In this document: positions 1 to 64,000 of the stretch, piece by piece
How positions within the stretch are numbered: the stretch's first letter is position 1
Layout: every line of letters begins with the position of its first letter
NCBI GenBank assembly: GCA_965228735.1
Contig: OZ245838.1
Location: 1,403,011 to 1,467,010 of the forward strand
Direction of reading: 5' to 3'
Length of the DNA: 64,000 bases
DNA from: Planctomycetota bacterium
GTDB taxonomy: Bacteria > Planctomycetota > UBA1135 > UBA2386
Program-made: the position numbers and the translations under genes
The notes under the pieces: model-generated
Databases searched by the model: none
Seen by the model: the letters and a program-made list of their open reading frames with translations, nothing else
What the model was told of the DNA's origin: nothing

Positions 1-2999
1 ATGTCCTCCTGCGCCGCGTTGGTCGGCATGCGGCGTTCGCCCTGCTGCGCCGGTTCGGGGTTCGCCAACTCGAGATCGCCCGCCCAATTCTCATCGAGGC
101 CGCTGCCGATGTTGATCGGCCCCATGCCCTGGATCTGCAGCTGAATCGGTCGCGGACTGGTCAGGAACCCGCGCGCCACGGCAAACCCACCGACTGCCGA
201 ACCGAGGCGCGTCTCACCCACCATCATCGGCGAGTCCGGCGACAGGAGGTTGCAGTAGCCGTAGAGCTCGACGCGCGCACCAACGGGGTGGGACGGGTAC
301 ACGTCGAGGTTGACGCCCTGCAGCTGATCGATGTCGATCGACGGATTGCCCTCGGCATCCAGCGGGATATCCGGTCGATGCTCGCTCGCGATCTGCCGCG
401 CGCCGCGCCCCCCGAACGAGTCGAGCCACTGGCACTGGAACGTGTTGCCGCTCACCGCGGTGTACTCGAACAGCTCGGTGCCGATCCGCAGCACCCCCTG
501 CGGCGGGAACCCATCCGCGTCCTCGACGTCGATGTTGAGGTAGCGCTGGTTGCCGGCACCCGGCGGGAACGTGTTCTGCGTGATCTGCGCCTGCGGATCG
601 AACGCGTCGATCGGCGACGTGAGATACGTCACGAACTGCTGCTTGCCGCGCGGCACGCCGTCGACGTGCAGCGACAGGTCGTGCGGCCGGCCGCTCTGCG
701 CCGAGACCGCGAGGTGTACGGGCGTGTCCGCCGGCAGGTTGATCTCCGCGAGCGGCACCTCGACGCGCAGCGACGTGCGCTCGACACCCGCCGGCGAATC
801 AGCCGGGTTGGGATCGAGCCCCGCCTCGTCGAGCATCTCGAGCACGAGGTTGCCGTCGCGCCCGAGCAGCGCGAGCCGGTTGCGTTCGAGGTCGCCGTCG
901 CCGTGATCGAGCAGCGTCACGCTGTCGAGCGTCTGCGGCTCCGCCCAGAACTTGACCGCGAACGGGTGCATGAACCCCATGTCCGCGCTGAACGGGAAGT
1001 TGATCTGGTGGCGGTTGCCGCCCTGCTGGGCGCCGCCGCTCCGGTTGGCCGGGCCGGTGTTCTGCATCAGGTACGGCCCGTCCTTGCTGACGTCCTGCCC
1101 GCGCGGATCGAGCCCGAGCGCGAAGCTCTCGTAGCCGCGGATCGTGCGGGCCCACGTCACGGCGGGCGTCGACGCCGGCCCCGGACGCATGCCCGCATCG
1201 ACGTCGTCCTTCGACGCATAGCGCGGCGCGCCGAGCCCAATGCCCGGGAACGCGTGCGCGATCAGGTGCGGGTTGTGACGGCCCGCGGGATCGACGCCGG
1301 CCTCGTTGGGCGGCACCGAACCGAGGTTGACCGGCGTCGTGAGCCAGAACGGCGCGCGCCGATCGAGGCGGAACGCATTTTCGAACTGTTCCTGCGTGCG
1401 CCAGTCGAGGTCGAGCTGGAAGCCCGGCACGGCGGCCGCGATGCCGACGCGCTCGTGGCGCGCCGCGATGTCGGCCGACAGCCGGCTGCGCTTGAGACTC
1501 GCCGCCGCGCGGAACCGGATCCACGGGCCGCTGTCGAAGCAGACCGGCGCGCTCCCCATCTCGAGGATCGCATCGCGCCCGGTGCGCAGGTTGCGATAGA
1601 GCAGCACCCACTGCATCTTCGACGCGAAGCCGTTCGCCGCATCGAGCCGCGGCACGAACAGGCGCTCGCAGAGATCCTGCCAGCTCCGGTACGGCCCGTC
1701 GTTCTCGCGGCTGCTCACGATCTCGTCGACGAGCGCTTTCGCCGTGCGCCGGGTGATCGGCATCGGCGGCTGGGTCTGCTGGCGGCCACCCGCGTGCACC
1801 CGGATGTCGCTCGCGCGCCGGTTGTCCTCGAACACCGCCATGAGCACGTTGGCGGGCGCCGTGTTGATGTTGACGGGCGGCGGCACGAGCGGCTCGACGA
1901 CGGTCGTGTCCGCGGCGAACGTCCGCGCCACCGGCATGAGCAGCTCGAGCCGGAAGATCGACGGCAGCACGAGGTCGCGCTGCGTGCGCTCCTGCATGTT
2001 CGTCGAGCGCATCACGACGTTGTACTCGACCGCGCCGCTCTCCATGTCGCGCAGCCGAACGGTGCTGCCCGCACCGACGTGGATCGCGTTCTTCACGCGC
2101 AGGCTGCGCGACAGCCCCGCCTGCATCGTGTCGAACACGCGCACGGGCCGCCCCCAGGTCGCCGACCGATGCGCCATCGTCGTGACGTGCAGCGCGGCTT
2201 CGAACTTGTCGATCTCCGGTTGCGAGAACTGGCCGATGCCGAACTCACCGACCTCGGCAAGCTCCGACACGGCAGCGTAGGGCCGGCGATCGGCCACGGA
2301 CGACGCGCGGCCGAGGTGCGGCCACGCGGCCGCGATCACGCAGCGGAAGTCGAGCGCGAGCAGCCGCACGGGATACGGCTCGGTCGGCTTGGCGAAGCCC
2401 TGGTCCTGGAACAACGCCCGTTCGAGCTCGAGGAGGCGATTGCCCTCCTTGCTGCCGTAGCGGATGACCTCGTGCCCGATCCAGAGGAAGCCCTCGTCGG
2501 GCAGCGATTCGGCCTGGTCGACGACCATCGCGCCCGCATCGGGCTCGAGCGGCTCGGCCAGGCGCACGGCCGTGCCGAGGACGTTCGCGAGCACGAGCGG
2601 CGAGGCCGCGTCGAGCGCCAGGTAGCGCTGCAGGTCCTCGACGCTGCCGCCGAGCGTGGTCCGCCCGTTGCTCTGCATCTGGGTCATCGCCTCGGGCAAC
2701 ACGACCCGGTCGGGCAGCTCCGCGAGCCCGTCGAACTCCGGATCCTCGTCGAACGGCGGATGCGACAGCACGGCATCGGCGATCAGCAGGTCGCGCACGC
2801 TCGCGGACGCCTGCTCGGCGCGCGCGGAGTCGACCTCACGCGCCGCGGCGTCGGCGCCCGCAGTCATGGACACGCTGAACGGCAGCGCCAGCAGCATCAG
2901 CAGCGTGAGCGCGAACAGCACCGCGAGCAGCGCAACGCCGCGCTCACCGCGCTCGAACCGACCGCGCGACTCGACTCGCGACATCAAGACCGTCGTCAT
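1..2999 (-). CDS. Giant GspK/PilX-like minor (pseudo)pilin, 3' end truncated by the window edge (>=999 aa); absent from the supplied ORF track
   Basis: ATG at 2999 overlaps the TGA (2996-2998) of the upstream pilin (ATGA coupling). Manual translation gives MTTVLMSRVESRGRFERGERGVALLAVLFALTLLMLLALPF (prepilin-like G|xALL start plus hydrophobic helix), and later in frame PYAAVSELAEV and PVNINTAPANVL (GspK-like HhH motif). No stop was seen in the portions translated. Confidence 0.75.
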   Translation of the reverse strand, partial: MTTVLMSRVESRGRFERGERGVALLAVLFALTLLMLLALPFSVSMTAGADAAAREVDSARAEQASASVRDLLIADAVLSHPPFDEDPEFDGLAELPDRVVLPEAMTQMQSNGRTTLGGSVEDLQRYLALDAASPLVLANVLGTAVRLAEPLEPDAGAMVVDQAESLPDEGFLWIGHEVIRYGSKEGNRLLELERALFQDQGFAKPTEPYPVRLLALDFRCVIAAAWPHLGRASSVADRRPYAAVSELAEVGEFGIGQFSQPEIDKFEAALHVTTMAHRSATWGRPVRVFDTMQAGLSRSLRVKNAIHVGAGSTVRLRDMESGAVEYNVVMRSTNMQERTQRDLVLPSIFRLELLMPVARTFAADTTVVEPLVPPPVNINTAPANVLMAVFEDNRRASDIRVHAGGRQQTQPPMPITRRTAKALVDEIVSSRENDGPYRSWQDLCERLFVPRLDAANGFASKMQWVLLYRNLRTGRDAILEMGSAPVCFDSGPWIRFRAAASLKRSRLSADIAARHERVGIAAAVPGFQLDLDWRTQEQFENAFRLDRRAPFWLTTPVNLGSVPPNEAGVDPAGRHNPHLIAHAFPGIGLGAPRYASKDDVDAGMRPGPASTPAVTWARTIRGYESFALGLDPRGQDVSKDGPYLMQNTGPANRSGGAQQGGNRHQINFPFSADMGFMHPFAVKFWAEPQTLDSVTLLDHGDGDLERNRLALLGRDGNLVLEMLDEAGLDPNPADSPAGVERTSLRVEVPLAEINLPADTPVHLAVSAQSGRPHDLSLHVDGVPRGKQQFVTYLTSPIDAFDPQAQITQNTFPPGAGNQRYLNIDVEDADGFPPQGVLRIGTELFEYTAVSGNTFQCQWLDSFGGRGARQIASEHRPDIPLDAEGNPSIDIDQLQGVNLDVYPSHPVGARVELYGYCNLLSPDSPMMVGETRLGSAVGGFAVARGFLTSPRPIQLQIQGMGPINIGSGLDENWAGDLELANPEPAQQGERRMPTNAAQED

Positions 3000-3952
3000 T
3001 GCTGTTCCTCCAGCGTCAGCAGCTTGACCTCGGTCGAACCGAGCGGCTCGCCCGTGGCGCTGAACTCGATGCGGTAGGGTCGGTCCGGCTGCAGTTGCGT
3101 GGGCAGGTACTGGGTCGGGCCGAAGCCGTAGGCGAACACCCGCAGCTCGTCGACCATGCCGGCGATCGCATCGTCGCCCGGCGAGACGACGAGCTCGTCG
3201 CCGTCGTCCTGCAGCGGCCGACCGTCCGCGATCTCGCGGTCGACCTCACGGCCGTCGATCGTGAGCCAGCATTCGCGGCCGTCGCACGCGAATTCGACGG
3301 TGCTCCAGCGTCGCAGCGGCAGCGCCAGGTCGCTCTGCACGTTGGCGACGTTGCTCGCCTGCGCGGACCCACCGGTGAGCCTGAGCCGCGCCCACGGCCG
3401 GCTGTCGGCATCGAGCCGGAGGTCGACGACGCCGCCCCAGCTCAGCAGCGTCGCGTCACCGCGCGCCTCGAGGTAGACGTCGCAGCGGATCGCGAAGCCG
3501 TCCGACAGATCCGCCACCGTCGGCGGCGCGGCCCAGCGCAGGATCGGCACCTCACGCTCGGGATCGTTGCGGCGCGCGTGCCCGAACCGACCGTTCTCGA
3601 CGTCGCGCCCGGCGATGACCGGCCGCAGCGTCTCGTCGGCGACCGGCTCGTCCGGTTCGAAGTGGAACGACACGACGGGCTCGAGCAGGCGTGAGCGCAC
3701 GGTCGCCGGCTGACCGTCCACGCCCGGCACAACGATGACCTCGGTCGGCAGACCGCCGGCCCGCGCCGTCCACTGCGCCGCCCGCAGTTCGCCGCCGAGC
3801 ACCGCGTCCGCGACCTGATACGGGTCCGTCCGCCCGAGATACCCGACCGCGAGTCCGAACAGCACGGCGAGCACACCGCAGACGACCATGAGTTCGAGCA
3901 GCGTGAAGCCCGCTGCCATCCGGTCCGCTCGGTTCGTCGTCGCTGCTGTCAT
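2996..3952 (-). CDS. Prepilin-type N-terminal cleavage/methylation protein with C-terminal LamG/concanavalin-like domain
   Basis: AAG|FTLLELMVVCGVLAVLFGLAV motif. The C-terminal WSTVEFACDGRECWLTIDG...IAGMVDELRVF matches the LamG-type pattern. An alternative start lies at MAAGFTLLE. Confidence 0.8.
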   Translation of the reverse strand: MTAATTNRADRMAAGFTLLELMVVCGVLAVLFGLAVGYLGRTDPYQVADAVLGGELRAAQWTARAGGLPTEVIVVPGVDGQPATVRSRLLEPVVSFHFEPDEPVADETLRPVIAGRDVENGRFGHARRNDPEREVPILRWAAPPTVADLSDGFAIRCDVYLEARGDATLLSWGGVVDLRLDADSRPWARLRLTGGSAQASNVANVQSDLALPLRRWSTVEFACDGRECWLTIDGREVDREIADGRPLQDDGDELVVSPGDDAIAGMVDELRVFAYGFGPTQYLPTQLQPDRPYRIEFSATGEPLGSTEVKLLTLEEQQ

Positions 3953-3974
3953 TCGGCGCTCGCGCTGGTTCTGG

Positions 3975-4619
3975 TCAGTTCCTGGGCCACACGATGTCGT
4001 CGTCCGTGCCGAACGTCCGGTCCTTGCCGGCGCTCACGAACTGGTATTTCCGCGCGCCGACGAAGTCACCGCCAGCGGTGCGCGCAGCCTGAACGTCCTG
4101 GCTCTGACCGTCGATGCCGACGATCGCCTGGGACTGCTTCATCGTGAACTTGGTGAAGTACGCGATCGGCGTGCCCCAGGCGTCCGCGATCTCGATCCGG
4201 TCCGACCGCCCGCCGAGCAGCCGATGTTCGGCCCCGTGCTGGTCCTCGTCCGTGTTCACGATGTTCTGGTCGAGCCCGCCGAGATCCGTGCCGCCGCGCC
4301 GCGAATGGCTCACGAACGCGACGAGCGATTCGATGCCGGTGTTGCGACCGTTGTCGCGCTTCCAGCCGGCAGCGGCCTTCTCGAGCTCGTGCCCCTTCTC
4401 GGGGAATGTCATGTCCGCCGGCGGGTAGACCCCGTGCGACCGTTCGAACGACGAACACGCGCTGTCGAGCTGCACGAAGATCGCCTCCGTCTCGGCCGCG
4501 GCCGCCTCGTCGTTCGCGCCCATGATGTTGGGCAACAGCGCGGCGGCGAGCAGGCCGAGGATCGCGATGACGATCATGAGCTCGACGAGGGTGAATCCGG
4601 CGGTCTTGTAGTTCTGCAT
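3975..4619 (-). CDS. Type IV pilin / GspG-like major (pseudo)pilin
   Basis: MQNYKTAG|FTLVELMIVIAILGLLAAALLP; D-A-W-G-T-P and SAGKDRTFGTDDDI motifs typical of GspG-like proteins. Start re-assigned to ATG 4619. Confidence 0.85.
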   Translation of the reverse strand: MQNYKTAGFTLVELMIVIAILGLLAAALLPNIMGANDEAAAAETEAIFVQLDSACSSFERSHGVYPPADMTFPEKGHELEKAAAGWKRDNGRNTGIESLVAFVSHSRRGGTDLGGLDQNIVNTDEDQHGAEHRLLGGRSDRIEIADAWGTPIAYFTKFTMKQSQAIVGIDGQSQDVQAARTAGGDFVGARKYQFVSAGKDRTFGTDDDIVWPRN

Positions 4620-4639
4620 CTCGATAGTTCTCAGCGGTA

Positions 4640-4669
4640 CCAAACTCAACGCTCCCAAACTCAACGTTC
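4640..4669. repeat. 15-bp tandem duplication (ccaaactcaacgctc / ccaaactcaacgttc) spanning the stop codon of the TPR gene
   Basis: Read directly; one mismatch between copies. Confidence 0.85.
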
Positions 4670-7375
4670 CTTATTGCGCTCCAGCACGTAGTCGTCGAAC
4701 ACCACGTCGCACTGCGCGCCAGGCTGCCCCTCGACGAACAGAACCGTATCGAGCGTGGTCTGGGTCGATCCGCTGAGCCGCTTGAGCTCGCGCTGGTGGA
4801 TGACCTGACCGTCCCAGCTGACCATCAGCACGAACGTGTTGCCGGCCTGCTTGCCCTGCGGCAGCACGCGCAGTTCGAGGCGGTGCTTGCCCGAGCGCGT
4901 GAAGTTGCCGACGCCGAGGTCGGCCGCCTTGAAGCGCTCGACCTCCTTGTCGTCGATCACGAAGTAGGGTTCGCCGTCCCGGACGCCGAGATCGGCGCGG
5001 AAGCCGTTGCGGCTGCTGCTGCCCTGCTGGGCCTGGATCCGCAGCCCGGCAAACCCGGAGCGCGAATGCGACGAGCCGAGCTGCATGTCGATGGCGACGG
5101 CGAGGAAGTTCTTGCCGTTCTGGATCGCGTTGTTGCGCTTGGCCGAGACGAGACCGCGACCACCGGTCGGGAACTTGCCCTGGATCACGAGCTTGCCGCC
5201 CTCGATCTTCGGCCGCAGGGTGCCCTCGTACCCGATATCCCAGACGCTGCCGAGATCCCGGCGCTCGAAGCCGTCCTCGAGCATCTCCTTCTTCGCGTGC
5301 TCGTCGATCGCGATGCGCGTGTCGTCGGCCCAGAGCTTGAACGGGTCCTCCTTGCCGAGGTCCTCGCCCATGCGCAGCAGCACGGCGACCGCGTCGTCCA
5401 CGCGGCCGAGCGCGTAGTCGACGACGGCGAGCGCACCGCGCGCGAACAGCTTGTCGGTGTCGTTTTCCGCGACGTTCTGCGCCCGCATGAACGCGGCCCG
5501 GGCGCCGCGCTGGTCCGTGGCGGCGAAGTGCTGCAGACCCTGCATGATGTAGAGCTCCGCACGCTCGAGCGGTGCAAGCTGCACGGCCCGATCCGAGTAG
5601 CGCGCGGCATCGAGCGCGAGCTGCGCGGACTGGGCCCCGAACTCGATCACGGCGCGCTCGCCGAGCACCTGCGACTTCTCGACGATCGCGTGCACGAAGT
5701 CGTCGTGATGCGCGAGCGCGTTCGACAGCGCCTCCTGGCTCTGGTCGAGCTGGCCGTTGAGCCGCATCGCGCGGCCGCGCAGGTACAGCGAGTAGGCGTC
5801 CTGCGGGTTGGCCTCGAGCGCCCGGTCGGCCCACGCGAGCGACGCCTCGAAGTTGCCGATCCTCTGATAGAGCAGCGCCATGCCGCTCGCGGCCCGGTGG
5901 CGCAGGAGCGGCGCATCGCGGTACACCTCGAGCAGCGCATCGCAGGCCTCCTGCCAGCGCTCGAGCCGCAGCAGGCACGCCGCCGCGCCGAGGCGCGCCT
6001 CGTTGCGTGCCCGGATGCCGGCCGACCCCACGCCCTGGAACAGCCCGAGCGCCCGCTCGACCTCGCCGGCGGCGTAGGCGATCGCGCCGTCGAGCACCGG
6101 CGGCGCGATCGTCGACGCGACCTCGGAGCGCGCATCGCGCGCGCCCTGCACGTCGCCCACCGCGAGCCGGCACGACACGATGATGCGCACGACCCGCGAC
6201 TTCTCGGTGTTCTGCTGCAGCGCGCCGAAGTGGCGCTCGGCGCGGTCGGCGAACGCCACGGCCTCGCCGCTGCGCTCCTGATCGAGCAGGAACTCGGCGA
6301 GCGACGCGAGGCTGCCCGCGTCGTTCGGCGTGAGCTCGACGGCCCGCCGCAGGTTCTGCTCCGCGTCGACGCGCAGCCCGAGGCGGGCCTGCAGCCGGCC
6401 GAGGCTCTCGTAGCGGAACGACGTCTCGCGCAGTTCGCCAGTCATGCCCATGAGCAGCTGCAGCTCCTGCTGCACGTCGCCCATGGCCTGCAGCACCCGC
6501 TGCTGCCAGCGCAGACCGCGCAGCTCGCCCTTGGCGATCGCGGTGATCTCCTTGGCCTGCTCGAGCGCGTCCTCGTAGACGGACACGTCCTCCTTGGCCC
6601 ACTCGAGCAGGTCGACGATCAGCACCTCGCGTTCGTCGACGCCGCTGTAGCCGGACGGGATCGCGCGGCGCCGGCGCTCGATCTCGTTGCGCAGGTTGTC
6701 CGCCAGCGCGATCCGCTCGACCACACCGCTCGTCGGGTTCGAACCGACGAACTCCACCTCGTTGCCGAGTTGGCCCTTGCTGACGCGGTAGACGCGGATC
6801 CGAACCACGACGTCGCTGAAGTCGGTGAGCTTCTCCGCGTCGAACTTGTTCATCCCGTCGACGGACACGAATCCGAAGAGCGGGTTCCGCATGCCGGCCT
6901 GCCAAACCCGATCGTAGGTCTTGGCGGCCTGCTCCCGCATCTGCTCCGGGTCGGGCGGCCCCTCGACCGCCGTCGGATCCTGGGTCTCGTCCTCGCTCGG
7001 GGTCTCGGCCGCGGTCTCGGACACGGTGGCGCCCTGCGCAACGCCACCGTCCATCGCAAGCCGCACGAGATTGCGATAGTCGAACCCGGTCGGCAGCGGC
7101 AGCGCCGCGACCGACGCGGGCGAACGCGGCGGGAAGTCGAGATCGCGCGGCGGCAGCGGTCGGGTCTCGCGCGGCTGCGTGAACAGGTCGCGGCGCGTCG
7201 GCACGGGCGCGTCGGTCTCGACGAGCGGCGCCTTGGCTACGGGCATGACCTCGAGGTCCGTCGGGTTCGGGAGCCGCCCCTGGAGCACCACGGCACCCTG
7301 CATGTAGGCGTAGACCCCGTAGGCGCCGAGCAGGATCGCGATCAGCGCGAGGACTTGTTCTTTCTTCAGACTCAC
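4661..7375 (-). CDS. Membrane-anchored TPR-repeat protein (904 aa) with beta-rich C-terminal domain
   Basis: N-terminal hydrophobic helix and multiple TPR-like helical repeats (e.g. ASLAWADRALEANPQDAYSLYLRGRAM). GTG start overlaps the stop of the PilO-like gene. Confidence 0.75.
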   Translation of the reverse strand: MSLKKEQVLALIAILLGAYGVYAYMQGAVVLQGRLPNPTDLEVMPVAKAPLVETDAPVPTRRDLFTQPRETRPLPPRDLDFPPRSPASVAALPLPTGFDYRNLVRLAMDGGVAQGATVSETAAETPSEDETQDPTAVEGPPDPEQMREQAAKTYDRVWQAGMRNPLFGFVSVDGMNKFDAEKLTDFSDVVVRIRVYRVSKGQLGNEVEFVGSNPTSGVVERIALADNLRNEIERRRRAIPSGYSGVDEREVLIVDLLEWAKEDVSVYEDALEQAKEITAIAKGELRGLRWQQRVLQAMGDVQQELQLLMGMTGELRETSFRYESLGRLQARLGLRVDAEQNLRRAVELTPNDAGSLASLAEFLLDQERSGEAVAFADRAERHFGALQQNTEKSRVVRIIVSCRLAVGDVQGARDARSEVASTIAPPVLDGAIAYAAGEVERALGLFQGVGSAGIRARNEARLGAAACLLRLERWQEACDALLEVYRDAPLLRHRAASGMALLYQRIGNFEASLAWADRALEANPQDAYSLYLRGRAMRLNGQLDQSQEALSNALAHHDDFVHAIVEKSQVLGERAVIEFGAQSAQLALDAARYSDRAVQLAPLERAELYIMQGLQHFAATDQRGARAAFMRAQNVAENDTDKLFARGALAVVDYALGRVDDAVAVLLRMGEDLGKEDPFKLWADDTRIAIDEHAKKEMLEDGFERRDLGSVWDIGYEGTLRPKIEGGKLVIQGKFPTGGRGLVSAKRNNAIQNGKNFLAVAIDMQLGSSHSRSGFAGLRIQAQQGSSSRNGFRADLGVRDGEPYFVIDDKEVERFKAADLGVGNFTRSGKHRLELRVLPQGKQAGNTFVLMVSWDGQVIHQRELKRLSGSTQTTLDTVLFVEGQPGAQCDVVFDDYVLERNKER

Positions 7376-8184
7376 TTCGGCGACTCCTTGAACGCGATGC
7401 CGGTCAGGGTCCCTTGCACGACCACGGGCTCACCGATCTGCTCGGGCTGCTGCATCTGCACGTTCTCGACCACGAGCGTGCGCCCCGGCTCGCGACACGA
7501 TTCGAAGAACCGCGTGAGCGTCGCGGCGTCAGCTTCGAACTTGAACGCCACGCGCTCCTGTTCGACGTAGTCCGCGAGGTCGACGCCGTCACGGCCACCG
7601 CGCCGGAACCGCGGCCGCGACGACCGCTTCCGGACGTCGGCCCGCAGCTGCAGGATCGAGCGCAGCCCGACCGCGTCGGGATCGGCGGCGAACGCCGCGT
7701 CGTGCGCCGCGAACAGGCGCTTCGTCGCCTCGTCCAGCAGTTCGATCGCGAACATCACGCGCTTGATCTCGTCGACGCTGGAGGGCACCGGCCACTGGAT
7801 CTCGCGCTCGGTCACCTCGACGTTGCGCTCGTTGGCCCGATCGGCGATCGCGGCCTTGAGCTCCCGGCTCTTCTCGAACAGCAGACTGCCCGCGTCCTGC
7901 CCGGCCGCGACCTGGTAGTCCGCGCCGCGCTCGAAGGCCAGCACGCTCTCGAGTCGCTGGCGCTCGGCCTGCAGCGCCTCCTGCTCGGCGAGCAGATCGT
8001 CCTGCGCGTTCTTGCCGTAGAGCTCGCGCGGCAGCTGGTTGCGCATCCGCGACAGTCCGCTGCGCGCCGCCGCCGGATCGTAGATCGACTCGATCACGGC
8101 TTGCCCGATGAGGAACAGGATGAACCCGACCACCACGCCGATCAGCCAGCGCTTGTTCTCCTGCACGAATGCTCCGATGTCCAT
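7372..8184 (-). CDS. PilO/GspM-like inner-membrane alignment protein
   Basis: N-terminal TM helix, coiled coil, C-terminal ferredoxin-like pattern (VAFKFEAD..LTRFFE...LVVENVQM); lies directly after pilM. Confidence 0.55.
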   Translation of the reverse strand: MDIGAFVQENKRWLIGVVVGFILFLIGQAVIESIYDPAAARSGLSRMRNQLPRELYGKNAQDDLLAEQEALQAERQRLESVLAFERGADYQVAAGQDAGSLLFEKSRELKAAIADRANERNVEVTEREIQWPVPSSVDEIKRVMFAIELLDEATKRLFAAHDAAFAADPDAVGLRSILQLRADVRKRSSRPRFRRGGRDGVDLADYVEQERVAFKFEADAATLTRFFESCREPGRTLVVENVQMQQPEQIGEPVVVQGTLTGIAFKESPK

Positions 8185-8199
8185 CTGGGTATCTCCCTG

Positions 8200-9816
8200 C
8201 TACTCCGTGCCGCCGAAACGGACCTTGAACTCGAATGGCAGCGTGTCGTCCACGCTGACGCCCCCGGTCTGGTCCACGGCCGCTCCGACCGCCTCGAGAT
8301 CGGCCTTCACCCGCTTGTAGAACTCGATGTAGACCTCGTTGACGTCCACACCGTTGATCTCCTTGCCGACGCCCTTGACGGTGATCGTCGTGCCCTTCGG
8401 CGCGTTGCGCGAACCGCCGCTCTTGCTGCCGACGTCGAACTTCTCGATCCACAGCTGCGGCGGCAGGTGCTCGGCGAGCGCGCGCTGCACGCGCAGCAGC
8501 CCGTTGAGCGGCACCGCCTGCGCGCTGAGGTGATCGACGAGGGCGCGCGCGACCTTGTTCTCCTCGATGAGCGACTCGGCCGCGGAGTGCACCGACCGCG
8601 CGCGGTTGATCGCCGCGCGTTCCCGACCAGCCGCTGCGGCGGCCGCCTCATAGGTCTCCTTGCTCTTCTGCATGATGAAGACCAGCAGCCCGATCGCGAC
8701 GAGCGCGGCGAGGATGTTCCAGACCGTGCGCTGCTGGAACTGCTGCTTCTTGCGCACCGACTCCGGCAGGATCGCGAGCTCGTAGAGCGTGTCGTCGAGC
8801 TGCCCCGCGGCGAGCCCGAGGGCGACGACGGCCTCGTAGCGCATCTCCTGCAGCTGCTCGGCGTCCTCTTCGGGCAAGCCCGACAGGTCGAGGTTGGCGA
8901 ACGGGTCGAACAGTTCGACCGGGCACCGCAGCTGTTCGCGCAGCATGCCGCGCACGCCGCGCAGGCGCGCGCCGCCGCCGCTGAGCAGCACGCGGTCGAG
9001 CCGCAGGTCCTGGATCTTGGTCTGCGCCTTGCAGAACGACAGCGAACTCTGGATCGCCGCGCTGATCGAGGTCGCCGCGCCGCCGACGGCCATCGTGACC
9101 TTCTCGGCCTGGCCGCTCGCGTAGCGCCCGCGCGACGCGGGATCGAGGTCGAGCAGGTCCTTCTTGAGCGTCTCGGCCTTGCGCGCGCCGACGTTGAACG
9201 ACGCCGCGATCGCGTCGTCGAGCGCCTTCGTGCCGGTCGTCAGGTTGCGCGCGAACAGCAGGTCGGTGCCGCGCACGAGCGCGATATCGATCGTCTCGTG
9301 GCCGATGTTGGCGAGACAGACGACGGTGTCGGGCTCGACCGGGCCGCATTTGAGGAACGCGTTGTAGAGCGCCGTGCAGTTGGGCGTGAACGCGCCGGCA
9401 CCGCCGCCCGCGTCCTTGAGGTCGCCCTCCATGCGCTCGAGGCTCTCGTCCTTCGCGAGCGCGAGCAGGATCGTCTCGACCTCACCCTCGGGATCCTCGA
9501 TCGGCAGCAGGTTGTAGTCGGCCGACAGCGAACCGCCCGACTGCTGCGACAGGTCCTGGATCTCGAGATCCATGAGGTTGCGCAGCTGCCAGTCCGGCGT
9601 CGGCGGCACCTGACTGTAACGCAGCGTCATGTCCTTGCCGGCGAGGCCGCACACGACGTCCTTGAGCGGAATGTCCGACTCGGCGAGCGACACCGGGTTC
9701 TCGCCGCGCGGCAGACCCGCGAAGCGCGTGACGCGCAGGCCGTGCTTCGTGGTCTCCGCGACGAGCACCTTGGCCGAGTGATGGCCGATGTCGACGGCAG
9801 TGGATTTCTTGGCCAT
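8200..9816 (-). CDS. pilM: PilM-like actin-fold protein fused to a PilN-like TM/periplasmic domain
   Basis: AVDIGHHSAKV, ANIGHETIDI, VLLSGGGARLRG and PVELFDPF motifs, followed by TM helix (WNILAALVAIGLLVFIM), coiled coil and LPPQLWIEKF (PilN-like). Confidence 0.85.
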   Translation of the reverse strand: MAKKSTAVDIGHHSAKVLVAETTKHGLRVTRFAGLPRGENPVSLAESDIPLKDVVCGLAGKDMTLRYSQVPPTPDWQLRNLMDLEIQDLSQQSGGSLSADYNLLPIEDPEGEVETILLALAKDESLERMEGDLKDAGGGAGAFTPNCTALYNAFLKCGPVEPDTVVCLANIGHETIDIALVRGTDLLFARNLTTGTKALDDAIAASFNVGARKAETLKKDLLDLDPASRGRYASGQAEKVTMAVGGAATSISAAIQSSLSFCKAQTKIQDLRLDRVLLSGGGARLRGVRGMLREQLRCPVELFDPFANLDLSGLPEEDAEQLQEMRYEAVVALGLAAGQLDDTLYELAILPESVRKKQQFQQRTVWNILAALVAIGLLVFIMQKSKETYEAAAAAAGRERAAINRARSVHSAAESLIEENKVARALVDHLSAQAVPLNGLLRVQRALAEHLPPQLWIEKFDVGSKSGGSRNAPKGTTITVKGVGKEINGVDVNEVYIEFYKRVKADLEAVGAAVDQTGGVSVDDTLPFEFKVRFGGTE

Positions 9817-9819
9817 GCC

Positions 9820-11778
9820 TCAGTCCTTCCCCGCTTCGGCGGACAGGTGATTCTCAGTGTAGTCGGCGACGAGCTTGGCGAGCTCCGGCTGCCCGGCCTT
9901 CGTGAACGCGTTGGCCAACGCCTGCAGTCGTTCCAGTTCGGCCCCCTGCTGCTCGGCATCGAGCGCAGCGAGCCGCGCGTTGGCCTTGTCGCGCAGTTCG
10001 GCGGCGACCGGCCGCGCCTGCATCGGCGCTTCGCCGTAGAGCTCGTGCAGCCGCTCAACGCCGGCCCGAACGCGCGCGAATCCGCCGCGCGTGTCGAAGA
10101 ACTCGGCTTCGTTGAGGTCGCGCTGCAGCGCGGCGACCCGATCGTCGAGCCCCGCGAGGATCTCGCCGCGCAACGTCGACGCCTCGCGCAGGACCTCGCT
10201 GCTGTGGGGTGCCTCCTGCTGCAGTTGATCGAGCAATGCCAGCGCCGCGGCCGGATCGTTCGCGTCGCGCCTGGCGCTCGCCTGCCGGAACAGCTCGCCG
10301 CCCTGTTGCTTCTGCGCGCGGAAGCCGACGACGAAGTCGACCTCGGTGGCCGCGACGTCGACCCGGTACAGGCCACCGCCGAGCTGACGCGTGACGGCGC
10401 AGGGCGCCGCCGTGCGCAACAGCACGCGCGTCCTCTTACCGCCGACGAGCAGCTCCACGAGCTGATCGTTGCCGGCCGCGGCCACGGAAGCGAACGGCCC
10501 GCCGCTCGCCCTGCGCGCGAGCACCTGACCAGCAGCGTCGGCCGGAAAGACGAACCGCATGCCGGTGACGTCGCCGCCGCTCACGGCCAATGCGATGTGG
10601 CGCTCCTCGGCCGTTGCCGTGAGGCTCGCGCCCAGATCGGACAACACGCAGAGATCGGCCGCGTGCAGCTGCCGGAACGCCGCGGGCACGGCACTCGGCG
10701 CCAAGCCGGCGAGCGTGACCTCCGCCGACTGCACGAACAGCGCGCAGCCGGTGCCCGTCGCGGTCTGACCGCCTTCTTCGATCGTGATCTGCGTCGGTTC
10801 CGCAGCCCCCGCCTCGGTCACCGCGACGTCGTCGACGTAGGCCACCGAGTCGCCGTCGGGCAGCAGCGCGACGACTTCGAGCGTGAGCTGATCGCAGCCC
10901 GGCGGCACCGCGAGCTGCACCTCGACGCGCTCCCAGCCGGCGTGCGCCGCGATCGCGCTGCCGCTGCGAAAGCGCAGCAGGCCGGTCTCGTCGCGGCTCT
11001 GCGAGAACACCGCGCGGACCCCGGCGAGCGCCTTCCCCTCGGTCCGCAGGTGGGCCGCGATCGTGAGGCTGCGACCCGACAACACGGCGACCGGCTCGGT
11101 CGGCGACGCGATCGCGTAGTCGGTGTCGTTGCCTTCGACGCGCAGTGCCTCGAGCGCGCCCTTGCCGCTGTTGCTGAGCCCGCTCGCCTGGAACGCGAGG
11201 CCGTGCGCCCCGAGGTTCCAACCGTCGGGCGCTTCGCAGTTGCCGACGTCGCCGGGGAGCTTGTTGCCGCTGACGACGAGCGCCGCCTTCTGCTCGGCCG
11301 CGGGCACCCCGGGCGTCGCCGCGTTCTGCTGCTGGCTGTCCCACCAGAAGTAGCCGCCGACCCCACCCGCGACGAGCACGAGCAGCGCGATGAGCGCGAC
11401 CGGACTGCCGCGCTTCTGCAATCGACCGGCGTCGAGCCGATGCATCGACAGCTCTTCGCTGTCGGAGCTGCCGGCGGCGGGTTCGGAATCGTCGCCGAAG
11501 CGAACGCGCAGGCGCCCGATCGTGACGACGTCGCCGACGCTCAGAACGATCTCGGTGACGCGCTTGCCGTCGAGGAACGTGCCGTTCGTCGAACCGAGAT
11601 CGCGCAGCACGTGCCGATCGCCTTCCATGACGATCTCGGCGTGCACGCCCGAGGTCTTCTCGTCCGCGAGAACGAGATCGTTCGCGGGCTTTCGACCGAT
11701 ACGCAACGCCCCGTCGGGAACGGGTAGAACCTCGCCAGCGCGATCCCCATCGAGGATCTCGAGGACGTATTTGACCAT
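9820..11778 (-). CDS. FHA-domain membrane protein with extracytoplasmic carbohydrate-binding-like and helical domains (652 aa)
   Basis: FHA motifs IGRKPANDLVL, SGVHAEI, LRDLGSTNGTFLDG; TM helix ALIALLVLVAGGVGGYFWW. Start re-assigned to ATG 11778 (MVKYVLEIL). Confidence 0.85.
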   Translation of the reverse strand: MVKYVLEILDGDRAGEVLPVPDGALRIGRKPANDLVLADEKTSGVHAEIVMEGDRHVLRDLGSTNGTFLDGKRVTEIVLSVGDVVTIGRLRVRFGDDSEPAAGSSDSEELSMHRLDAGRLQKRGSPVALIALLVLVAGGVGGYFWWDSQQQNAATPGVPAAEQKAALVVSGNKLPGDVGNCEAPDGWNLGAHGLAFQASGLSNSGKGALEALRVEGNDTDYAIASPTEPVAVLSGRSLTIAAHLRTEGKALAGVRAVFSQSRDETGLLRFRSGSAIAAHAGWERVEVQLAVPPGCDQLTLEVVALLPDGDSVAYVDDVAVTEAGAAEPTQITIEEGGQTATGTGCALFVQSAEVTLAGLAPSAVPAAFRQLHAADLCVLSDLGASLTATAEERHIALAVSGGDVTGMRFVFPADAAGQVLARRASGGPFASVAAAGNDQLVELLVGGKRTRVLLRTAAPCAVTRQLGGGLYRVDVAATEVDFVVGFRAQKQQGGELFRQASARRDANDPAAALALLDQLQQEAPHSSEVLREASTLRGEILAGLDDRVAALQRDLNEAEFFDTRGGFARVRAGVERLHELYGEAPMQARPVAAELRDKANARLAALDAEQQGAELERLQALANAFTKAGQPELAKLVADYTENHLSAEAGKD

Positions 11779-12055
11779 ACGAATTAGAGGGGTCACGTCC
11801 GAGGGCCACGACAAGGCCGTGGCCTGCGAACGCCGGGATAGATGCCGGAGAGAGGGTCCGGTGGGGACCGGACGGGAGAACTTGGGGGCCAGACGCTTCC
11901 AGGAGCCGGACGCGCCCGCAACCGGCCGAGGGGCGGCGGCTGAGTGCGGACCCGCACAGGGTAACCGGAACCACCGTACCCGCAAGTGGACGGATGCCCG
12001 AGGACCGGAAAAGACGGCGGGTTCGGGCGGCCCAGCGCTACAACCGGCCGACGGT

Positions 12056-12823
12056 ATGGCGCAGCGCTACTTCGTGGACGAGCTCCCCGAGCCCGGCTCC
12101 TTCGAGCTCACGGGCGACCTCGCGCACCATCTCCGCACCGTCCTGCGCAGCAAACCCGGCCAGGAGATCCGGCTCGCCGACGGCCGCGGTGGCACGGCCC
12201 GCGCCGGCATCGTCGCCGTGGATCGGCGCGCCGTGACGCTGCAGGTCGCCCCGAGCGAGCGGCAGCCCGCGCCCGCCCGGCGGCTGCACCTCGCGGTCTC
12301 GCCACCACGCAAGACCCGCGCCGACTGGCTGTTCGAGCACGGCACCGAGGTCGGCGTCAGCGTGTTCTGGCCGATCTGGACCCGCCGCACGCGGCCGCAG
12401 GGCGAGAAGCCCGACCGCTGGGAACGACTCGTCCGGGCCGCCGCGGGCCAGTGTAACCGCGCCTGGCTGCCCGTCGTGCAGCCGGTCAGCGAGCTCGAAG
12501 ACTTCCTGGCGCGCCGGGACCTGCCGGAGCAGCGTTACATCGCCGACCGCGACGGTGAGCTGCCGCCCGCGGTCGCGCCCGTTCTCACGGGCAGCGGGCC
12601 AGCTACGAGCAAGCCGCGCGACCGGGGCGACGTGCTCCTGCTCGTCGGGCCCGAGGGCGGCTTCGCGGCCGAGGAACGCGAGACCGCGCTCGCCGCGGGG
12701 TTCACGCCGCTGCGCCTCGGCAATCACGTACTGCGAACCGAAACCGCAGCACTCGTCGGCGCGGCGCTGCTGGGACTCGATCTCGACCGCCACACCGGCG
12801 CCGGCGCGCCGGACGATTCCTGA
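12056..12823 (+). CDS. rsmE: 16S rRNA (uracil1498-N3)-methyltransferase
   Basis: HHLRTVLR, ATEVGV-like segment, AAAGQCNR, LLVGPEGGF, LGNHVLRTETAA motifs; start at ATG 12056. Confidence 0.93.
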   Translation: MAQRYFVDELPEPGSFELTGDLAHHLRTVLRSKPGQEIRLADGRGGTARAGIVAVDRRAVTLQVAPSERQPAPARRLHLAVSPPRKTRADWLFEHGTEVGVSVFWPIWTRRTRPQGEKPDRWERLVRAAAGQCNRAWLPVVQPVSELEDFLARRDLPEQRYIADRDGELPPAVAPVLTGSGPATSKPRDRGDVLLLVGPEGGFAAEERETALAAGFTPLRLGNHVLRTETAALVGAALLGLDLDRHTGAGAPDDS

Positions 12824-13058
12824 GGGCCGCGCGTTTCGCCAGCCGCCGCCTGGGCCAGACAGCGAACTCCAACGCATTCGCTGATAGGCTATCCGGCGGG
12901 AGTCCGCGTCGCGCGCAGGCTCCCACATTCGACCCAGCGGCCCGGATGGGCCGGTCGCACCGTCGGCAAACGGCTACGCCGGGCGCCGCCCGCGAACCGA
13001 TACGACGGATTCGGAACCTGCGACCGCGCCCCCGCGTCCAATCGGGCGTTCGCCAGCC

Positions 13059-14429
13059 ATGCATCTGCAACCTGCCCTCGATTCCCCCGCCCTTCGTCCC
13101 GCCACGGGGCGCGTGGCCCTGACCGCGACCCTGCTCGCGACCGCCGCCGGCTTCGCGATCCCGGGCACCGGCCTGGCGCGCGCCCAGGCGCAGCCGTTCG
13201 ATCGCGCGATCGTCGTATCCCAGCCCAACGTGGCCGGGTCGACCGTGGTCTGGGAGGTCGACCTGCAGACCGGCGCGTTCACCGCGCTGCCGCCGTTCTC
13301 GACGGACGCGTTCTCGCCGCTCGCCGTGGTCGCCGACCCGGTCGACAAGAGCCTGATCGTCGCGTTGGATCGCGGCACGCAGAGTCAGATCATGCGGCGC
13401 CGCTACGGGGCCAACCCGACGGAGGCGCTGCTCGCGACCGTGCCCGGTCGCGTCGAAGACCTGCTCATCGACCGGTTCGGCGACGTCACGCTCGTCATCG
13501 GCGGCAGCGCGGGCGGCGTCTTCCGGCTCGACCGACTCACGGGCGCGCTCGCGACCGTGCGCAGCATGCCGTTCGCGACCGCTGCCGCGACGCTGCAGGA
13601 CCTCGCGTGGTACGCGGTGATCGGCACTTCTGGCGCGGCCAACCCACCGCGGGATCCGCAGCTCGGCAACCTCGACCTCGGGGACGGCGCGTGGCTGCAG
13701 GGCCCGACGACGCTCACGGGCTTCACGCCGCGCGGCATCGTCGGCATGGTCGACATGCCGACCGCGGTGCCGCGCCAGATCCTCGCGCACGAGACCGGCG
13801 ACATGTCGATCTACTCGTGGGGCACGGCGAGCAACCCGCTGCTCGCGACGGTCACGCCGACGCTGCCGCCCGGCGGCATCGCGGCGATGAAGGCGCACGG
13901 CGGCCCCGCGTTCGTGCTCGGCGGCGCGGTCAACCCCAACCTCTACACGTTCGATCCGACGACGGCGATCGGCGGCGGCGTCGCGCTGACGATGGTCGCC
14001 GGGCCGCTGCCCGCGATCCCGGTCGACTTCACGATCATGCCGCTCGCTGCGGCCAGCCTCGTCACGTTCGGGCGCCCGTGCGGCGGCGCGGCCGAGCTGC
14101 GGATCGGGCAGACACCGAACGGTCCGCCCCAGCTCGGCAACGCGACGTTCGGCGTCGCCCTGCGGCAGGCGGAGCCGAACGGGTTGGCCTGGCTCGCGCT
14201 CGGCTTCGGCGAGACGACGTTCCCGTTCCCGAACGGTTGCGAGCTGCGCGTCACGCTCGACGCGGTCGTCGCGGCGCAGACGGACAGCACGGGCGACGCG
14301 AGCGCCACGATCCCGATCCCCAACCTCGCGAGCCTGCTCGGCGTGCGGTTCTTCGGCGAATGGCTGCAGCCGGACAACCTCCTGCCGTTCATGACGAGCG
14401 ACCTCGCGCGGATCGAGATCGGTCTCTGA
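13059..14429 (+). CDS. Secreted hypothetical protein: signal peptide, beta-propeller-like repeats, conserved two-Cys C-terminal domain
   Basis: Signal peptide ending ARAQA; beta-rich repeats; the C-terminal ~120 aa align by eye with the C-termini of 37034-39364 and 39679-41802. Confidence 0.7.
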   Translation: MHLQPALDSPALRPATGRVALTATLLATAAGFAIPGTGLARAQAQPFDRAIVVSQPNVAGSTVVWEVDLQTGAFTALPPFSTDAFSPLAVVADPVDKSLIVALDRGTQSQIMRRRYGANPTEALLATVPGRVEDLLIDRFGDVTLVIGGSAGGVFRLDRLTGALATVRSMPFATAAATLQDLAWYAVIGTSGAANPPRDPQLGNLDLGDGAWLQGPTTLTGFTPRGIVGMVDMPTAVPRQILAHETGDMSIYSWGTASNPLLATVTPTLPPGGIAAMKAHGGPAFVLGGAVNPNLYTFDPTTAIGGGVALTMVAGPLPAIPVDFTIMPLAAASLVTFGRPCGGAAELRIGQTPNGPPQLGNATFGVALRQAEPNGLAWLALGFGETTFPFPNGCELRVTLDAVVAAQTDSTGDASATIPIPNLASLLGVRFFGEWLQPDNLLPFMTSDLARIEIGL

Positions 14430-14453
14430 TCGCGTCGCACGGTGCGCGACGCG

Positions 14454-16466
14454 CTACTCGGGCAGCACCTGCCCGACCGCCGCGACGAAGTGCGGCACCG
14501 GGTCGACGAGATCGATGTCGATGCGATCGAACGTGACCGCGCGTTCGAGGTCGACGACGTGCGGCACGAGCCCGAGCAGCTGCGACACGGCGAGCAGATC
14601 GACCGCGACGTCGGCCGCGGGCGCCGCGTCCCCGGCGGAGCAGCGGATGCGATACCGGAAGCCCCCGGCGAGCTGCATCGCGATGCGACTCGCGGTCACC
14701 GCGGTGGCGAACGTCACGCGCAGGCCGCCGCGCTGCACGACGCGCACACGGTCGTCGTCGAACCACAGCGCGCCGACGCCGGGCAAGGTCGACGGTCGCA
14801 CCGACGCGACGGCGCTGCCGGCGACCTCCCGCCGTGCCGGGGTCAGGTACGGGCCTGCGGCGTAGCTCTCGAGTTCGGCATCGAACGCACCCGACCACAG
14901 CTGCCACAGCGCGGACCACCGCTCACCGGCGAACAACTCCCCCGCCGTCGCCTGGCGCAACGCGTCGTAGTAGCGGCGCAGTCCCGGATCGACGATGCGG
15001 TTGTCGCCGAACGCGATCGACTCGAGATAGCCGGCCGGGATCTCGCGCGGGATGTGGCCGACGCGCCACTCCGCGGTCGGGCTCGCGGGCAGGCGCGCGA
15101 GCAGCGCATCGCAGAGCAGCGGATCGAAGAAGCGCATCAGCGTCCCGCCTTCGAACGCGTAGATGCCGGCCTTGCCGGCCGAGGCGACGAGCGGGCGGGT
15201 CCGGCCGAGCTGCTGCAGCGACGCGGTCGCGCCGCCCGGCACCGGAATGTCTCGGGTCGGGGCGAACAACCCGACCTCGCGCACGTAGGCGCTGCGTTCG
15301 TCGAGGATGCCGCGGTGATGCCAGACCGGTTCGGTCTCGGACGCGGGCGCCACGAGCCACTTCGGAACGCCGCCGATGAAGCCGAGCGCGGCCGCCAGGA
15401 TCATCGCGAGCGCCGCGAGCCAGCGTCGGGACGGCACTGCGAACATGGGGGTCAGCAGCGCGAGCGCGACGAAGAACGGCGGCGAGAAGAACCGTCCCGC
15501 CATGAAATCGCCGCCGACCTTGACGATGTAGGCAACGTAGGCGAGCACGCCGACAGCGAGCCACCGGCTGCCCGCGCGCGGGTGCAAGAACGCGCTGACC
15601 ACACCCGCGCCGATCACGAGCAGCGTGAGCGGATCGTAGAGCACCATGAACACGACGTGGTGCAGGCCCTGCTCCAACATCGTGAGCGCCGGCAATCCGT
15701 GACTCAGCTTGGCATACGCCGTGATCGGCAGCGGCGTGCCGTAGTAGACCGTCGCGAACAGCAGCCACAGCCACAGCGGCAGGAGGCCGAGCAGGCACGC
15801 GATGCTCCACCGGGCGACGCCGGCCGCCCGCAGCGTCGACAGCAGCACCGGTCCGGCGAGCACGACGAGGTCGAGGCGCGTGGTCGCGAGCAGACCGACG
15901 AGCACCGCGAGGCGGCGCGTCTTCCGAACGGCGGCGGCGGCGCGAGCGTCACCTGCAAGGGACAAATCGGCCGGCCGCGATTCGACCGCGAGAACGAGGA
16001 ACGCCAGCAGGGCGAACGTGAGCGGGTTCTCGAGTCCGGACACGGCGAACTCGGTGAACGCCCGCGACCAGAGCAACAGCCACATGACCACCGCCGCGGC
16101 GACCGCGCCGCCGCTCCGACCACCGGATCGGTCGCCGCACCGGCCGGCGCGGAGAGCGAGCAGCGCCACGGCCGTGATCGCGAGCAGGTACGACAGCGCG
16201 ATCGTGCCGAAGTAGCACTCCCCCGTGCACAGCCGCGCGCCCGTGAGCAGCAGCATCCACAGCGGGTGCGTGTAGCACTGCAGCCGTTCGCCGGCGTTCC
16301 ACACGGCACCGTGCCCGGTCGCGATGTTCTCGACGGTGCGCAGCGTGATGTAGGTGTCGTCCCCGACCCAGGCGAGGCGCAGCAGCACCGCGGCGAGCAC
16401 GACGCCGATCAGCAACGCTGCGATGATCCAGGCCACGCGGGCTTGCGGCGACGAGAACGACGACAT
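14454..16466 (-). CDS. GT-C fold polytopic membrane glycosyltransferase (arabinofuranosyltransferase AftB-like)
   Basis: GDDTYITLRTVENIATGHGAVWNAGERLQCYTHPLW first-loop motif with DD, SGLENPL, GGDFMAGRFF, many TM helices; start ATG 16466. Confidence 0.65.
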   Translation of the reverse strand: MSSFSSPQARVAWIIAALLIGVVLAAVLLRLAWVGDDTYITLRTVENIATGHGAVWNAGERLQCYTHPLWMLLLTGARLCTGECYFGTIALSYLLAITAVALLALRAGRCGDRSGGRSGGAVAAAVVMWLLLWSRAFTEFAVSGLENPLTFALLAFLVLAVESRPADLSLAGDARAAAAVRKTRRLAVLVGLLATTRLDLVVLAGPVLLSTLRAAGVARWSIACLLGLLPLWLWLLFATVYYGTPLPITAYAKLSHGLPALTMLEQGLHHVVFMVLYDPLTLLVIGAGVVSAFLHPRAGSRWLAVGVLAYVAYIVKVGGDFMAGRFFSPPFFVALALLTPMFAVPSRRWLAALAMILAAALGFIGGVPKWLVAPASETEPVWHHRGILDERSAYVREVGLFAPTRDIPVPGGATASLQQLGRTRPLVASAGKAGIYAFEGGTLMRFFDPLLCDALLARLPASPTAEWRVGHIPREIPAGYLESIAFGDNRIVDPGLRRYYDALRQATAGELFAGERWSALWQLWSGAFDAELESYAAGPYLTPARREVAGSAVASVRPSTLPGVGALWFDDDRVRVVQRGGLRVTFATAVTASRIAMQLAGGFRYRIRCSAGDAAPAADVAVDLLAVSQLLGLVPHVVDLERAVTFDRIDIDLVDPVPHFVAAVGQVLPE

Positions 16467-16588
16467 CGGCGTGCCGTGATACGGCCGTGCCCGGCGCCAG
16501 CCAAGCGGCGACTGCCACGCAGCCATCCGGAAACGGATGCGCGGGAATCCCTTGCACCCGACCCACGCGATCCGTTGAGTGCCCGGCG

Positions 16589-19870
<3,282 letters not shown>

Positions 19871-19873
19871 CGG

Positions 19874-21031
19874 ATGGCGCTGCCCGAGATCCGACTCAAG
19901 GTGAAGGCCACGGGGCGGCACCCGTGGTTCTACCGCAAGATGATCCAGAAGCCGTCGGCCCGGCTGCCGGCCGGCAGCCCCGTGCGCGTGCGCGATCGCG
20001 AGGGCCGGCTCGTCGGCAGCGGCTTCTACAACCCGCGCGCCGAGCTCGCGCTGCGCATGTTCAGCGACCGCGCCGTCGGCGCAGACGCCGTCGAGCAACA
20101 CTTCGTTCAGGCGCTGAAGAACGCCGTCGAGCTGCGCGAACGCGTGCTCGATCTGCCGAGCGTGACCGACGCGTATCGTCTCGTGCACGCCGAGGCCGAC
20201 GGCTTCCCCGGCGTCGTGATCGACAGGCTCGGCCAGGCGATCGTCGCGCAGGTCAGTTCGCTCGGCATGCTCGAGCGGCTCGAAGGCGCCGGCGAGTGGC
20301 TGCTGCGCCACTTCCAGGGCAGCCAGCTGCTGCTGTTGTTGGACAAGGACTGGTCGGTGCGCGAAGGGCTGCCCAAGGTGCCCCGGCCAGAGCCCGTGGC
20401 GACGACCGTGCAGGAGCACGGCATCACGTACGCGGTCACGGCCGGCACCGGGCACAAGACGGGGTTCTTCGCCGACCAGCGCGACAACCGCCAGCTCGTC
20501 CGGCAGCTCGCGCGCGGCAAGCGCGTGCTCGATCTGTGCTGCAACAGCGGCGGCTTCGCGCTCAACGCGGCCGCGGGCGGCGCCAAGCACGTGCTCGCGG
20601 CCGACCTCGACGAGGCCATGGTCGCGCAGACGGAACACAACGCGGGGCAGAACGACCTGCGCCTCGAGGTCGCGCACGCCGACGCGTTCGACCTGCTGCG
20701 CGACCTCGAACCGGCCCGGCACGACCTGATCGTGCTCGATCCGCCGAAGTGGGTCCGCGGCAAGGAAGAGCTCGAGGGCGGCCTGCGCCGCTACGCGGAC
20801 CTGAATCGACTCGGCCTCGAGAAGGTCGCGCCGGGCGGCCTCGTCTTGACGTGCTCCTGTTCGGGCGCCGTCCGCGAGGGCGACTTCCTGCGGATGCTCA
20901 CCGGCGCGGCCGCGCAGGCCCGGCGCGACGTGCGGGTGCTGCAGCTGCGCGGCGCCGGTGCCGATCACCCGGTCGCGCTCGAGTGCCCCGAGACGCGCTA
21001 CCTCAAGGTCGCGCTATTGCAGGTGCGTTGA
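19874..21031 (+). CDS. rlmI: RlmI-like class I SAM-dependent rRNA methyltransferase (PUA + MTase)
   Basis: GRHPWFY, EADGFPGVVID, GHKTGFFADQRDNR, VLDLCCNSGGF, IVLDPP, DHPV...ETRYLK. Confidence 0.85.
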   Translation: MALPEIRLKVKATGRHPWFYRKMIQKPSARLPAGSPVRVRDREGRLVGSGFYNPRAELALRMFSDRAVGADAVEQHFVQALKNAVELRERVLDLPSVTDAYRLVHAEADGFPGVVIDRLGQAIVAQVSSLGMLERLEGAGEWLLRHFQGSQLLLLLDKDWSVREGLPKVPRPEPVATTVQEHGITYAVTAGTGHKTGFFADQRDNRQLVRQLARGKRVLDLCCNSGGFALNAAAGGAKHVLAADLDEAMVAQTEHNAGQNDLRLEVAHADAFDLLRDLEPARHDLIVLDPPKWVRGKEELEGGLRRYADLNRLGLEKVAPGGLVLTCSCSGAVREGDFLRMLTGAAAQARRDVRVLQLRGAGADHPVALECPETRYLKVALLQVR

Positions 21032-21048
21032 CGCACTGACGCTCGGGC

Positions 21049-21642
21049 TCAGTCAGAACCATCCTCGCCCCACGCGCGCACGAGCTCTTCGGACTCGTTC
21101 TCGACGCCGAGCGCGTCGGCGATGCGGTTGATGTAGTTGAAGTAGCCGATCACCTGCGCCGCGTCGTGGATCGCCGGATCCGAGAACCCGGCCGCGCGCA
21201 GATCCGTGACCGCGCGTTCCGATCGCGCTGCGGGACTCGTCGTCATGTGCTCGGCGAACGCGCACAGCGCCCGGTCCTCCGCGCGAAGCGCCGCATGCCG
21301 CCAATCGCGCGCCACTGCCTCGATCAGGGCGTCCGCGGCGTCCGCCGCAGCGCCGTCGTCGACCTCGGCCCGGAGGTCGTGGGCATGGGCGCGCGTTCAA
21401 TAGACGCAGCCGTTGCGCCGGCTCGTGACGACGGCGAGAAGCTCGCGCTGCCAGCGCGACAGCTCGGACTCGCCGAACATCACGGCGCGATACATCGCCA
21501 TCGACGCCTTCAGCACCACCGGGTTCGGCGTCATGATCCGCACGATGTTCCAGACGCGACCGGCGCGCTTCCGCGCGAGTTCGAGCTCGCGCGCGGCCGC
21601 GCCGGTTGCCTCGGCGTCCTCGACCTGTCGAATGAACGGCAT
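21049..21642 (-). CDS. AhpD/CMD-like peroxidase with in-frame UGA at a CxxU motif: probable selenoprotein (197 aa, Sec82)
   Basis: Track ORFs 21397-21642 and 21049-21315 are in the same frame. Read-through gives ...VTSRRNGC-V-Y-[UGA]-TRAHAHDL..., the AhpD NxCxYCxxxH motif with UGA at the second Cys. The C-terminal half ends YFNYINRIADALGV, typical of the family. Confidence 0.82.
21360..21399 (-). promoter_or_regulatory. Putative bacterial SECIS hairpin directly 3' of the UGA
   Basis: On the minus strand, UGA (21397-21399) is followed by a 17-nt spacer, then CGACCTC-[CGGGCC]-GAGGTCG: a perfect 7-bp stem whose loop begins 24 nt after the UGA, with G at loop position 2. Confidence 0.65.
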
Positions 21643-21666
21643 GGTCGTCTACTGTACCGCCGCCCG

Positions 21667-22260
21667 ATGACCGCGTTCGACGACATGCTGCAGAAGTGCC
21701 TCGATCCGGTCCCCGCGTCGTGGCCGGTGAGCGAGCGGCGCAACGCCGCCGTGCTGTGCCCCATCGTCGACCGGAACGGCGTCGATCACGCGCTGTTCAC
21801 CGTGCGACCCGGCAACCTGCGACGGCACGCGGGCCAGATCGGCTTTCCGGGCGGCATGCAGGAGCTCGATGAGGCCCCGGCCACGACGGCACTGCGCGAG
21901 TGCCACGAGGAGATCGGCGTGCCAGCGGACGCGGTTCAGCTGCTCGGCGCGGTCGCGACGCGCGAGAGTTCGTCGCGCATCGACGTGCACTGCCTCGTGG
22001 GGCGGGTGGCGCCCGTCGAGCTCGTGCTCGCCGCGGACGAGGTCGAGCGCGTGATCTACGTGCCGATGCCCGAGTTGCTCGATCGCTCTCGCTGGGCCCA
22101 ACGGCCACCGCCGATCCGCGTGAAAGGAACGCAGCCGCCGACGAGCCCGCACTTCCGCTTCGGCGACGACCTGCTCTGGGGCCTGACGGGCCGCTTCGTG
22201 TTCGAGCTCGTGACCCGCGTCGACGGCCCGGATCACTCGAAGACCGGCAGCGCGCAGTAG
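21667..22260 (+). CDS. Nudix hydrolase, CoA pyrophosphatase subfamily
   Basis: AAVLCP, HAGQIGFPGG, TALRECHEEIG Nudix box, LWGLTG. Confidence 0.9.
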   Translation: MTAFDDMLQKCLDPVPASWPVSERRNAAVLCPIVDRNGVDHALFTVRPGNLRRHAGQIGFPGGMQELDEAPATTALRECHEEIGVPADAVQLLGAVATRESSSRIDVHCLVGRVAPVELVLAADEVERVIYVPMPELLDRSRWAQRPPPIRVKGTQPPTSPHFRFGDDLLWGLTGRFVFELVTRVDGPDHSKTGSAQ

Positions 22261-23228
22261 CGGTAATAGATCTCGAGCGTCAGGAGGTGGACCGCGCTGG
22301 TGCCGACGCGCCCGAAGCGTTCGCCGAACGCGCCGGCCGGGTCCCACGTTCCCGGCCGCGGATCCGCGGGCTGCTGCTGTGACTTCACGACGGTAAGCAG
22401 GCGCTTCGAGCCGTCCTTCCAGGTCGCGCCGCCGATCTGGAACGCCGTCACGGTGCAGTAGAACGTCGTCCACGGATCGGCCATGAGGTCGTCCGGCCAC
22501 GGCACTGCCGGGAACGTCGGGCGGTCATCCACCGCACTCGCAGCCGAGATGCGCACCGTTCGGCGCAGCACCTCGACCGCGCGTTCGCGGTCGCTGCGCG
22601 GCCTCGTCGCGTGCCATCGCCCGGTCAACGCCGTGAGTGCCGCCGTTGGGCGGGCGAGCCGCTGGTACGAGTCATCCGCGCGCGCCGCGTGACCCGTCCT
22701 CTCCGCGTCATCGACGGGACGCGGCCCCGCCCGCAACGACCGCAGCACGACCTCGGCCCAGAACCGTTGCTCGGCTCCGATCGGCGGCCGACGGACCGTG
22801 AGCTCCCGCACGAGCGCGTCGACGGCGCGCCGGGCCCGATCCGCCCGCACGATGCCGGGCGCCGCCCGCAGGTCCTCGGCCAGGACGAGCGTGGCGAACG
22901 TGTGATCGAGCAGCCAGTCCGGCTCAGCGCGGAAGCCGATGCGACCCTGCTCGTCCTGGCGCCCCCGCAGCCACCGCAGCCCGGCAACGATCGCTTCCCG
23001 ATTCCGACCGTACGCCGACGACTGCCCATCGCCGAGGAAGCACAGCAGCATCCAGGCCGTCACGCGCAGGTCCGCGGCGGTTGGCTCGCCGTCCTCGCGG
23101 GCACTCCAGCGCCCGTCCCGGAGCTGCAGGGACGCGAGCTGCAGGGACGCGAGCTGGGCCCGCGACGTTGCCAGCAGCCCGAGCACCGCGACGACGAGGA
23201 GCACGGGCCGCTGTCGGAGACCAGACAC
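22233..23228 (-). CDS. Secreted prenyltransferase/squalene-oxidase-repeat (alpha/alpha barrel) protein, paralog 1
   Basis: Signal-peptide-like N-terminus; QW-like motifs (QLRDGRW, GRQDEQGRIG); C-terminal GRVGTSAVHLLTLEIYYRY. Start uncertain (GTG 23228 or CTG 23264). Confidence 0.65.
   Translation of the reverse strand: MSGLRQRPVLLVVAVLGLLATSRAQLASLQLASLQLRDGRWSAREDGEPTAADLRVTAWMLLCFLGDGQSSAYGRNREAIVAGLRWLRGRQDEQGRIGFRAEPDWLLDHTFATLVLAEDLRAAPGIVRADRARRAVDALVRELTVRRPPIGAEQRFWAEVVLRSLRAGPRPVDDAERTGHAARADDSYQRLARPTAALTALTGRWHATRPRSDRERAVEVLRRTVRISAASAVDDRPTFPAVPWPDDLMADPWTTFYCTVTAFQIGGATWKDGSKRLLTVVKSQQQPADPRPGTWDPAGAFGERFGRVGTSAVHLLTLEIYYRYCALPVFE
23121..23156. repeat. 15-bp tandem repeat x2.4 (gagctgcagggacgc) encoding QLASL-QLASL-QL
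   Basis: Read directly; absent from the equivalent region of the neighbouring paralog. Confidence 0.9.
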
Positions 23229-23286
23229 GTGGGTTCCAACGGTCCGACTCGCGCCGCGGTTCAGCTCCGGTTCACCCCGCGCGCGA

Positions 23287-24312
23287 TCACTGAATGAACG
23301 CGAGCGTACAGTAGCGGTAGTAGCACTCGAGGGTGAGCATGTGCACGGCGCTCGTGCCGAGGCGCCCCCAGCGGTCGCCGAACTCACCCTGCGGCTGCCA
23401 CAGCCCGCGGTGCTCGCCGTTCGGCTCCTCGTTCTGCGCGTCGACCACCTGCCGCAGCTCGCGATAGGCACCCGCGTAGGCCTCCCGACTCGACCGCAGC
23501 GCGGCCATCGCGAGGTAGAACGTCGTCATCGGGTCCGCGAGCGGGTCGTCGGGCCAGCCCGGCGGCCGCGTGCCCTCGTCGCTCTTCGGCCACGGACCGC
23601 GCAACGCATCGGGACGGTCGGGGCCGGCGAACGTGACCAGGACCTGGGCCGCGGCCCGGTCGCGCGGCGTACGGGGTTCTGCTTTCGGCAACCCGGACAG
23701 CGCCGATTCCAACACCGCAGCGGCGTCATCGAGCGCGGTGCGGAACGCGCTGCCCGCCTGGCCGCGATCGTCGTGCGGATGCTTCCGCCGCAGCGCCCGG
23801 ACAATGCCGGCGGACCAGAGGCGCAGCTCCGCCGTCGGCACCGGGCGCGCCCGCTCGATCCCGGAGACCAACGCGGCAACCGCATTCAACGCCCATCGCA
23901 CGCGCAGAGTCACCTTGCCCGGCGGCCGCGCCCGCACGTCCTCGACGAACGCGAGCGTCGCGAGCGCGTGGTCGAGCAGCCAATCCGGATCGGCGCGCAG
24001 CCCGATCCGACCGGCCTCGTCCTGCTGCCGCGCGAGCCAGCGCATCCCGCGCCGGATCGCCGCGCGGTCCCGGCCCGACCCCGAACACTGCCCGTCGCCG
24101 AGGTGCGCGAGCAGCACGAGCGTCGTGACGCGGAGATCGGCACGGTCGGGCGCACCGTCGGCCCGCGCGGCCCAACGACCGTCCTCGGACTGCCGCTCCG
24201 CGAGTTGCGCCGGCAGCGTCGCCAGGACGCTCGCGAGCGTCGTGGCAACGACGGTGAGACGACTTCGCAGGAACACGACAGCTCGAACGGCGCGCCGAGC
24301 GGATCGGTTCAC
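23287..24312 (-). CDS. Secreted prenyltransferase/squalene-oxidase-repeat protein, paralog 2
   Basis: RQSEDGRW, RQQDEAGRIGLRADPDWLLDH and GRLGTSAVHMLTLECYYRY closely match paralog 1. Confidence 0.7.
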   Translation of the reverse strand: MNRSARRAVRAVVFLRSRLTVVATTLASVLATLPAQLAERQSEDGRWAARADGAPDRADLRVTTLVLLAHLGDGQCSGSGRDRAAIRRGMRWLARQQDEAGRIGLRADPDWLLDHALATLAFVEDVRARPPGKVTLRVRWALNAVAALVSGIERARPVPTAELRLWSAGIVRALRRKHPHDDRGQAGSAFRTALDDAAAVLESALSGLPKAEPRTPRDRAAAQVLVTFAGPDRPDALRGPWPKSDEGTRPPGWPDDPLADPMTTFYLAMAALRSSREAYAGAYRELRQVVDAQNEEPNGEHRGLWQPQGEFGDRWGRLGTSAVHMLTLECYYRYCTLAFIQ

Positions 24313-24328
24313 GCCCGAACGGCGAAGA

Positions 24329-26746
24329 TCAGCCGCGCAGCTCGGCCCCGATGCTCGCGGCCTGCTCGCGCACCTTCTTCAGGAACTTGCTCTCGTCCTT
24401 GTCCGCGAGCGTGCGGTCGTCCGCGCCGAGCGTGACCGTGAAGTTGAGGCTCTTCTTGCCGGCGGGCACGTGCTCGCCGCGGTAGGCCTCGAAGAGCTCG
24501 ACGTGGCGCACGAGCTTGCGTCCCACCTGCCGCAGGAAGTCAGAGGCGGCCTTGACCTGCACGCCCTCGTCGACGAGCAGCGCGACGTCGACGGGCAGCG
24601 GCGGGAACGTCGGCACGGGCGCGTACTGCGCGATCTGCCGACCCGCGACGATCAGCGCCCGCACGTCGAGGCACGCGATCGCCACCGTCTTCGGCAGATC
24701 GAGCGCCCGCGCGACGCCGGGGTGCAGATGCGCGACGTAGCCGACGGGCGAGCCGTCGCGATCGATCGCGACCGCGCGCTGCGGGTGCACCCACGGCTGG
24801 TCCTTGCCGTGCCAGACGCGTTCGAGCACGGCCGGGTAGCCACCACGACCGAGCATCGCCTGCACCGCCTCGCGCAGTTCACCGAACGGATGCTCGCCGT
24901 CGCGCCGGGCGAATACGATCGCGATCTCGCGGACCTCGTGCGCGAGCACGTGGTCCTCGCCCTTCATCTCCGCGTGGTAGCCCTTGCCGTGCTCGACGAG
25001 CCGCACCTCGCCCTGTTCGCGCAGGTTCGGCGCGAGGTTACCGAGCAGACTCGGCAGCACGTGCCGGCGGATGCGGGTCATCTCGGGCGCGACCGGGTTG
25101 GTCGCTCGCAGGTAGGCGTGACCGCCGGCGCCGCACGCCTGCACGGCCGCGTCACCGATGAACGTGTAGTTGTAGGCCTCGCTGCAGCCGAGGTCGAAGC
25201 ACGCACTCTCGACGAGCCGGCGCGACAACCCGAGCTCATCGTTCCGCGGCGGCGGCTCGATCGTGCCCGTGAGCGGCTTCTCCGGAATGTTGTCGTAGCG
25301 GAACATCCGACCGACCTCCTCGATGAGGTCGTCCTCGGCGTTGATGTCCTTCGTCGCGCGGAAACTCGGCACGCGCACGGTGAAGCCCGTCTCCGTGACG
25401 TCGACGCCGAACTGCAGCGACTCGAAGATCGCCTGGACCTGTGCGTCGTCGAGCTCGTGACCGAGCTTCTGGTGCAGCCGCGCCCGCCGCAGCTCGACCA
25501 CCGGTGGCTCGAAGTCGAAGCCAGCCGGGTCGACGAGCGGGCCCGCCGCGCGCGCGTCGGGACAGTGCTCCTGCAGCAGGCGAACGAAGTGGTGCACCGC
25601 GAGCTCGGCATTGGCCGGGTCCTGCGCCTTCTCGAAGCGCGCGCTCGCGTCGGTCCGCAGCCCGAGCCGCATGCTCGTGCGCCGGATCGTCGTCGCGTGG
25701 AAGTTGGCCGACTCGAGGAAGAGCGTGGACGTGCCCTCCTCGACCATCGTGCCGGCTCCACCCATGACGCCGGCGAGCGCCTCCGGCGTGTCGCCGGAGC
25801 AGATCAGCAGGTCCGTGGTCTCGAGCGCGCGTTCCTGGCCGTCGAGCGTCGTCATCGCCTCACCGTCGCGAGCGAACCGGACCCGCACGGGCCCGTCCCC
25901 GACGTGCCGGCGATCGAACGCGTGCATCGGCTGCCCGAGATCGAGCATCACGAAGTTGGTCAGGTCGACCGGCAGGTTGATCGCGCGCTGCCCGACCGCG
26001 GCGAGCAGCCAGCGCAGCTCGTTCGGCGACGGGCCGCTGTCGACGCCATCGATGACGAGACCGCAGTAGCGCGGACACGCCGCCTTCGCCGCCTCGTCGA
26101 TCTCGATCGGCAGCGCGTCGCCCTCGGTCGGGAAGTCGAGACGCTCGGTCACGGGCTTGCACTCGAGCCCGTAGATCGCCGCGAGTTCGCGCGCGAAGCC
26201 GTAGTGCCCCCAGAGGTCGGGTCGGTGGTTCACCGACTTGTTGTCGATCTCGAAGACCCAGTCCTGCACGGGACAGACGTCGACGAACTTCGCGCCGATC
26301 GGGGTCTTCTCGGGCAACACGAAGATGCCGTCGGCCTCCTCGGACAGGCCGAGCTCGGCCTCCGAGCAGATCATGCCGTGCGACTCGACGCCGCGGATCT
26401 TGCCGACCTTGATCTTGAGCGCGCCCTTGTTGCCAACGGGCGGCAGCGTGTCACCCGGGCGGATCACGACGACGCGCTGACCGGCCGCGACGTTGGGCGC
26501 GCCGCAGACGATCTGCACGACGCCGCCGGCGTCCTGCAGGTCGACCGTGCAGACCGACAGCTTGTCGGCGTCGGGGTGCTTCTCGCGCTTGCGCACGTGC
26601 CCGACGACGAGGCACTCGAGCCCGTCGCCGAAGCGCTCGAGCCCTTCGATCTCGGCCGTGCTCATCGTCAGATCGGCGAGGATCTGCTTGGGGTCGAGGT
26701 GCGAGACGTCGACGTGCCGCGACAGCCAACGGAGCGAGAGCTTCAT
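24329..26746 (-). CDS. pheT: Phenylalanine--tRNA ligase beta subunit
   Basis: MKLSLRWL, HPDADKL, VCGAPNV, IDNKSVNHRPDL, DASARFEK, C-terminal FDX-ACB domain; ATG overlaps the pheS stop. Confidence 0.97.
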   Translation of the reverse strand: MKLSLRWLSRHVDVSHLDPKQILADLTMSTAEIEGLERFGDGLECLVVGHVRKREKHPDADKLSVCTVDLQDAGGVVQIVCGAPNVAAGQRVVVIRPGDTLPPVGNKGALKIKVGKIRGVESHGMICSEAELGLSEEADGIFVLPEKTPIGAKFVDVCPVQDWVFEIDNKSVNHRPDLWGHYGFARELAAIYGLECKPVTERLDFPTEGDALPIEIDEAAKAACPRYCGLVIDGVDSGPSPNELRWLLAAVGQRAINLPVDLTNFVMLDLGQPMHAFDRRHVGDGPVRVRFARDGEAMTTLDGQERALETTDLLICSGDTPEALAGVMGGAGTMVEEGTSTLFLESANFHATTIRRTSMRLGLRTDASARFEKAQDPANAELAVHHFVRLLQEHCPDARAAGPLVDPAGFDFEPPVVELRRARLHQKLGHELDDAQVQAIFESLQFGVDVTETGFTVRVPSFRATKDINAEDDLIEEVGRMFRYDNIPEKPLTGTIEPPPRNDELGLSRRLVESACFDLGCSEAYNYTFIGDAAVQACGAGGHAYLRATNPVAPEMTRIRRHVLPSLLGNLAPNLREQGEVRLVEHGKGYHAEMKGEDHVLAHEVREIAIVFARRDGEHPFGELREAVQAMLGRGGYPAVLERVWHGKDQPWVHPQRAVAIDRDGSPVGYVAHLHPGVARALDLPKTVAIACLDVRALIVAGRQIAQYAPVPTFPPLPVDVALLVDEGVQVKAASDFLRQVGRKLVRHVELFEAYRGEHVPAGKKSLNFTVTLGADDRTLADKDESKFLKKVREQAASIGAELRG

Positions 26747-27786
26747 CGCGGCACCTCCTGGAACTGGCGCAGGAAGCGCTGATCGCCGCCCATGAACTGC
26801 CGGATGTCGTCGATGCCGTAGCGCAGCATCACGACGCGCTGCAGCCCCATGCCGAACGCGAACCCGGTGTACTCCTCGGGGTCGATGCCGCCTTCCCTCA
26901 GCACGTGCGGATGCACCATCCCGCACGGGAGGATCTCGATCCACCCGGACTGCTTGCAGACCGAGCAGCCCTTGCCGCCGCAGAACGGACAGTTGACGTC
27001 GAGCTCGAAACCCGGCTCGACGAACGGGAAGTAGCCGGGCCGCAGCCGCACCTCGACGTCGCGCTCGAGCACGACGCGCAGGCACGTCTTCATCGTGTGG
27101 ATCAGGTTGGCGACGCTCACGTCCTTGTCCACGACGAGCCCTTCCATCTGGTAGAAGGTGTGCTCGTGCGTCTTGTCGACGGTCTCGCACCGGAAGCACC
27201 GGCCGGGAACGATGACGCGCAGCGGCGGCTCGAAGCCGTTCTTCGTGAGCTTCTGCATCGTGCGCACCTGCACGGGGGACGTGTGCGTGCGCAGCAGACT
27301 GCCGTCATCGAGCCAGAACGTGTCCTGACTCTCGCGCGCCGGGTGATCGCCCGGGATGTTGAGAGCGTCGAAGTTGTAGTACTCGCTCTCGACCTCGGGC
27401 CCGTCTTCCTGGCGGAAGCCCATGGACTGGAACAGGTCGACGAGCTCGCTCTGCACGATCGTGATCGGGTGCAAAGCACCGCGCGCGAACGCGGGCCCGG
27501 GCTCGGTCGGGTCGAAGTCGGTCGCCGCGAGCTCCTGCTCGAGCGCCTGCTGCTCGAAGCGTTCGCGCGCCGCGTTCAGCTCCTGCTCGAGCGCCTGCTT
27601 GACCTGGTTGGCGGCCTTGCCGAACGCCGGCCGCTCCTCCTTCGGCAGCGAGGTCACGGACCGGACGAGCTGCATCACCTCGCCCTTCGGTCCGAAGAGG
27701 CGCTTGTCGACGGCGGCGAGCTCGTCGCCCGTCGCCGCCGCGGCGATCGCGGCCGACCAGTCTTCTTGCTGTTGGTTCAGGTCCAT
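26743..27786 (-). CDS. pheS: Phenylalanine--tRNA ligase alpha subunit
   Basis: GALHPIT, YNFDALNIPGDHPAR, LLRTHTSPVQVR, FYQMEG, YFPFVEPG, GFAFGMG. Carries a CPFCGGKGCSVCK Zn-type motif. Start ATG 27786. Confidence 0.97.
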   Translation of the reverse strand: MDLNQQQEDWSAAIAAAATGDELAAVDKRLFGPKGEVMQLVRSVTSLPKEERPAFGKAANQVKQALEQELNAARERFEQQALEQELAATDFDPTEPGPAFARGALHPITIVQSELVDLFQSMGFRQEDGPEVESEYYNFDALNIPGDHPARESQDTFWLDDGSLLRTHTSPVQVRTMQKLTKNGFEPPLRVIVPGRCFRCETVDKTHEHTFYQMEGLVVDKDVSVANLIHTMKTCLRVVLERDVEVRLRPGYFPFVEPGFELDVNCPFCGGKGCSVCKQSGWIEILPCGMVHPHVLREGGIDPEEYTGFAFGMGLQRVVMLRYGIDDIRQFMGGDQRFLRQFQEVPR

Positions 27787-27942
27787 GGGACGAGCATTCG
27801 GAATCGAGCCGGCGAGCGATGGCCCCGAACCACTGAGCTGCAGAGCTGCGGAGGAGCCGGAACTAGAGAGGGGCCTAGAAACGACAAAGGGCACTGGCAA
27901 TCGCCAGCGCCCTTCGGTGTCGACCGGGGGAGGCGGTCGCGC

Positions 27943-28299
27943 TCAGGCGATGGCGGCCTTGGCCTGCCCGACGATCGTCTCGAAGGTCTTGGGATCGTGG
28001 ATCGCGATCTCCGAGAGTTCCTTGCGATTGAGCGTGATGCCGGCCTTCTGCACGCCGTGAATGAACAGCGAGTAGCGCAGGCCGTGCAGCTTGGCGGCCG
28101 CAGTCAGGCGGGTGATCCACAGCGACCGGAACACGCGCTTCTTCGCGCGGCGGTCGCGGTAGGCGAACGCGTCACCGCGAATGCCCGTGATCTTGGCCTG
28201 CTTGTAGAGATTGCCGCGGCTCTGACGGAAGCCCTTGGCGCGCTTGAGGACGCGGTTGCGACGCTGCCGGGTCGCGGGACTGTTGGTTGCGCGTGACAT
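27943..28299 (-). CDS. rplT: 50S ribosomal protein L20
   Basis: AKGF, AYRDRRAKKRVFRSLWITR, LNRKELSEIA. Confidence 0.97.
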   Translation of the reverse strand: MSRATNSPATRQRRNRVLKRAKGFRQSRGNLYKQAKITGIRGDAFAYRDRRAKKRVFRSLWITRLTAAAKLHGLRYSLFIHGVQKAGITLNRKELSEIAIHDPKTFETIVGQAKAAIA

Positions 28300-28317
28300 G
28301 CTTGCTTACCGCTTTCG

Positions 28318-28515
28318 TTAGGCCCCACCCAGGAGCATCCGCAGGTTGACGCCGGTCTTGCCGGGCACGATCGCGGCGCGGCGCAGGTGGCGCTTCCGCT
28401 TGGTGCTCCGGCGCACCATGATGTGCGACGTAAAGGCGTGGTGGAACTTCACCTTGCCGGTCTTGGTCAGCTTCATGCGCTTGACCACGGCCTTCTTGGT
28501 CTTCTGCTTCGTCAT
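28318..28515 (-). CDS. rpmI: 50S ribosomal protein L35
   Basis: MTKQKTKKAVVKRMKLTKTGKV...H...KRKRHLR, 65 aa, directly upstream of rplT. Confidence 0.95.
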   Translation of the reverse strand: MTKQKTKKAVVKRMKLTKTGKVKFHHAFTSHIMVRRSTKRKRHLRRAAIVPGKTGVNLRMLLGGA

Positions 28516-28673
28516 CGCCGAATCGGTGGGTGCAGTCCGAGGACTTCGGACAGCAAGGCGAAGCAAGTTAGCGACGGGCCCGACCCCCAGCAAGCGTCCG
28601 AGCGGAAAACTCTGGCTTCGGGCCCGGGACGCGGTGAAAACCCCTCGCAGCCCTGCCATTAGGGCCGCCGCGC

Positions 28674-29507
28674 ATGGATCTCACCGCTGCCCTCCTCCAG
28701 TTCCTGGCCTTCCTCCTGCTGGGGCTCGGCCTCGCCGAACCTGCGGTCCGCCGATACGGCCTCGCCGCTGGCGGTCTCGCGGCCCTGTTCGGGCTGGTCC
28801 ACGGCGCCACCGGGCCCGCGGAGCGGACGCTGATGCCGGTCCACCACTACGCCGGCTACGAGGGCAGCGCGCTCGAGGTCAGCATGGTCGCGTTCCCGAC
28901 GATGCCGCTCGACGAGCCGTTTGCCGCGCCGGGCTGGCAGTGGTCGCTGCCGTTCCTCGGGTTCGTTCTGGTCTGGGGCACGATCACGGTGCTGCTCGGC
29001 AAGAAGACCCTGAAGAGCCCGTTCCTGCTGCCGATGCTCTACGCCTGGAGTGCGGCCACGGCGTGGCTGGCCATGCAGGCGCTCGCGGCGCCGAGCGCCG
29101 TCGTGCAGCCGGTCGGCATCGACCGCTTCCTGTGGCCGGCCGGCCTCGCGCTGTCGCTGCTCGTCGCCCGCCAGGCGCGCGGCATCCTCGTCGTGATCAT
29201 CATGGTCAGCGCGTCGATGCTCGCGATCCGGCTGCCGATCGCGATGTTCAGCAAGTATGCGTCCGACGAACGCCTCGGCACCTCGCTCGACATCACGGCC
29301 GTCACCGAGTCGACCGACGCGGAGATCGTCAACCCGATGACGCAGATGACGTTCGATCCAGGCCTGGCCCCGGGCTCCGACGACCAGCAGTTCTGGCTGA
29401 TCTGGCTCGAACACTTGATCATCTTCCCGGCGCTCTACACCCTGAGCCTGTTCGGCATCGCGCTCGGCGTGCACCTCTGGCACAAGCACCGAGACGATCC
29501 GGAGTAG
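28674..29507 (+). CDS. Hypothetical polytopic membrane protein (277 aa)
   Basis: Several hydrophobic helices and two soluble loops; GC3-rich codon usage; no family recognised. Confidence 0.6.
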   Translation: MDLTAALLQFLAFLLLGLGLAEPAVRRYGLAAGGLAALFGLVHGATGPAERTLMPVHHYAGYEGSALEVSMVAFPTMPLDEPFAAPGWQWSLPFLGFVLVWGTITVLLGKKTLKSPFLLPMLYAWSAATAWLAMQALAAPSAVVQPVGIDRFLWPAGLALSLLVARQARGILVVIIMVSASMLAIRLPIAMFSKYASDERLGTSLDITAVTESTDAEIVNPMTQMTFDPGLAPGSDDQQFWLIWLEHLIIFPALYTLSLFGIALGVHLWHKHRDDPE

Positions 29508-29622
29508 AGCGGAGGCGCACCGGAGTCTGCCGAACGGTACCGCTCCGTACGGTACCGGGTTCACGTTGCCGGCCGTGAGGGCGTTGCCTCACGGCTGGCG
29601 TCCGGCCGGCCGGCAGCTTCCC

Positions 29623-31314
29623 CTACTGCTTCTTGTCGGCCTTGCGCTCGAGCTCGTCGGCGAGCTTCGGGGCGTCGTAGATCTTGCGCAGGGACTCGAT
29701 GATGATCGCCGGGTGGACGGAGACCGAGCGGGTGATCTCGTCGTCGTAGACGTAGCGGTTGCCGAGCATCTCGATGTTGCCGTCGAAGATCAGGCCGACG
29801 ACCTCGAGGTCCTTGTTGACGACCGGTGAACCCGAGTTGCCGCCGATGATGTCGTTCGTCGCGACGAAGTTGAACGGCGTCGTCAGGTCGAGCTGCTCCT
29901 CGCGCTCGAGCCACGCCTTCGGCAGGTCGAACGGGTGCTCACCGCCGAACTCGTGGTGGCGCGCGAACAGGCCGTAGAGCGTCGTGTAGTGCGGCGCGAT
30001 CGTGCCGTTGTACTCGTAGCCCTTGACGACGCCGTCGCTGAGGCGCAGCGACATCGTCGCGTCCGGCGGGATCTCCGTGCCGTAGACGGCGAAGCAGGCC
30101 TCACCGACCTGCTTGTTGAGCTCCGTCTCCTGCGCCTGCAGCTCGGCCATGGCGTCGCGATCACCGCTCGCCTCGACCTTCTTGGCCTGGATCGCCGCGA
30201 TCTCGTCCCAGACCTTGCCGTACTTTTCGCTGAGCTTCGGGTCCTTGGCAACGGCCGCGCGCAGCTCGTTCTCGGCCTTCTCCTTGACCGCCATGATGCG
30301 CGGGTTGCGCAGGCCGTCGAGGTAGCCCTGGAACGCCTTGCGGGCGTTCTCGATCTGCAGGATCTGCGACGTGAGCTGCTTCTTCGCCTCGGCGCTCTGC
30401 TTGGCGCGCGCATTGAGGTTGTCGAGCATCGCATGGATGCGCTGCAGCATGCCCGGGTAGTAGTGATCGCGCCGGTACTCGCACTGCGCGAGCGTCTGCA
30501 GCCGGCCCGTGCTGCCCGGGTTGCCCGTGACGAACACGACCTCACCCTTGGCGGCACCCTTCGTCTGCCAGTCGAAGCACATCTCGCTGCTGTCGATCGG
30601 CTTGCCGTCCTTGCCGTAGGCGCGCAGGAACGAGAAGTCGAGACCCCAGCGCGGGTAGCAGAAGTTGTCCGGATCGCCGCCGAAGTGCGCGCTCTGGCCG
30701 TGCGGGGCGCAGACGAGCCGCAGGTCGTCGTAGATCTTGTGGCTGTAGAGCATGTAGAGCCCGCCCTGGTAGAGCGAGACGACCTCGTGGTAGAGGTCGG
30801 GCTCGGCCTTCCTGGCGGCGTCCTTCACCGCCTGCTCGCCCTGGTCGCGCACCTCGGCGGTCACGTCCTTCTGCGCGACGAGCTGCGACACGACCGCGCC
30901 CGGGATCTTGACCTCGTTCTCGTAGGCGCCGGCGTAGAAGCCGTCGGTCTGCCAGTCGTTCTCACCCTGCGTCGACGCGATGAAGTCGCGCGCGCAGTGG
31001 TGGTTCGTCATCACGAGGCCGTAGGGGCTCACGAACGACGCCGAGCAGAAGTAGCTGTAGCCGTTCGCGCCGCCCTCGCGGCCGAGGCGCAGCGACGCCA
31101 TGCGGGCGTGGTCGAGCCACTTCTCCGACGGCTGCCAATCGTAGGCCTGCTGGAACCAGCCGAGCGGCGCGTGCTCGAAGGTCCACATGCGGCCGAGTTC
31201 CTTGCGCGCCTGCGCACTGGTCTCGGTCGCGAAGCCGAGGCTCGTGGCCGCGAGGAGAAGAACGGAGATGAGGGGCCGCCGCCGGCGGCCGACAGTGTCG
31301 TGCAGGTGTGTCAT
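29623..31314 (-). CDS. S46 family dipeptidyl peptidase (DPP7-like), compact form
   Basis: GRMWT, CSASFVS, TNHHC (His), FGGDPDNF..PR..LDFSFLR (Asp), DIIGGNSGSP (Ser), GLIFDGN. Confidence 0.92.
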   Translation of the reverse strand: MTHLHDTVGRRRRPLISVLLLAATSLGFATETSAQARKELGRMWTFEHAPLGWFQQAYDWQPSEKWLDHARMASLRLGREGGANGYSYFCSASFVSPYGLVMTNHHCARDFIASTQGENDWQTDGFYAGAYENEVKIPGAVVSQLVAQKDVTAEVRDQGEQAVKDAARKAEPDLYHEVVSLYQGGLYMLYSHKIYDDLRLVCAPHGQSAHFGGDPDNFCYPRWGLDFSFLRAYGKDGKPIDSSEMCFDWQTKGAAKGEVVFVTGNPGSTGRLQTLAQCEYRRDHYYPGMLQRIHAMLDNLNARAKQSAEAKKQLTSQILQIENARKAFQGYLDGLRNPRIMAVKEKAENELRAAVAKDPKLSEKYGKVWDEIAAIQAKKVEASGDRDAMAELQAQETELNKQVGEACFAVYGTEIPPDATMSLRLSDGVVKGYEYNGTIAPHYTTLYGLFARHHEFGGEHPFDLPKAWLEREEQLDLTTPFNFVATNDIIGGNSGSPVVNKDLEVVGLIFDGNIEMLGNRYVYDDEITRSVSVHPAIIIESLRKIYDAPKLADELERKADKKQ

Positions 31315-31439
31315 GCGGAATTCGTGTCTATGGCCCGCAGTCTACGCACGGGCTACGGCAGCGGCGAACCGCAGTTGCCGCCTTTTTCCAGCCAAGCCGC
31401 GGTCACTACCGCGGCAGACAAGGTGCGGTCACTACCGCG

Positions 31440-32657
31440 TCAGCCGGCAACCACGAGCAGATCCCGCACGAACGCCTCGGACATCTCGAGCGTGAAGTCG
31501 AGGTCGTCGTGGCGCACGACGATCCAGCCGTCGCCCACCACGACCTTGCGCCAGTCCTTCTTCGGGTGCCCGACGGGCGTGAGCTCGATCGACGCGATGT
31601 GCGGGCCGTAGCGCTGCAGCAGCTCGCGCAGGCCGCGGTGCTCGACGACCGTGGACCCGGCCCCCTGCGCCCGCTTGAAGATCATCGACGCGTTGTACTT
31701 CGGCTTCGTGTCCTGACTCAGCCGGCCATAGCAGATCGCCTCGGCCCAGCCGCGAAACAGGTCGATGTCGTAGCCGTAGTTCATCGCGTGGACGAGCCGC
31801 GCGCCCGGCGGCCGACCGCCGATCTCGCCGAAGACCGCCTCGCCGCTCGCGGTCCGGAACCACTCCATGTGCGTGAACCCGGACTCGAACCCGAGCGCCT
31901 GCAGCACGCCGTGCCCGAGCTCGACCCCCGGCCGCGGCAGCTCCGCGTGGATGTCCTTGAGCACGATGTTCTGCATCGAGATCCACTCGTGCTGCGCGAG
32001 GATCATCGGCTTGGGCTTGTACCACGACACGTTCTCGAACAGCACCTTGCCGCCGGCGCACACCGTGTCGTAGGTCAGCTCCTCGCCCTCGACGTACTCC
32101 TCGACCGAGATCTCCTCGACGTGGCGCGTGCGCGCGAGCGCCTGCTCGAACTCGGCCCGATCCCCGCAGCGGAACGTGTTCTGGCTGCCGGCCCCGTCGA
32201 TCGGTTTGACGATCGCCGGATACCCGACCTGCTCGGCGACGGCCCACGCCTCGCTCTGCGTGCGCGCGCGCCCGTGCCGCGGCACGCGTAAACCGGCGGC
32301 CTCGACGGCCTGCTTCATCGCTTCCTTGTCGCGCACGACGGCGGTCTGCGCCATCGTCATGCCGGGCACGTCGAACGCGTGGCGCAGTCGCGCGGCCAGG
32401 TACATGAGGCGTTCCCACGAGCACTCGACCCGATCGACGCTGCGGCCACGGAGCCAGCTGCGCACGCGTTCGACCGCGGCCTCTTCGTCGGCGAACGAGC
32501 ACTGCAGGTAGTCGGCGAGGACCTCGCGCGCCTCCTGCGGCAACGCCGCCGCCGGTTGGTCGCCGACGCCGTAGACGCGGGCACCGACCTGGGCGAGTCC
32601 GCGCGCGAACAGCGGCATCTCGGCGGGAAAGCCAGGACTGAGAAAGACGACGTTCAT
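31440..32657 (-). CDS. ATP-grasp ligase, paralog A
   Basis: RDKEAMK, GYPAIVKPIDGAGS, EEYVEGEE, THMEWF, EIGGRPPG; start ATG 32657. Confidence 0.88.
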   Translation of the reverse strand: MNVVFLSPGFPAEMPLFARGLAQVGARVYGVGDQPAAALPQEAREVLADYLQCSFADEEAAVERVRSWLRGRSVDRVECSWERLMYLAARLRHAFDVPGMTMAQTAVVRDKEAMKQAVEAAGLRVPRHGRARTQSEAWAVAEQVGYPAIVKPIDGAGSQNTFRCGDRAEFEQALARTRHVEEISVEEYVEGEELTYDTVCAGGKVLFENVSWYKPKPMILAQHEWISMQNIVLKDIHAELPRPGVELGHGVLQALGFESGFTHMEWFRTASGEAVFGEIGGRPPGARLVHAMNYGYDIDLFRGWAEAICYGRLSQDTKPKYNASMIFKRAQGAGSTVVEHRGLRELLQRYGPHIASIELTPVGHPKKDWRKVVVGDGWIVVRHDDLDFTLEMSEAFVRDLLVVAG

Positions 32658-32700
32658 GGTGCTTGCTGCGCGGGTCCCTGAGCGAACAACTTGCGAGCGG

Positions 32701-33954
32701 TCAACTCCCGAGCTCGACACGCACGGTGGTGAGAATGCGGTCGGCAGCCGCCTGCACGACCTCGGTGTCCGGGTGCCGGACGATCACATGCCCCTCGCCC
32801 TCGTAGCTCGCGCTCGGCGCCTGACCGACCTCCGGCATCATCGCCTCGACGATCAGCGGGCCGAGCTCCTGCTCGATCTCCCGCACGCCGTGGACGGCCG
32901 TCACGCGCCGCGCGCCGCCGCGCCCCCGCTTGCCGTCCTGGCCGGCGAGCTGACCGCGCAGGTAGACCGCGGCGACCGCGTACTGCCGCGCCGGCGGCTC
33001 GAACCGTTCGAACACCATGAGCTCGGCGAACGCGCGATACATGTCGCGGTCGTAGGCGTAGCTCATGAGCGACACGAACTGCGCGCCCGGCGGCCGCGCG
33101 GCGACCTCGCCGATCGCGATCGAACCGTCGTCGCGCCGGAACCACTCCATGTGGGTCATCCCGGTCCACATGCCGAGCGCCTGCAGCGCCGCGGGACCGA
33201 AGCGGTGGATCTGGGCGTACTCCGGCCCGTCGATCTGGCGCGGGAGCACGACGCACCACTGGATCCACGGGTTGTCCATCACCGTGAGCGGCGTCGGGTG
33301 GTAGCTCGAGATGCTGTGCAGCACATGCATGCCGTGCAGCGTGATCGAGTCGAACGAGAACTCGCGCCCCTGCACGAACTCCTCGACGAGCACCTCGCGG
33401 CCGGGTGCGGGCCGCGTCGCCTGCAGGAAGTGCCGCAGGTCGTCCTGGTTCTCGCAGCGTGACGTCGACTTGGCCCCGGCCCCGGCCGGCGGTTTGGCGA
33501 CGAGCGGATAGCCGATCGCGCTCGCGAACGCCTCGGCCATCGCCGCCGAGCTGCAGAGCCGGTGCCGCGCGGTGCCGATCCCGTGCGAGCTGAGCACCTC
33601 CTTCATGCGCGCCTTGTCGCGGAAGTTCCTGGCCTCCTGGCGATCCATACCGCGGATGGACAGCTCCTCGCGCACCTGGCCGAGCGGCTCCTGCAGCGGC
33701 TCGAGGATGCCGAGCAGGCGTTCGACCTCACCGTGGGCCGCGCCCAGCTCGCGCACCGAACGCGCGATCACCGCGGGATCGAGGGCGTCGCCGACCGTGC
33801 GCAGGTCCACGAGCCGATCGGTCAGGTCCGCGGGCAACGCGGATCGTTGGTCCTGCGTCACGACGCTGAGCTCGACGCCCGGCAGCGCGGCGACCGCGCG
33901 CGCGAATCGCAGCGAGCTTTGCATTCCGAACGGGATGACGAAGACGACGTGCAT
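32701..33954 (-). CDS. ATP-grasp ligase, paralog B
   Basis: RDKARMK, GYPLVAKP..GAGA, EEFVQGRE, THMEWF, EVAARPPG; start ATG 33954. Confidence 0.88.
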   Translation of the reverse strand: MHVVFVIPFGMQSSLRFARAVAALPGVELSVVTQDQRSALPADLTDRLVDLRTVGDALDPAVIARSVRELGAAHGEVERLLGILEPLQEPLGQVREELSIRGMDRQEARNFRDKARMKEVLSSHGIGTARHRLCSSAAMAEAFASAIGYPLVAKPPAGAGAKSTSRCENQDDLRHFLQATRPAPGREVLVEEFVQGREFSFDSITLHGMHVLHSISSYHPTPLTVMDNPWIQWCVVLPRQIDGPEYAQIHRFGPAALQALGMWTGMTHMEWFRRDDGSIAIGEVAARPPGAQFVSLMSYAYDRDMYRAFAELMVFERFEPPARQYAVAAVYLRGQLAGQDGKRGRGGARRVTAVHGVREIEQELGPLIVEAMMPEVGQAPSASYEGEGHVIVRHPDTEVVQAAADRILTTVRVELGS

Positions 33955-34098
33955 GAGAGCGGAGCGGTCGCGCATGCTATTGCGACCACCGCGCCGTCGC
34001 TACCTTTGAGCCACCGCTCTCGCGCGGAGCGCCCATCGTTGCGAACTTCGGCGACACCACGCTCGCGTCGTGGCGGCCGGCATGCGAGCATCGCAGTC

Positions 34099-35565
34099 AT
34101 GCGTCCCCTGCGCATCTGCCTCGCCGCCTCGGAGCTGTCGCCGTACGCCAAGACCGGCGGCCTCGCCGACGTGGTCACGGGTCTCGGCCGGTATCTCGGC
34201 CGGGCGGGCCACGAGACCCGCATCTTCGTGCCGCTGTATCGCAGCATCGCGGAGTCGGACCTCCAGACCACGGTGCTCGAACGAGCTCAGGACATCGACG
34301 TCCGGTTCCCCGACCGCACCGTCCGGTTCTCGATCCGGACCGCGACGTTGCCAGGGCAGGAGAACGGCAGCTCGCCGCAGGTGTGCTTCGTCGACTGCCC
34401 CGAGCTCTACCACCGGGCCGGCCTCTACACCGAGGACGGCGACGAGTCGCTGCGCTTCGCGACGCTCAACCGCGCCGTGCTCGACACGTGCCAGCGCCTC
34501 GGCTGGGCGCCGGACGTGATCCACTGCAACGACTGGCACACGAGCCTGATCCCGCTGCTGCTGCGCACGACGTATCACTGGGACAAGCTGTTCCGCAAGA
34601 CCAGGACCCTGCTGACGATCCACAACATCGGCTACCAGGGCTCGTTCGCCGACAGCCACCTCAAGACGATCGGCCTCGACGATCAGCGCGCACACCTGCA
34701 CCACGGCGACCTGCGCGACGGGCGCTTCGCGTTCCTCAAGACCGGCGTGCTGCACGCCAACAAGCTGTCCACGGTCTCGGTGACGTACGCCGAGGAGATC
34801 CAAACCGCGGAGTACGGCATGGGGATGGAAGAGCTGCTGCAGACGCGCAAGCGCGACCTGGTCGGCATCGTCAACGGCGTCGACTACGGCGACTGGGATC
34901 CGGCGACCGATCCGCTGATCCCGCACCACTACTCCGCCGACGATCCGAGCGGCAAGGCCAAGATGAAGGCCGCGCTGCTGCAGCGCATGGAGCTGCCGCA
35001 CGACCCGCGCGCCCCGGTGTTCGGCGTCGTCTCGCGCCTCACGGCGCAGAAGGGCTTCGAGCTGTTCGCCGACTCGATCCCGGTCTTCCTGCAGCGCGAG
35101 GACATGCGCCTCGTCGTGCTCGGCTCGGGCGAGAGCAAGCACGAGACCTACTTCCAATGGCTGCGCGACACGTGGCCCGACAAGGTCGGGCTCTACCGCG
35201 GCTTCCACAACGAGCTCGCCCACTGGATCGAGGCCGGCAGCGACGTGTTCCTCATGCCGTCGCGCTTCGAGCCGTGCGGGCTCAACCAGATGTACAGCCT
35301 GCGCTACGGCACCGCGCCGATCGTGCGCAAGACCGGCGGGCTCGCCGACACGGTGCAGCCGTGGGATCCCGCGGCCCGCACCGGCACGGGCTTTCTGTTC
35401 GAGGAGTACACGAGCCAGGCGCTCGCCGGCACGATCGACTGGTGCCTGCGCAACTGGCGCGACCAGGAGGGCTGGCGGCAGTTGATCAAGAACGGCATGC
35501 AGCGCGATTTCTCCTGGGACCGCCAGGGCGCCGAGTACGTGAAGCTCTACCGTGAGCTGGCCTGA
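34099..35565 (+). CDS. glgA: Glycogen/starch synthase (GT5)
   Basis: SELSPYAKTGGLADV, HCNDWHT, TIHNIGYQG, GIVNGVDY, MPSRFEPCGLNQMYSLRYG, TGGLADTV. Confidence 0.96.
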   Translation: MRPLRICLAASELSPYAKTGGLADVVTGLGRYLGRAGHETRIFVPLYRSIAESDLQTTVLERAQDIDVRFPDRTVRFSIRTATLPGQENGSSPQVCFVDCPELYHRAGLYTEDGDESLRFATLNRAVLDTCQRLGWAPDVIHCNDWHTSLIPLLLRTTYHWDKLFRKTRTLLTIHNIGYQGSFADSHLKTIGLDDQRAHLHHGDLRDGRFAFLKTGVLHANKLSTVSVTYAEEIQTAEYGMGMEELLQTRKRDLVGIVNGVDYGDWDPATDPLIPHHYSADDPSGKAKMKAALLQRMELPHDPRAPVFGVVSRLTAQKGFELFADSIPVFLQREDMRLVVLGSGESKHETYFQWLRDTWPDKVGLYRGFHNELAHWIEAGSDVFLMPSRFEPCGLNQMYSLRYGTAPIVRKTGGLADTVQPWDPAARTGTGFLFEEYTSQALAGTIDWCLRNWRDQEGWRQLIKNGMQRDFSWDRQGAEYVKLYRELA

Positions 35566-35633
35566 GCCGGACACGGCTCCGCCAGACCTCACCGCTCGAC
35601 CTCACCGGCCACCGACCGCAGAAACCCCACCCC

Positions 35634-36854
35634 ATGCACGTCGTTCTCGTCGAACCTGCCTTCCCAGCCAACCAGCGCGAGTTCCTGCGCGGCCTGCTCT
35701 CCACGGGCGCGCGCATCTCCGCGATCAGTGAGCGGCCACCCGAGGCGTTGCCCACCGACCTCCGAGAAGGACTGTTCCAGCACGAACGCATCCGGTCCGT
35801 CGTCGACGAACGCGCGCTCGCCGACGCGGTCAAACGGTTGTCACAGCGCGCGCGCGTCGACCGACTCGAGGCGACGATCGAGGCCCACGTGATGGCCGCG
35901 GCCCACGTACGCGAGCACCTCGACATCCCCGGCACGACGAGCAAGACGGCGTGGCTCTGCCGCGACAAGCCGGCGATGAAGGACGCCGTTCGCGAAGCCG
36001 GGATCGCGTGTGCCGCGAGCGCGCGCGTGACGAGCCCCGAGGACGCGCGCGCGTTCGCCGAACGCGAAGGCTACCCGTTGATCCTCAAGCCGCTCGACGG
36101 CGCCGGCGCGTCCGGCACGCACAAGGTCGACGACGTCGACCAGCTCGAGTCGGTGATCGCGGAGCTCGGCGTCGACCGCGGGCGCGAGGTCGCGATCGAG
36201 GAGTTCCTGTCCGGCCACGAGGGTTTCTACGACTCTCTCTGCGTCGCGGGGAAGCCGGTGATCGACTTCGCGTGTCACTACTTCCCCAACGTGCTCGAGG
36301 CGATGCGCACGCGCTGGATCTCGCCGCAGATCCTCGTGACGAATCGCATCGGCGAATCGACCTACGAAGAACTGCGTACGATGGGTCAGGCCGCGATCTC
36401 GGCGCTCGGCATCTGGACGTCGGCAACGCACATGGAGTGGTTCTTCGGCGAGAAGGGCCTGAAGTTCTCCGAGATCGGCTGCCGCCCGCCGGGCGTCGGC
36501 GTGTGGGACCTCTACTGCTCGGCCAACGAATTCGATCTCTACGCGGCGTGGGGCCACGCGATCGTGCACGAGGACGTGCCGTTCGAACCGTCGCGCAAGT
36601 ACGCCGCCGGGATGATCGCGCTGCGCCCCGAGAAGGACGGGACGATCACGGGCTACGACGGGCTCGACGAACTGCAGCGCCGCTACGGCGAGTGGATCCT
36701 CGACGTGCACACGCCGCCGCCGGGCACCAGGACGCAGGGCGTCGAGGCGGGCTACATGGCCAACGCCTGGATCCGCATGCGGCACCCGGACTACGACGCG
36801 CTGCGTTCGATGTTCGATACCGTCGGCGAGTTGGTGAAGGTGCGCGCGCGCTGA
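35634..36854 (+). CDS. ATP-grasp ligase, paralog C
   Basis: RDKPAMK, GYPLILKPLDGAGA, EEFLSGHE, THMEWF, EIGCRPPG. Confidence 0.9.
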   Translation: MHVVLVEPAFPANQREFLRGLLSTGARISAISERPPEALPTDLREGLFQHERIRSVVDERALADAVKRLSQRARVDRLEATIEAHVMAAAHVREHLDIPGTTSKTAWLCRDKPAMKDAVREAGIACAASARVTSPEDARAFAEREGYPLILKPLDGAGASGTHKVDDVDQLESVIAELGVDRGREVAIEEFLSGHEGFYDSLCVAGKPVIDFACHYFPNVLEAMRTRWISPQILVTNRIGESTYEELRTMGQAAISALGIWTSATHMEWFFGEKGLKFSEIGCRPPGVGVWDLYCSANEFDLYAAWGHAIVHEDVPFEPSRKYAAGMIALRPEKDGTITGYDGLDELQRRYGEWILDVHTPPPGTRTQGVEAGYMANAWIRMRHPDYDALRSMFDTVGELVKVRAR

Positions 36855-36987
36855 GGACCGACGCGCCGCCGACACGGCCGAGCGTACGAACACCCGGGAC
36901 CGTAGAACGGCCCGGGCATCATCCATCGCGGTCATTGCCCCCGAGTTCGTCCGTAAGCACCTCTCGATGGCGCGTCCGGCTCCTGCA

Positions 36988-36996
36988 GTGCTACAA
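36988..36996 (+). promoter_or_regulatory. GTGCTACAA motif (extended -10-like) upstream of PKD paralog 1
   Basis: The identical 9-mer occurs at 39631-39639 at nearly the same distance from the second paralog's ATG. Confidence 0.5.
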
Positions 36997-37033
36997 CAGT
37001 GGTCTGTCTCTTCCGCTCCAACTTCGTTTCATC

Positions 37034-39364
37034 ATGAGTGCGACACCTGTCCGTTTTCTCGTCCCGGCCATCCTGGCTGCGGGCCTCTCCTCGAGCCTCA
37101 CGGCGCAATTCACCGTCGTCGTGCCCGACGGCACGGCCAACGCGCCGGGCAACTCCTCCAACGCGTTCCCCTGGGGCACCACCGCCGGGTCCTTCCCCGG
37201 TCTGCGGCTGATGGCGACCTACGGTGCAGTCAACTTCACCAACCAGGCCGTCAACTCGCCGATCCTGATCACGGGCGTCAAGTGGCGGCCGAACGACACC
37301 TCCGCGGCCGTCGGCGGCGGCCAGTTCAACGCCGGGACGATCGAGATGTCGACCTCGGCCGTCGGCCAGGCCAACGTCACGACCAACTTCGCCACCAACC
37401 ACGGTGTGGATCGCACGGTCGTCTATGACGCGGCGGTCAACGGGCCGGTCGTGCACACGCCGTCGCCCGGCTCGGGGGCCTGGACGCCGCAGTCCTGGGT
37501 CGTCGACGTGACGCTCGCCACGCCGTTCCTCTACGACCCCACGTCCGGCGACCTCGTCGTCGACGTCGACTACCCGACCGGCAGCTTCTCCGGGGCGGGC
37601 GTCGGCCAGATGGACATCCAGTCGACGGGTAGCAACTCGTCGCGCGTCTTCGCCAGCACGAACTACCCGGCCGCCAACGGCACGACCTCGAACCACGGCC
37701 CGGTCATCGAGCTGACCTACGTGCCGCCCGTCGGCGTGTACGCGAACTTCAGCGCCAACGTGCAGACCGGCCCGTCGCCGCTGATGGTCAACTTCACCGA
37801 CACGAGCTTCAGCAGCCCCAACCCGATCACGTCGTGGGCCTGGGACTTCGAGAACGACGGCACCGTCGACTCGACCGCCCAGAACCCGTCGCACACCTAC
37901 GCGTCGTGCGGCGAGTTCGACGTCAGCCTGACGGTCACCGACAGCCTGAACCAGTCCTCGACCCTGGTCAAGAACGCCTTCATCGCCGTCGACCCGCTCG
38001 CGGCCGACTTCACGGCGACGCCGACGTTCGGCGCCGAACCGCTCATCGTGAACTTCACGGACACGTCGACCGGCGGGTCCGCGGTCCCGATCATGTGGGA
38101 GTGGGACATGGACGGCGATGGTGTCTTCGACATCATGGGCACCACGCCAGCCGAGCAGAACCCCGTCTGGGTCTACCTCGGCGGCACCTACACCGTCACG
38201 CTCCGCACGACCTTCGCCTGCACGAGCGGCGTCGGTGTCGTAACGGAGACCAAGACCGACCTGATCACGTGCGTCGGCGCGACGACCAACACGCAGGGCG
38301 CGGACCTCTTCGAGTTCCAGTTCAACGAAGTGCGCGGCGACCAGGCCTTCAACGCCGCGTCGACGACCGCGGCGCCGGCGTCGGCGACCGTCAGCTCGAC
38401 GACCTGGCAGGTCGACCCGGGCCGCCTGGACTTCAAGGGCGACGGCCCGACGGGCGCGCTCGGCAACGGCGGCCTCGTCGCGACCGGCCACGCGCTCGAT
38501 CAGCAGGGCAGCATGACGATCTGCTGGTGGCAGCGCCTGAACACGCCCCCGGGCGCCTCGCTCGCGTACGTGTTCGGCGGCTCGGGTGGCAGCTTCCGCT
38601 GCTTCACGGGCGGCGTCGCGGGGAACACCCTGTGGTACCGCGGCAGCTCCATCGGTGACGTGCAGGCGAGCTACGACGTCCAGGCCAACGCCGGCGTCTG
38701 GGAGCACGTCGCGCTCGTCGTCGACGACACCGCGGGCACGGCCGACTGGTACTTCAACGGCGTGTTCGACACGTCGACCGCGTTCCCGGCCGGCACCCAC
38801 ACGGCGACCAACACCGACTACCACGTCGGCTACCACACGAGCACCGCGTCGATCTACACCTCGGGCTACGACCTGGACGACTACCGGCACTACAACAACG
38901 CCCTGACCGCGACCGAGATCGCGGCCATCGCGTCCGGGACCGAGCACGCCGCGAGCACGAACTACGGCAGCGGTTGCGCCGGTTCGGCGGGCACCCCGTC
39001 GATCTCCGGCAACGAAGCGCCGGACGGCAGCGGCCCCATCGGCACGCCGACCTACAGCGTCAACCTCAGCGGCGCCCAGCCGAACGCCGGTGCGTTCCTC
39101 GCGTTCGGCTTCCTCGCGGGCAGCAACCCGCTGCTGCCGTTCGACCTCGGCGCGGTCCTCGGTGCCCCCTACGCGGGTTGCGAGATCCACACCGACGCGA
39201 GCTCGGCGCTGTTCCTCCTGACGGATGCCTCCGGCTCCGCGTCGGTGCCGCTGCCGATCCCGGGCAACGGTCAGTTCACGCAGCTGCACATCTACTGTCA
39301 GTACATGGTGCTCGACAGCACCGTGGGCTCCGTTTCGGACGCCCTCGACGTCAACATCAAGTAG
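37034..39364 (+). CDS. Secreted protein: N-terminal domain, 2 PKD domains, LamG-like domain, conserved two-Cys C-terminal domain (776 aa)
   Basis: Signal peptide MSATPVRFLVPAILAAGLSSSLTAQ; PKD motifs VNFTDTS..WAWDFENDG..QNPSHTY and VNFTDTS..WEWDMDGDG; WEHVALV..WYFNG..LDDYRHYNNALT (LamG). Confidence 0.88.
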   Translation: MSATPVRFLVPAILAAGLSSSLTAQFTVVVPDGTANAPGNSSNAFPWGTTAGSFPGLRLMATYGAVNFTNQAVNSPILITGVKWRPNDTSAAVGGGQFNAGTIEMSTSAVGQANVTTNFATNHGVDRTVVYDAAVNGPVVHTPSPGSGAWTPQSWVVDVTLATPFLYDPTSGDLVVDVDYPTGSFSGAGVGQMDIQSTGSNSSRVFASTNYPAANGTTSNHGPVIELTYVPPVGVYANFSANVQTGPSPLMVNFTDTSFSSPNPITSWAWDFENDGTVDSTAQNPSHTYASCGEFDVSLTVTDSLNQSSTLVKNAFIAVDPLAADFTATPTFGAEPLIVNFTDTSTGGSAVPIMWEWDMDGDGVFDIMGTTPAEQNPVWVYLGGTYTVTLRTTFACTSGVGVVTETKTDLITCVGATTNTQGADLFEFQFNEVRGDQAFNAASTTAAPASATVSSTTWQVDPGRLDFKGDGPTGALGNGGLVATGHALDQQGSMTICWWQRLNTPPGASLAYVFGGSGGSFRCFTGGVAGNTLWYRGSSIGDVQASYDVQANAGVWEHVALVVDDTAGTADWYFNGVFDTSTAFPAGTHTATNTDYHVGYHTSTASIYTSGYDLDDYRHYNNALTATEIAAIASGTEHAASTNYGSGCAGSAGTPSISGNEAPDGSGPIGTPTYSVNLSGAQPNAGAFLAFGFLAGSNPLLPFDLGAVLGAPYAGCEIHTDASSALFLLTDASGSASVPLPIPGNGQFTQLHIYCQYMVLDSTVGSVSDALDVNIK

Positions 39365-39383
39365 GACTCGCGTCCTGCCGACC

Positions 39384-39405
39384 GCGCGCGCCGACCGGCG
39401 CGCGC
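39384..39405 (+). terminator. GC-rich hairpin (gcgcgcgccg-ac-cggcgcgcgc) after PKD paralog 1; no U-tract
   Basis: Perfect inverted repeat about 20 nt after the stop codon. Confidence 0.35.
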
Positions 39406-39630
39406 CTCACGGGCTCGATCGTGCGACGCGCACGCTCGGGCCCGTTCCACGTCCGGCTGCTTCGATTCGGCCGCTGCCGTCGGCGATCGCTCGTCAGCTC
39501 GCGAACCGACACCCGTGGCGACCCGCGTGACGATTCACCCAGGACCGAAAACCCGGCGATTCGCGGCCGCTTGCGGACTTGCCCCGAAGTTGTCCAAACG
39601 GTTCAACCTGCGCACGACTGCGCAACGGGG

Positions 39631-39639
39631 GTGCTACAA
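39631..39639 (+). promoter_or_regulatory. GTGCTACAA motif upstream of PKD paralog 2
   Basis: Duplicate of 36988-36996. Confidence 0.5.
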
Positions 39640-39678
39640 GAGCCGCTCGTAACCTTCCACGCTCCCCATCAGAACACC

Positions 39679-41802
39679 ATGAGTGCGACACCCTTCCGAC
39701 TCCTCGCTTCCACCGCCCTGCTGACCGCCGGGCTCGCCACCGGGCTCGACGCGCAGCAGACCGTCGTCATCCCCAACGGCATGGCCAACGCTGCCGGCAG
39801 CACGGCCAACAACTTCCCCTTCGGCTACACGGGCACCGCGTGGCCGGGCCTGCGCACGATGGCGTGCTACGACACGTCGCACTTCACGCAGCAGGGCATC
39901 AACCAGCCGATTCTGATCCAGTCGATCTCCTGGCGCGCCAACGACACGACGGCGTCCTGGACCGGCGGCACGCACCCGAACGCGACGATCGCGATGGCGA
40001 GTGCCGCGGTCGACTACACCGCGGTCACGACCACCTTCGCGTCGAACGTCGGCCCGGACTACGCGGTCGTCTACACCGGTCCCGTCACGGTCACGGCCGG
40101 CGCGGGCGCCGGCACGGGCACGCCGTCGCCGTTCTACATCACGGTGCAGATCCCCGGCGCGGGCTTCCTCTACGACCCGACCGCGGGCAACGACCTGATC
40201 GTCGACTGTGACAACATGCTCGGCGGCTGGTCCGGCGGTTCGACGACCTCGCACGATGTCGACGGCAGCCCCAGCGCGATGGCGAGCCGCATCTATGCGA
40301 GCTCGAACTACCCGACGGCCAACGGCACGACCCAGAACCACGGCATCGTGATCGAACTCGGCTACGTCCCGGCCTCGGGTCTCTACGCCAACTTCGACTC
40401 GGACGTCCAGACCGGCAGCTCGCCGCTGACGGTGAACTTCACCGACACGTCGTTCACGAGCACGCCGACCGGCGTGACCACGTGGGCGTGGGACTTCGAG
40501 AACGACGGCACGATCGACTCGACGCTGCAGAACCCGTCACACGTCTACCCGGCGTGCGGTTCGTACGACGTCGCGCTGACCGTCGACGACGGCGTCTTCC
40601 CGACCTCCACGATCGTCAAGAACGCGTTCATCCAGCCGGACCTGGTGCCGATCACCCCGAGCTTCTCGGTCACGCCGATCGCGGCGAACGTCTACCAGTT
40701 CATGGACACGTCGACCCCGACGCCCACGGCGTGGGAGTGGGACTTCGACAACGACGGCATCGTCGACTCGACGGGTCAGAACCCGGCATGGGCATTCCCG
40801 TCGCCGTGCGGCGCCGAGGAGATCCGCCTCGCGGTCTACAACCAGTGTCACGGCCCGTGGGAGACCGTGCAGTCGCTCGCGATCGCGCCCAACACGTTCT
40901 CGACGACGTTCGTGCCGAACAACGGTCTCTCCGGCAACGGCGCCGGCAACCTGTTCGACATCGACGTCACGAACCCCCGCGGCGTGAACATCTGCGGCCT
41001 CACTCTGACGCCGTACTCGACGACTGCCGGCAACCCGATCACGTGTGAGGTCTGGGTGACCGACGCGCCCGGCGGCGTGCAGGGCAACTACAACGACCCG
41101 AGCGTCTGGCGCCTGATGACGACCGGCTCCGGCATCGACACCGGCACGACGGGCGCGCTGACGGCCTTCGACCTCAACCAGCCGCTCTACCTGCCGTTCG
41201 GCCAGTACGCGATGGCGATCGGCACGAGCCAGGGCCTGCGTTACCAGACGCTGAGCGCCGGCCCGACGACGGTCGTCGGCCCGGACTTCACGATCACGGC
41301 GGGCCGCAGCGCTTCCACGCTGTTCACGGCCGGCATCGACAACCGCGCCATCTGCGGCGAGCTGGCCTACAGCATCGCGGGCGGCGGCGACCTCGCGGGC
41401 TTCGGCCTCGAGGGCATCGGTTGCCCGGGCTCGCTGGGTCAGTCGACGATCACCGCGAGCGGCCCGCCCCAGATCGGCACGACCTTCACGGTCACGGTCG
41501 ACAACCTGCCAGCCAACGCCGCGATCCTGATGACCGGCTTCAGCAACACGACGTCGGTGCTCGGCAGCCTGCCGCTCAGCACTGCGCCGTTCGGCGCCCC
41601 CGGCTGCGCGCTCAACATCAGCCCGGACGTCAACACGTTCCTGGCCGGCACGGGCAACACCGTGAGCTCGAGTCTGACGATTCCGGCCAACGCGGTGCTG
41701 ATCGACGTGCTGATGTTCCAGCAGGCCGTCGTCCTCGACCCGGGTTTCAACGCCGCCAGCGCAGTCGGCTCGGACAGCTCCGCGGTCTACGTGGGCCTGT
41801 AG
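39679..41802 (+). CDS. Secreted PKD-domain protein with conserved two-Cys C-terminal domain (707 aa), tandem paralog
   Basis: Signal peptide MSATPFRLLASTALLTAGLATGLDAQ; PKD motifs WAWDFENDG..QNPSHVY and WEWDFDNDG..QNP. Confidence 0.88.
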   Translation: MSATPFRLLASTALLTAGLATGLDAQQTVVIPNGMANAAGSTANNFPFGYTGTAWPGLRTMACYDTSHFTQQGINQPILIQSISWRANDTTASWTGGTHPNATIAMASAAVDYTAVTTTFASNVGPDYAVVYTGPVTVTAGAGAGTGTPSPFYITVQIPGAGFLYDPTAGNDLIVDCDNMLGGWSGGSTTSHDVDGSPSAMASRIYASSNYPTANGTTQNHGIVIELGYVPASGLYANFDSDVQTGSSPLTVNFTDTSFTSTPTGVTTWAWDFENDGTIDSTLQNPSHVYPACGSYDVALTVDDGVFPTSTIVKNAFIQPDLVPITPSFSVTPIAANVYQFMDTSTPTPTAWEWDFDNDGIVDSTGQNPAWAFPSPCGAEEIRLAVYNQCHGPWETVQSLAIAPNTFSTTFVPNNGLSGNGAGNLFDIDVTNPRGVNICGLTLTPYSTTAGNPITCEVWVTDAPGGVQGNYNDPSVWRLMTTGSGIDTGTTGALTAFDLNQPLYLPFGQYAMAIGTSQGLRYQTLSAGPTTVVGPDFTITAGRSASTLFTAGIDNRAICGELAYSIAGGGDLAGFGLEGIGCPGSLGQSTITASGPPQIGTTFTVTVDNLPANAAILMTGFSNTTSVLGSLPLSTAPFGAPGCALNISPDVNTFLAGTGNTVSSSLTIPANAVLIDVLMFQQAVVLDPGFNAASAVGSDSSAVYVGL

Positions 41803-41883
41803 TTCGAGTCCCCCCTTCGGGCCGGCCCGCGATCCGGGTCGGCCCAATCCCGATCGGGCGCACCCCGATCCGTCGCCCGCCGA

Positions 41884-42639
41884 TCAGGCGAGCCGCAAGC
41901 GGAAGCGCCGAACCGCGACTTCCTCGCCGCCGCCCGCGCGCCGCATCGCCAGCGCTCCCACGAAGTCGGGGCCCGGCGACACGTCGAGCATGCGCCAGGC
42001 ATCGGGCTGCTCGTCGCCCTCGCGGCACGCGCAGAGCCTCGGCTCCTCGTCGATGCTGACGTCGAACGTGTCGAGCCCCATCGTCAGGCCCTCGCCGAGC
42101 GCCTTGATGTAGGCCTCCTTGCGGGTCCAGCAACGATAGAACGCGAGCAGGCGCGCCTGGTCATCGAGCCTCTCGAGACCGTCGAACTCCGCGGCCGAGA
42201 AGTGCCGGCGCGCGATCTCGCGGTAGCTCTCGAGGCGGCGCAGCTTCTCGCAGTCGACGCCGAGCTCGGTCGCCGCGACGCCGATCAGCGTCAGCTTGCC
42301 CGAGTGCGACAGACTGAAGAACGGCGCGCCGTCGCCCTCGAGATACGGCTTGCCCTTCGGCCCGAGGCGGAACTCGAGGTCCGCGGGCGCCTTCCCGACG
42401 TAGCCCGCGAGCACGTGGCGCAGCGCCCCGTGCGTGATCTCGTAGCGCCGCCGATGGTCCGCGAAGTGAAAGCGCCCGGCGCGTTCCCGTTCGCCCACGG
42501 ACAGCGGCGCCAGGAACGGCTCGGGGTCGCCGTCGAGCGGCACGGCCCACAGGTGCACCGCGACGCCCGCAGCCGCCGACAGTTCGAATCGGCCCGGGGC
42601 GGTCGCACCGAAGTCGTCGAACAGGGCGATCTCGTCCAT
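41884..42639 (-). CDS. Sfp-type 4'-phosphopantetheinyl transferase
   Basis: GPKGKP, FSLSHS, LGVDCE, FYRCWTRKEAYIKALGEGL. Confidence 0.93.
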   Translation of the reverse strand: MDEIALFDDFGATAPGRFELSAAAGVAVHLWAVPLDGDPEPFLAPLSVGERERAGRFHFADHRRRYEITHGALRHVLAGYVGKAPADLEFRLGPKGKPYLEGDGAPFFSLSHSGKLTLIGVAATELGVDCEKLRRLESYREIARRHFSAAEFDGLERLDDQARLLAFYRCWTRKEAYIKALGEGLTMGLDTFDVSIDEEPRLCACREGDEQPDAWRMLDVSPGPDFVGALAMRRAGGGEEVAVRRFRLRLA

Positions 42640-42660
42640 TCGGTCGCTGAACGTAACCGC

Positions 42661-45555
42661 TCAGCGCGGCAACGCCAGCCGGAACGGGCCGGCCGGGAGC
42701 CCGGCCGCATTGCGCAGGTTGGCATCGGGCACAGCAGTCCACGCGTAGCGCACGGCAACCGGCGCTTCGATGCCGGCCGCCTTCACCTCGACGAGATCGG
42801 CGGCGACGACCCGTGCGGTCGCCGGCACGAACTCCGATCGCCCCCGCGCGCGGACCTCGAAGCCGCTGACGGCACCATCCGCAGCGAGCGGGCTCGCGCT
42901 CGCCGCGAACCGCACCAGCAGCGCCTCGCCCGTCGCCTCGAGGCCGACCGCGACCGGGCCGTCGCAGACGACGTTCTCACCGTAGCAGTGCCGCAGCGCG
43001 TGCAGCGCCAGCCGCTGGCCGACCGCCTGCTTGTTGCGCGGATGGATGTCACGCGCGTTGCCGATGTCGAGCGTCACGACCATCCCCGTCCGCGGCAGCC
43101 GCAGCGCCTGCGTCTGCGCCCAGCGCAGATCGACGCCGCCGAGACGTTCGCCGGCGTAGGAGAACGGCGCGATCTGGACGAAGTAAAACGGCAGGTCGCG
43201 GCCGAAGTGGTGCCGCCAGTCGCGGATCATCGCGGGGAAGAGCCGTTCGTACTGCGCGGCCCGCAGCCGGTTCGACTCACCCTGGTACCAGATCGCGCCG
43301 CGGAACGGGAACGGGGCGAGCGGCGCGATCATGCCGTTGAACAGGACCGTCGGGCGGTTGGGGCCGGCCGCGCGTCGCGGCCACGCCGGCAGATCGGCGA
43401 TCGCCGGGCCACGCGCGCGCCGCCACGAACCCGCGAGTTCGATCTTCACCTCGGGCGCCCCGCTCGTCGTGATGAGCTGAAGCGCTGCTGGCGCCGCGGT
43501 GAAGCCGCCTTCGCCGCCGGTGTCGACGACCCGCACGATGATCTCGAGCTCCGCGCGTGCTCCGACCAGCGCGCCCGGGATCGCGTACTGGCGCGGCGTC
43601 GACCACGCCCCGTCGCGCTCGAGCCCGCCGATGCGCTGACCGTTGCACCAGGCCGTGTCCATGTCGTCGACCGCGCCGAGGTCGAGCCGCAGGTCGCGAC
43701 CGCGCAGGACGTCGGGCACGGGCAGGACCTGGCGATAGAACGCGACGCCATCGAAGTCGCCGAGGCCGCTCTCGGACCATCGGTCGGGCATCTCGACGAG
43801 TTGCCACGCGGCGTCGCCCGGGGCCGGCACTCCGGGCACCGCGCTCCAGAACCGCTGCATCGCGGCGTCGCGACCGTCACCGGCAGCCAGCCGGCGGATC
43901 GCCGGCGCGAACTCGGGGAACGCGTCCAGACCCGGCGCGCTCGTCCACGCCTCGCAGATCGTCCCGCCCCACGCCGACACCACGAGACCGATCGGACCGT
44001 GACCGCGCTGGAGCAGCTCGCGCGCGAAGAAGTACGCCGACGCCGAGAAGCCGCCGGCCGTCGCGGGCGAGCACACCAGCCACTCGCCCTCGATCGCGTC
44101 GAGCGGCACGGCGCTCGTCTTCTTCTGCACGGTGAACACGCGCAGCTCCGGGAAGTCGGCGGCCGCGACTTCCTGCTCCCAGTTCCTCACGCCCTGGCGC
44201 CAACCGCTGTGCCGCCCGACCTCCATCTCCATGTTGGATTGCCCCGAGGCGAGCCACACGTCGCCGACGAGCACGTCGCGGATCGCGATCTGCTGATCGT
44301 CGCACGCCAACGTCAGCGAGTGCGCCCCGCCTTGCCCTGGGGTCACGACGGCGCAGCGCCAAGAGCCGTCGGCGGTGACCGTCGTCGTTGTCTCGGCGCC
44401 CCACGACGTCGTGACCGCAACCGGCGATTGCGCCGGCCCGTGGCCGCGCAGCATGATCGTCGCGTCGGCCGGCAGCACCATGTGATCACCGAACAGCGCC
44501 ATCACGGTGAACGGGGTGACGGCGCGCTCGGCGAGCCGGGCGATCCGACCGTTGCTGCCACACGCGATCACCGTTCCGTCCGCCGCACGTTCGAGCGCGT
44601 GAAACCCCGTCGCGCCGAACGGCGCCCAGGTGCGGCCGCCGTCTCGCGACCGACTCGCGCCGTGCGACCCGACCGCGAGCACGGTCGATTCGTCGAGCCA
44701 GGCCACCGCGGAACGGAAGCCCCCGGCATTGCTGCGGGTCCACGTCGCGCCACCGTCCGCCGTCCACGCCGCGGTCCCGGCCGCGCGCTCGGGCTCGTCG
44801 TAGAGCCCGCCGACCACGACGCCGCGCCGGCCGTCGAACGTCACGGCGAACGCGCCGCCGGCCGGCGCGCCGTGCTCGAGCGGCAACCCGACCGACTGCC
44901 AGCTGCGCCCGGTATCGCGACGCGAGAAGCAGCGCGCGCGGGCCCCGCCGGTCACGATTCGCGCGACCCCGGCCGTGACGTCGATGCACGAACCGCTCGC
45001 GGCGAACCCGTATTCGCCTTCGATCGCCTCGGGCAACCCGGTCACGGGTCCCCACGTGCGGCCACCATCGGTCGAACGCCGGACGTACATCTGCCCGCCG
45101 AGCGGGTCACCGAACAGATAGCCCGTCTCCCCTTCGAACTCGATGCTGTCGAAGAACGCCGCCGGGTCGCGTTCGGCGTGCACGCGCTGCCACGACCCGC
45201 CGCCGTCCGTGGTGCGATAGAGGTGCGCGGGCTGCCCGGCGACCATCGCGACCGCCGTGCTGGCGTCGAACGCGTGCAGGTCGCGGAAGTCGAACCCGGC
45301 GACGCCTTCGACCCGCGGCGCGACGTTCGCGAACGTCGCGCCACCGTCACCCGAGCGCAGGATCGTGCCGCCCGTGCCACCCGCCCAGATCGTGCTCCGG
45401 TCGACGACCGCGAGCGCGCGCAGGCTCAGGCCGGCGCGTTCATGGAGCACATCCCACGCCGGATCGCGCTGCGCCCCATCGGCCTGACCCGGCGCGGCGA
45501 CAGCCAACAGAATCGCGCCCACGAGGCCGTTCGACAGCAGCGACGAGGTGTTCAT
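42661..45555 (-). CDS. Secreted fusion: BNR/Ycf48-like beta-propeller + sialate O-acetylesterase (SASA) with galactose-binding insert (964 aa)
   Basis: BNR repeats (RSGDGGATF, RTTDGGGSW, RSTDGGRTW); SASA motifs GDVWLASGQSNM, WGGT, IWYQGESN, IHPRNKQAVG; start ATG 45555. Confidence 0.88.
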   Translation of the reverse strand: MNTSSLLSNGLVGAILLAVAAPGQADGAQRDPAWDVLHERAGLSLRALAVVDRSTIWAGGTGGTILRSGDGGATFANVAPRVEGVAGFDFRDLHAFDASTAVAMVAGQPAHLYRTTDGGGSWQRVHAERDPAAFFDSIEFEGETGYLFGDPLGGQMYVRRSTDGGRTWGPVTGLPEAIEGEYGFAASGSCIDVTAGVARIVTGGARARCFSRRDTGRSWQSVGLPLEHGAPAGGAFAVTFDGRRGVVVGGLYDEPERAAGTAAWTADGGATWTRSNAGGFRSAVAWLDESTVLAVGSHGASRSRDGGRTWAPFGATGFHALERAADGTVIACGSNGRIARLAERAVTPFTVMALFGDHMVLPADATIMLRGHGPAQSPVAVTTSWGAETTTTVTADGSWRCAVVTPGQGGAHSLTLACDDQQIAIRDVLVGDVWLASGQSNMEMEVGRHSGWRQGVRNWEQEVAAADFPELRVFTVQKKTSAVPLDAIEGEWLVCSPATAGGFSASAYFFARELLQRGHGPIGLVVSAWGGTICEAWTSAPGLDAFPEFAPAIRRLAAGDGRDAAMQRFWSAVPGVPAPGDAAWQLVEMPDRWSESGLGDFDGVAFYRQVLPVPDVLRGRDLRLDLGAVDDMDTAWCNGQRIGGLERDGAWSTPRQYAIPGALVGARAELEIIVRVVDTGGEGGFTAAPAALQLITTSGAPEVKIELAGSWRRARGPAIADLPAWPRRAAGPNRPTVLFNGMIAPLAPFPFRGAIWYQGESNRLRAAQYERLFPAMIRDWRHHFGRDLPFYFVQIAPFSYAGERLGGVDLRWAQTQALRLPRTGMVVTLDIGNARDIHPRNKQAVGQRLALHALRHCYGENVVCDGPVAVGLEATGEALLVRFAASASPLAADGAVSGFEVRARGRSEFVPATARVVAADLVEVKAAGIEAPVAVRYAWTAVPDANLRNAAGLPAGPFRLALPR

Positions 45556-45878
45556 GCCGCCGATGTAGCGGATCCACGGGCCCCTGCCCAGCGCGACGAA
45601 GCTCCGGCGCGACCGGGTTTTCCCGCGCGATGAGGACCGTTTCGACACGGGATGCGGGCCACGGCCGGCCGCTTTCGTCCCCCGCCGAGACCGGCACGCA
45701 TCCCGCCGTTCTGGCAAGCCAGGACGCCGCACGGCGACCCTGCTGCCGCTTCGCGGTCGATTCCCGACCCCTGTTTGGGTTCAGCGTCGCCCGCCATCGG
45801 CCGATCAGTAGGGATGAACCCACGCCCTGACACTTGCGTGACGTGAACACCGGGCGAACGTTCCACCACGACACACCA

Positions 45879-46550
45879 ATGTACCTACGACACGCCGCTA
45901 CCATTCTGTTCACCATCGCGCTCGGCGCGTGCGCTTCGGGGTCGCGCCTCGAAGAGGCTCCGAACCGCAAAGAGAACCTCACGACCTGGATCGAGAAGGT
46001 CCACATCGAGGCCGGCCGCTCGCGCGACTCGATCGCCGAGAGCTACGAACGCCTGCAGATGCTCGCCTCCGGCGAGTACCCGCAGGGCGACGCCGCGATG
46101 GCCTACGCCCAGTTCGTGCAGTCGATCGACATCGCCGAGACCCAGGCCACGCGCTTCCGCGAGGTCGTCGAACCGCTCGCGTCCGCGGCCGCCCCGGTCT
46201 TCGAGCAGTGGGCGCAGGACGTCCAGACGATCGGCAACGAACGCCTGCGCACGCGCGGCGAGCTCAGCATGACCGTCAGCAAGGAACGCTACGAAGCGGT
46301 CCTCGCGTCGGCGAACGATGCCCGCGAGCAGTTCAACGGCTTCGTGCAGGACCTCCGCGACCACGCGGCGTTCCTCGCGCACGACCTCAACCCGCGCGCG
46401 CTCGACGAGATCCAGGAAGACGTGAAGATGGTGCGCAACAACGCGGAGAAGCTCGACCAGGAGCTCGACCGCACGCTCACCGCGGCGCGCGCCTACGTCG
46501 ATCTCAACGCGCTGCCGGCGCAGGGTTCGCCCGCGTCGCCGAATCGCTGA
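45879..46550 (+). CDS. Helical lipoprotein, DUF2959-like
   Basis: Lipobox IALGA|C; LRDHAAFLAHDLNPRAL resembles the DUF2959 consensus (recalled, not searched). Confidence 0.6.
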   Translation: MYLRHAATILFTIALGACASGSRLEEAPNRKENLTTWIEKVHIEAGRSRDSIAESYERLQMLASGEYPQGDAAMAYAQFVQSIDIAETQATRFREVVEPLASAAAPVFEQWAQDVQTIGNERLRTRGELSMTVSKERYEAVLASANDAREQFNGFVQDLRDHAAFLAHDLNPRALDEIQEDVKMVRNNAEKLDQELDRTLTAARAYVDLNALPAQGSPASPNR

Positions 46551-46565
46551 TCACCGAATCGCTGA
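46539..46565 (+). repeat. Direct repeat ccgaatcgctga x2 with 15-bp period, including the stop codon
   Basis: Copies at 46539-46550 and 46554-46565. Confidence 0.85.
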
Positions 46566-46692
46566 GCCCCGGACCGCTTGATCAGGGGATCGGCGAAACC
46601 AACGGGCCGTCCGCGGCCCATCACGATAGTCCGCGCTCGGGGAAGGGCGCGGACACCCCCATGACACCTGCACCCCGCCCCACAGGAGGCCC

Positions 46693-48921
46693 GTGACCTG
46701 GACGCTGCTGAGCTGCCTGGCCGTCGTGCTGCTCCTGGGCCTCGCGGTCGCGTTCCAGCGCCGCGCCGACCTGCGGCGGCAACGCAGCGTCGTGGCCGAA
46801 CGCGCCGCGATGGCGCGGCGCAAGAACGACACCGCACCGCTCGTCGTGCCGGTCATCGACCTGCAGCGGTGTCTCGGGTGCGGCACGTGCGTGCGCTCGT
46901 GCCCCGAGGAGGGCGTGCTCGACCTCGTGCATGGCCAGGCGGCCGTGGTCAACGCCGCGCAATGCGTCGGTCATGCGCGCTGTGTCGCGGAATGTCCCGT
47001 CGGCGCGGTCACGCTCGGCACCGGCGACCTCGCGGAACGCGACGACGTGCCCGTCCTCGGCCCGGATCTCGCGGCCGTCGGCACGCCGGGGCTGTATCTG
47101 GTCGGTGAAATCACCGCGAAGGCGCTGATTCGACCGGCCACCGAGCAGGGCGCGCGCGTAGCGCGCACGATCGGGCAGGCGCGGGGCGAGACCATGCCGG
47201 GCGTGCACGATCTCGTCGTCATCGGCGCCGGCCCGGGCGGTCTGGCATGCGCGCTGGGGGCGATCGAACAGGACCTCGACCTCCTCGTGCTCGATCAAGA
47301 ACCGGTCATCGGCGGCACCGTCGCGAAGTATCCGCGCCGCAAGCTCGTGCTCACCGAGCCGATCGACCTGCCGCTGCACGGCCGCGTGCGGCAGAAGGAG
47401 TTCGAGAAAGAGCAGCTCATCGACCTTTGGCAGGATCTCGCGGCCGAGCACCAGGTGCCGTTCCGCGGCGGCGTGACGTTCGAACGCTGCGAACGGCTGG
47501 CCGACGGCACGTTCCGGATTCACACCGACGCCCCGGACCTCGCGGAGCTGCGCGCGCAGAACGTCGTGCTCGCGGTCGGACGTCGCGGCCAGCCGCGCCG
47601 CCTCGGCATCCCGGGCGAGGAGCTGCCGCACGTCGCGTACAGCCTGCTCGACGCGGGTGCGTTCGAGGACTGCGAGATCGTCGTCATCGGCGGCGGTGAC
47701 AGCGCGGTCGAGGCCGCGATGGCGCTCGCCGATCAGGCCGGCAACCGCGTCACGATCGTCTACCGCCAGGACCAGTTCTTCCGCATCCGCCGCAAGAACA
47801 AGGACCGCCTCGAGCAGCGACTCGAGCCCGGTCGTCTCGAGGTCGTGTTCCGGCACGAGCCGACGGAGATCGACGTCGACTTCGTCACGATCCGGAGCAA
47901 CGACGGCTCGGGGGTCGAACGGGAGATCCCGGCCGATCAGGTGTTCGTCCTCGTCGGCGGCGAACCGCCGTTCCCCGCGCTGCAGCAGAGCGGCGTGTCG
48001 TTCGATCATTCGACGCCGGCAGCGGCTGCGGCCGCGAACACGCAGCCGTCCGAAACCGCGGCCGAGCGGTCGCTCTTGCCCGTCCTCGGCGGCTCCGTCG
48101 TGCTCACGCTCGCGACGTTCGCGTTCGCGCTCTGGCACTTCGACTACTACTCCAAGGTCGCAGCCCTCCGGGCCGCCGATCCGAAGCATGCGTTGCTGCG
48201 GCCCGATCAGAGCCTCGGTCTCTGGTTCGGGATCGTGGCGGTGATCGCGCTGCTCGCCAACCTCGCCTACCTGCTGCGCCGTCGTCTCACGGTCACGTTC
48301 GGGTCGCTCACGGGCTGGATGGACGCGCACATCGTCACGGGCGTCGGCGCGCTGCTGCTCGCGGCGTTGCACGCCGCGATGGCGCCGCGGTCGACGCCGG
48401 GCGGGCATGCGTTCTGGGCCCTCGCGGCGCTCGTCGTCACGGGCGCGATTGGCCGCTGGTTCTACGCCTGGCTGCCGCGCGCGGCGAACGGCCGTGAGCT
48501 CGACCTCGAAGCGATCCGTGGCGACCTGCGCTCGCAACGGGGCGGCACGACGGGGTTCGCCGCCGCAGCGCAGCAGGAGACCGAGAAGCTGCTCGAGCGT
48601 CGCCAGTGGCGTTCGACGTTCGCGGGCCGCGCGCTGACGCTGATCGGCCTGTCGTGGGATCTCAACCGCACGCTCAACCGGCTGCGGCAACGAGCCCGGG
48701 CCGAGGGCATCGCCCCCACTGATCGCAATGCGACGTTCGCGACGATCCGCGCGGCCTACAAGACGTCGGTCGCCGCGGGCCATCTCGAGGACCTGCGCGC
48801 CGTGCTCGCGACCTGGCGCTGGCTGCACCGCTGGCTCGCGCTGCTGCTCATGCTGCTCATCGGCGTCCACGTGGTCATGGCGTGGCTGCACGGCGCGTTC
48901 TCGTTCGGAGGCTCCGCGTGA
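46693..48921 (+). CDS. Membrane oxidoreductase fusion: TM anchor, 2x[4Fe-4S] ferredoxin, FAD/NAD(P)H TrxR-like domain, di-heme-b-like TM domain
   Basis: CLGCGTCVRSCP and CVGHARCVAECP; VIGAGPGG; VIGGGDSAVEAA..YR; two TM helices each with a His pair 14 residues apart (DAH...LHA; WLH...VHV). Confidence 0.85.
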   Translation: MTWTLLSCLAVVLLLGLAVAFQRRADLRRQRSVVAERAAMARRKNDTAPLVVPVIDLQRCLGCGTCVRSCPEEGVLDLVHGQAAVVNAAQCVGHARCVAECPVGAVTLGTGDLAERDDVPVLGPDLAAVGTPGLYLVGEITAKALIRPATEQGARVARTIGQARGETMPGVHDLVVIGAGPGGLACALGAIEQDLDLLVLDQEPVIGGTVAKYPRRKLVLTEPIDLPLHGRVRQKEFEKEQLIDLWQDLAAEHQVPFRGGVTFERCERLADGTFRIHTDAPDLAELRAQNVVLAVGRRGQPRRLGIPGEELPHVAYSLLDAGAFEDCEIVVIGGGDSAVEAAMALADQAGNRVTIVYRQDQFFRIRRKNKDRLEQRLEPGRLEVVFRHEPTEIDVDFVTIRSNDGSGVEREIPADQVFVLVGGEPPFPALQQSGVSFDHSTPAAAAAANTQPSETAAERSLLPVLGGSVVLTLATFAFALWHFDYYSKVAALRAADPKHALLRPDQSLGLWFGIVAVIALLANLAYLLRRRLTVTFGSLTGWMDAHIVTGVGALLLAALHAAMAPRSTPGGHAFWALAALVVTGAIGRWFYAWLPRAANGRELDLEAIRGDLRSQRGGTTGFAAAAQQETEKLLERRQWRSTFAGRALTLIGLSWDLNRTLNRLRQRARAEGIAPTDRNATFATIRAAYKTSVAAGHLEDLRAVLATWRWLHRWLALLLMLLIGVHVVMAWLHGAFSFGGSA

Positions 48922-50990
48922 ACAAGAGCAAGGCGGGGCTCGGGGTGGGGATCGCGTCGCTCGTCGGCGTGCTGCTGCTCGCGTTCGTGAATCTCGACCG
49001 CGAGCCGCCGGGCCCGGTCGCGGCCGTGCACGCCGCACTGCCCGAACTCGAGGGCGGCAGCAACTGCGCGGCCTGCCACGGCGGCTGGTTCGGCGACATG
49101 CAGAAGGCGTGCATGGAGTGCCACGCGGACATCGCGGACCAGCTGGCGCGCGGCAGCGGCCTGCACGGCCGGCTCGACGCGGGCGCGGCGGCGAGTTGCT
49201 CGACCTGCCACGGCGACCACCACGGCCAGGAGTTCCGGCTCGTGAACGCTCTCGCGTTCGCCCAGGCCGGCGTGCCGGACGAGCAGCAGTTCGACCACAG
49301 GATGGTCGGCTTCGCGATGCACGGGCGGCACACCGAGCTCGACTGCACCGAGTGCCACGAGCACGCCGAGACCGCGGTCCTGGCGGCAGGCCAGAAGCGC
49401 TACCTCGGTCTCACGCAGAACTGTGCGACGTGCCACGAGGATCCGCACGGCGGTCAGATGCAGATGAACTGCACGACGTGCCACGGCCAGGATTCGTTCG
49501 ACGAGCACATCGTCCGCAACCACGACGCCCACCTCGAGCTCAGCGGCCCCCACGGCAACGCGACGTGCCGCGACTGTCATGCGACCGGCACGCGGCACGC
49601 CCTCGAACACATCCCGCAGGGTGGCATCGCGCGTGGGCGTGCGTGCGGCGACTGTCACGAGTCCCCGCACGATCCGACGTTCGTTTTGGCCAACGGCGCC
49701 GCGATGGAACTGTCGCCGAACCAGAGCTGCGAGGTCTGCCACTCGCTGGCGATTCCGCACTTCGACGACCCGGTCGTGACGGTGACCCCGGCGCAGCACG
49801 CCCACTCGGGCTTCTCGCTCGGGGAGCCCCATGCGGCCGTCCGCTGTGAGCAGTGCCACCCGGCCGGCCAGGACCGCGACGCCAGCGGCGACGATTGGGC
49901 GATCCGCCACCCGGGGCGCGATGCGAAGGACTGCCGCGCGTGTCACGAAGATCCGCACGGCGGCCAGTTCGACAACGCGCCGTTCGCCGCCGAGGGCTGC
50001 ATCAGCTGCCACGCGGAGACTCACTTCGGCCCGCACGAGTTCGATCTCGCGGCCCACGCCCGGACGACCTTCCCGCTCACGGGCAAGCACTCCGAGCTCG
50101 GCTGCGAGTCGTGCCACCCCGATCCGAAGGGCGACGAGCCCCGCCAGTTCGACGGCACACCCAACCGGTGCGAACAATGCCACGACGACGCCCACCACGG
50201 CGCGTTCGCGGCGCACCAGGACCGCTTCGCCGCCAATCCACGGGGCTCGTGCGCCGAGTGTCACGGCACCGAGCTGTTCCGCAACGTCGACCTCGCCGTG
50301 TTCCACCATGGCGAGCACGCCGGCTTCCAGCTCGACGGCGCCCACGATCAGATCCACTGCACCGACTGCCACGAACGCACCGCCACGCCCGACGCGCTCG
50401 GCCGCACGTTCGGCCGGATTCTCGACGGCGACCGCGAGTGGAACGGCTGCCGCACCTGCCACCAGGATCCGCACGACGGCAAGTTCGACTCCGCGACGCT
50501 GCCGCAGGAGATCGACGGCCGCCGCGGCTGCGTGCGATGCCACTCCACGGTCTCGTTCCGCCTGCTGCCGCACGGTTTCGAGCACGGCGCGTTCACGGGC
50601 TTCGAGCTCGCCGGCGCCCACGCCAAGATCGACTGCGCCGCGTGCCACCTGCCGCGCGACGAAGAGACGCCAGCCGGCCGCACGACGATGCCCGCCAACG
50701 GCACCAACTGCGGCGACTGCCACGAAGACTCGCACCAGAATCAATTCGAGCGCCTCGGGCGCACGGATTGCGCCCGGTGCCACAAGAGCCAGATCTCGTT
50801 CCGCCGGATCTCGTTCCGACACAACCTCGACTCGCGGTTCGCGCTCGGGGACGCGCACCAGAAGGTCGCGTGCAAGGAGTGTCACAAGGTGGAAGACATC
50901 CACGGCGTTCAGGCCGTTCGCTACAAGCCACTGCCGACGAAGTGCGTCGAGTGCCACGGCACGGACAACCCGCGAAGGAGACGACGATGA
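48918..50990 (+). CDS. Membrane-anchored multiheme cytochrome c, 23 CxxCH motifs (690 aa)
   Basis: 23 CxxCH counted by hand; N-terminal hydrophobic helix; GTG start overlaps the upstream TGA. Confidence 0.93.
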   Translation: MNKSKAGLGVGIASLVGVLLLAFVNLDREPPGPVAAVHAALPELEGGSNCAACHGGWFGDMQKACMECHADIADQLARGSGLHGRLDAGAAASCSTCHGDHHGQEFRLVNALAFAQAGVPDEQQFDHRMVGFAMHGRHTELDCTECHEHAETAVLAAGQKRYLGLTQNCATCHEDPHGGQMQMNCTTCHGQDSFDEHIVRNHDAHLELSGPHGNATCRDCHATGTRHALEHIPQGGIARGRACGDCHESPHDPTFVLANGAAMELSPNQSCEVCHSLAIPHFDDPVVTVTPAQHAHSGFSLGEPHAAVRCEQCHPAGQDRDASGDDWAIRHPGRDAKDCRACHEDPHGGQFDNAPFAAEGCISCHAETHFGPHEFDLAAHARTTFPLTGKHSELGCESCHPDPKGDEPRQFDGTPNRCEQCHDDAHHGAFAAHQDRFAANPRGSCAECHGTELFRNVDLAVFHHGEHAGFQLDGAHDQIHCTDCHERTATPDALGRTFGRILDGDREWNGCRTCHQDPHDGKFDSATLPQEIDGRRGCVRCHSTVSFRLLPHGFEHGAFTGFELAGAHAKIDCAACHLPRDEETPAGRTTMPANGTNCGDCHEDSHQNQFERLGRTDCARCHKSQISFRRISFRHNLDSRFALGDAHQKVACKECHKVEDIHGVQAVRYKPLPTKCVECHGTDNPRRRRR

Positions 50991-52723
50991 CCGGTCAGCC
51001 CGTCCACTCCTGCCCACCGCCTCATGCGCCGCTCGGTCGCATCGTCGGTATGGCACTCCTGCTCACGGCTCCTGCGCTCGCGCAGGTCCCGCGCTTCAAC
51101 AAGGTCGAGGTGCGCATCATCGCGACGCCACGCGCCGGGGTCGTGACGATCGACCGCGGCACGCGCGACCTCGTGCAGAAGGGCGACAAGGTCGTGCTGC
51201 TGCCGCGCGACGGCCGCGTCCTGCACGGCACGGTCAGCGCGACCGAGTCGCGCACGTCGACCGTCGAGCTCGTCAATCCGAACGACAAGGTCCGACCCGG
51301 GGTGCGCGGCGAGGTCCTCGTGCCGCGGATGCGCCGCCAGCAGCAGGACGAGCCCGCGAAACCGATCGAGCGACCCGCGGATCCGGTCGCCGAGCCACAG
51401 GAACCCGACAAGCCGGCGGACGAGCCCGAGAAGCCCGCAGACGGGGAACGGCGGTTCGGTGACGACAACTGGCGTCCCGGCATGCCGCTGCTCACGGGCG
51501 GCCGCCCGCTGCGCCCGAACGAGCGCGTCACCCGGACGACCGGTCAGGTCTACACCGCGGGCGACCTCACCCGCACGCTCGATACCTGGAACAACTCCTA
51601 CTTCCGGCTCGGCACGAACCTCGACGTCGAGAACCCCGCCGGCTTCGGTGGCGTGCTGCGCATCAACACCGAGTTCGCGCAGCTCACCGAGATCAACGAT
51701 CAGACCGACCCCGACCTGCGCGTCTACGAGCTGTCCTACGAGCTCGGCGGCAACCGCTACGAACCGACGCGCTGGACGTTCGGCCGGTACCTGTCGCGCG
51801 ACATGCCGGAGTTCGGCCTCGTCGACGGCATCGAGTGGAGCCATCGCACGGACACCGGCCAGCGGTTCGGCGTCAGCTTCGGCGCGCTGCCCGAACTCGA
51901 CGAAGACCTCGACACGGGGTCGGACCTGCAGTTCGCGGCCTATTGGCTGTGGCCCGACACGATCGCCGAACGGTTGACGTTCGGCCTCGGCTACCAGAAG
52001 ACGTGGCACCACCTGCGCGCCGACCGCGACCTCATCGTCGGCAAGATGCGCTACCTGCCGATCGATGGCTGGGACGTCGCCGCGACGACCTGGATCGACA
52101 TCTACTACGGCAGCGACACGAAGGGCGACGGCCCCGAGCTCACCCGCGCCCGCGCGCACGCGACGCGGCGTTACGACACGGGCGGCGGACTGCAGTTCAC
52201 CTACGATCACGAAGAACTCGTCGATCAGCGCCGCACGGAGTTCCTGCAGACCATCCAGCCCGCGACGCTGCTCAACGCCCACGCCGACCGTGTCACGATG
52301 CATGCCTGGTCGATGACGGACGGCGGCAGCCGGCTGTTCACGCGCATCACGGGTTTTCACGACCAGGCCCGCACGGGCGGGACGGCCGAAGCGGGCTTCC
52401 TCGCCGACGATTGGCTCATGGACGAGATGCGCAGCGGCCTCGCGGCATTCGTCGTGCACGGCCGTCACAGCACGGTCGCGGGCGGCCGGCTCGACCACAG
52501 CGGTGAGGCCTGGGGTGGCCGGCTCGACGCCCTGCTCGAGGTGTCGTTCGTTCACCACGAGAGCTTCAACAACGACGGCGACGATCTGATCCAGTACCGC
52601 CTCGGCGCGTACTGGACACGCGCGGTCGGTGACAACTGGTACCTTCTCAGCTACGGCGACTCGACCCTCTGGGACACCGAGTTCTCGATGAGCGCCGGCT
52701 TCTACCTCCAACGGACGTTCTGA
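50987..52723 (+). CDS. Outer-membrane beta-barrel protein (putative cytochrome-conduit porin) with N-terminal periplasmic domain and Pro-rich linker (578 aa)
   Basis: AAGGAG RBS and ATGA overlap; signal peptide (ALLLTAPALA|Q); amphipathic beta-strands; C-terminal beta-signal GFYLQRTF. Confidence 0.72.
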   Translation: MTGQPVHSCPPPHAPLGRIVGMALLLTAPALAQVPRFNKVEVRIIATPRAGVVTIDRGTRDLVQKGDKVVLLPRDGRVLHGTVSATESRTSTVELVNPNDKVRPGVRGEVLVPRMRRQQQDEPAKPIERPADPVAEPQEPDKPADEPEKPADGERRFGDDNWRPGMPLLTGGRPLRPNERVTRTTGQVYTAGDLTRTLDTWNNSYFRLGTNLDVENPAGFGGVLRINTEFAQLTEINDQTDPDLRVYELSYELGGNRYEPTRWTFGRYLSRDMPEFGLVDGIEWSHRTDTGQRFGVSFGALPELDEDLDTGSDLQFAAYWLWPDTIAERLTFGLGYQKTWHHLRADRDLIVGKMRYLPIDGWDVAATTWIDIYYGSDTKGDGPELTRARAHATRRYDTGGGLQFTYDHEELVDQRRTEFLQTIQPATLLNAHADRVTMHAWSMTDGGSRLFTRITGFHDQARTGGTAEAGFLADDWLMDEMRSGLAAFVVHGRHSTVAGGRLDHSGEAWGGRLDALLEVSFVHHESFNNDGDDLIQYRLGAYWTRAVGDNWYLLSYGDSTLWDTEFSMSAGFYLQRTF

Positions 52724-52733
52724 GGCATCCCCC

Positions 52734-53396
52734 ATGCGCACGAATCGACCAACCAATCGCTTCCGCCTCGGCCACGCGCTCGTGCTGGCCTGGATCGTCG
52801 CCGTCGTCGCCTGCACCGTGGTGTCGCCGCGGGAACGCGAACTCCACCGCTGGTGGGCCGGCTTCGGCATGGTCGTCAAGCACGACTCGTTCCCGGGCGA
52901 GTGTGGTGACTGCCACATCGGCGCCAACTGGAACGAGATCTCGGCCACGTTCGAGTTCGACCACGAGCGGGAGACCGGCGTGGCACTGACCGGCGCGCAC
53001 GCCCAGGCGCAGTGCCTGCGGTGCCACAACGATCGCGGCCCGGTCGCGACGTTCGCCGCGAAGGGGTGTGCCGGCTGCCACGAGGACGTGCACTACGGCG
53101 AGCTCGGCAAGGACTGCACGACGTGTCACAGCGACACGGTCTGGCGCGTCCCGAACGCGCGCGTCAACCACCTGCACGGCCGCTTCCCGCTCACGGGAGC
53201 GCACCTGCAGGTCGCCTGTCACCGCTGCCACGCCGGCGCCTGGGTCCGCAACTTCCGCCCGACGGATCCGACGTGCGAGAGCTGCCACTACGACGAGGGC
53301 GCCAACGTCAACAACCCACCGCACCTCAACCTCGGCTGGACCGACTGCGACCGCTGCCACATCCCGACCGGCTGGCGGCCCGCGGTCATCCGCTGA
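52734..53396 (+). CDS. Hepta-heme cytochrome c lipoprotein
   Basis: Lipobox-like IVAVVA|C; 7 CxxCH; same LTGAH..CxxCH repeat type as the 23-heme protein. Confidence 0.88.
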   Translation: MRTNRPTNRFRLGHALVLAWIVAVVACTVVSPRERELHRWWAGFGMVVKHDSFPGECGDCHIGANWNEISATFEFDHERETGVALTGAHAQAQCLRCHNDRGPVATFAAKGCAGCHEDVHYGELGKDCTTCHSDTVWRVPNARVNHLHGRFPLTGAHLQVACHRCHAGAWVRNFRPTDPTCESCHYDEGANVNNPPHLNLGWTDCDRCHIPTGWRPAVIR

Positions 53397-53540
53397 CACC
53401 CAGGAGCCTGGGCCACGAAACCCCTCGATGACACGGACATGACGAACCGCTCCGTCCCGAACCGGGATCACTACGGGTTGATCCGGTCTCGAAAGGTCGA
53501 TGAACCCGGCACTCGGGAGGTCCCTGGAGGACCGAAGGCC

Positions 53541-56342
53541 ATGAAGCAGACCTTGCACCGCCCATTGAGTCTGACCGCGCTCGCATTCGTGACCGCGGTC
53601 GGCTGGCTGTCGATCACGTCCTCGTGCGTCGAGGAAGCCGGTCGCGAGTCGTCGCTCGCGACGGCCGAGTCGTGCATGAGCTGTCACAACGGCTCCCTGC
53701 ACGATGACTACGCGGGCCCGGGTCTCGAGAACCCGCACCCGTTCCCCGGCGATGCGGAGGTGCTGACCTGCACCGCGTGTCACGGCGGCAACCCGAACGG
53801 TCGCGATGCGGCCTCGGCCCACGTGCCGCCGCCGCCGTCGATCGGCGACCGCGACTTCCAGGACCGCAACGCGCAGGCCTACTTCAACAAGCTGACGCTC
53901 ACCGGCATCGACAAGGTGCCGGATTACACCGTCGACGGTGTGACCTACACCGGCATCGACTACCTGCAGTTCCTCAACCCGGGCGACCTCCGCGTGACGG
54001 AAGCTGCGCGCGGCTGCGGCGAGTGCCACGGCGATCACAGCGCCAGCATGGCGCGCGCGCCGATCGGCCTGTCGATGGGCATCTTCTCGGGCGCCTCGTA
54101 CGCGAGCGGCCAGCTCAACCAGATCCCGGGCCACCAGGGCCTGTTCGAGGACACGGCCGCGGACCTCGCGTTCCGCGCGGTCACGGATCCGAGTCACGTC
54201 CACAGCGCGACCGAGGTCGGCAAGATCGGGCAACTCATCGAAGCGCCGGTCTGGGCGTCCCGGCAGGACCAGGGCCCCGACTTCCTGTTCCGCAACCAGG
54301 ACTTCGTCGTCGCCAATCTCGTCAACGACGTGAACGCCGACGGCTCGCTCGTCAACAACTCGCGGCTCGCGAAGCTCTACCAGGAGCAGGTCATGTTCAC
54401 CTGCGGTGACTGCCACGCCGGCAGCAGCGGTGCGAACAACCGCTACGGTGACTTCCGGCCGTCCGGCTGCGCGGCGTGCCACATGCCCTACAGCCTCGAC
54501 GGTCGCAGCCGCAGTCTCGACCCGAACGTCCCGAAGGACGAACCCGCGGACCCGGACGACATCGACGATCCGGAACGCGCCCACGTGCGCGCCCACCGGA
54601 TCGTCAACGTCAATCGAACGCTGAGCAACGGCGTGCAGGTCGGCGGCATCGACGACTACACCTGCGCCGGCTGCCACCAGGGCAGCAACCGCACGGTCAT
54701 GCAGTACTGGGGCATCCGCCTCGACCAGAACGAGGACGTGCGCCGCGGCTTCCAGTACCCGGCCAACCCCGTCGAGTTCCGGACGACGCGTTTCGACACG
54801 CGCCTGTTCGACCCGGAGGTCGACAACAACACGTTCAACGGCCGCAATCACCGCCAGTACCTGCTGTTCGAAGACTACGACGGCGACACGCGTGACGACA
54901 CGCCGGCCGACGTGCACTACGAAGCGGGCATGGGCTGTGTCGACTGCCACGGCGGCACCGACCTGCACGGCGAGGTCAAGACCGGCGGCGGCGCGATCGT
55001 CAGCCGCATGAGCCACGCGGTCGCGATCTCGTGCGAGACGTGCCACGGTTCGTCGACCGCGTACGCGGCGACGACCGTCGGCGAGAACTACCAGGGCTTC
55101 ACCGTGCCCCTCGCCGTCGACGAGAAGGGCGTCGCGTTGCGTCACGTCGAGCGCGACACCGACGGCAACTACTGGCTCACGAGCAAGCTCACGGGCAACC
55201 GCCACTTCATCCGCCAGACGATGGACGTCGTCGTCGACAACGGCAAGCTGAACCCGTTGACCAACGAACCGCTCTACTCGGCCAAGGCGTCGTTCGCCAT
55301 GGGCCGCGACGACGGCCTGGCATCGACGGGCCTCGGCCCGCAGCAGAACGGCGTGACGGCGACCGGCTTCGCCCACAGCGACAGCATGGACTGCGCGTCG
55401 TGCCACTCGGCGTGGACCAACACGTGCATCGGCTGCCACCTCGAGGGTGAGTACAACGAGGGCAACAACTTCAGCAACGTCACGGGCGAGCGGATCTCGT
55501 TCCGGGAACGCTTCGCGGAGTTCGTCTACCAGTCGCCGGTGAACTTCAGTCTCGGCGTCGGTCCGGACAACCGGATCACGAACACCGCGGCCAACACCAA
55601 GGTGTTCTTCCGCTACACGGACATCAACGGCGACCGGACCCCGGTGTTCGCGTTCAGTGACCGCAACGGGCAGGGCAGCAACACCGCCGCCAACCCGGCG
55701 CGGCCGCTGCCGTCGCTCGGGCACAACGCGCTCATGGCGCACTCGATCCGTGGTCGCGTGACCGCGAGCAACGAGGGGCCGCGCTACTGCGTGTCGTGCC
55801 ACCTCACCGACACGGCTCTCGCGAACCACCGGACGGCGTACGAGACGTTCCGCACGCAGCTGGCGACGAACGACTTCGCGAACATCGACTACGACACGTT
55901 GCGCACCCACATCGGGCTCAACCCGGGCAACCAGCTCAACTCGCCGTGGTTCGTGCACATGGCCGCCGGTCTCGGCACCGGTCTCTACCTGTTCGACGCC
56001 AACGGTGGCGCGCAGAACCCGATCGACGACAACGCCAACCGCTACGGCAGTGACGGCGTCGCCCCGCGCGACCAGTTCAACCCAGCCAACGTGGTCTACG
56101 ACCTCGATCGCGTCGTCGACGACACGAACGGCCGTTCGAACGGTTCGAGCAGCGTGCCCATGGATCAGCCGATCCTCGGCCCGCTGCGCCGCACGGGCGC
56201 AACCAACACGAACATGACGGGGCCGCTCGGCCTGAACCTCGCGAACCGGCTGGCCGACCCGAACACGGGCATCATCCTCAACGCGTGGATCAACGCGGAC
56301 GGCGTCGCAAACGGCTTCGCCGCGCAGATCATCGACCCGTAG
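53541..56342 (+). CDS. Large multiheme cytochrome c, probable lipoprotein, 11 CxxCH (933 aa)
   Basis: GGAGG upstream of ATG 53541; signal ending ITSS|C; 11 CxxCH counted by hand with long heme-free inserts. Confidence 0.88.
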   Translation: MKQTLHRPLSLTALAFVTAVGWLSITSSCVEEAGRESSLATAESCMSCHNGSLHDDYAGPGLENPHPFPGDAEVLTCTACHGGNPNGRDAASAHVPPPPSIGDRDFQDRNAQAYFNKLTLTGIDKVPDYTVDGVTYTGIDYLQFLNPGDLRVTEAARGCGECHGDHSASMARAPIGLSMGIFSGASYASGQLNQIPGHQGLFEDTAADLAFRAVTDPSHVHSATEVGKIGQLIEAPVWASRQDQGPDFLFRNQDFVVANLVNDVNADGSLVNNSRLAKLYQEQVMFTCGDCHAGSSGANNRYGDFRPSGCAACHMPYSLDGRSRSLDPNVPKDEPADPDDIDDPERAHVRAHRIVNVNRTLSNGVQVGGIDDYTCAGCHQGSNRTVMQYWGIRLDQNEDVRRGFQYPANPVEFRTTRFDTRLFDPEVDNNTFNGRNHRQYLLFEDYDGDTRDDTPADVHYEAGMGCVDCHGGTDLHGEVKTGGGAIVSRMSHAVAISCETCHGSSTAYAATTVGENYQGFTVPLAVDEKGVALRHVERDTDGNYWLTSKLTGNRHFIRQTMDVVVDNGKLNPLTNEPLYSAKASFAMGRDDGLASTGLGPQQNGVTATGFAHSDSMDCASCHSAWTNTCIGCHLEGEYNEGNNFSNVTGERISFRERFAEFVYQSPVNFSLGVGPDNRITNTAANTKVFFRYTDINGDRTPVFAFSDRNGQGSNTAANPARPLPSLGHNALMAHSIRGRVTASNEGPRYCVSCHLTDTALANHRTAYETFRTQLATNDFANIDYDTLRTHIGLNPGNQLNSPWFVHMAAGLGTGLYLFDANGGAQNPIDDNANRYGSDGVAPRDQFNPANVVYDLDRVVDDTNGRSNGSSSVPMDQPILGPLRRTGATNTNMTGPLGLNLANRLADPNTGIILNAWINADGVANGFAAQIIDP

Positions 56343-56355
56343 GCCGACGGCACTC

Positions 56356-59217
56356 TCAACGACCGCGCCCCGGCCCGTCGTCAGGCCGCGGTCCGTCCGG
56401 CCGTCGCTCCCCGCGCGACGGCGGCACCCGCGGCATGAGCTCCCGGATCGTGCTGCGGAATTCCTGCACCTTCGCGTCGAACGCGGCACTCGTTCGCCAA
56501 CGCCGGCCGCCGGGACCGCGCCGCGGGTCCGCTCGCCCGCCGCGGCCCTCTTCGCGGTCACCCCGGCCCCACGCGGAGAAGCCTCCCCAGCGCTCCGGCC
56601 GGCTCGCCCGGGCGCCGGCCTCGACGAGCGCCTCGACGGCCTCGCGCAGCTGCGCGAACGCGCGGTCGAGCATGGCATCGGCTTCCTGCGCCCGGTCTTG
56701 CTCGCGGAGCAGGTTGTCCAGCTCACGGATCGCGCCCACGGCGCGCATCGGGTGCGCCACGCCGGGCTCGGCCACGACTCGCCGCAACTCGCGCTCGGCC
56801 CGCGCCAGCAGTTTCGGACGCTCGGCCTCGCCCGCAGTCCGAGCCCGGTAGAGCAACTCGCTGCCGAGTTCGCCGGCAACCCGGGAACGCAGCGCGCGAT
56901 GATCGCGAATGTCGGGTCGGTCCTTCACGAGGCGAGCCGCGTGGCCAGCGGCCTCCTCGAGCAGGGCAAGCCGTTCCGCCCGCGGCAACACGCGGACCAG
57001 GTCGACCACCGTGTCGCAGAACTCGAGGCGGAACTGCTCCAGGTCGGGATCGGCAGTGACGATCTCGCGCAGGATCTGCAGGCCCGCCCGGGCGCTCTGC
57101 AGCCCCGTGTCGAGCGGCTGCAACTGCCCCGCGAGCAGCAGGCAGCGTGCCTCGAACGCGCGCACCTCCGGCTTGCCCCGCTCGGCCGCCGGCAGCGCCG
57201 CGAGTGTCGCCTGGGCGGCGTCGAGGTAGCCGAGCGCGCGTTGCAGTCGCTCCTGACGGCCACGGCGCCCGTCGCGGACTCCGTCCGGCGGCGCACCGGA
57301 CGGCCGCTCGCCAGAAGGCCGCTCGTCGGGCGGCCGCTCGCCGCGATCCCGCCGCCGACCATCGCCGCGCCCGCGCCGCGACAGGCGTTCCGTCCGGGCC
57401 AGTTCGTACTGCACCGTCGCACATTCGAACTGCAGCGCGACGGACTCGTCCCCGGTCCGCTCCCGTTCGGCCGTGAGCACCTGCAGGGCGAGCTGGAAGC
57501 GGCGCGCGGCCTCTTCGCGGTTGCGGCGCCGCATCTCGAGGTGCCCGTACTCGAGGTGGACCGCCGCGAGCTCGCGCGCGATGTCGCGGTCGGACACGAC
57601 CGAGTAGAGCTCGAGCGCCTCGTCGTAGGCTGCGGCGGCCTCCTCGAGGTTGCCGAGACGCTTGTGGATCACGCCGACCCGGCGATGGGCCCGCGCGGTC
57701 TCGAACCGCAGCGACTGGCTCGCCGCATTCTGAGCCGCGAAGTCGTCGTAGAAGGACAGCATCTCGAGCAGCAGCTGCAGGTCCTGGTCGCGAACGTTGC
57801 GCACCGCGACCACGTATTCCTCGCCGGTGTCCGGGTCGGCCTCGAACATCAACAGCGGGTCACGACCGACGAGCCCGTCGAACACGTCCTCGAACGCGGC
57901 CAGGGCGTGTCGCAGGTTGCCTTCCGCCCGCAACCGCTCTTGCTCGAGTTCCACGCCCGCCGTCTCGGCCCGCGTCAGCGCGTCGCTCGTGACGACGTAG
58001 GCCCCCCAGCCGATCCCTCCGGCGACGACGATCGCCGTGAGCGTCGCTGCGAGCAACCCGGCCATCGCGCGGTTCCGGCGACACCAACGCAGGACCTGCG
58101 CGACCGAACTCTGGCGCCGCGCGGCGATCGGGCGGTCCTCGAGGAACGCGACGAGGTCCTGCTCGAGTTCCTCCGCCGTGCCGTAGCGGTCCGCGGGGTC
58201 GCTCGCCGTCGCCTTGCCGATCACCGTCTCGAGGTCGCGCGGCACGTCCGCCACGAGCCTCGACACGGGCGTCGGTCGACCGCGCTGGATCGCGGCCATC
58301 AACTCGGAACGGGACTGCCCCGCGTAGGCCGGCCGCAACGTGAGCAATTCGTAGAGCGTGATCCCGAGCGCGTAGACCTCACTGCGCGCATCGTAGATCC
58401 CGGCGAACTGCTCCGGCGCCATGTACTGCATCGTCCCGACCAGGTCGCCCGACTGGGTCAGCCCCTCGGCCTCGAGCGCCTTGGCGAGACCGAAGTCGGT
58501 GACCCATACGTGCTCGTCTTCCCCGAGCAGCAGGTTCCCCGGTTTGATGTCACGGTGCAGCGTGCCGTGCTCGTGGGCGTAGTGCAGCGCCTCGGCGACC
58601 TGCGCGCCGATCCGCGCGACGAAGCGCGCACGATCCCGCCACGCCGCGCTGCCCTCCGGCGGGTGCTGCCCTGCGTCCGTGCGCCACGCGTCGAGCCCTG
58701 TCCCGCTGATGAACTGCATCGCGTACCAGTGGTAGCCGTCCGTCTCACCGCTGCCGAACACCGGCACGATGTTGCTGTGGTGCAGCTGCGCTGCGACCTG
58801 CGCCTCGCGCTGGAAGCGCATGAGCTGGTTGCCCGTCAGGAGCGACGCCTGTGGCAGCACCTTGAGCGCGACGCGTCGCGAAAGCGACTCCTGGAACGCC
58901 TCGAACACGACGCCCATGCCGCCGCGCCCGACCTCGGCGACGATGCGGAAGTCGCCGAGCCGGTGCATGTCCGGCAGCGCCACGCGCGCGAGCTGCCCGC
59001 CGGTCGACTCGCGGTCGCGCTTGACCTGCTCGAGCGCCTGCAGGGTCGGCAACAGGTCGAGCAGCGCCTCGCGCTGCTCGGGGTGAGCGGCGGCGAACGC
59101 GGGCACGTCGACGAACTCGCCGCTCCGCAGTCGCCTGGTGTACTCCTCGACGAGCAGATCGAGCGGATCGCGTTCGCTGCCTCTGCCGTCGGTCACGGCG
59201 TCGTCGTCCAGACTCAT
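56356..59217 (-). CDS. Ser/Thr protein kinase with TM helix and TPR-like C-terminus (953 aa)
   Basis: VGRGGMGVV, VALKVL, HRDIKPGN, DFGLAK, GTMQYMAPEQ; start ATG 59217. Confidence 0.95.
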   Translation of the reverse strand: MSLDDDAVTDGRGSERDPLDLLVEEYTRRLRSGEFVDVPAFAAAHPEQREALLDLLPTLQALEQVKRDRESTGGQLARVALPDMHRLGDFRIVAEVGRGGMGVVFEAFQESLSRRVALKVLPQASLLTGNQLMRFQREAQVAAQLHHSNIVPVFGSGETDGYHWYAMQFISGTGLDAWRTDAGQHPPEGSAAWRDRARFVARIGAQVAEALHYAHEHGTLHRDIKPGNLLLGEDEHVWVTDFGLAKALEAEGLTQSGDLVGTMQYMAPEQFAGIYDARSEVYALGITLYELLTLRPAYAGQSRSELMAAIQRGRPTPVSRLVADVPRDLETVIGKATASDPADRYGTAEELEQDLVAFLEDRPIAARRQSSVAQVLRWCRRNRAMAGLLAATLTAIVVAGGIGWGAYVVTSDALTRAETAGVELEQERLRAEGNLRHALAAFEDVFDGLVGRDPLLMFEADPDTGEEYVVAVRNVRDQDLQLLLEMLSFYDDFAAQNAASQSLRFETARAHRRVGVIHKRLGNLEEAAAAYDEALELYSVVSDRDIARELAAVHLEYGHLEMRRRNREEAARRFQLALQVLTAERERTGDESVALQFECATVQYELARTERLSRRGRGDGRRRDRGERPPDERPSGERPSGAPPDGVRDGRRGRQERLQRALGYLDAAQATLAALPAAERGKPEVRAFEARCLLLAGQLQPLDTGLQSARAGLQILREIVTADPDLEQFRLEFCDTVVDLVRVLPRAERLALLEEAAGHAARLVKDRPDIRDHRALRSRVAGELGSELLYRARTAGEAERPKLLARAERELRRVVAEPGVAHPMRAVGAIRELDNLLREQDRAQEADAMLDRAFAQLREAVEALVEAGARASRPERWGGFSAWGRGDREEGRGGRADPRRGPGGRRWRTSAAFDAKVQEFRSTIRELMPRVPPSRGERRPDGPRPDDGPGRGR

Positions 59218-59236
59218 CGCGCGCACCGCCTCATGA

Positions 59237-59830
59237 TCAACCGTCCGCGAGCTCGGCGAGCAGACCGCGCAGGCGCCCGAGTGCCCGCACGTAGCGATTA
59301 CTTGCCGCGTTCTCCTGGATACCCAGCACGTCGGCGGTCTCCTTGTTGGACAGCTCCTCGAAGTGCCGCAGAAGAAGCACCTCGCGGTCGATCTCGTCCA
59401 TGCTATCGAGCGCGGCCTCGATCTTTTGCCGCAGCTCCTCGCGCATCGCAGCACCGCTCGGGGACGTCGCGTGGCCGACGAAGAAGCCGCTGATCATCTG
59501 GCTCTGGGGCGACTGGACCTCGCGCCCCGCGGTGCGCATCTTGGCGCCGACGTGCTTGCGATGCAGATCGACCATCGTCTGCTGCGCGATCAGCCGCATC
59601 CACAGGAAGAACGGCTTGTCGTCGCCGCGGAACGCGCCGAGCCGCTTCTCCGCCTCGATGTAGGCCTCCTGCAACACGTCCTCGGGATCGATCCGCCCGA
59701 GCAGGCGCGGGTCGAGCCGGAATTGGATCATGCGCAGCAGCCGGTCCCTGACGCCGTCGAACAACGGAGCCAGGGCAGCGTCATCACCGGCGCGCAGCGT
59801 CGCTTCGAGTTCTGCATCGGAGTCTGGCAT
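59237..59830 (-). CDS. ECF sigma-70 factor of the planctomycete kinase-associated type
   Basis: DPEDVLQEAY (sigma2), FFLWMRLIAQQTMVDLHRKH, SPSGAAMREE, DREVLLLRHFEELSNKETADVLG (sigma4); 19 bp upstream of the kinase. Confidence 0.92.
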   Translation of the reverse strand: MPDSDAELEATLRAGDDAALAPLFDGVRDRLLRMIQFRLDPRLLGRIDPEDVLQEAYIEAEKRLGAFRGDDKPFFLWMRLIAQQTMVDLHRKHVGAKMRTAGREVQSPQSQMISGFFVGHATSPSGAAMREELRQKIEAALDSMDEIDREVLLLRHFEELSNKETADVLGIQENAASNRYVRALGRLRGLLAELADG

Positions 59831-60057
59831 CGCTGCGCGCACCATAGCCGATCGACGACCCTCCGAAAGACGCGCGAGGACCGCCAGCGCGTCCCTGCCA
59901 TCGCCGAGACGGCGGTGAGTCGCACTCAGAACGGACCGGATCGTGGGCATGACTACGATTGCGGCGGTAGAACGCCGGCGGGACATCCGAGTCCACAGCC
60001 AGAGCGGCGTTCTCGGGGCCCGAGACGCAATCGTGACGCGGACCGGGCCCGGGCGAC

Positions 60058-61569
60058 TCAGATCGCGCCGGCGACGAACCGGCGCAGCTCGTCCGTCGTC
60101 ACGGACTTGCCCGTGAACGACCGCACCTGCGACTTCGCCTGCTCGAGGAACATCTCGAGCCCGTGCACGACCCGCGCACCGACTGCTTTGGCGTCGCGCA
60201 GCAGGCGCGTCTCGTGCGGCCGATAGACCATGTCGAAGACCACGGTGCCGGGCTCCGGCACCCAGTCGGGCAGCGGCCGCTCGTCCGGGACGCGATCTGC
60301 CCCCGCGCTGCCGAGCGGCGTCGCGTTGACGACGACGCTGGGCCGCAGGCCGTCGGGCAACCGCGTGGACAGACTGCCGAGCCGGATGCCGTGGCGTTCG
60401 GCGAACGCGCGCACCCCGTCGATCGAACGCCCGAGGATCGTGACCTCGAAGCCGAGTTCGAGCAACGCGAAGGCGCCGGCGCGCGCGGCACCACCGGCGC
60501 CGAGCACCACGGCCGCGGGTTTCGCTGCCCCCGCGCCGGCCGACCCGCCAGGTCGTGAAACGACTTCGGCGAGAGCGCGCTGCACGCCCGCGACATCCGT
60601 GTTGTGACCCTCCCACCCTGCACCGTCGTCGACGGCCACGAGCGTGTTCACGACCTCGACCGCGGCGGCTTCTTCAGACCACCGCGCGCACCGCTCCGCC
60701 ATCGCGGCCTTGTGCGGCGCCGTCACCGACAGTCCGCCGACCCGGCCCGGCGGCAGCATGTCGAGGACGGCGTCGGGTCGCGAGGTCTCGAACGGCAGGT
60801 AGATCGCGTCCACCCCGAGCCGGCGGAACGCGCGGTTGTGGACCCATGGCCCGAGCGACTGCAGCGCGGGGTTGCCGAGCAGGCCGAAGATCCGCGTTCC
60901 GGCGCCGATCGTCTGCGCGCGGTAGAGGCCTTTCAGCAACGCGACGGGCAGCTGCCCGACCGCGGTCTCGGCGCCGCCCTCGAGACTGCCGTACACGAAC
61001 GGCGCGCCGTGCGCGAGCGCGAGCAGGCGCGTCGGCCAGGCGGTGCGTCCCATCGCGAACGCCACGGTCGGCGTCGCTGCCTGATCGATCGTTCGCAACA
61101 GCTCGAAGACCGGGGCGGCGTCAGCCAGGTCGTGCGCCGTCACGACGATCTTGGCGACCGCGCCCGGCACTTCGACGAGGCGCGCGTGGATCGCGTCGAG
61201 CTCGCGCGGCACGCCGGTGAAGCTGTGGAACGACCGCACGATGCGACGCAGACCGGTGCGGCCGGCCGGCGGCATCCAGCGATCGTCGATGTCGAGGTCG
61301 ACGCCTTCGGCGCCGGCGATCAGCGCCGCGGTCAGGAGCTCGCGCCGTTCACCGAGCGTGCCACGGAAGTGGCCGCCGTTCTCGGGCGTGTGGCACGTGA
61401 CGAGCACCGGCAGCCGCACCGCCGCGACCGCGGCCGCGACGTCCTCGTCGCTCGGCCAACGATCGAGCCGCAGCTCCAGCCAGTCCGCGCCGGCCATCGC
61501 GGCCGTCGCCCCGGCCCGCGCGACCTGCGCGACCGACTCGGCGAAGACGCTGGCGATGATGTCTGGCAT
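60058..61569 (-). CDS. aroE: Bifunctional type I 3-dehydroquinate dehydratase / shikimate dehydrogenase (AroD-AroE fusion)
   Basis: N-terminal WLELRLD, SFHSF, AFAMG; C-terminal SVTAPHK, VNT, NTD, LGAGGAA, NATPLG, DMVY, GLEMFLEQA. Confidence 0.92.
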   Translation of the reverse strand: MPDIIASVFAESVAQVARAGATAAMAGADWLELRLDRWPSDEDVAAAVAAVRLPVLVTCHTPENGGHFRGTLGERRELLTAALIAGAEGVDLDIDDRWMPPAGRTGLRRIVRSFHSFTGVPRELDAIHARLVEVPGAVAKIVVTAHDLADAAPVFELLRTIDQAATPTVAFAMGRTAWPTRLLALAHGAPFVYGSLEGGAETAVGQLPVALLKGLYRAQTIGAGTRIFGLLGNPALQSLGPWVHNRAFRRLGVDAIYLPFETSRPDAVLDMLPPGRVGGLSVTAPHKAAMAERCARWSEEAAAVEVVNTLVAVDDGAGWEGHNTDVAGVQRALAEVVSRPGGSAGAGAAKPAAVVLGAGGAARAGAFALLELGFEVTILGRSIDGVRAFAERHGIRLGSLSTRLPDGLRPSVVVNATPLGSAGADRVPDERPLPDWVPEPGTVVFDMVYRPHETRLLRDAKAVGARVVHGLEMFLEQAKSQVRSFTGKSVTTDELRRFVAGAI

Positions 61570-61684
61570 CCGGCGCGCGCAGCGTAGCAGAGCCGCGGGC
61601 CATTCTCTGCCGCCTACTCCCTACCGCTATGGCACTGCCGCTGGAGAACTGCGTCCGAAGAACTGCCGCCGGGGGTGCCGGCGC

Positions 61685-62557
61685 CTACCGATCGAGCAGG
61701 TCACGCAATCGGGCAGCCGACTGCGCATCGAGCCCGCGCTCCACGGCGAGGTCGATCGCCGCGACCATGAGCGCGCGGTAGCCCGGCACCGCGGCCGGAA
61801 CCCGCTGCCTCAGGGCCTCGAGGTGACGCGCGACCGTCGCATGATCACCGCGGCGAACGGGCCCCGACAGAGCGGCTGCGGCCCCGAGCTCGTTCGTGCC
61901 TGCGAGCGCCATCGTCATGAGCGCGGTCGCGATCCGATCGGCGTCGGCCGGCGCGAGGCCGCCGGCCGCTCCGAGCACCGTGTCGACCAGTCCGCGCAGC
62001 GCGACGAGCCCGTTCGCGGCCAACGCACAACCGGCGTGATACAGCGCCCGGGCCTCGGCGTTCCCGGCCATGACGACCGGGGTCATTGCCATGCCGTAGG
62101 CCAGTTTCTCGAGCAGCTCCATCGCCGCGGGATCACCCGTGATCACCGCCGGCTGCCCCGCCATCGCCCGGTACCCCGCTTCGGCGTCCGGGAACGGGGC
62201 GACCGGGTGCAGCGCACCGCGGCGCGCGCCACCCGCGCTCGCCGGCTCCAGCACGGTGAGGTCGTGGCTCCCGCTCGTGTGCACCCACAGACTGCAACTC
62301 CGCGGCGGCGCGGCGGCCGTGAGCCCGACCACCGTCGTCTCGAGGTCGGGATCACCGACGGCGACGAGCACGACGTGCCCTTCGACGTGGTCTCCGGGCT
62401 CGAGCACCCGCCCCACGCCGGCGAAGGCGACCGCGCGTTCGGCACCCGCACGCTGACGCCCGATGAAGCCGACGACCTCGAAGCCGCTCTCGTGCAGCCG
62501 GCGGCCGCACGCTGCGCCGACCCGACCCGGCCCGACGATGACGACCCGGACCGCCAT
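61685..62557 (-). CDS. Rossmann-like + DUF2520 domain oxidoreductase (PanG-like ketopantoate reductase candidate)
   Basis: IVGPGRVG, HTSGS, LHP, YHAGCALAAN, LSGPVRRGD. Confidence 0.8.
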   Translation of the reverse strand: MAVRVVIVGPGRVGAACGRRLHESGFEVVGFIGRQRAGAERAVAFAGVGRVLEPGDHVEGHVVLVAVGDPDLETTVVGLTAAAPPRSCSLWVHTSGSHDLTVLEPASAGGARRGALHPVAPFPDAEAGYRAMAGQPAVITGDPAAMELLEKLAYGMAMTPVVMAGNAEARALYHAGCALAANGLVALRGLVDTVLGAAGGLAPADADRIATALMTMALAGTNELGAAAALSGPVRRGDHATVARHLEALRQRVPAAVPGYRALMVAAIDLAVERGLDAQSAARLRDLLDR

Positions 62558-62578
62558 CAGGAACGCGCCCCCGCGGCG

Positions 62579-63181
62579 TCAGTCCGCGGCGTGACTGGCC
62601 GCACCGCCGTCGTCACCGGGCCCCGCACCACCGCCATCTCCGAGCTTCTGACGCTGCAACTCGCGCGCGGTTTGCCGCCGCTCGAGCTCTTCGATGTAGT
62701 CGTCGTCGACCATGTCGCTGAGCGCATCGAGGTCGTCGAACGTCTTGGGCTGGTAGCGCGGACCGTCACGTTGCGCTGCCTCGACCTCCTGCGCGTAGGC
62801 CTGCACGACCGCCTTGTGCACCTCGATCCGCGTCGCGCTGTTGATCGGGTGCGCGAGGTCGGCGTGCAGCTGCGAACGACCGCGTTCGTCCCGCGGCGCC
62901 CGCTCGGGATCGAGCCGAGCGCCGCACTGATTGCAGTAGGCCGCGCGCAGGTGGTTCTTGTGATGACAACTCGCGCAGTGGTCCGCGAGCTTGCGGCTCG
63001 GCATGGCGACGAACGGTCCACGGTTGCCATCGATGATCTTGAGGTCGCGCACGACGAACGCATTGTCGATCGTCACGCTGCAGTAGGCCTTGAGCTTGTT
63101 GCGGGGGTCGTCCGTGAGTTTGACGCGAACCTCCGTGATACGGAACCTCGGATCGCCGCGACGTTCTTTGCCCTTCGTCAC
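62579..63181 (-). CDS. spoVG: SpoVG family nucleic-acid-binding protein with Zn-ribbon insert and acidic tail
   Basis: [40 protein letters not shown]; GGGAGG RBS upstream of the GTG start. Confidence 0.9.
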
Positions 63182-63272
63182 TGTGGAACCCTCCCTGGGT
63201 CAGTGGCCGCCCGCCCGCTGCCTGAGCCCGCTGCCCGCGGGCGCCCGTGGCCCGGCGGCCGCGGGCCAACCG

Positions 63273-64000
63273 TCACCGCGCGGGCGCGACCCCGAGCCCG
63301 GGCACCGGCGTGATCGGCGGCAGGTCCGCGACCGTGCGGGCGCGGATCAGCTGCACGCCTTCGGCCAGGAGCGGCCCGAGCGCGCGCGCCGCTCGGTCGG
63401 CCCGGTCCGCCGCGTCGACCGCGAGGAACAGCGTCGAGCCGCTGCCCGTCACGACGACGGGGACGTCGGCGAGCTCGCTGGCCCGCCGCCGCAGCGTCGC
63501 CAACTCCGGCCGGACCGCTTCGGCCGCCGCAGTCAGATCGTTGCTGAACTCGATACGCCAAACGCAGTCCCTGGTGGTAGGCAGACTTGCGTCGCCACAA
63601 GTACCTTGCGGCGGACCGTCGTTCCAGTGCGCTGCAAAGTTTTTGTACACCGCTGCCGTTTCGCAATCGAACGGCGGCACCAGCAGCACCACGTGCCGCG
63701 TCGGGGCCTGCACCGGCGTGAGCACGTCGCCGACCCCGGTGCCCCAGGCGGCGCCGCCGAGCAGGAAGAACGCGACGTCCGCGCCGAGACCACTCGCCAA
63801 CGCCGGCAGGATGGCCGGATCCAGCGGCACCGGGAGCAGCGCGTTCGCGAGCCGCAGGGCGGCCGCGGCATCGCTGCTGCCCCCGCCGAGTCCGCCGCCG
63901 ACGGGCACCCGCTTGCGCAATAGCGCGCGGAATCCCGGCGCGTCGATCCCGGCCCGTGCCGCCGCTGCCTGCACCGCCGCGAGCGCCCGACCGACGAGGT
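63273..64000 (-). CDS. ispE: 4-diphosphocytidyl-2-C-methyl-D-erythritol kinase, 5' end truncated by the window edge
   Basis: (N)LVGRA, KRVPVGGGLGGGSSDAAA, LGADVAFF, NDL, VTGSGSTLF. Confidence 0.92.
   Translation of the reverse strand, partial: LVGRALAAVQAAAARAGIDAPGFRALLRKRVPVGGGLGGGSSDAAAALRLANALLPVPLDPAILPALASGLGADVAFFLLGGAAWGTGVGDVLTPVQAPTRHVVLLVPPFDCETAAVYKNFAAHWNDGPPQGTCGDASLPTTRDCVWRIEFSNDLTAAAEAVRPELATLRRRASELADVPVVVTGSGSTLFLAVDAADRADRAARALGPLLAEGVQLIRARTVADLPPITPVPGLGVAPAR

Follow-up and report, generated by a model that had tools for sequence, protein, structure and literature searches.

An unnamed domain at the end of about 300 exported planctomycete proteins is probably a tether to the cell envelope

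In a 64,000-nucleotide stretch of DNA from a Planctomycetota bacterium (the window), three genes for exported proteins, here called A, B and C, end in similar sequence. The original prediction was that these ends are a common two-cysteine domain that sorts or anchors its bearers, and the locus raises the question of whether this is so and what the domain does. The features concerned are these:

3-11646 and upstream of there: T2SS/T4P-like operon.
13059-14429, plus strand: gene A, exported protein of 456 aa by its translation, with a passenger that has no Pfam match and then the C-terminal tail.
14052-14429, plus strand: tail domain of A (94.4 bits; the HMM envelope spans residues 389-512 of the open reading frame, and the stop codon is added).
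37034-39364, plus strand: gene B, exported protein of 776 aa with signal peptide, unnamed N-terminal domain, PKD, Laminin_G_3 and tail.
38948-39364, plus strand: tail domain of B (87.0 bits; tail-only BLASTP to A, E = 2e-9).
39679-41802, plus strand: gene C, exported protein of 707 aa, a tandem paralog of B with a different middle part, then the tail.
41395-41802, plus strand: tail domain of C (92.3 bits; the copy used for the AlphaFold2 model).

Sequence comparison confirms that the tails of A, B and C are one homologous domain of ~130 residues. Besides the A-B match listed above, BLASTP of tail against tail pairs B with C (E = 2e-8) and A with C (E = 0.002), and 20 columns are invariant across the three aligned tails. 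With no other input than the three tails, an HMM recovered 95 further ORFs of the genome in one pass, with E values down to 1e-27, which excludes chance as the source of the likeness. The HMM envelopes (14052-14426 in A, 38948-39361 in B and 41395-41799 in C; bit scores above are against the HMM iterated over the genome) differ by only ~15 bases from the positions first proposed. The N-termini of all three proteins, judged by eye, resemble signal peptides as expected, and Pfam finds the anticipated PKD and LamG domains in B (PKD_4, 3e-14; Laminin_G_3, 6e-14) and likewise a PKD in C. Gene A, whose passenger was first read as a propeller and is at most a putative one, as no family was matched in Pfam or NCBIfam, has the high third-position GC that is usual for coding sequence here. 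The three proteins had also been described as otherwise different; this holds for the middle parts of B and C, but the two are paralogs with 51% identity over their first 389 residues, which comprise the N-terminal domain and PKD (E = 9e-106).

The tail is by no means confined to these genes. When the HMM was iterated over the whole 7.19 Mb genome, 296 ORFs were found to carry the domain, one copy apiece, in line with the dozens to hundreds of matches foreseen. Among coding-like ORFs with a length of 100 aa or more, their share is ~6.8%, or roughly one gene in fifteen. Their passengers fall into 105 unrelated clusters, far from a few paralogs. Many have unknown folds; the others include Kelch propellers (the biggest group, with 47 members), PKD/LamG proteins, peptidases of the S8 and M14 families and a copper oxidase that is GlxA-like. 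About 11 proteins have no passenger, only a signal peptide and the tail, a form that recurs elsewhere in P0004 and P0009. The genes are scattered at a density of one per 24 kb with only mild tandem clustering, which speaks against a genomic hotspot that might hold a machine. PEP-CTERM-like ends number about 2 in the same genome, versus the 296 tails.

The position of the tail is strongly biased. It ends within 10 residues of the stop in 271 of the 296 proteins (92%), while in 13 it lies directly behind the signal peptide and in 12 the protein runs on C-terminally for a further 16-45 residues; no tandem or internal copy was found among the 296 ORFs, and the last residue of the tail is not conserved among the genomic copies. 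The expectation that the tail is always C-terminal is thus correct for the great majority, but not for the 13 N-terminal copies. Signal peptides are mostly canonical in the 40 best-scoring members, inspected by eye; heuristics detect them in 52-65% of tail proteins versus 25-37% of controls, and are too crude for a firm rate.

To the databases searched the domain is new. Neither Pfam nor NCBIfam matches the tail of A, B or C at E ≤ 1, the SLH, dockerin and CBM families of Pfam included; a PDB sequence search returned nothing below E = 0.49, and a literature search did not find the domain described. Because the family has 296 members, is 92% C-terminal and never internal, comes with signal peptides in most of its best-scoring members and matches no known model, its role as a shared localisation module, for anchoring or for sorting, is well supported.

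An AlphaFold2 model of the tail of C, made from a 94-sequence alignment, has a pLDDT of 97.4 and a pTM of 0.90 and predicts nine beta strands in an all-beta sandwich with no close solved relative. An Ig-like fold with a disulfide had been anticipated; the sandwich agrees with this, but its structural matches are generic Ig-like ones (NIS1, NPC2, SoxYZ, nanobodies; TM ≤ 0.46), and the structure is therefore uninformative on binding. A guess from strand order at which pole of the sandwich bears the conserved loops was dropped, since a 30-residue loop makes such reasoning unsafe without coordinates. Both cysteines are present in 174 of the 296 copies, one in 35 and neither in 87, so the two-cysteine description applies to most copies and the cysteines are not obligatory. 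Their co-occurrence (odds ratio 60, p = 6e-40) fits an extracytoplasmic disulfide that is absent from many copies.

To see how far the family extends, we consider public data, in which 30,736 cluster representatives match the tail at E ≤ 1e-3, with C-terminal placement in 149 of the 150 best matches. Named loci were found with a consensus sequence, the family alignment having no conserved stretch of 7 residues, and all 57 come from metagenome-assembled genomes of uncultured Planctomycetota. The tail is restricted to certain lineages of this phylum: it is carried by 60 of 301 sampled Planctomycetota genomes, and in a ranking by RpoB the positive genomes cluster among the nearest relatives. The DNA of the window itself occurs in sequencing runs labelled coral and macroalgae metagenomes, as well as in runs labelled with eight other organisms; runs with several different organism labels contain it at full length, and source material may therefore exist. 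Among RNA runs, none was found that contains these genes.

Relatives of three passenger families from other lineages show what the tail can be exchanged for. In the family of one passenger, L060, the place of the tail is taken by a lipobox with a Gly linker, by a T9SS Por_Secre_tail (TIGR04183, 27.7 bits) or by a C-terminal membrane helix with basic residues; in the M14 family by FlgD_ig/T9SS-like tails or a GC-type dockerin; and in the GlxA-like family by IPTL-CTERM, a GC-type dockerin or FlgD_ig. N-terminal placement is also inherited. It is kept in 24 cluster representatives of the GlxA-like oxidase (49-100% identity) and in 7 further homologs of the L060 passenger (8 sequences with the query's own record). 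Such stability in orthologs favours a position-tolerant docking or anchoring module over a strictly C-terminal export signal.

The tail most likely tethers exported proteins to the cell envelope. We lean, with modest confidence, towards an autonomously folding, mostly disulfide-stapled beta-sandwich that acts as a shared envelope-localisation module by docking non-covalently to a common envelope partner; docking itself, its non-covalent mode and the location of the partner in the envelope are what we infer. Under this proposal, Sec would export the tail-bearing proteins, the tail would fold in the oxidising periplasm, and it would then dock its passenger to one common partner, be it a protein of the outer membrane or surface or a glycan of the envelope, such that one mechanism could display or retain about 300 different proteins. 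Six observations are counted in its favour: the domain probably folds independently, judging from the confident model of the isolated domain and from the tail-only proteins; it is present in single copy on a very large number of unrelated passengers; it is accepted at either terminus; it is exchanged with known anchors on orthologous passengers; its cysteines co-occur; and the family is large beyond this genome too. Other points count against it. First, 92% of tails end 0-7 residues before the stop, and a C-terminal export signal would look equally strict. Second, T9SS tails, which are export signals as well as anchors, are among the exchanged modules. Third, the exchange is an argument from equivalent position, and many homologs lack any additional module (in the oxidase family, 79 of 120). 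Fourth, the generic matches of the fold give no hint of what it binds.

The first two of these objections lead to an alternative that we regard as unlikely: that the tail genuinely directs export or sorting, like the T9SS C-terminal domain, and is recognised in folded form by an outer-membrane translocon and removed by a peptidase, with the cargo perhaps joined covalently to a surface glycolipid. The extreme C-terminal position of 271 single copies on very diverse cargo would fit such a signal, as would the similar placement of the best public matches, and it is T9SS-type tails that stand in for the tail on orthologous passengers of FCB-group bacteria. An export signal is, however, harder to reconcile with N-terminal placement that evolution has preserved in two passenger families or more, with the 12 copies that have C-terminal extensions, with proteins made of the tail alone and with the variable last residue. 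Moreover, hhalign of family alignment A2 against 14 T9SS/FlgD_ig-type tails gave a probability of 0.07%. SprA_N (PF14349) was not found in 8 tail-rich genomes, although this model was also silent in all 14 control genomes. Membership of the T9SS families proper was rejected, as 0 of 94 copies match TIGR04183, PF18962 or FlgD_ig at E ≤ 0.1, there is no profile similarity and the tail is not always C-terminal.

If the partner were not in the envelope, the tail might bind an outside target such as the surface of prey or a polysaccharide from algae or a host, as a carbohydrate-binding or adhesion module that brings enzymes and adhesins to one shared substrate. Carbohydrate-binding modules typically look like this, a beta-sandwich in single copy at one end or the other of a secreted enzyme. 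The tail also occurs by itself, and the DNA of the window is present in the coral and macroalgae runs, along with those labelled as eight other organisms. Nevertheless, we consider external binding improbable. The passengers are mostly not carbohydrate-active enzymes, with Kelch propellers, peptidases and PKD proteins among them; the modules exchanged for the tail in orthologs are cell anchors rather than substrate binders; no CBM family of Pfam matches; and we know of no carbohydrate-binding family with anywhere near 300 copies in one genome.

The suggestion that the T2SS/T4P-like operon of the window serves the tail, which would then be a recognition domain for this neighbouring system, did not survive comparison across genomes, and we now hold it to be very improbable. 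Gene A lies 1.4 kb from the first gene of the operon, and when the TPR protein of the operon was searched for first, it matched 27 of 301 genomes, 26 of them tail-positive; this co-occurrence is explained by low search sensitivity together with phylogeny. The better-conserved giant pseudopilin was found in 57 of the 60 genomes tested, and among these are all 26 tail-free neighbours at similar RpoB distance; the link fails because the operon occurs in these relatives too. Nor is adjacency conserved: a tail gene adjoins 4 of 20 syntenic copies of the operon (3 in genomes of this bacterium's own family and 1 in another genome, G191), gene A here being a fifth case, which is about what the density of tail genes would produce.

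A generic structural cap, oligomerisation domain or folding aid with no role in localisation, hinted at by the lead of Kelch propellers among the passengers and by one copy of 94 that marginally matches the galactose-oxidase-like E-set cap PF09118 (E = 0.043), is very improbable, since the tail sits on 105 unrelated clusters and also alone, orthologs swap it for anchors and not for other caps, and the GlxA-like oxidase has its own PF09118 domain in addition to the tail; identity with PF09118 was rejected on the same grounds, the tail not being confined to Kelch propellers.

To return to docking, one unnamed domain on about one gene in fifteen, and in more than 30,000 public protein clusters, is left blank by current annotation. 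For a large uncultured part of the Planctomycetota, a family model would pick out the proteins that are exported and probably kept at the surface. The tail points to an anchoring or sorting partner, which could be sought by comparison with close families that are free of the tail. It is conceivable, and we put this forward tentatively, that certain uncultured Planctomycetota run an undescribed, proteome-scale system of surface display in which 6-7% of genes plug through one disulfide-stapled 'universal dockerin' into a single envelope receptor, perhaps a scaffold made of protein or a glycan specific to the lineage. If true, diderms would have their own counterpart of cohesin-dockerin or SLH anchoring, and this would explain how a very large exoproteome is organised without a T9SS.

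Among known systems, the T9SS type A domain (TIGR04183/PF18962; PF13860) of Bacteroidota and other FCB-group bacteria is similar to the tail in being a folded Ig-like beta-sandwich, in single copy at the very C-terminal end of many Sec-exported proteins that are otherwise unrelated, and it stands where the tail would be on orthologous passengers (P0181, P0338, P0277). It differs in that the tail has no sequence or profile similarity to it, is ~130 residues long with nine predicted strands (the TIGR04183 model has 72 positions), has a disulfide pair in most copies and is placed N-terminally too; to our knowledge, T9SS is not known in Planctomycetota. The GC-type dockerin (NF041540), found on proteins labelled Planctomycetota or Phycisphaerales, is likewise a cysteine-containing C-terminal module of diverse secreted proteins in the same phylum; it is named as an anchor, and orthologs of the M14 and GlxA-like passengers have it instead of the tail (P0237, P0380). 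However, its model has 67 positions, its ends are of the '...CFQ..F..GCP' type and it is unrelated in sequence; NCBIfam finds no match to it on A, B or C, and the family was not found in G000. It is nearly absent from tail-positive genomes and tail-free neighbours together (4 of 64), and because the neighbours also lack it, a test for complementary distribution is uninformative.

IPTL-CTERM (TIGR04174), PEP-CTERM/exosortase and lipobox signals also cause many exported proteins to be retained at the envelope, and the passengers have orthologs with IPTL-CTERM or a lipobox. Such signals are short and rely on a membrane helix or a lipid, whereas the tail is a soluble, folded domain that has no hydrophobic helix; a PEP-CTERM or IPTL-CTERM identity was rejected because the tail is predicted to be all-beta, ends in a strand and matches no TIGR model. 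We know of no cohesin-like partner for the tail, which differs from SLH domains and clostridial dockerins in having no Pfam match and another fold class. By analogy, non-covalent docking of the SLH or dockerin-cohesin kind is nevertheless the mechanism that we judge most likely: there too a terminal module, at either end, docks many enzymes to one envelope partner, a likeness in behaviour rather than homology.

The window lies on a complete chromosome of 7.19 Mb (69% G+C), and three of its genes for exported proteins, A, B and C, end in a common domain of ~130 residues, which we call the tail:

Gene A, 13059-14429, 456 aa, nothing seen by Pfam
Gene B, true start 37034, to 39364, 776 aa, Pfam PKD and Laminin_G_3
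Gene C, true start 39679, to 41802, 707 aa, Pfam PKD

When the last ~130 residues of the three proteins are aligned, 20 columns are invariant, and pairwise BLASTP matches the tails of A and B (E = 2e-9), B and C (E = 2e-8) and A and C (E = 0.002). The common C-terminal domain of the original prediction is thus real, but the three proteins are not otherwise different, as had been claimed: B and C are tandem paralogs, 51% identical across their first 389 residues. The tails, like gene A as a whole, have no Pfam match, and NCBIfam gives no match anywhere in A, B or C.

The N-terminal parts of B (window 37106-37740) and C (39754-40386) have another domain in common; it too is unnamed, is ~150-210 aa long and shows the motifs N-x-F-P-(F/W)-G and FLYDPT.G.DL.VD. 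Pfam has no match to it, and of the 21 ORFs with this domain in the genome, 18 bear the tail as well. Two neighbours of the tail genes lack the tail: a tricorn-type protease with PD40, Tricorn C1/PDZ and S41 domains (16589-19870, + strand) and a protein of 995 aa that combines BNR/sortilin-like repeats with a sialate O-acetylesterase domain (42661-45648, - strand).

An HMM built from the tails of A, B and C and iterated over the six-frame ORFs of the whole genome enlarged its set from 95 to 296 ORFs, a number within the dozens to hundreds that had been named as support. Each ORF has exactly one copy, and together they account for about 6.8% of the genome's 4,333 coding-like ORFs (≥100 aa). The tail is placed as follows:

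Tail ≤10 residues from the stop: 271 copies, 223 of which stop 1-2 residues short
Tail immediately behind the signal peptide, then the passenger (the non-tail part): 13 copies
Tail, then a 16-45-residue extension: 12 copies
Signal peptide and tail domain, nothing else: about 11 proteins

The expectation that the tail is always C-terminal therefore holds for the 271 copies near the stop, but not for the 13 behind a signal peptide or the 12 with an extension. Most of the 40 best-scoring tail proteins have a canonical signal peptide ending A-Q. The passengers fall into 105 clusters, including 47 Kelch propellers, PKD proteins, S8 subtilases, an M14 carboxypeptidase and ELWxxDGT-type repeat proteins, and many have no Pfam match. 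Tail genes are dispersed around the chromosome with mild tandem clustering, and the expansion of the family is old, since identity between copies is low (median 26%). Some 12 proteins with an N-terminal NxFPF-type domain and the tail have ~35 extra residues behind it, with ends such as '...VVTLFDHN' or '...VIVLEHN' (for example, genome coordinates 2282327-2283466, 4294128-4295378 and 5469596-5470912).

AlphaFold2, run on the tail with an alignment of 94 copies from this genome, predicts a nine-strand all-beta sandwich (pLDDT 97.4, pTM 0.90). Foldseek against the PDB returned only generic Ig-like sandwiches with TM-scores ≤0.46. A PDB sequence search gave no match, none of the 94 copies has a meaningful Pfam match, and a literature search turned up no description of the domain. 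The 'two-cysteine' label fits 174 copies with both cysteines, but 87 lack both and 35 have a single one; such co-occurrence (odds ratio 60, P = 6e-40) would be expected of a disulfide pair kept or lost as a unit. In five M14 homologues from other genomes (P0213, P0214, P0217, P0220 and P0222), the tail belongs to a diverged branch whose end reads '...CNA(L/I/V)D(Y/F)...GC', with two additional cysteines close to the C-terminus, pointing to a second disulfide in certain lineages.

At E ≤ 1e-3 the tail profile matches 30,736 of 1.84 billion cluster representatives, 15,640 of them at E ≤ 1e-10, and in 149 of the 150 best matches the domain ends ≤4 residues from the C-terminus. Scanning one genome of each species with a pattern from the family consensus confirmed 57 tail loci, all from metagenome-assembled genomes and nearly all labelled Planctomycetota. 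In a sample of 301 genomes spread evenly across the phylum, the tail is present in 60 genomes and in 52 of 238 genera, including all 16 sampled from the source genome's own order; first-pass candidates often numbered 100-300 in a genome. When the 301 genomes are ranked by RpoB similarity, the tail-positives lie among roughly the 80 nearest relatives, interleaved with several tail-free families. Between 90 and 100% of sampled words from window 37034-41802 were found in assemblies of public runs labelled as six coded organisms, and smaller parts in runs whose labels name coral metagenomes, macroalgae metagenomes or one of two further coded organisms; the source bacterium apparently often accompanies samples or cultures of marine eukaryotes.

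The tail had also been suggested, as a speculation, to be served by an operon in the window:

T2SS/T4P-like operon, window 3-11646 and further upstream to genome ~1,397,500, - strand, ten genes

Its products are an FHA protein, a PilM-like protein, a 270-aa protein, a 904-aa TPR protein, five pseudopilins (229, 318 with LamG, 1735, 407 and 156 aa) and an exported protein of 495 aa. The gene order is the same in each of the 20 relatives whose loci were fetched, which span seven families. In a first search, 26 of 27 matches to the TPR protein were in tail-positive genomes, an association that arose from the search's low sensitivity together with phylogenetic relatedness. The giant pseudopilin (1,735 aa) could be detected in 57 of 60 genomes, and all 26 neighbours without the tail are among them. 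Only 4 of the 20 loci have a tail gene next to the operon, three from the source genome's own family and one from another genome. We therefore reject the operon as the tail's dedicated partner; it is general to the clade.

The strongest functional clue comes from the modules that orthologous passengers carry in other lineages. The ~775-aa passenger L060 has an N-terminal tail in this genome and in seven further homologues; relatives elsewhere carry instead a lipoprotein lipobox with a glycine linker behind it, a T9SS Por_Secre_tail (TIGR04183, above cut-off), a membrane helix at the C-terminus together with basic residues, or a 'YLPLV'-type end. Three L060 homologues end '...VYLPLVLK' (P0180), '...LFLPIVTTD' (P0190) and '...WLPIVLNGE' (P0191). 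The M14 carboxypeptidase bears the tail in 37 of 120 relatives, and others have FlgD_ig/T9SS-like tails or a GC-type dockerin. A GlxA-like copper oxidase keeps its N-terminal tail in 24 representatives, at identities down to 49%, and other relatives end in IPTL-CTERM, a GC-type dockerin or FlgD_ig. Because relatives of all three passengers carry these modules, the tail and recognised envelope anchors or sorting signals can replace one another. Judged by its placement, the tail functions at either protein terminus; in passengers with an N-terminal tail the extreme C-terminus is itself conserved, which accounts for the tail's move to the other end.

On balance, we favour non-covalent docking of the tail to an envelope partner common to these proteins. 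That the tail is a true export or sorting tag, one of the two original proposals besides anchoring, is unlikely: anchor exchange and either-end placement fit a dockerin- or SLH-like docking module better than a signal that needs a free C-terminus. Binding of an external substrate we consider less likely still.

Among known systems, PEP-CTERM-like ends are nearly missing from this genome (about 2), and the GC-type dockerin is neither present in it nor used in tail-free neighbours. A search for SprA gave no match, but its control was equally silent. Membership among T9SS C-terminal domains was rejected, with no model match and no profile similarity (probability 0.07% in profile-profile comparison with 14 T9SS/FlgD_ig-type tails). 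The T9SS C-terminal domain is nonetheless the tail's closest analogue in behaviour, although the N-terminal copies of the tail violate its position rule.

Follow-up and report, generated by a model that had tools for sequence, protein, structure and literature searches.

The analysed window, by which we mean the whole stretch of 64,000 nucleotides, derives from a genome represented by a single contig of 7,193,928 bp with a GC content of 69 %. On its minus strand, positions 21642 to 21049 hold a complete coding sequence of 197 codons plus a stop for a predicted AhpD-like selenoprotein. Translation of this frame with TGA read as U revealed a sole interruption, a TGA at codon 82 (21399–21397). 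The gene opens with an ATG (21640–21642), and the resulting N-terminus, MPFIRQV, matches the starts of its orthologues (MPYIRQV or MPFIRQV). The codons surrounding the interruption, AAC GGC TGC GTC TAT TGA ACG CGC GCC CAT, translate as N-G-C-V-Y-U-T-R-A-H, and a further 115 sense codons lie 3' of the UGA, ending in a family-typical C-terminus (...GYFNYINRIADALGVE...). Read from the translation, the redox signature E67-x11-C79-x2-U82-x3-H86 spans positions 21385–21444, with E67 encoded at 21444–21442, C79 at 21408–21406, the predicted selenocysteine U82 at 21399–21397 and H86 at 21387–21385. Standard gene calling with translation table 11 instead breaks the gene into an 81-aa ORF (21397–21642) and a GTG-started 88-aa ORF (21049–21315). 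Both this split and the 115-codon continuation to a family-typical end had been described in a first-pass annotation of the DNA, and both were reproduced here.

The frame closes with another UGA (21049–21051). This was taken as the true stop, as the orthologous proteins terminate at, or only a few residues from, the same point; the SECIS window 3' of this terminal UGA contains a single compact hairpin, GUGCG-UCAA-CGCAC, with no G in loop positions 1–2. The gene is convergent with an RlmI-like SAM methyltransferase gene (19874–21031, plus strand), and the stop codons of the two (21029–21031 and 21049–21051) are 17 bp apart. An inverted repeat, GTGCG-TTGA-CGCAC (21023–21036), overlaps the methyltransferase stop codon just before the 17-bp gap. 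Other neighbours comprise genes for a NUDIX hydrolase (21667–22260, plus strand) and a tricorn-like protease (16487–19870, plus strand). We looked for an adjoining redox partner and found no peroxiredoxin, ahpC or lipoyl-protein gene among these neighbours, and the specific biochemical role proposed below is therefore drawn from homologues. Two tandem paralogous ORFs were also observed on the minus strand, at 22233–23471 (412 aa) and 23287–24312 (341 aa), sharing a common C-terminus (...GTSAVHxLTLExYYRYC...); a Pfam scan of the first returned no match.

Profile searches placed the read-through protein in TIGR01926 (peroxidase-related enzyme), with a score of 140.9 bits (cut-off 81.8) and residues 3–183 matched to profile positions 2–176 of 178. 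The Pfam CMD domain was also matched (4.5e-09), and the AhpD core-domain model TIGR00778 was reached with 32.5 bits (cut-off 27.8). The score against TIGR00777, the model for AhpD of the Mycobacterium tuberculosis type, fell far under its cut-off (17.7 versus 191.95 bits), indicating that the protein is not AhpD sensu stricto but only a distant relative. The AhpD catalytic signature E-x11-C-x2-C-x3-H could nevertheless be traced through E67, C79, U82 and H86, with Sec replacing the second Cys. A further model, NF041238 (AhpD_rel_CFYUT), aligned over residues 57–185 with 73.5 bits, far under its cut-off of 175, and the window protein is accordingly no member of that family.

The nearest solved structures were 6K40 (E = 5.8e-26), 2PFX and 2OYO, with E-values of at most 5.7e-22 across the three and alignments covering residues 15–181. 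The CVYU of the window protein aligned to the CVYC, CFYC and CLYC of 6K40, 2PFX and 2OYO, and three Cys-form homologues from protein databases (P0016, P0026 and P0087) likewise carry CxYC at the motif. Matches of this strength (E = 1e-22 to 1e-26) to solved AhpD-like structures fix both the fold and the Sec/Cys column, and the alignment of C-x-Y-C with C-V-Y-U places the UGA at the second redox Cys, precisely where the first-pass annotation had put it.

To assess conservation of the UGA we used the read-through protein as a query for 40 related genomes and compared the 20 best loci. The same C-x-Y-U column was TGA in 19 of these 20 loci at amino-acid identities of 44–69 %, and coding sequence was conserved on both sides of it. 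Orthologues aligned over at least residues 1–185, across UGA-82 and with the frame unchanged, and the N, C, Y and H columns of the redox motif were kept in 18 or 19 of 19 orthologues. The nearest metagenome-assembled genomes bearing orthologues were labelled Planctomycetota. The twentieth locus (L024; G013:C1:5433584–5434150) belongs to a complete genome and also has the TGA, plus an extra in-frame TAG upstream at approximately codon 65, where other orthologues have CAG or CGG; this copy could be a pseudogene or reflect an assembly error. In a phylum-wide sample of 151 evenly drawn genomes, matches at E ≤ 1e-20 were present in 58, some of which had two copies of the TIGR01926 AhpD-like gene, and 70 of the 72 matches contained an in-frame TGA, the TGA column itself having been read in the 20 best loci only.

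These data bear directly on whether the window gene is a nonsense pseudogene, or the product of a miscalled base at codon 82 where the true codon is TGC or TGT (Cys). A lone in-frame stop does resemble a fresh nonsense mutation or a miscall, and the TAG-bearing orthologue shows that decay happens in the AhpD-like family. Against this, TGA stands at one column in 19 of the 20 independent genomes, nearly all phylum-wide matches contain an in-frame TGA, and the downstream frame is intact and conserved at the identities given above; neither independent errors nor neutral decay could produce such a pattern. Conservation of the column and of the frame thus rules out, for practical purposes, both a sequencing error and a nonsense mutation of recent origin, and we assign this explanation a negligible probability. 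The first-pass annotation had asked for homologues with either Cys or UGA at this column, and both kinds were found.

Homologues in public protein collections presented a fragmented picture. Most took one of three faulty forms, namely C-terminal fragments of approximately 110 aa, N-terminal stubs ending ...NGCVY, and apparently spurious read-throughs in which the Sec column is occupied by W or G. The latter raise the possibility that UGA-82 is read as Trp, Gly or Cys through a reassigned code or a suppressor tRNA, given that database translations of close homologues show CVYW-TQSHAHDLRAEV and CFYG-IQAHAHDLRAEV. The sequences concerned come from short metagenome contigs of approximately 1 kb, however, and are best explained by gene callers run on table 4 or 25. 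TGA serves as a normal stop in the host genome, including in the AhpD-like gene itself and its neighbour, and a Trp or Gly at the redox Cys column would abolish CxxC chemistry. A dedicated tRNA-Sec with anticodon TCA and the selA, selB and selD genes (described below) further oppose a reading as any standard amino acid. We therefore rejected these Trp and Gly residues as artefacts of gene calling, and consider standard-amino-acid decoding of codon 82 in general to be extremely improbable.

A candidate SECIS hairpin was identified directly downstream of the UGA, at 21379–21360 on the minus strand. It consists of a perfect 7-bp stem, CGACCUC (21379–21373) paired with GAGGUCG (21366–21360), closed by the loop CGGGCC (21372–21367), which starts 24 nt past the A of UGA-82; the same nucleotides encode D-L-R-A-E-V. 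This is the stem, loop and spacing given in the first-pass annotation. The published bSECIS model calls for a loop of 3–9 nt, a stem of 4–16 bp and a UGA–loop spacing of 16–37 nt (PMC13188914), together with a G in loop positions 1–2, usually as G[G|U], and a minimum free energy of −7.5 kcal/mol or lower (PMC13188914). With its 6-nt loop, 7-bp stem and 24-nt spacing, the window hairpin conforms to the model throughout, and its energy was −10.5 kcal/mol for the bare hairpin and −13.3 kcal/mol for the local minimum free energy structure. The hairpin register was common to 19/19 orthologues, 18 of which satisfied all four bSECIS criteria.

Hairpin stability alone was nevertheless no evidence of function. 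When positions or TGAs were drawn at random from this 69 % GC genome, 40 to 43 % of them satisfied the four criteria, and the 60-nt fold was no more stable than shuffled sequence (z = −0.27), so thermodynamic significance was dropped as an argument. Used without comparative data, the published four-criterion model has almost no discriminating power in the host genome. A perfect stem of at least 7 bp with a loop G is rarer, occurring at roughly 2 % of random sites. The earlier description of the hairpin as SECIS-like is thus upheld as regards the bSECIS criteria and the constraint on the loop set out below, but the mere existence of a hairpin counts for little in a genome this rich in GC.

More specific evidence came from synonymous codon choice, compared inside one and the same orthologue alignment. 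At the loop Arg, the 19 orthologues use CGG seven times and CGT twelve times, and never CGC. By comparison, CGC accounts for 72 of 108 codons where Arg is conserved elsewhere in the gene (0/19 versus 72/108; Fisher p = 1.5e-8), whilst CGT accounts for only 5 of 108 (12/19 versus 5/108; Fisher p = 1e-8). This bias indicates that position 3 of the loop is restricted to G or U, in agreement with the G[G|U] rule of the bSECIS model. The stem Leu was CTC in all 19 orthologues, compared with 39 of 104 at other Leu sites (p = 1e-7), and the stem Glu was GAG in 19/19. Together, conservation of the TGA column and synonymous-site constraint across the orthologues lie far beyond chance.

Stem covariation offered modest support for a SECIS element, and the synonymous-codon constraint was relied on instead as the specific evidence. 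Paired cells made up 86.5 % across orthologue stems, compared with 23–50 % when partners were slid, although only two of the seven pairs showed compensatory change and three never varied. Some orthologues require a bulged-A register, in which the lower part of the stem re-forms where the peptide E-V is replaced by E-A. The hairpin overlaps the conserved peptide DLRxEV, and part of its conservation could therefore lie at the protein level. Distant Cys-form homologues have HGAALRE or HSEALRS after the CxxC rather than HxxDLRAEV, suggesting that HxxDLRAEV mostly accompanies the Sec forms; a more closely related Cys form, P0016, retains HDLRDEL. The synonymous-codon bias shows that the hairpin is under constraint at the RNA level.

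The genome encodes the machinery needed to decode UGA as selenocysteine. A tRNA-Sec was detected with Rfam model RF01852 (76.6 bits, gathering score 47) and has the anticodon TCA according to ARAGORN. The selA (454 bits), selB (337 bits) and selD (367 bits) genes all scored above their curated cut-offs, with selB full-length (profile positions 2–578 of 581). That this organism decodes Sec had been an inference of the first-pass annotation, which would have been abandoned had selABCD been missing and the UGA unconserved; instead, the machinery is present and the UGA is kept in relatives. Co-occurrence of the TGA form with the machinery across genomes was discarded as a line of evidence, being uninformative: selA was found in 41 of 41 related genomes, with or without an AhpD-like gene.

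Outside the window, selA (C1:121367–122704, plus strand) adjoins selD, which lies downstream (C1:122771–123694, plus strand). SelD is itself a selenoprotein: its gene contains an in-frame TGA at GSGU-AAKLP, the known Sec/Cys site, and hairpins follow immediately 3' of this codon. Also outside the window is a second AhpD-like CxxU paralogue (C1:4837868–4838392, plus strand), 34 % identical to the window protein and carrying CHYU-LTHH. Its hairpin, CGGCGC-GGUCU-GCGCCG, starts 13 nt after the UGA and has a GGUC-type loop like that of Escherichia coli.

In view of the gene structure, family assignment, conservation and decoding machinery described above, we are highly confident that the minus-strand gene at 21642–21049 encodes a 197-residue AhpD-like selenoprotein of TIGR01926 with the carboxymuconolactone-decarboxylase fold. 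Under the mechanism we propose, UGA codon 82 would not be taken as a stop during translation. SelB, with GTP and Sec-tRNA(Sec), would bind the mRNA hairpin 17–36 nt downstream and deliver selenocysteine, the SECIS recognised being a hairpin with the apical loop C-G-G/U-N-N-N. The tRNA would be charged via SelA, using selenophosphate supplied by SelD. Insertion of Sec at U82 is thus predicted from sequence features of the gene, its relatives and its genome.

In bacteria, RF2 and Sec insertion compete for the UGA, and termination prevails when selenium is limiting. A different outcome could therefore be envisaged in which UGA-82 acts chiefly as a stop, giving an 81-residue N-terminal fragment with or without a separately initiated C-terminal ORF, and Sec is incorporated rarely or only under certain selenium conditions. 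UGA is, after all, also the terminator of this very gene, and public gene calls include many fragments of about 110 aa alongside N-terminal pieces that stop after ...NGCVY. Such database fragments are the output of gene-calling software, however, rather than observations of protein. The 81-aa fragment would lack not only half of the fold but also His86 and the second residue of the redox pair, and no conserved start codon or ribosome-binding site is evident for the C-terminal half. Plain termination also leaves the G[G|U] constraint on the loop (p of about 1e-8) unexplained. We consider termination very unlikely as the principal fate of UGA-82, although some may occur as a by-process when selenium is limiting.

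If Sec is inserted as proposed, the product would contain a C79-x-x-U82 selenenylsulfide redox centre within the AhpD signature E-x11-C-x2-[C/U]-x3-H. In AhpD of M. tuberculosis the nucleophilic attack is made by the second CxxC cysteine, and it is this residue that Sec would replace. By analogy with AhpD-type proteins, the selenoprotein might act on hydroperoxides itself or return a peroxiredoxin or OsmC-type peroxidase to its reduced state. It is most likely a thiol- or selenol-dependent hydroperoxide reductase, or a reductase for one of these peroxidases, with both activity and partner suggested by the behaviour of its homologues. Marking Sec at codon 82 restores a complete redox enzyme in place of two partial ORFs and identifies its host as an organism that uses selenium. 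The value of the finding is chiefly one of annotation correction, and it opens no new question, family and mechanism alike being textbook matter in bacterial selenoproteomics.

The near-universal TGA form among the phylum-sample matches is the sole mildly notable point. One reading is that the AhpD-like protein of TIGR01926 occurs in this phylum almost solely as a Sec enzyme because of an obligate, lineage-wide selenium dependence for peroxide defence, in contrast to the patchy mixture of Sec and Cys forms in other groups; we put this forward tentatively and think it rather doubtful. The accompanying suggestion, that the SECIS element is locked in one coding register (DLR-x-EV) throughout the phylum, is similarly speculative and on balance unlikely to hold. 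Were they true, the dependence would add a modest new point on the evolution of selenium use, and the orthologues would provide a clean natural dataset on the co-evolution of a SECIS element with a peptide motif.

Several known systems resemble the window protein to differing degrees. AhpD of M. tuberculosis (TIGR00777) shares the E-x11-C-x2-C-x3-H signature and the CMD-type helical fold, but is only distantly related, as reflected in the 17.7-bit score, and no ahpC adjoins the window gene. In PMC8945050, which cites Bryk et al. 2002, the CxxC of that enzyme is described as reducing the peroxiredoxin AhpC and being recycled by a lipoyl protein and NADH. The family modelled by NF041238 ('hypothetical protein 1' from the Sargasso Sea; alkylhydroperoxidase-related (seleno)protein) has a C-F-Y-U-T type motif and an AhpD-like domain in common with the window protein, but comprises proteins of about 357 positions, of which the C-terminal part alone is matched.

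Closer are DR1765 of Deinococcus radiodurans (6K40) and the proteins of 2PFX and 2OYO, the latter two described by structural genomics as 'uncharacterized peroxidase-related proteins'. All three share RELLAVV-S--N-C-YC--H and the C-terminal region, and differ in having Cys where the window protein has Sec. They also read HGAALRE where the window protein reads HAHDLRAEV, indicating that the SECIS-encoding sequence is absent from these three. For DR1765, PMC8945050, citing Zhao et al. 2020, reports that a mutant was sensitive to H2O2 and that complementation required the CxxC cysteines.

The nearest counterpart is the published AhpD-like selenoprotein family (COG2128 / TIGR01926). AhpD-like CxxU proteins were reported in 2005 as a new selenoprotein family on the basis of 27 Sargasso Sea sequences assigned to COG2128 (PMC1088965). 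In the GOS data, 'AhpD-like 1' ranked fourth in abundance among selenoprotein families, with 299 Sec forms versus 902 Cys homologues (PMC2398784), a balance unlike that of our phylum sample, where 70 of 72 matches have an in-frame TGA. The first-pass annotation was accordingly correct that such proteins were known from metagenomes (PMC1088965, PMC2398784). Its description of a 'hidden' selenoprotein is apt for naive gene calling, but less so for the family, which has its own entry in a 2026 review ('AhpD-like protein, TIGR01926, CxxU'; PMC13188914) and serves as the browsing example of BSepDB (PMC13326102). The window copy agrees with the published family in its HMM assignment, in a CxxU motif with Sec second, in a size of approximately 190 aa and in its SECIS hairpin, which follows immediately on the UGA and has a G in the loop. 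Nothing essential sets this copy from a 7.19 Mb, 69 % GC genome apart, and we regard the gene as a plain member of this already known CxxU selenoprotein family.

Follow-up and report, generated by a model that had tools for sequence, protein, structure and literature searches.

A conserved set of ATP-grasp ligases and hydrolases linked to glycogen synthase genes in Planctomycetota and beyond

Introduction

Why should three paralogous ATP-grasp ligases bracket a gene for a glycogen synthase? The question is raised by a locus in a 64,000-nt stretch of the genome of a Planctomycetota bacterium, the whole of which is called the window below. Few areas of bacterial physiology are considered to be as well understood as glycogen metabolism. 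Nevertheless, five ligases and three hydrolases form a nameless set that is tied to the genes for glycogen synthase and ADP-glucose pyrophosphorylase, and a full-text literature search retrieved no relevant publication on it. If the product decorates glycogen or is a reserve or protective compound of a new kind, a missing branch of carbon and nitrogen storage would be added, and new ligase chemistry would be supplied as well.

Results

Gene models and layout of the locus

The initial annotation had described three paralogous ligases, here A, B and C, around a glycogen synthase gene in a divergent layout, with B and A on one side and glgA and C on the other. All four genes were found in this layout (Table 1), and the ligases are 30–34% identical to one another. 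The synthase gene is denoted glgA*. The frames of the four genes are backed by the codon-position GC pattern. For A, the ATG at MNVVFL is the start that is common to the orthologs, and an extension of the ORF to a GTG at 32720 is possible. B precedes A on their common strand, with 43 bp between the two genes, and C follows glgA* on the same strand after 68 bp. An ORF at 34383-35555 from the mechanical ORF list was rejected as wrong frame for glgA; the true frame is that of ORF 33562-35565.

Table 1. Coordinates of the features at the locus, numbered from the first nucleotide of the window.
Feature	Position	Strand	Length	Description
Ligase A	31440..32657	-	405 aa	ORF with translation; ATP-grasp, L-amino-acid-ligase-like
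Ligase B	32701..33975	-	424 aa, or 417 aa with the Met8 start	ATP-grasp
B/glgA divergent intergenic region	33976..34098	.	123 bp	Read from sequence
glgA*	34099..35565	+	488 aa	GT5 ADP-glucose-type glycogen synthase, cluster-associated clade
Ligase C	35634..36854	+	406 aa	ATP-grasp; most conserved member

Both promoters presumably sit in the short region between B and glgA. Between positions 29000 and 39000, no sigma-70-like promoters and no Rfam match were detected, and terminator-like sites were not more frequent than in shuffled sequences. Inspection by eye of the B/glgA intergenic regions of 13 genomes did not reveal a clear shared operator. Short AT-richer boxes near each start were noted in the same regions.

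As originally annotated, the window contains no glgC, glgB or glgP. In the remainder of the genome, glgC is located at 2.59 Mb, no GH13-type glgB was retrieved at 1e-50, and a glgP query gave no match covering more than 40% of its length. A GH13-type glgB was discarded as a partner of the ligases, because it is missing from this genome and from most other genomes that carry them.

The ligases are ATP-grasp proteins related to L-amino-acid ligases

Pairwise full-length BLASTP comparisons gave identities of 30% for A/B (3e-54), 34% for A/C (1e-68) and 32% for B/C (3e-59). The motifs that had been listed as shared, namely RDK..MK, GYP...KP..GAG, THMEWF, E...RPPG and the terminal RHxD, are all invariant in the three-way alignment. 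When 49 orthologs of A–C and of a fourth paralog, D, were added, the ATP-binding Lys after the RDK-type motif, the K-P strand with its Gly-rich loop, the EE hinge, and the two acidic Mg ligands with the Arg (E...E-x-x-x-R) remained invariant. A Pfam ATP-grasp model scored above its cut-off for each protein, i.e., ATP-grasp_3 for A (34 bits, cut-off 23.2), PF02222 for B (40.3 bits, cut-off 27) and CPSase_L_D2 for C (29.1 bits, cut-off 19.8), which places all three in the ATP-grasp superfamily. Orthologs in related genomes have identities of 49–86% for A, with the catalytic motifs kept, and of 52–74% for B. For C, the values are 52–84% in a sample of the phylum and 58–84% across 80 loci with other phylum labels.

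The proposed resemblance to L-amino-acid ligases (LALs) was borne out by the closest PDB relatives of C, which are the LALs 4wd3 (2.6e-11), BacD and BL00235. The LAL_C2 domain (PF18603) was seen in C only, with 16.6 bits against a cut-off of 29.4. None of A–C reached a curated equivalog; the LAL equivalogs (BacD, DdaF and others) scored 20–33 bits against cut-offs of about 850, which does not assign the proteins to the LAL family. Judged from sequence, the LALs thus appear to be nothing closer than the nearest solved relatives. Paralog D stands alone at 5.89 Mb, unlinked to A–C. Its neighbors (by eye dtd, hsp20 and cbb3-oxidase genes) are kept in one close relative only and were set aside as uninformative.

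The ligases belong to a set of about nine genes

The unit of three ligases and glgA that had been proposed is real as a cluster, but it is part of a larger unit. A–D, a fifth ligase (E), an S51-like protein, two esterases (EstL and EstS) and the GT5 synthase form a set of about nine genes, which in this genome is spread over three loci: A-B/glgA*-C, S51-EstL-E-EstS, and D. The four-gene module at 2.597–2.601 Mb lies 1.16 Mb from the trio in the window and 2.5 kb from glgC. It is embedded in a glycogen island that contains a GDE debrancher, a GH57 enzyme and a second glycogen synthase, which is of the GT3 type and fused to a phosphorylase. The module is likewise close to glgC in eight further genomes, and its four genes directly follow A in 9–12 other loci. 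The co-location with glgA, esterases and amylase-family genes that had been suggested for inspection was found.

E is a divergent ATP-grasp protein without a Pfam family of its own, and the structural neighbors of its model include ArgX/LysX. The AlphaFold model of the S51-like protein (pLDDT 92.7) has the S51 fold: the top 17 Foldseek matches in the PDB are all S51 enzymes (E 3.6e-7 to 3.2e-4), including cyanophycinase (3en0/7uqw) and pseudo-CphB (7uqv). The model contains a helical hairpin insertion of about 80 residues. The PF03575 score is 22.5 bits here (cut-off 23.9) and 35.1 bits in an ortholog from family f30. Among 45 orthologs, the catalytic residues Ser209, His251 and Glu234 are kept in 41, 34 and 44, respectively. 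Because the Ser and the His are not universal, the peptidase role may differ or may have been lost in some lineages. EstL and EstS are PF00756 serine esterases (62–79 bits) with an invariant GxSxG serine, and EstL never occurs without a second, short PF00756 protein and a novel ATP-grasp protein as its partners. The solved relatives of EstL include Fes (2b20, 1.9e-12), feruloyl esterases and CE1 proteins with an "isoamylase N-terminal domain". For its Fes-type N-domain, Enterochelin_N was the only match (20.4–29.7 bits, cut-off 27.1); no carbohydrate-binding module of EstL exceeded its cut-off, with CBM_20 below threshold (E 0.07–0.3) and CBM_48 undetected. Reading of the sequences did not reveal an obvious signal peptide in any protein of the set.

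The synthase is a GlgA of its own clade

GlgA* is a member of the GlgA family according to TIGR02095 (523.8 bits, cut-off 328.45), and it matched PF08323 (Glyco_transf_5) with 233.6 bits and PF00534 with 67 bits. The E. coli GlgA structure 2qzs was matched at 7e-82, the alignments to 2qzs and 4hln extend over residues 6–486, and the motifs KTGGL, HNDWH, SRL..QKG and FEPCGL are present. GlgA* and the glgA genes linked to the other clusters form a monophyletic group. In the phylum sample, this clade is nearly confined to genomes with the ligase set (43/44), and it always adjoins the set.

The linkage to glucan genes is conserved and was established repeatedly

In related genomes, the complete layout was kept in all 16 loci with enough flank, and the divergent B/glgA junction was kept in 12 loci. 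The outer neighbors (an S46 peptidase gene and, named by eye, phe-tRNA synthetase-like and L20-like genes) were lost in the more distant of these loci. In the first 18 related loci, the genes that separate B, glgA and C from one another are unrelated and were regarded as outside the system; by eye, they encode kinases, sigma factors and secreted proteins.

The phylum sample comprised 401 genomes, 62 carriers with a C ortholog and 339 non-carriers. E orthologs are present in 61 carriers, and glgC occurs in 58/62 carriers versus 212/339 non-carriers. The glgA* clade is found in 43–44 carriers; whenever these genes are on a common contig, glgA* has A/B on one side and C on the other. Several further families of the sample have the E gene, and presumably with it the hydrolase/E module, between glgA* and C.

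Three families (f30, f31 and f32) retain the ligases without the glgA* clade. In f30, C has a convergent neighbor from a different glgA clade, and glgC and glgP are close by. In f32, E, C, a divergent GT5 gene and a GH13 gene follow one another on one strand, and in two f32 genomes, neither glgA (at 1e-60) nor glgC (at 1e-80) was retrieved. Loci in f31 and f32 as well as many loci of Acidobacteriota have ligase/hydrolase genes and no GT5 gene in the fetched flank. In total, three different GT5 clades are placed next to C. Different GT5 clades were thus independently recruited to the same partner, which is new, as is the finding that each half of the set has its own link to a glg gene and that unlinked members were lost with glgA and glgC. 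This loss was found in six genera of the same family, in which A–D, E, glgA and glgC are all missing; D is unlinked to A–C, and so is E where the set is split, as in the present genome. The joint loss could be one ancestral event.

The 213 representatives retrieved at E≤1e-30 had been taken to indicate a narrow, planctomycete-only family, which turned out to be wrong: the taxonomic spread is wide and the sequence diversity is low. Species-representative genomes of soil, sediment and water origin contain at least 588 C-type loci. The records of the best 80 of these loci bear about nine phylum labels, although the labels of metagenome-assembled genomes are possibly wrong on short contigs. GlgA* lies within 10 kb in 54 of these 80 loci and directly beside C in 41, so that glgA*-C is the most conserved junction, and the hydrolase/E module is present in 46. 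By our estimate, chance would place a GT5 gene within 10 kb of a given gene in less than 1% of cases. The linkage is not a matter of local chance, because the layout recurs in related genomes, in the phylum sample and in the best 80 loci. The initial annotation had named a lack of conserved linkage to glucan genes in other genomes as fatal to its proposal; instead, the linkage is conserved and was reinvented more than once.

Discussion

Proposed function

From the gene neighborhood we infer that glucan synthesis may be coupled to amide or ester ligation. Our leading hypothesis, to which we assign a probability of roughly 40%, is that a conserved cytoplasmic system of ligases and hydrolases, encoded by about nine genes, has A–D as its LAL-type core and yields a product that is made and recycled alongside an ADP-glucose-dependent glucan. 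The best guess for the product is an amino-acid-derived amide or ester compound; that the glucan itself is decorated is conceivable but less probable. Each ligase would convert a carboxylate to an acyl-phosphate and join it to an amine or a hydroxyl, and the five ligases in succession would assemble amino-acid-type units into a small oligomer or polymer. The S51 fold suggests that aspartyl-type amide bonds are probably present, and the two esterases suggest at least one ester bond. The compound would be formed when the glucan is formed, as a companion reserve or protective compound, and would be broken down again by the three hydrolases. A companion compound leaves unexplained that one specific GT5 clade accompanies the ligases instead of being just co-regulated with them.

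Alternative explanations

One alternative is a peptido-glycogen: the ligases would link amino acids or a short peptide to hydroxyls of the alpha-glucan that glgA* synthesizes, one of them for the ester and the others for its extension, EstL and EstS would remove the groups, and the S51-like protein would degrade the released peptide. The co-inheritance of a specific GT5 clade as an integral part of the set, the predominance of the glgA*-C junction, the independent recruitment of other GT5 clades beside C, and the position of the esterase module at glgC and the glycogen island in this lineage are all in its favor. The closest solved relatives of EstL include CE1 carbohydrate esterases with CBM48 N-domains, and ester formation by ATP-grasp enzymes occurs in VanA and the graspetide ligases. 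But EstL has no glucan-binding module that reaches its cut-off, we know of no ATP-grasp enzyme that esterifies polymer sugars, and the ligases and hydrolases persist in f31, f32 and many Acidobacteriota loci with no GT5 gene in the fetched flank, including the two f32 genomes that lack both glgA and glgC. We consider a peptido-glycogen to be unlikely. Slightly more doubtful still is its general form, according to which an ADP-glucose-derived alpha-glucan would, in bacteria of many phyla, reversibly receive ester-bound amino acids or short aspartyl-type peptides as a store of nitrogen or charge on the carbon reserve, with stand-alone ATP-grasp ligases and a dedicated synthase clade as grafting agents and Fes/CE1-like esterases and an S51 peptidase for removal.

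The ligases could also build a peptide-like or acyl compound that glgA* glucosylates or on which it extends a maltooligosaccharide, or they could acylate a maltooligosaccharide, so that a glyco-conjugate in soluble form, e.g., a compatible solute, would result. The GT5 gene and the ligase trio share operons across phyla, and the GT3-type synthase of the glycogen island implies that glgA* need not be the housekeeping synthase. In family f10, carriers have glgA* and another glgA, and non-carriers have only the latter. In family f1, however, glgA* is the sole GT5 gene and tracks glgC. Moreover, glgA* is by sequence a textbook GT5 synthase without an unusual insertion, and no conserved transporter or solute-type regulator is found nearby, and this explanation appears improbable.

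Addition of amino acids to proteins is well established for RimK, LysX/ArgX and tubulin-tyrosine ligase, and at least one ligase might thus mark a protein, e.g., glgA* or a granule protein, to regulate glucan synthesis, with the hydrolases undoing the mark. The structural neighbors of E, ArgX/LysX, work on the carrier protein LysW, and the tight glgA*-C pairing could reflect an enzyme and its substrate. However, A–D are LAL-type, and characterised members of this type act on free amino acids. In addition, the cluster gaps of 500–4000 bp in the 80 loci contain no conserved extra ORF of at least 80 aa that could encode a small carrier or precursor, and two esterases fit poorly; a ligation to proteins is thus very unlikely. 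The same ORF search also speaks against a graspetide (RiPP) system, as no conserved precursor-peptide gene of this size was found beside a ligase. Least probable of all, and barely credible, is an independent pathway whose glg neighborhood is inherited or hitch-hiking synteny: the parts are separated or lack a nearby GT5 gene in some lineages, and the cluster-negative families f2, f3 and f8 manage with glgC and glgA alone, but the linkage outlasts many rearrangements across about nine phylum labels, involves three GT5 clades next to C, ties each module separately to a glg gene in this genome, far exceeds the chance expectation for a nearby GT5 gene, and extends to the joint disappearance of unlinked members with glgA and glgC.

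Comparison with known systems

GlgA* aligns end to end with the structures of the E. coli and Agrobacterium GT5 enzymes, with the catalytic motifs kept; unlike the classical GlgA, it forms its own clade and has no glgBXCAP operon context. With Fes and the CE1 proteins with CBM48 (PF00756), EstL shares the sequence match and the invariant GxSxG serine, but it has neither a siderophore context nor a carbohydrate-binding module above cut-off.

The cyanophycin system (CphA1 and the S51 enzyme CphB) likewise combines ATP-grasp ligation with a hydrolase of the S51 fold in the cytoplasm and in a context of reserve metabolism. In contrast to CphA, the present ligases are not fused to a Mur-ligase domain, and TIGR02068 (cya_phycin_syn) scored 27–38 bits against a cut-off of 850. 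Instead, five separate ligases are accompanied by two esterases, and the S51-like protein differs by its hairpin insertion and the non-universal Ser and His. To our knowledge, linkage to glgA or glgC is not a feature of cyanophycin genes.

The LALs (RizA-type 4wd3, BacD/YwfE 3vmm and BL00235 3vot) are, like A–C, three-domain ATP-grasp proteins of about 410 aa. Among solved structures, they match best in sequence (2.6e-11 to 1.9e-8, residues 43–399), and they share the E-x-x-x-R-P-x-G type Mg/phosphate motif and the weak LAL_C2 signal, but the identity is low and the curated equivalog scores are all far under cut-off. The known LALs are encoded by single genes of antibiotic or dipeptide pathways, whereas the ligases described here form four conserved paralog classes that correspond one-to-one across phyla and are associated with a GT5 synthase, with esterases and with an S51 protein.

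Three paralogous ATP-grasp ligases border a GT5 glycogen synthase

The initial annotation had described three ATP-grasp ligases (A, B, and C) bracketing a glycogen synthase gene, glgA, with A and B oriented divergently from glgA and C. This observation was confirmed, because the reading frames, the paralogy, the invariance of the motifs, and the identity of glgA all held. The frames of the four genes (31440–36854) were backed by codon-position GC. A and B lie on a common strand with a spacing of 43 bp, glgA and C lie on the opposite strand with a spacing of 68 bp, and the divergent spacer between B and glgA comprises 123 bp. The three ligases are paralogous over their full lengths, with pairwise identities of 30–34% and E-values from 3e-54 to 1e-68, and all motifs listed in the annotation are invariant across them. 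Each ligase scored just above the cut-off of generic ATP-grasp Pfam models, and none reached a curated NCBIfam equivalog. Their closest solved relatives are L-amino-acid ligases, namely 4wd3 (2.6e-11), followed by BacD and BL00235. The glgA product is a textbook GT5 synthase of the ADP-glucose type (TIGR02095, 523.8 bits; E. coli GlgA structure 2qzs, 7e-82). As had also been stated, the window contains no further glg gene.

The window corresponds to positions 1,403,011–1,467,010 of a single contig of 7.19 Mb, and the nearest relatives of its proteins are encoded by metagenome-assembled genomes carrying a Planctomycetota label. The own genome encodes a fourth paralog, D, which shares 45% identity with C. 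When 49 orthologs were aligned, four separate paralog classes with class-specific signature residues emerged, and the catalytic motifs were kept in all of them. The neighbourhood of D was conserved in one close relative only. In the own genome and in G013 alone, D is located 18 bp downstream of a dtd-like gene (D-aminoacyl-tRNA deacylase, assigned by eye), a weak hint at D-amino acids.

Features of the cluster, its surroundings, and unlinked genes (the first nine rows in window positions, the others in positions of the own genome, G000; L-numbers denote fetched loci)
Feature	Position	Strand	Length	Remark
S46 dipeptidyl-peptidase	29623-31314	-		PF10459, 487 bits; signal peptide; adjoins A
A	31440-32657	-	405 aa	ATP-grasp ligase
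B	32701-33975	-	424 aa	ATP-grasp ligase
glgA	34099-35565	+	488 aa	GT5 synthase
C	35634-36854	+	406 aa	ATP-grasp ligase
Secreted protein 1 of tandem	37034-39364	+		immediately downstream of C
Secreted protein 2 of tandem	39679-41802	+		
4'-Phosphopantetheinyl transferase	41884-42639	-		
BNR/SASA protein	42661-45555	-		sialate-O-acetylesterase-like
Glycogen_syn-phosphorylase fusion	G000:C1:2586001-2589945 (L030:1-3945)	-	1315 aa	single ORF; outside window
glgC	2,593,676-2,594,941	+		2.5 kb from the four-gene module
S51-like/EstL/E/EstS module	2,597,432-2,601,515	-		four genes
S51-like gene	G000:C1:2600577-2601515 (L030:14577-15515)	-		
D	5,893,105-5,894,319	-		fourth paralog
D and dtd-like gene	G000:C1:5893105-5894838 (L023:9102-10838)	-		

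Conservation of the cluster in related genomes

Linkage was analyzed in 18 loci from 17 genomes of family f1 and of f10, a family of the same order; genes of fetched loci were called with our own codon-position-GC caller and tblastn, without curated annotation. The divergent arrangement of A and B on one side and glgA and C on the other was kept wherever the contig extent permitted, and genes inserted within these clusters were unrelated to them. In more distant genomes the outer neighbours of the window were gone, i.e., the phe-tRNA synthetase-like and L20-like genes (both assigned by eye), the S46 peptidase gene, and the phosphopantetheinyl transferase gene. The S46 gene was found beside A in close relatives only (L005, L006, L011, and L013), and therefore, it probably does not belong to the system. 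The phosphopantetheinyl transferase and BNR/SASA genes follow the tandem genes for secreted proteins, and the conservation of their proximity to C was limited to the closest relatives. Both tandem proteins begin with MSATP and, by eye, have a common N-terminal domain and PKD-like repeats; the pair was not conserved beside the cluster in other genomes.

Within the f1 sample, ligases were present in 19 of 25 genomes and absent from six genera, owing to one or several losses. These six genera lack A–D, the divergent fifth ATP-grasp protein E, glgA, and glgC altogether. One of them (G021) retains a GT3-type glycogen synthase fusion, and thus, the set tracks the ADP-glucose/GT5 branch and not glycogen genes in general. 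The corresponding 1315-aa fusion of the own genome combines a eukaryote/archaeal-type glycogen synthase (PF05693, 242 bits) with DUF3417 and an alpha-glucan phosphorylase (PF00343). Matching long open frames (about 1,320–1,980 aa) were found at all PF05693 matches except one on a contig fragment of G012, namely in 18 of the 19 cluster-positive relatives as well as in G021, G032, and G037. The combination of glycogen synthesis and phosphorolysis in one polypeptide is unusual.

An S51-like protein, two esterases, and a fifth ATP-grasp protein belong to the set

When the full gene content of 34 related loci, as called here, was clustered, four additional families emerged that directly follow A in 9–12 of these loci: an S51-like protein of about 312 aa, a long PF00756 esterase (EstL, about 380 aa), E (about 414 aa), and a short PF00756 protein (EstS, about 250 aa). 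In the own genome the four genes form a module near glgC, a proximity that was repeated in eight related genomes, and the further neighbours are genes for a GDE-type debrancher, a GH57 enzyme, and the 1315-aa fusion.

The AlphaFold model of the S51-like protein (pLDDT 92.7) matched exclusively S51 folds among its top 17 PDB hits (dipeptidase E, cyanophycinase, and pseudo-CphB), and its fold is interrupted by an antiparallel helical hairpin of about 80 residues (residues 75–152). The S51 Ser is present in 41 of 45 orthologs and replaced by Cys or Ala in four, while the expected catalytic His is present in 34 and replaced by Gln, Glu, or Asp in 11. EstL has a Fes-type N-domain and matches Fes (2b20, 1.9e-12) and also CE1 esterases; it has no glucan-binding module at or above the cut-off. 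The nucleophile Ser of both esterases is invariant. E did not exceed the cut-off of any Pfam family, and its AlphaFold model (pLDDT 84) resembles Ddl/VanA, ArgX/LysX, and ITPK1.

Distribution within and beyond the phylum

In a phylum-wide sample of 401 genomes, C orthologs were found in 62 genomes from 15 families. E orthologs occurred in 61 of these 62 carriers and in two other genomes, and glgC was present in 58 of the 62 carriers versus 212 of the 339 non-carriers. The associated synthase clade, glgA*, defined here by at least 48% identity to the glgA of the window, occurred in 44 genomes, 43 of which are carriers, and it lies between A/B and C in every carrier whose genes share a contig. 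In families f10, f42, f59, and f69, the carriers have glgA* and the non-carriers only a different glgA. In a maximum-likelihood tree, the 18 sampled glgA* sequences formed one clade with moderate node support (86/83), and strong support (100/99) was obtained when the sister sequence from G086 was included. Within this clade families were intermixed (f59 with two f1 sequences, f10 with f1; loci L005–L066), which hints that the whole cluster may move between lineages by horizontal transfer.

The "other" glgA of f10, the glgA of f30, and the GT5 of f32 fell on separate branches. In f30, this different glgA adjoins C in convergent orientation, and glgC, glgP, and an FGase-like gene are in the vicinity; in f32, E and C are followed by a divergent GT5 gene and GH13, all on a single strand. 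Therefore, a GT5 gene came to lie next to C on at least three separate occasions. Counter-examples are family f31, in which the parts are separated and GT5 is not nearby, and two f32 genomes, which have neither glgA at 1e-60 nor glgC at 1e-80. Three f30 loci (L032, L033, and L043) contain an N-formylglutamate-amidohydrolase-like gene in or beside the ligase-adjacent glycogen cluster (PF05013, 27 bits, just below the cut-off), which is flanked by glgC and glgP in L032; the homolog in the own genome is unlinked, at 3.62 Mb.

A pattern scan of species-representative genomes revealed at least 588 C-type loci. Among the best 80, C is 58–84% identical, and the labels include Planctomycetota, Acidobacteriota, Gemmatimonadota, Myxococcota, Gammaproteobacteria, Actinomycetota, Chloroflexota, Krumholzibacteriia, and Eiseniibacteriota. 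Where contigs are short, the label of a metagenome-assembled genome may not be reliable; several of the 80 loci are on contigs of 0.7–6 Mb (e.g., CP011806.1, 'Acidobacteria bacterium Mor1'). In these 80 loci, glgA* was found inside the 10-kb flank in 54 and immediately beside C in 41. A or B occurs in 48 of them, 46 have the hydrolase/E module, and 11 have glgC, glgP, or GH13. Gene order varies widely, while membership is constant.

Discussion

Taken together, a set of about nine genes is conserved and is repeatedly associated with GT5 and glgC despite rearrangement. We favor, with a probability of roughly 40%, that the set makes a companion reserve or protective compound alongside the ADP-glucose-dependent glucan. 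Five acyl-phosphate-forming ligases would build an amino-acid-derived compound, and the two esterases together with the S51-fold hydrolase would dismantle it. Because the S51 enzymes characterised so far act on Asp-X or beta-Asp-Arg, the fold points to aspartyl-type amide bonds in the putative compound. The conservation of two esterases likewise points to one or more ester bonds. No obvious signal peptide was seen in any protein of the set, and therefore, the chemistry should be cytoplasmic, where glycogen is.

Direct decoration of the glucan would agree with the dedicated GT5 clade being a true member of the set and with the tie of the esterase module itself to glgC in the lineage of the own genome, but a glucan-binding module was never detected at the cut-off, and some lineages retain the set without a nearby GT5 gene, so that we consider this second reading unlikely. 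Glucosylation of a small molecule seems slightly less probable still, and ligation directed at a protein is improbable. The absence of any functional tie to glycogen is the least credible reading.

A full-text literature search, outside of which the 2009 ATP-grasp survey lies, yielded no paper connecting ATP-grasp or L-amino-acid ligases with glycogen synthase. The enzymes are members of known superfamilies, but their occurrence as a set and the link of this set with glycogen genes appear to be undescribed.

Follow-up and report, generated by a model that had tools for sequence, protein, structure and literature searches.

Can a single operon carry electrons from cytoplasmic NAD(P)H to the cell surface without recourse to the quinone pool? 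To our knowledge, the characterised Gram-negative conduits for extracellular electron transfer (EET) – Mtr, Pcc/Ext and Mto/Pio – are all wired to the quinone pool through dehydrogenases of the CymA, ImcH or CbcL type. The question is raised by five co-oriented genes, g1 to g5, at positions 46693-56342 of a 64,000-nucleotide stretch of planctomycete DNA (GCA_965228735.1 OZ245838.1:1403011-1467010; hereafter the window), for which a preliminary description had proposed such a cytoplasm-fed route. Our analysis tips the balance modestly toward an envelope-spanning electron conduit that would be fed directly from the cytoplasm and run outward. Gene structure, domains and folds, invariant ligands, conservation, and the relationship between fused and split genes were computed here, and it is from these that we infer cofactor loading, topology, the cytochrome occupying the barrel, surface exposure, direction and acceptor.

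Organization and conservation of the operon

The anatomy given in the preliminary description is recovered from the sequence in every feature. The first three genes are translationally coupled through overlaps (GTGA between g1 and g2, ATGA between g2 and g3), g4 follows g3 after 10 bp and g5 follows g4 after 144 bp, and the products contain 41 CxxCH motifs (23 in g2, 7 in g4 and 11 in g5), with no CxxxCH or CxxCK variants in g1–g5. This arrangement and its heme counts are not a product of chance, as the orthologues share these numbers of hemes: 23 in 62 of 65 copies of g2, 7 in 50 of 53 copies of g4, and 11 in all 54 copies of g5. The distribution of the cluster, which the preliminary description had left for later work, proves to be broad, with gene order and heme numbers kept across about 60 Planctomycetota species, and the barrel encoded by g3 carried by approximately 9–12% of the Planctomycetota genomes sampled. 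Where there is enough flanking sequence, g1 and g2 lie upstream of the barrel gene, g1 directly before g2, in 61 of 63 loci. Downstream of the barrel gene, g4 is found no more than 400 nt away in 71 of 73 loci, and in the remaining two the matches to g4 and to the end of the barrel overlap.

There is a sixth conserved gene beyond the five described previously. This gene, g0 (45834..46550, plus strand, as are all of the genes discussed here), encodes a DUF2959 lipoprotein (Pfam DUF2959, E 6e-19; lipobox LGAC), ends 142 bp upstream of g1, and keeps this place immediately before g1 in 44 of 61 loci; its true start is probably an internal Met at about 45879. With g0 included, the operon comprises g0–g5 and extends from 45834 to 56342. 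In the window, the operon is flanked by unrelated genes on the opposite strand (a BNR/SASA esterase, a phosphopantetheinyl transferase and a Ser/Thr kinase). A scan for promoters and terminators was uninformative; the window DNA is 70% GC. In some loci, that of Saltatorellus ferox among them, g4 and g5 are separated by an insert, which was considered as a source of additional conduit parts and rejected, its contents being unrelated genes (asparagine synthase and hypotheticals).

Cytochrome c maturation genes, whose presence the preliminary description wished to see confirmed, are encoded in the genome as system II (ResB/CcsA). The genome also encodes heme-copper oxidases; the host is accordingly an aerobe, and the conduit would be an accessory route. 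Metagenomes from corals, macroalgae and algae, oxic habitats that are presumably rich in ROS, contain near-identical DNA. The locus is present in four public runs, and these look like DNA because the contigs are long and evenly covered; no RNA run holding the locus was found among public runs. The names of four carrier MAGs (OFTM34, OFTM151, OFTM205 and OFTM272) match those of the OFTM MAG series, which derives from a study of an Fe/Mn-oxidising subsea-tunnel biofilm (PMC10732223).

A predicted NAD(P)H-oxidising entry module

The proposed entry module is g1 (46693..48921), a 742-aa membrane flavocytochrome whose orthologues are 40–71% identical. It fuses a ferredoxin to an NAD(P)H flavoprotein of the TrxR/FNR-like kind and to a membrane domain resembling DUF4405 proteins and ferric reductases. 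In the ferredoxin domain (residues 51-110, 46843..47022; Pfam Fer4_10/Fer4_21), cluster I has four Cys residues that are invariant in 44 orthologues (C60, C63, C66 and C101, with the usual ligand swap). Cluster II has just three in the same set (C91, C97 and C70) and is probably a [3Fe-4S] cluster, since the position of a fourth ligand, 94, is occupied by H, V, I or S.

The two-Rossmann FAD/NAD(P)H domain (residues 172-440, 47206..48012; Pyr_redox_3, E 2e-33) is of the TrxR-like FNR/YpdA type. Its GAGPGG and GGGDSA motifs are invariant in the 44 orthologues, its PDB sequence matches are YpdA and TrxR-like FNRs, and the best Foldseek matches are 7apr, 2zbw, 3ab1 and 6gar (E 1e-18 to 1e-16). Family scores are far lower than the cut-offs, at 139.6 bits against YpdA TIGR04018 (cut-off 339.9) and 68.7 bits against TIGR01292 (cut-off 343). 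A role as a thioredoxin or bacillithiol-disulfide reductase was considered and rejected, because no redox CxxC is conserved in this domain in the orthologue alignment. The domain shares only its fold with TrxR and YpdA, and behaves more like a TrxR-type ferredoxin-NADP reductase that has its own ferredoxin fused to it.

The C-terminal membrane domain (residues 455-742, 48055..48918) has five TM helices in the AF2 model together with a cytoplasmic helical insert of about 110 aa, giving six TM helices in all when that at the N-terminus (residues 1-21) is counted. There are two W-x3-H-x13-H motifs (H546/H560 and H712/H726) on two of the TM helices, and the four His residues are invariant in 44 orthologues. 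We therefore predict that this is a di-heme-b domain; the cytoplasmic NAD(P)H flavo-FeS/heme-b module of the preliminary description is thus present in its domain content. The topology, as read from the sequence, is also that of a cytoplasmic module, with the stretch RRADLRRQR following the N-terminal TM helix, loops that obey the positive-inside rule, and no Tat motif in the N-terminus. DUF4405, Ferric_reduct and cytochrome-b561 models match 21, 21 and 15 of 21 orthologues, respectively, though all Pfam matches of the heme-b domain fall below the curated cut-offs: the g1 of the window scores 20.5 bits against DUF4405 (PF14358; cut-off 26.7; best orthologue E 4.4e-7), and matches to Ferric_reduct (PF01794; best E 3.5e-5) are always under the 28-bit cut-off. 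The 50 Foldseek matches listed for g1 are to the flavodomain throughout, and the membrane domain is not represented among them. One DUF4405 protein has been found experimentally to bind heme b in vitro (PMC11334425).

The membrane domain also has weak matches to Ni_hydr_CYTB and to cytochrome b6, and its second motif aligns with the helix-B segment of cytochrome b6, which likewise has two His residues 13 residues apart. These matches fit a quinone-reactive cytochrome b, and type-B succinate:quinone reductases are likewise built in the order flavoprotein–FeS–diheme-b, such that the membrane domain could reduce or oxidise menaquinone in the manner of di-heme succinate:menaquinone reductases or NarI-type anchors. 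The cytochromes would then draw, in the end, on the quinone pool. A quinone activity was suggested for the motif-sharing inner-membrane proteins of PCC3 and PCC4 (He et al. 2017, PMC5566968), PCC3 being a porin-cytochrome c cluster predicted from sequence alone (He et al. 2017, PMC5566968; Gallionellaceae survey, PMC9900912). Nonetheless, we regard a quinone-linked module as improbable. First, g2 is coupled to g1 and has its own anchor, which would place a heme c beside the periplasmic heme b and make quinone a detour. Second, the nearest relatives to have been studied (DUF4405, MsrQ-like and PepSY-like proteins) are described as carrying electrons through the membrane to extracytosolic partners (PMC11334425). 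Third, no quinone-site motif was identified in g1.

Pairing of the flavoprotein and heme-b parts is seen again where they are encoded separately. A word-indexed search returned mostly fragments of fused g1 orthologues and one distant split version, and an exhaustive profile search was needed to find a family of stand-alone heme-b proteins of about 290 aa. In each of the five of these that were examined the next gene encodes a Fer4-Pyr_redox flavoprotein, with a start/stop overlap in four and divergent transcription in the fifth (L084). Multiheme cytochromes adjoin all five of the stand-alone heme-b genes, and a protein of about 545–590 aa, the size of the barrel and with no Pfam family, is encoded nearby in four. 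The split loci come from two metagenome contigs and from MAGs of a Myxococcaceae, an Elusimicrobiota and a Planctomycetota member. Such a pattern of fusion and splitting constitutes Rosetta-stone support for the pairing of the flavoprotein with the heme-b protein.

The multiheme cytochromes and the outer-membrane barrel

The product of g2 (48918..50990) is a 690-aa cytochrome c with 23 CxxCH motifs (Cytochrome_C7, E 3e-27, in six stretches), built from roughly triheme repeats of the c7/c3 type at about 30 aa per heme; its orthologues have 23 hemes, or 26 in variants. The N-terminus is conserved, with basic residues, a hydrophobic helix and then RKSPGP, and looks like an uncleaved signal anchor for the inner membrane. 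Similarity to cytochromes of known conduits is slight, at 46.7 bits against DmsE/MtrA TIGR03508 (cut-off 192) and 22.9 bits against ExtN (cut-off 200), and sequence and profile searches of the PDB with g2, g4 and g5 were uninformative apart from matches to c3/c7 and weak ones to NrfA heme pairs.

The preliminary description made its reading depend on the 578-aa product of g3 (50987..52723) being a beta-barrel, and the AF2 model of this protein (mean pLDDT 83.7) has 22 strands, which is the strand number of plug-holding TonB-dependent receptors. A signal peptide (cleaved between ALA and QV) is followed by a small beta domain (residues 37-113, 51095-51325) that is predicted to be periplasmic and tethered, a disordered Pro/Glu-rich linker (residues ~122-175), and the barrel itself (residues 183-578, 51533-52720), which ends in a terminal Phe. 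Foldseek matches are to usher pores, TonB-dependent receptors and porins, and homologues were found solely in Planctomycetota-type MAGs and Saltatorellus ferox. There is no match to any Pfam or NCBIfam family, those of MtrB/PioB included, and the 50 listed Foldseek matches include no structure of MtrB. The impression that these proteins do not look like MtrA/B, previously formed by eye, agrees with the Pfam and NCBIfam scores and with these listed structures. Together, the tethered domain and the barrel make up what appears to be a new protein family.

Directly downstream, g4 (52734..53396) encodes a 220-aa lipoprotein with seven CxxCH motifs and a lipobox (VVAC) that is conserved in orthologues. 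The c7-type units of this protein share ancestry with the repeats of g2 (33–37% identity), and it always accompanies the barrel (with two borderline loci among 73). In a variant locus that has no g5 (L069) the g4 lipoprotein is enlarged to 17 hemes, which fits g4 being the part that passes through the barrel and extends outward.

The last gene, g5 (53541..56342), encodes a 933-aa lipoprotein (Cys29) in which 11 hemes are spaced at about 85 aa per heme and the C-terminal ~180 aa are heme-free. The 11 CxxCH motifs, Cys29 and at least 12 further His residues are invariant among 21 orthologues. Matches to known families are weak and local: to MtrC domain II/IV (37.3 bits, without any single stretch passing), to ExtM (NF040943, 55.3 bits, cut-off 800), and to NrfA heme pairs. 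As with the barrel, we take g5 to be a probable new family. With respect to median identity among orthologues, g5 is the most conserved protein (59%) and the g3 barrel the least (35%), unlike the expectation for a surface-exposed terminal cytochrome, and this hints that g5 has an enzyme-like or tightly docked role.

These properties of g5 bear upon a reading in which the system is a reductase confined to the periplasm: g1 and g2 would feed the periplasm, g4 and g5 would face it, the soluble substrate reduced by g5 would be a metalloid oxyanion, peroxide, or a species of sulfur or nitrogen, and g3 would be the porin that admits this substrate in place of a sheath for a cytochrome. The high conservation of g5 and its many invariant non-heme residues accord with this, as do its weak similarities to ExtM, from a Geobacter selenite/tellurite operon, and to the heme pairs of NrfA and MccA, and its low heme density leaves room for a catalytic or binding domain. 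This reading nevertheless seems unlikely, while still deserving serious consideration. A 23-heme wire anchored in the inner membrane is needless for an acceptor enzyme in the periplasm, the constant pairing of the barrel with a small c7-type lipoprotein (two borderline loci aside) is not accounted for, and enlargement of g4 to 17 hemes where g5 is lacking is what would be expected of a wire leaving the cell. Moreover, the invariant g5 His residues outside of CxxCH suffice for bis-His ligation of all 11 hemes, so that no open catalytic heme is apparent.

A proposed route and its relation to known systems

The order of events along the proposed outward conduit, as read step by step from domain content, would be as follows. 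The FAD of g1 would be reduced by NAD(P)H and electrons would pass through the fused ferredoxin, with one [4Fe-4S] and one probable [3Fe-4S] cluster, before crossing the inner membrane on two stacked b hemes, of which the cytoplasmic one would be ligated by H546/H712 and the periplasmic one by H560/H726. They would then enter the 23-heme g2 protein, which is predicted to be anchored in the inner membrane and could probably reach across the periplasm, and pass the outer membrane inside the 22-strand g3 barrel, most likely on the 7-heme g4; heme threading here is proposed by analogy with MtrA inside MtrB. Finally, the 11-heme g5 would deliver electrons to an external or surface acceptor such as metal oxides, humics or possibly O2. 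Exposure of the g4 and g5 lipoproteins at the cell surface, like the flow of electrons itself, is thus a prediction.

The preliminary description named the components of the route and left the direction of flow open; we favor outward flow, because both a donor at about -320 mV and a membrane potential that drives negative charge from the negative inside to the positive outside argue for it. As the electron moves with the membrane potential, the inner-membrane step would conserve no energy. Uptake in the opposite direction, with extracellular Fe(II), Mn(II) or a cathode oxidised and NAD(P)+ reduced, is the least probable of the readings that we have weighed. Such uptake was what was initially proposed for PCC3 in iron oxidisers. 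It draws on the origin of PCC3, the nearest described cluster type, in Fe(II) oxidisers (PMC5566968), and on the carrier MAGs whose OFTM names match the Fe/Mn-oxidising biofilm series (PMC10732223). However, reduction of NAD(P)+ (-320 mV) by Fe(II) or Mn(II) is strongly uphill, the membrane potential opposes inward electrons, the operon encodes no proton pump, bifurcating partner or other energy-coupling element, and lithotrophy is not known from the carrier lineages.

Alternatively, the same conduit could serve oxygen-species chemistry, either in the production of extracellular superoxide (e.g. for Mn(II) oxidation or interaction with an algal or coral host) or in the reduction of external peroxide by NAD(P)H. 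Although the apparent aerobic nature of the host, the near-identical DNA in coral, macroalgal and algal metagenomes, and the functional analogy of the input module with NADPH oxidase are all in keeping with this, 41 c hemes and a barrel far exceed the need, O2 diffuses freely into the periplasm, and an open coordination site is not evident at any heme of g5; we consider it very unlikely. The best reading, and one that we hold with slightly better than even confidence, is that the system bypasses quinone and conducts electrons outward in the manner of NOX; in a heterotroph that is otherwise aerobic, it would serve as an electron sink and regenerate NAD(P)+ during oxygen shortage. More broadly, we suggest with somewhat less than even confidence that an NADPH-oxidase-like flavocytochrome, a 41-heme cable and an outer-membrane barrel form one conserved cassette in about a tenth of Planctomycetota species, with a split form in Myxococcota and Elusimicrobiota and probably in the PCC3 of iron oxidisers.

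Should this be correct, there are several implications. Redox chemistry outside the cell would be coupled to metabolism in the cytoplasm in a second way, one that conserves no energy; a testable role would be provided for the 'conserved inner membrane protein' that is so far unexplained in PCC3 and PCC4, and PCC3-type predicted systems would be fed from the cytoplasm and not by quinone. Electroactivity would reach aerobic, surface-associated Planctomycetota (of corals, algae, sludge, groundwater and Fe/Mn biofilms), and many aerobic heterotrophs could pass surplus reducing equivalents to minerals, humics, partner cells or oxygen. The fused single polypeptide of g1 is also an attractive minimal part for NAD(P)H-to-electrode engineering. 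If the reading is wrong, there is still a widespread, conserved and uncharacterised 41-heme system with two apparently new protein families, the g3 barrel and g5.

We found no paper describing this architecture or an NAD(P)H input. The closest described kind of system appears to be the predicted PCC3, which the preliminary description did not mention and whose published descriptions give a closely parallel layout. The PCC3 inner-membrane protein has five TM helices, with W-x3-H-x13-H on TM3 and TM5 and SGxxG on TM4 (PMC5566968); g1 has WMDAH546-x13-H560 and WRWLH712-x13-H726 and, on the helix between the two motifs, TGAIG, with T for S. The PCC3 periplasmic cytochromes have 21, 24 or 27 hemes (PMC9900912), and the repeat-built g2, with 23 CxxCH motifs at 30 aa per heme, lies within the ~21–27 hemes and low number of residues per heme typical of them. 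In Leptothrix cholodnii, PCC3 includes a porin with 22 predicted transmembrane strands and a 24-heme periplasmic cytochrome, a pair that the 22-strand g3 and g2 resemble in shape. There are three differences. First, PCC3 has a single dense outer cytochrome (10–35+ hemes at ~26–30 aa per heme), whereas here there are the 7-heme g4 and 11-heme g5, and a PCC3-like lipoprotein of 17 hemes occurs only in the g5-less variant. Second, the PCC3 papers are without a ferredoxin-flavoprotein fusion, which here is joined to the membrane protein. Third, the PCC3 hosts are proteobacterial iron oxidisers and this one is a planctomycete.

Other systems share parts of the same logic. MtrCAB and Geobacter Pcc/Ext are fed by the quinol dehydrogenases CymA, ImcH and CbcL, in place of which we propose an NAD(P)H flavoprotein, and the extABCD gene order parallels g2-g3-g4-g5. 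In both MtrCAB (PDB 6R2Q) and Pcc/Ext (OmaB-OmbB-OmcB, ExtABCD) a periplasmic cytochrome, a barrel and one or more lipoprotein cytochromes are encoded together, as here. Membership in either group was nonetheless rejected, since scores against these families fall far short of the cut-offs and MtrB is absent from those 50 listed structural matches. For the entry module, the likeness is to the NADPH oxidase/ferric reductase (FRD) superfamily and to MsrQ with Fre, in which cytoplasmic NAD(P)H and flavin feed two stacked b hemes (Hx13H) that reduce an extracytosolic acceptor, as proposed for g1. However, NOX/FRD proteins have a C-terminal FNR domain of the plant type, whereas the g1 dehydrogenase is a TrxR/YpdA-type two-Rossmann domain N-terminal to the membrane domain; g1 also has a two-cluster ferredoxin fused at its N-terminus and a 23-heme cytochrome as its presumed acceptor. 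The flavinylation-associated DUF4405 cytochromes are, like g1, six-TM proteins with four central conserved His residues and are proposed to carry electrons across the cytoplasmic membrane (PMC11334425), but they accompany ApbE and flavinylated proteins, whereas g1 accompanies multiheme cytochromes and a barrel and is fused to its own donor. Finally, although flavin-based EET in Listeria (Ndh2-EetAB-PplA) operates in a Gram-positive envelope that lacks an outer membrane, and depends on a quinone (DMK) and on flavinylated lipoproteins but on no hemes, it too has a dedicated NAD(P)H-oxidising entry enzyme and places redox balance above proton pumping, as we propose for the planctomycete conduit.

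Organization and conservation of the gene block

The block consists of five co-oriented genes, the first three of which overlap. The first, g1 (46693-48921), encodes a 742-aa protein combining ferredoxin, flavoprotein and predicted heme-b membrane domains and lacking CxxCH motifs. It shares a GTGA overlap with g2 (48918-50990), coding for a 690-aa cytochrome with 23 CxxCH motifs, which in turn shares an ATGA overlap with the barrel gene g3 (50987-52723; 578 aa, no CxxCH). The lipoprotein gene g4 (52734-53396; 220 aa, seven CxxCH) follows after a 10-bp gap, and a second lipoprotein gene, g5 (53541-56342; 933 aa, 11 CxxCH), after a further 144 bp. Translation of these coordinates yields 41 CxxCH motifs and reproduces exactly the five-gene layout, overlaps and gaps of the preliminary description. 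A further gene, g0 (45834-46550), lies 142 bp upstream of g1 and encodes a DUF2959 lipoprotein that lacks redox motifs. Because g0 is co-oriented with the block and the flanking genes (BNR/SASA esterase, phosphopantetheinyl transferase and Ser/Thr kinase) are unrelated and on the opposite strand, the unit spans 45834-56342, g0 included.

This block is conserved and is not a chance arrangement. Barrel homologues were found only in Planctomycetota-type MAGs and Saltatorellus ferox Poly30, and 80 of their loci were compared for synteny. First, g1 and g2 lie upstream of the barrel in 61 of 63 loci with enough flank, and g0 immediately precedes g1 in 44 of 61. Second, in 71 of 73 loci g4 is called at a distance of up to 400 nt downstream of the barrel, while the two exceptions have a g4 match that overlaps the barrel match at its end; g5 is inside the flank in 56 of 62, immediately adjacent in 43. 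Third, heme numbers are nearly fixed, with 23 in 62 of 65 g2 orthologues (26 in the remaining three), seven in 50 of 53 g4 orthologues and 11 in all 54 of g5. Median orthologue identity is highest for g5 (59%), followed by g4 (54%), g1 (48%), g2 (46%) and the barrel (35%).

In an even sample of Planctomycetota the barrel was found in 36 of 401 species genomes (30 of 244 high-quality genomes; 34 of 288 genera), and in the window's own order 14 of 24 genomes have it. The window's genome contains a single copy. Several Planctomycetota genomes (G119, G157, G371, G004, G071, G240, G256, G358, G397 and G389) have two full-length barrel copies, and these therefore probably encode two paralogous conduits. 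Inserts of 1–8 kb separate g4 from g5 in S. ferox Poly30 (locus L056:12446-17154, where the inserted genes, an asparagine synthase and hypothetical proteins, are unrelated) and in about ten other loci, so that g5 in these species is a separate transcription unit, though still nearby.

The proposed g1 entry module and its split counterparts

Pfam matches in g1 delimit a two-cluster ferredoxin (residues 53–107) and a Pyr_redox_3 flavoprotein (175–440), and the closest solved sequences and folds are YpdA and the TrxR-like ferredoxin-NADP reductases (Foldseek matches 7apr, 2zbw, 3ab1 and 6gar; E 1e-18 to 1e-16). Both dinucleotide motifs are invariant among 44 orthologues. No CxxC is conserved in this set, which rules out a role as a disulfide reductase. 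The same orthologues retain a complete first Fe-S motif (C60, C63, C66, C70) and a second one with only three cysteines (C91, C97, C101; H, V, I or S at position 94), from which we infer one [4Fe-4S] and one [3Fe-4S] cluster.

The AF2 model of g1 (mean pLDDT 82.3) has an N-terminal transmembrane helix and, after the flavodomain, five further transmembrane helices plus a 110-residue helical insert. Given the stretch RRADLRRQR after the N-terminal helix and the lack of a Tat motif, a cytoplasmic location is expected for the ferredoxin and flavin parts. Two of the transmembrane helices carry the motif W-x3-H-x13-H (H546/H560 and H712/H726), and all four histidines are invariant in the 44 orthologues. 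In a profile alignment the last helix of the membrane domain matches cytochrome b6 helix B, with two histidines at the same 13-residue spacing, which in b6 are the heme ligands. One heme would lie near each membrane face. Matches to DUF4405 and Ferric_reduct, all sub-threshold, are present in 21 of 21 g1 orthologues, and to cytochrome b561 in 15 of 21. For one DUF4405 protein, heme b binding is established experimentally and a role in transmembrane electron transfer has been suggested (PMC11334425).

When a profile of the membrane domain was searched exhaustively, 2604 cluster representatives were returned at E ≤ 1e-3, many of them stand-alone proteins of 280–300 aa. Five stand-alone heme-b loci (L083 to L087) were looked at, and in all five a Fer4-Pyr_redox flavoprotein gene (440–500 aa) adjoins the heme-b gene, its stop overlapping the heme-b start in four and the two being divergently transcribed in L084. 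L083 (an unassigned 3.2-kb metagenome contig) has flavoprotein, heme-b protein and the start of a multiheme cytochrome. In L084:6509-13738 (Myxococcaceae MAG GCA_004297725.1), a split form of the system from a different phylum, the divergent Fer4-flavoprotein and a 285-aa di-heme-b protein are accompanied by a 36-heme cytochrome, a 5-heme lipoprotein and a 544-aa protein. The order is flavoprotein, heme-b protein, two cytochromes, a 586-aa protein and another cytochrome in L085 (an unassigned 1.86-Mb contig); 514- and 551-aa proteins, flavoprotein, heme-b protein and cytochrome in L086 (an Elusimicrobiota MAG); and two cytochromes, a 547-aa protein, flavoprotein and heme-b protein in L087 (a Planctomycetota MAG). 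The 514–586-aa proteins of L085 to L087 are without a Pfam family; the barrel-like 544-aa protein of L084, the only one compared with g3, is a remote relative of it (hhalign probability 75%, E 2e-5). Because flavoprotein and heme-b protein are fused in g1 and adjacent in the five split loci, they appear to work together and to feed the cytochromes; of the evidence for such a role, the fusion/split pattern is the strongest.

Predicted periplasmic and outer components

The g2 cytochrome (48918-50990) is built of c7/c3-type repeats with about 30 aa per heme. Its N-terminus is conserved, with basic residues and a hydrophobic helix ahead of RKSPGP; it shows no evident cleavage site and resembles a signal anchor that would hold g2 at the inner membrane next to g1. 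Polymers of c7 domains provide a yardstick of about 20 nm for 23 hemes, and g2 would thus span roughly that distance.

The 578-aa g3 product (50987-52723) was proposed from the start to be a beta-barrel, and its AF2 model (mean pLDDT 83.7) bears this out, with a signal peptide, a small beta domain (residues 37–113), a disordered Pro/Glu-rich linker, a 22-strand barrel and a terminal Phe. Foldseek matches are usher pores, TonB-dependent receptors and porins at TM 0.3–0.45, with no MtrB entry among the 50 listed. A slim heme domain could fit inside the lumen, since 22 strands house a plug of about 150 residues in TonB-dependent receptors. The segment from residue 37 to 175 (51095-51500) is a confidently modelled small beta domain on a disordered Pro/Glu-rich tether of about 55 residues; the domain has a weak Pfam match to the MreC barrel (E 6e-4), is seemingly present in the Myxococcaceae 544-aa counterpart, and may dock on g2 or the cell wall.

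The g4 lipoprotein (52734-53396) has a conserved lipobox and seven hemes in units homologous to the g2 repeats, and its gene accompanies the barrel in essentially every locus. At L069:5554-12933 (MAG JALWOP010000355.1) a g1-like protein of 747 aa, a 26-heme cytochrome and a 541-aa barrel are joined by a 17-heme lipoprotein replacing the 7-heme one, and there is no 11-heme gene; this enlargement of g4 where g5 is missing is taken as support for g4 as the component passing through the barrel. In six of the barrel loci that diverge most, the flank contains no g5.

No solved relative of g5 (53541-56342) was found by PDB sequence and profile search, and its family similarities (MtrC domain II/IV, ExtM, NrfA heme pairs) are all weak. 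It has many invariant non-heme residues, among them at least 12 histidines, a number that would allow each of the 11 hemes to be bis-His ligated. Such strong conservation is unexpected of an exposed terminal cytochrome, and keeps alive the alternative that g5 is a periplasmic enzyme. A distant g5 paralogue (924 aa, 12 CxxCH, 26% identity over 386 aa) is encoded outside the window at 3840346-3843120 of C1, a contig of the same genome, solitary among unrelated genes and with no barrel or g1-like gene nearby.

Proposed electron path, host and relation to known systems

The most economical reading, with g5 as the terminal cytochrome, is a path from NAD(P)H to the exterior through g1 to g5, in which electrons would pass from NAD(P)H to FAD, the Fe-S clusters, the two b hemes, g2, g4 within g3, g5 and an external acceptor. 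Outward flow is favoured because the donor is at about −320 mV and electron export runs with the membrane potential; inward flow would be uphill on both counts. There is no energy-coupling element in the operon. The inner-membrane step would conserve no energy, and the system would therefore act as an electron sink, regenerating NAD(P)+ in an aerobe under oxygen limitation.

A check for Ccm or Res/Ccs maturation genes located system II (ResB and CcsA, C1:790-792 kb) in the window's genome, which also encodes two to three heme-copper oxidases; the organism thus makes c-type cytochromes and respires oxygen. Coral, macroalgae and algae metagenomes (public runs X11, X13, X14 and X18, matching 13–63% of sampled 31-mers) contain DNA nearly identical to 50987-54500, which suggests a life on marine hosts for the organism or its near relatives. 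Isolate and contig names of carrier MAGs point to sludge, groundwater, lake and subsea-tunnel biofilm as sources, the OFTM-named ones matching the OFTM series of PMC10732223. In the public runs holding the locus it lies on long, evenly covered contigs, as expected of DNA, and no RNA data for it were found.

The initial interpretation holds on each testable point, including the view that barrel and cytochromes are unlike the Mtr type: membership of the Mtr or Geobacter Pcc/Ext systems is rejected, all family scores being far below cut-offs. Literature searches turned up no account of a porin-cytochrome conduit fed by NAD(P)H. The closest described kind is PCC3, a putative porin-cytochrome cluster predicted from iron oxidisers (PMC5566968; PMC9900912), a likeness drawn from published descriptions. 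PCC3 and g1 have a membrane-protein motif signature in common (PMC5566968); both systems have a repeat-built periplasmic cytochrome (21–27 hemes in PCC3; PMC9900912), a porin and outer cytochromes; and the Leptothrix cholodnii PCC3 porin is, like g3, predicted to have 22 strands. There are also differences: in this cluster the membrane protein is fused to a cytoplasmic ferredoxin-flavoprotein, of which PMC5566968 and PMC9900912 make no mention, the outer part consists of two lipoproteins, one a heme-poor 11-heme protein, and the host phylum is Planctomycetota. The input module is functionally like NADPH oxidase/ferric reductase and MsrQ with Fre, although the g1 dehydrogenase domain shares no homology with theirs. 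Overall, the cluster fits best as a PCC3-like porin-cytochrome variant with a predicted quinone-independent NAD(P)H entry module.
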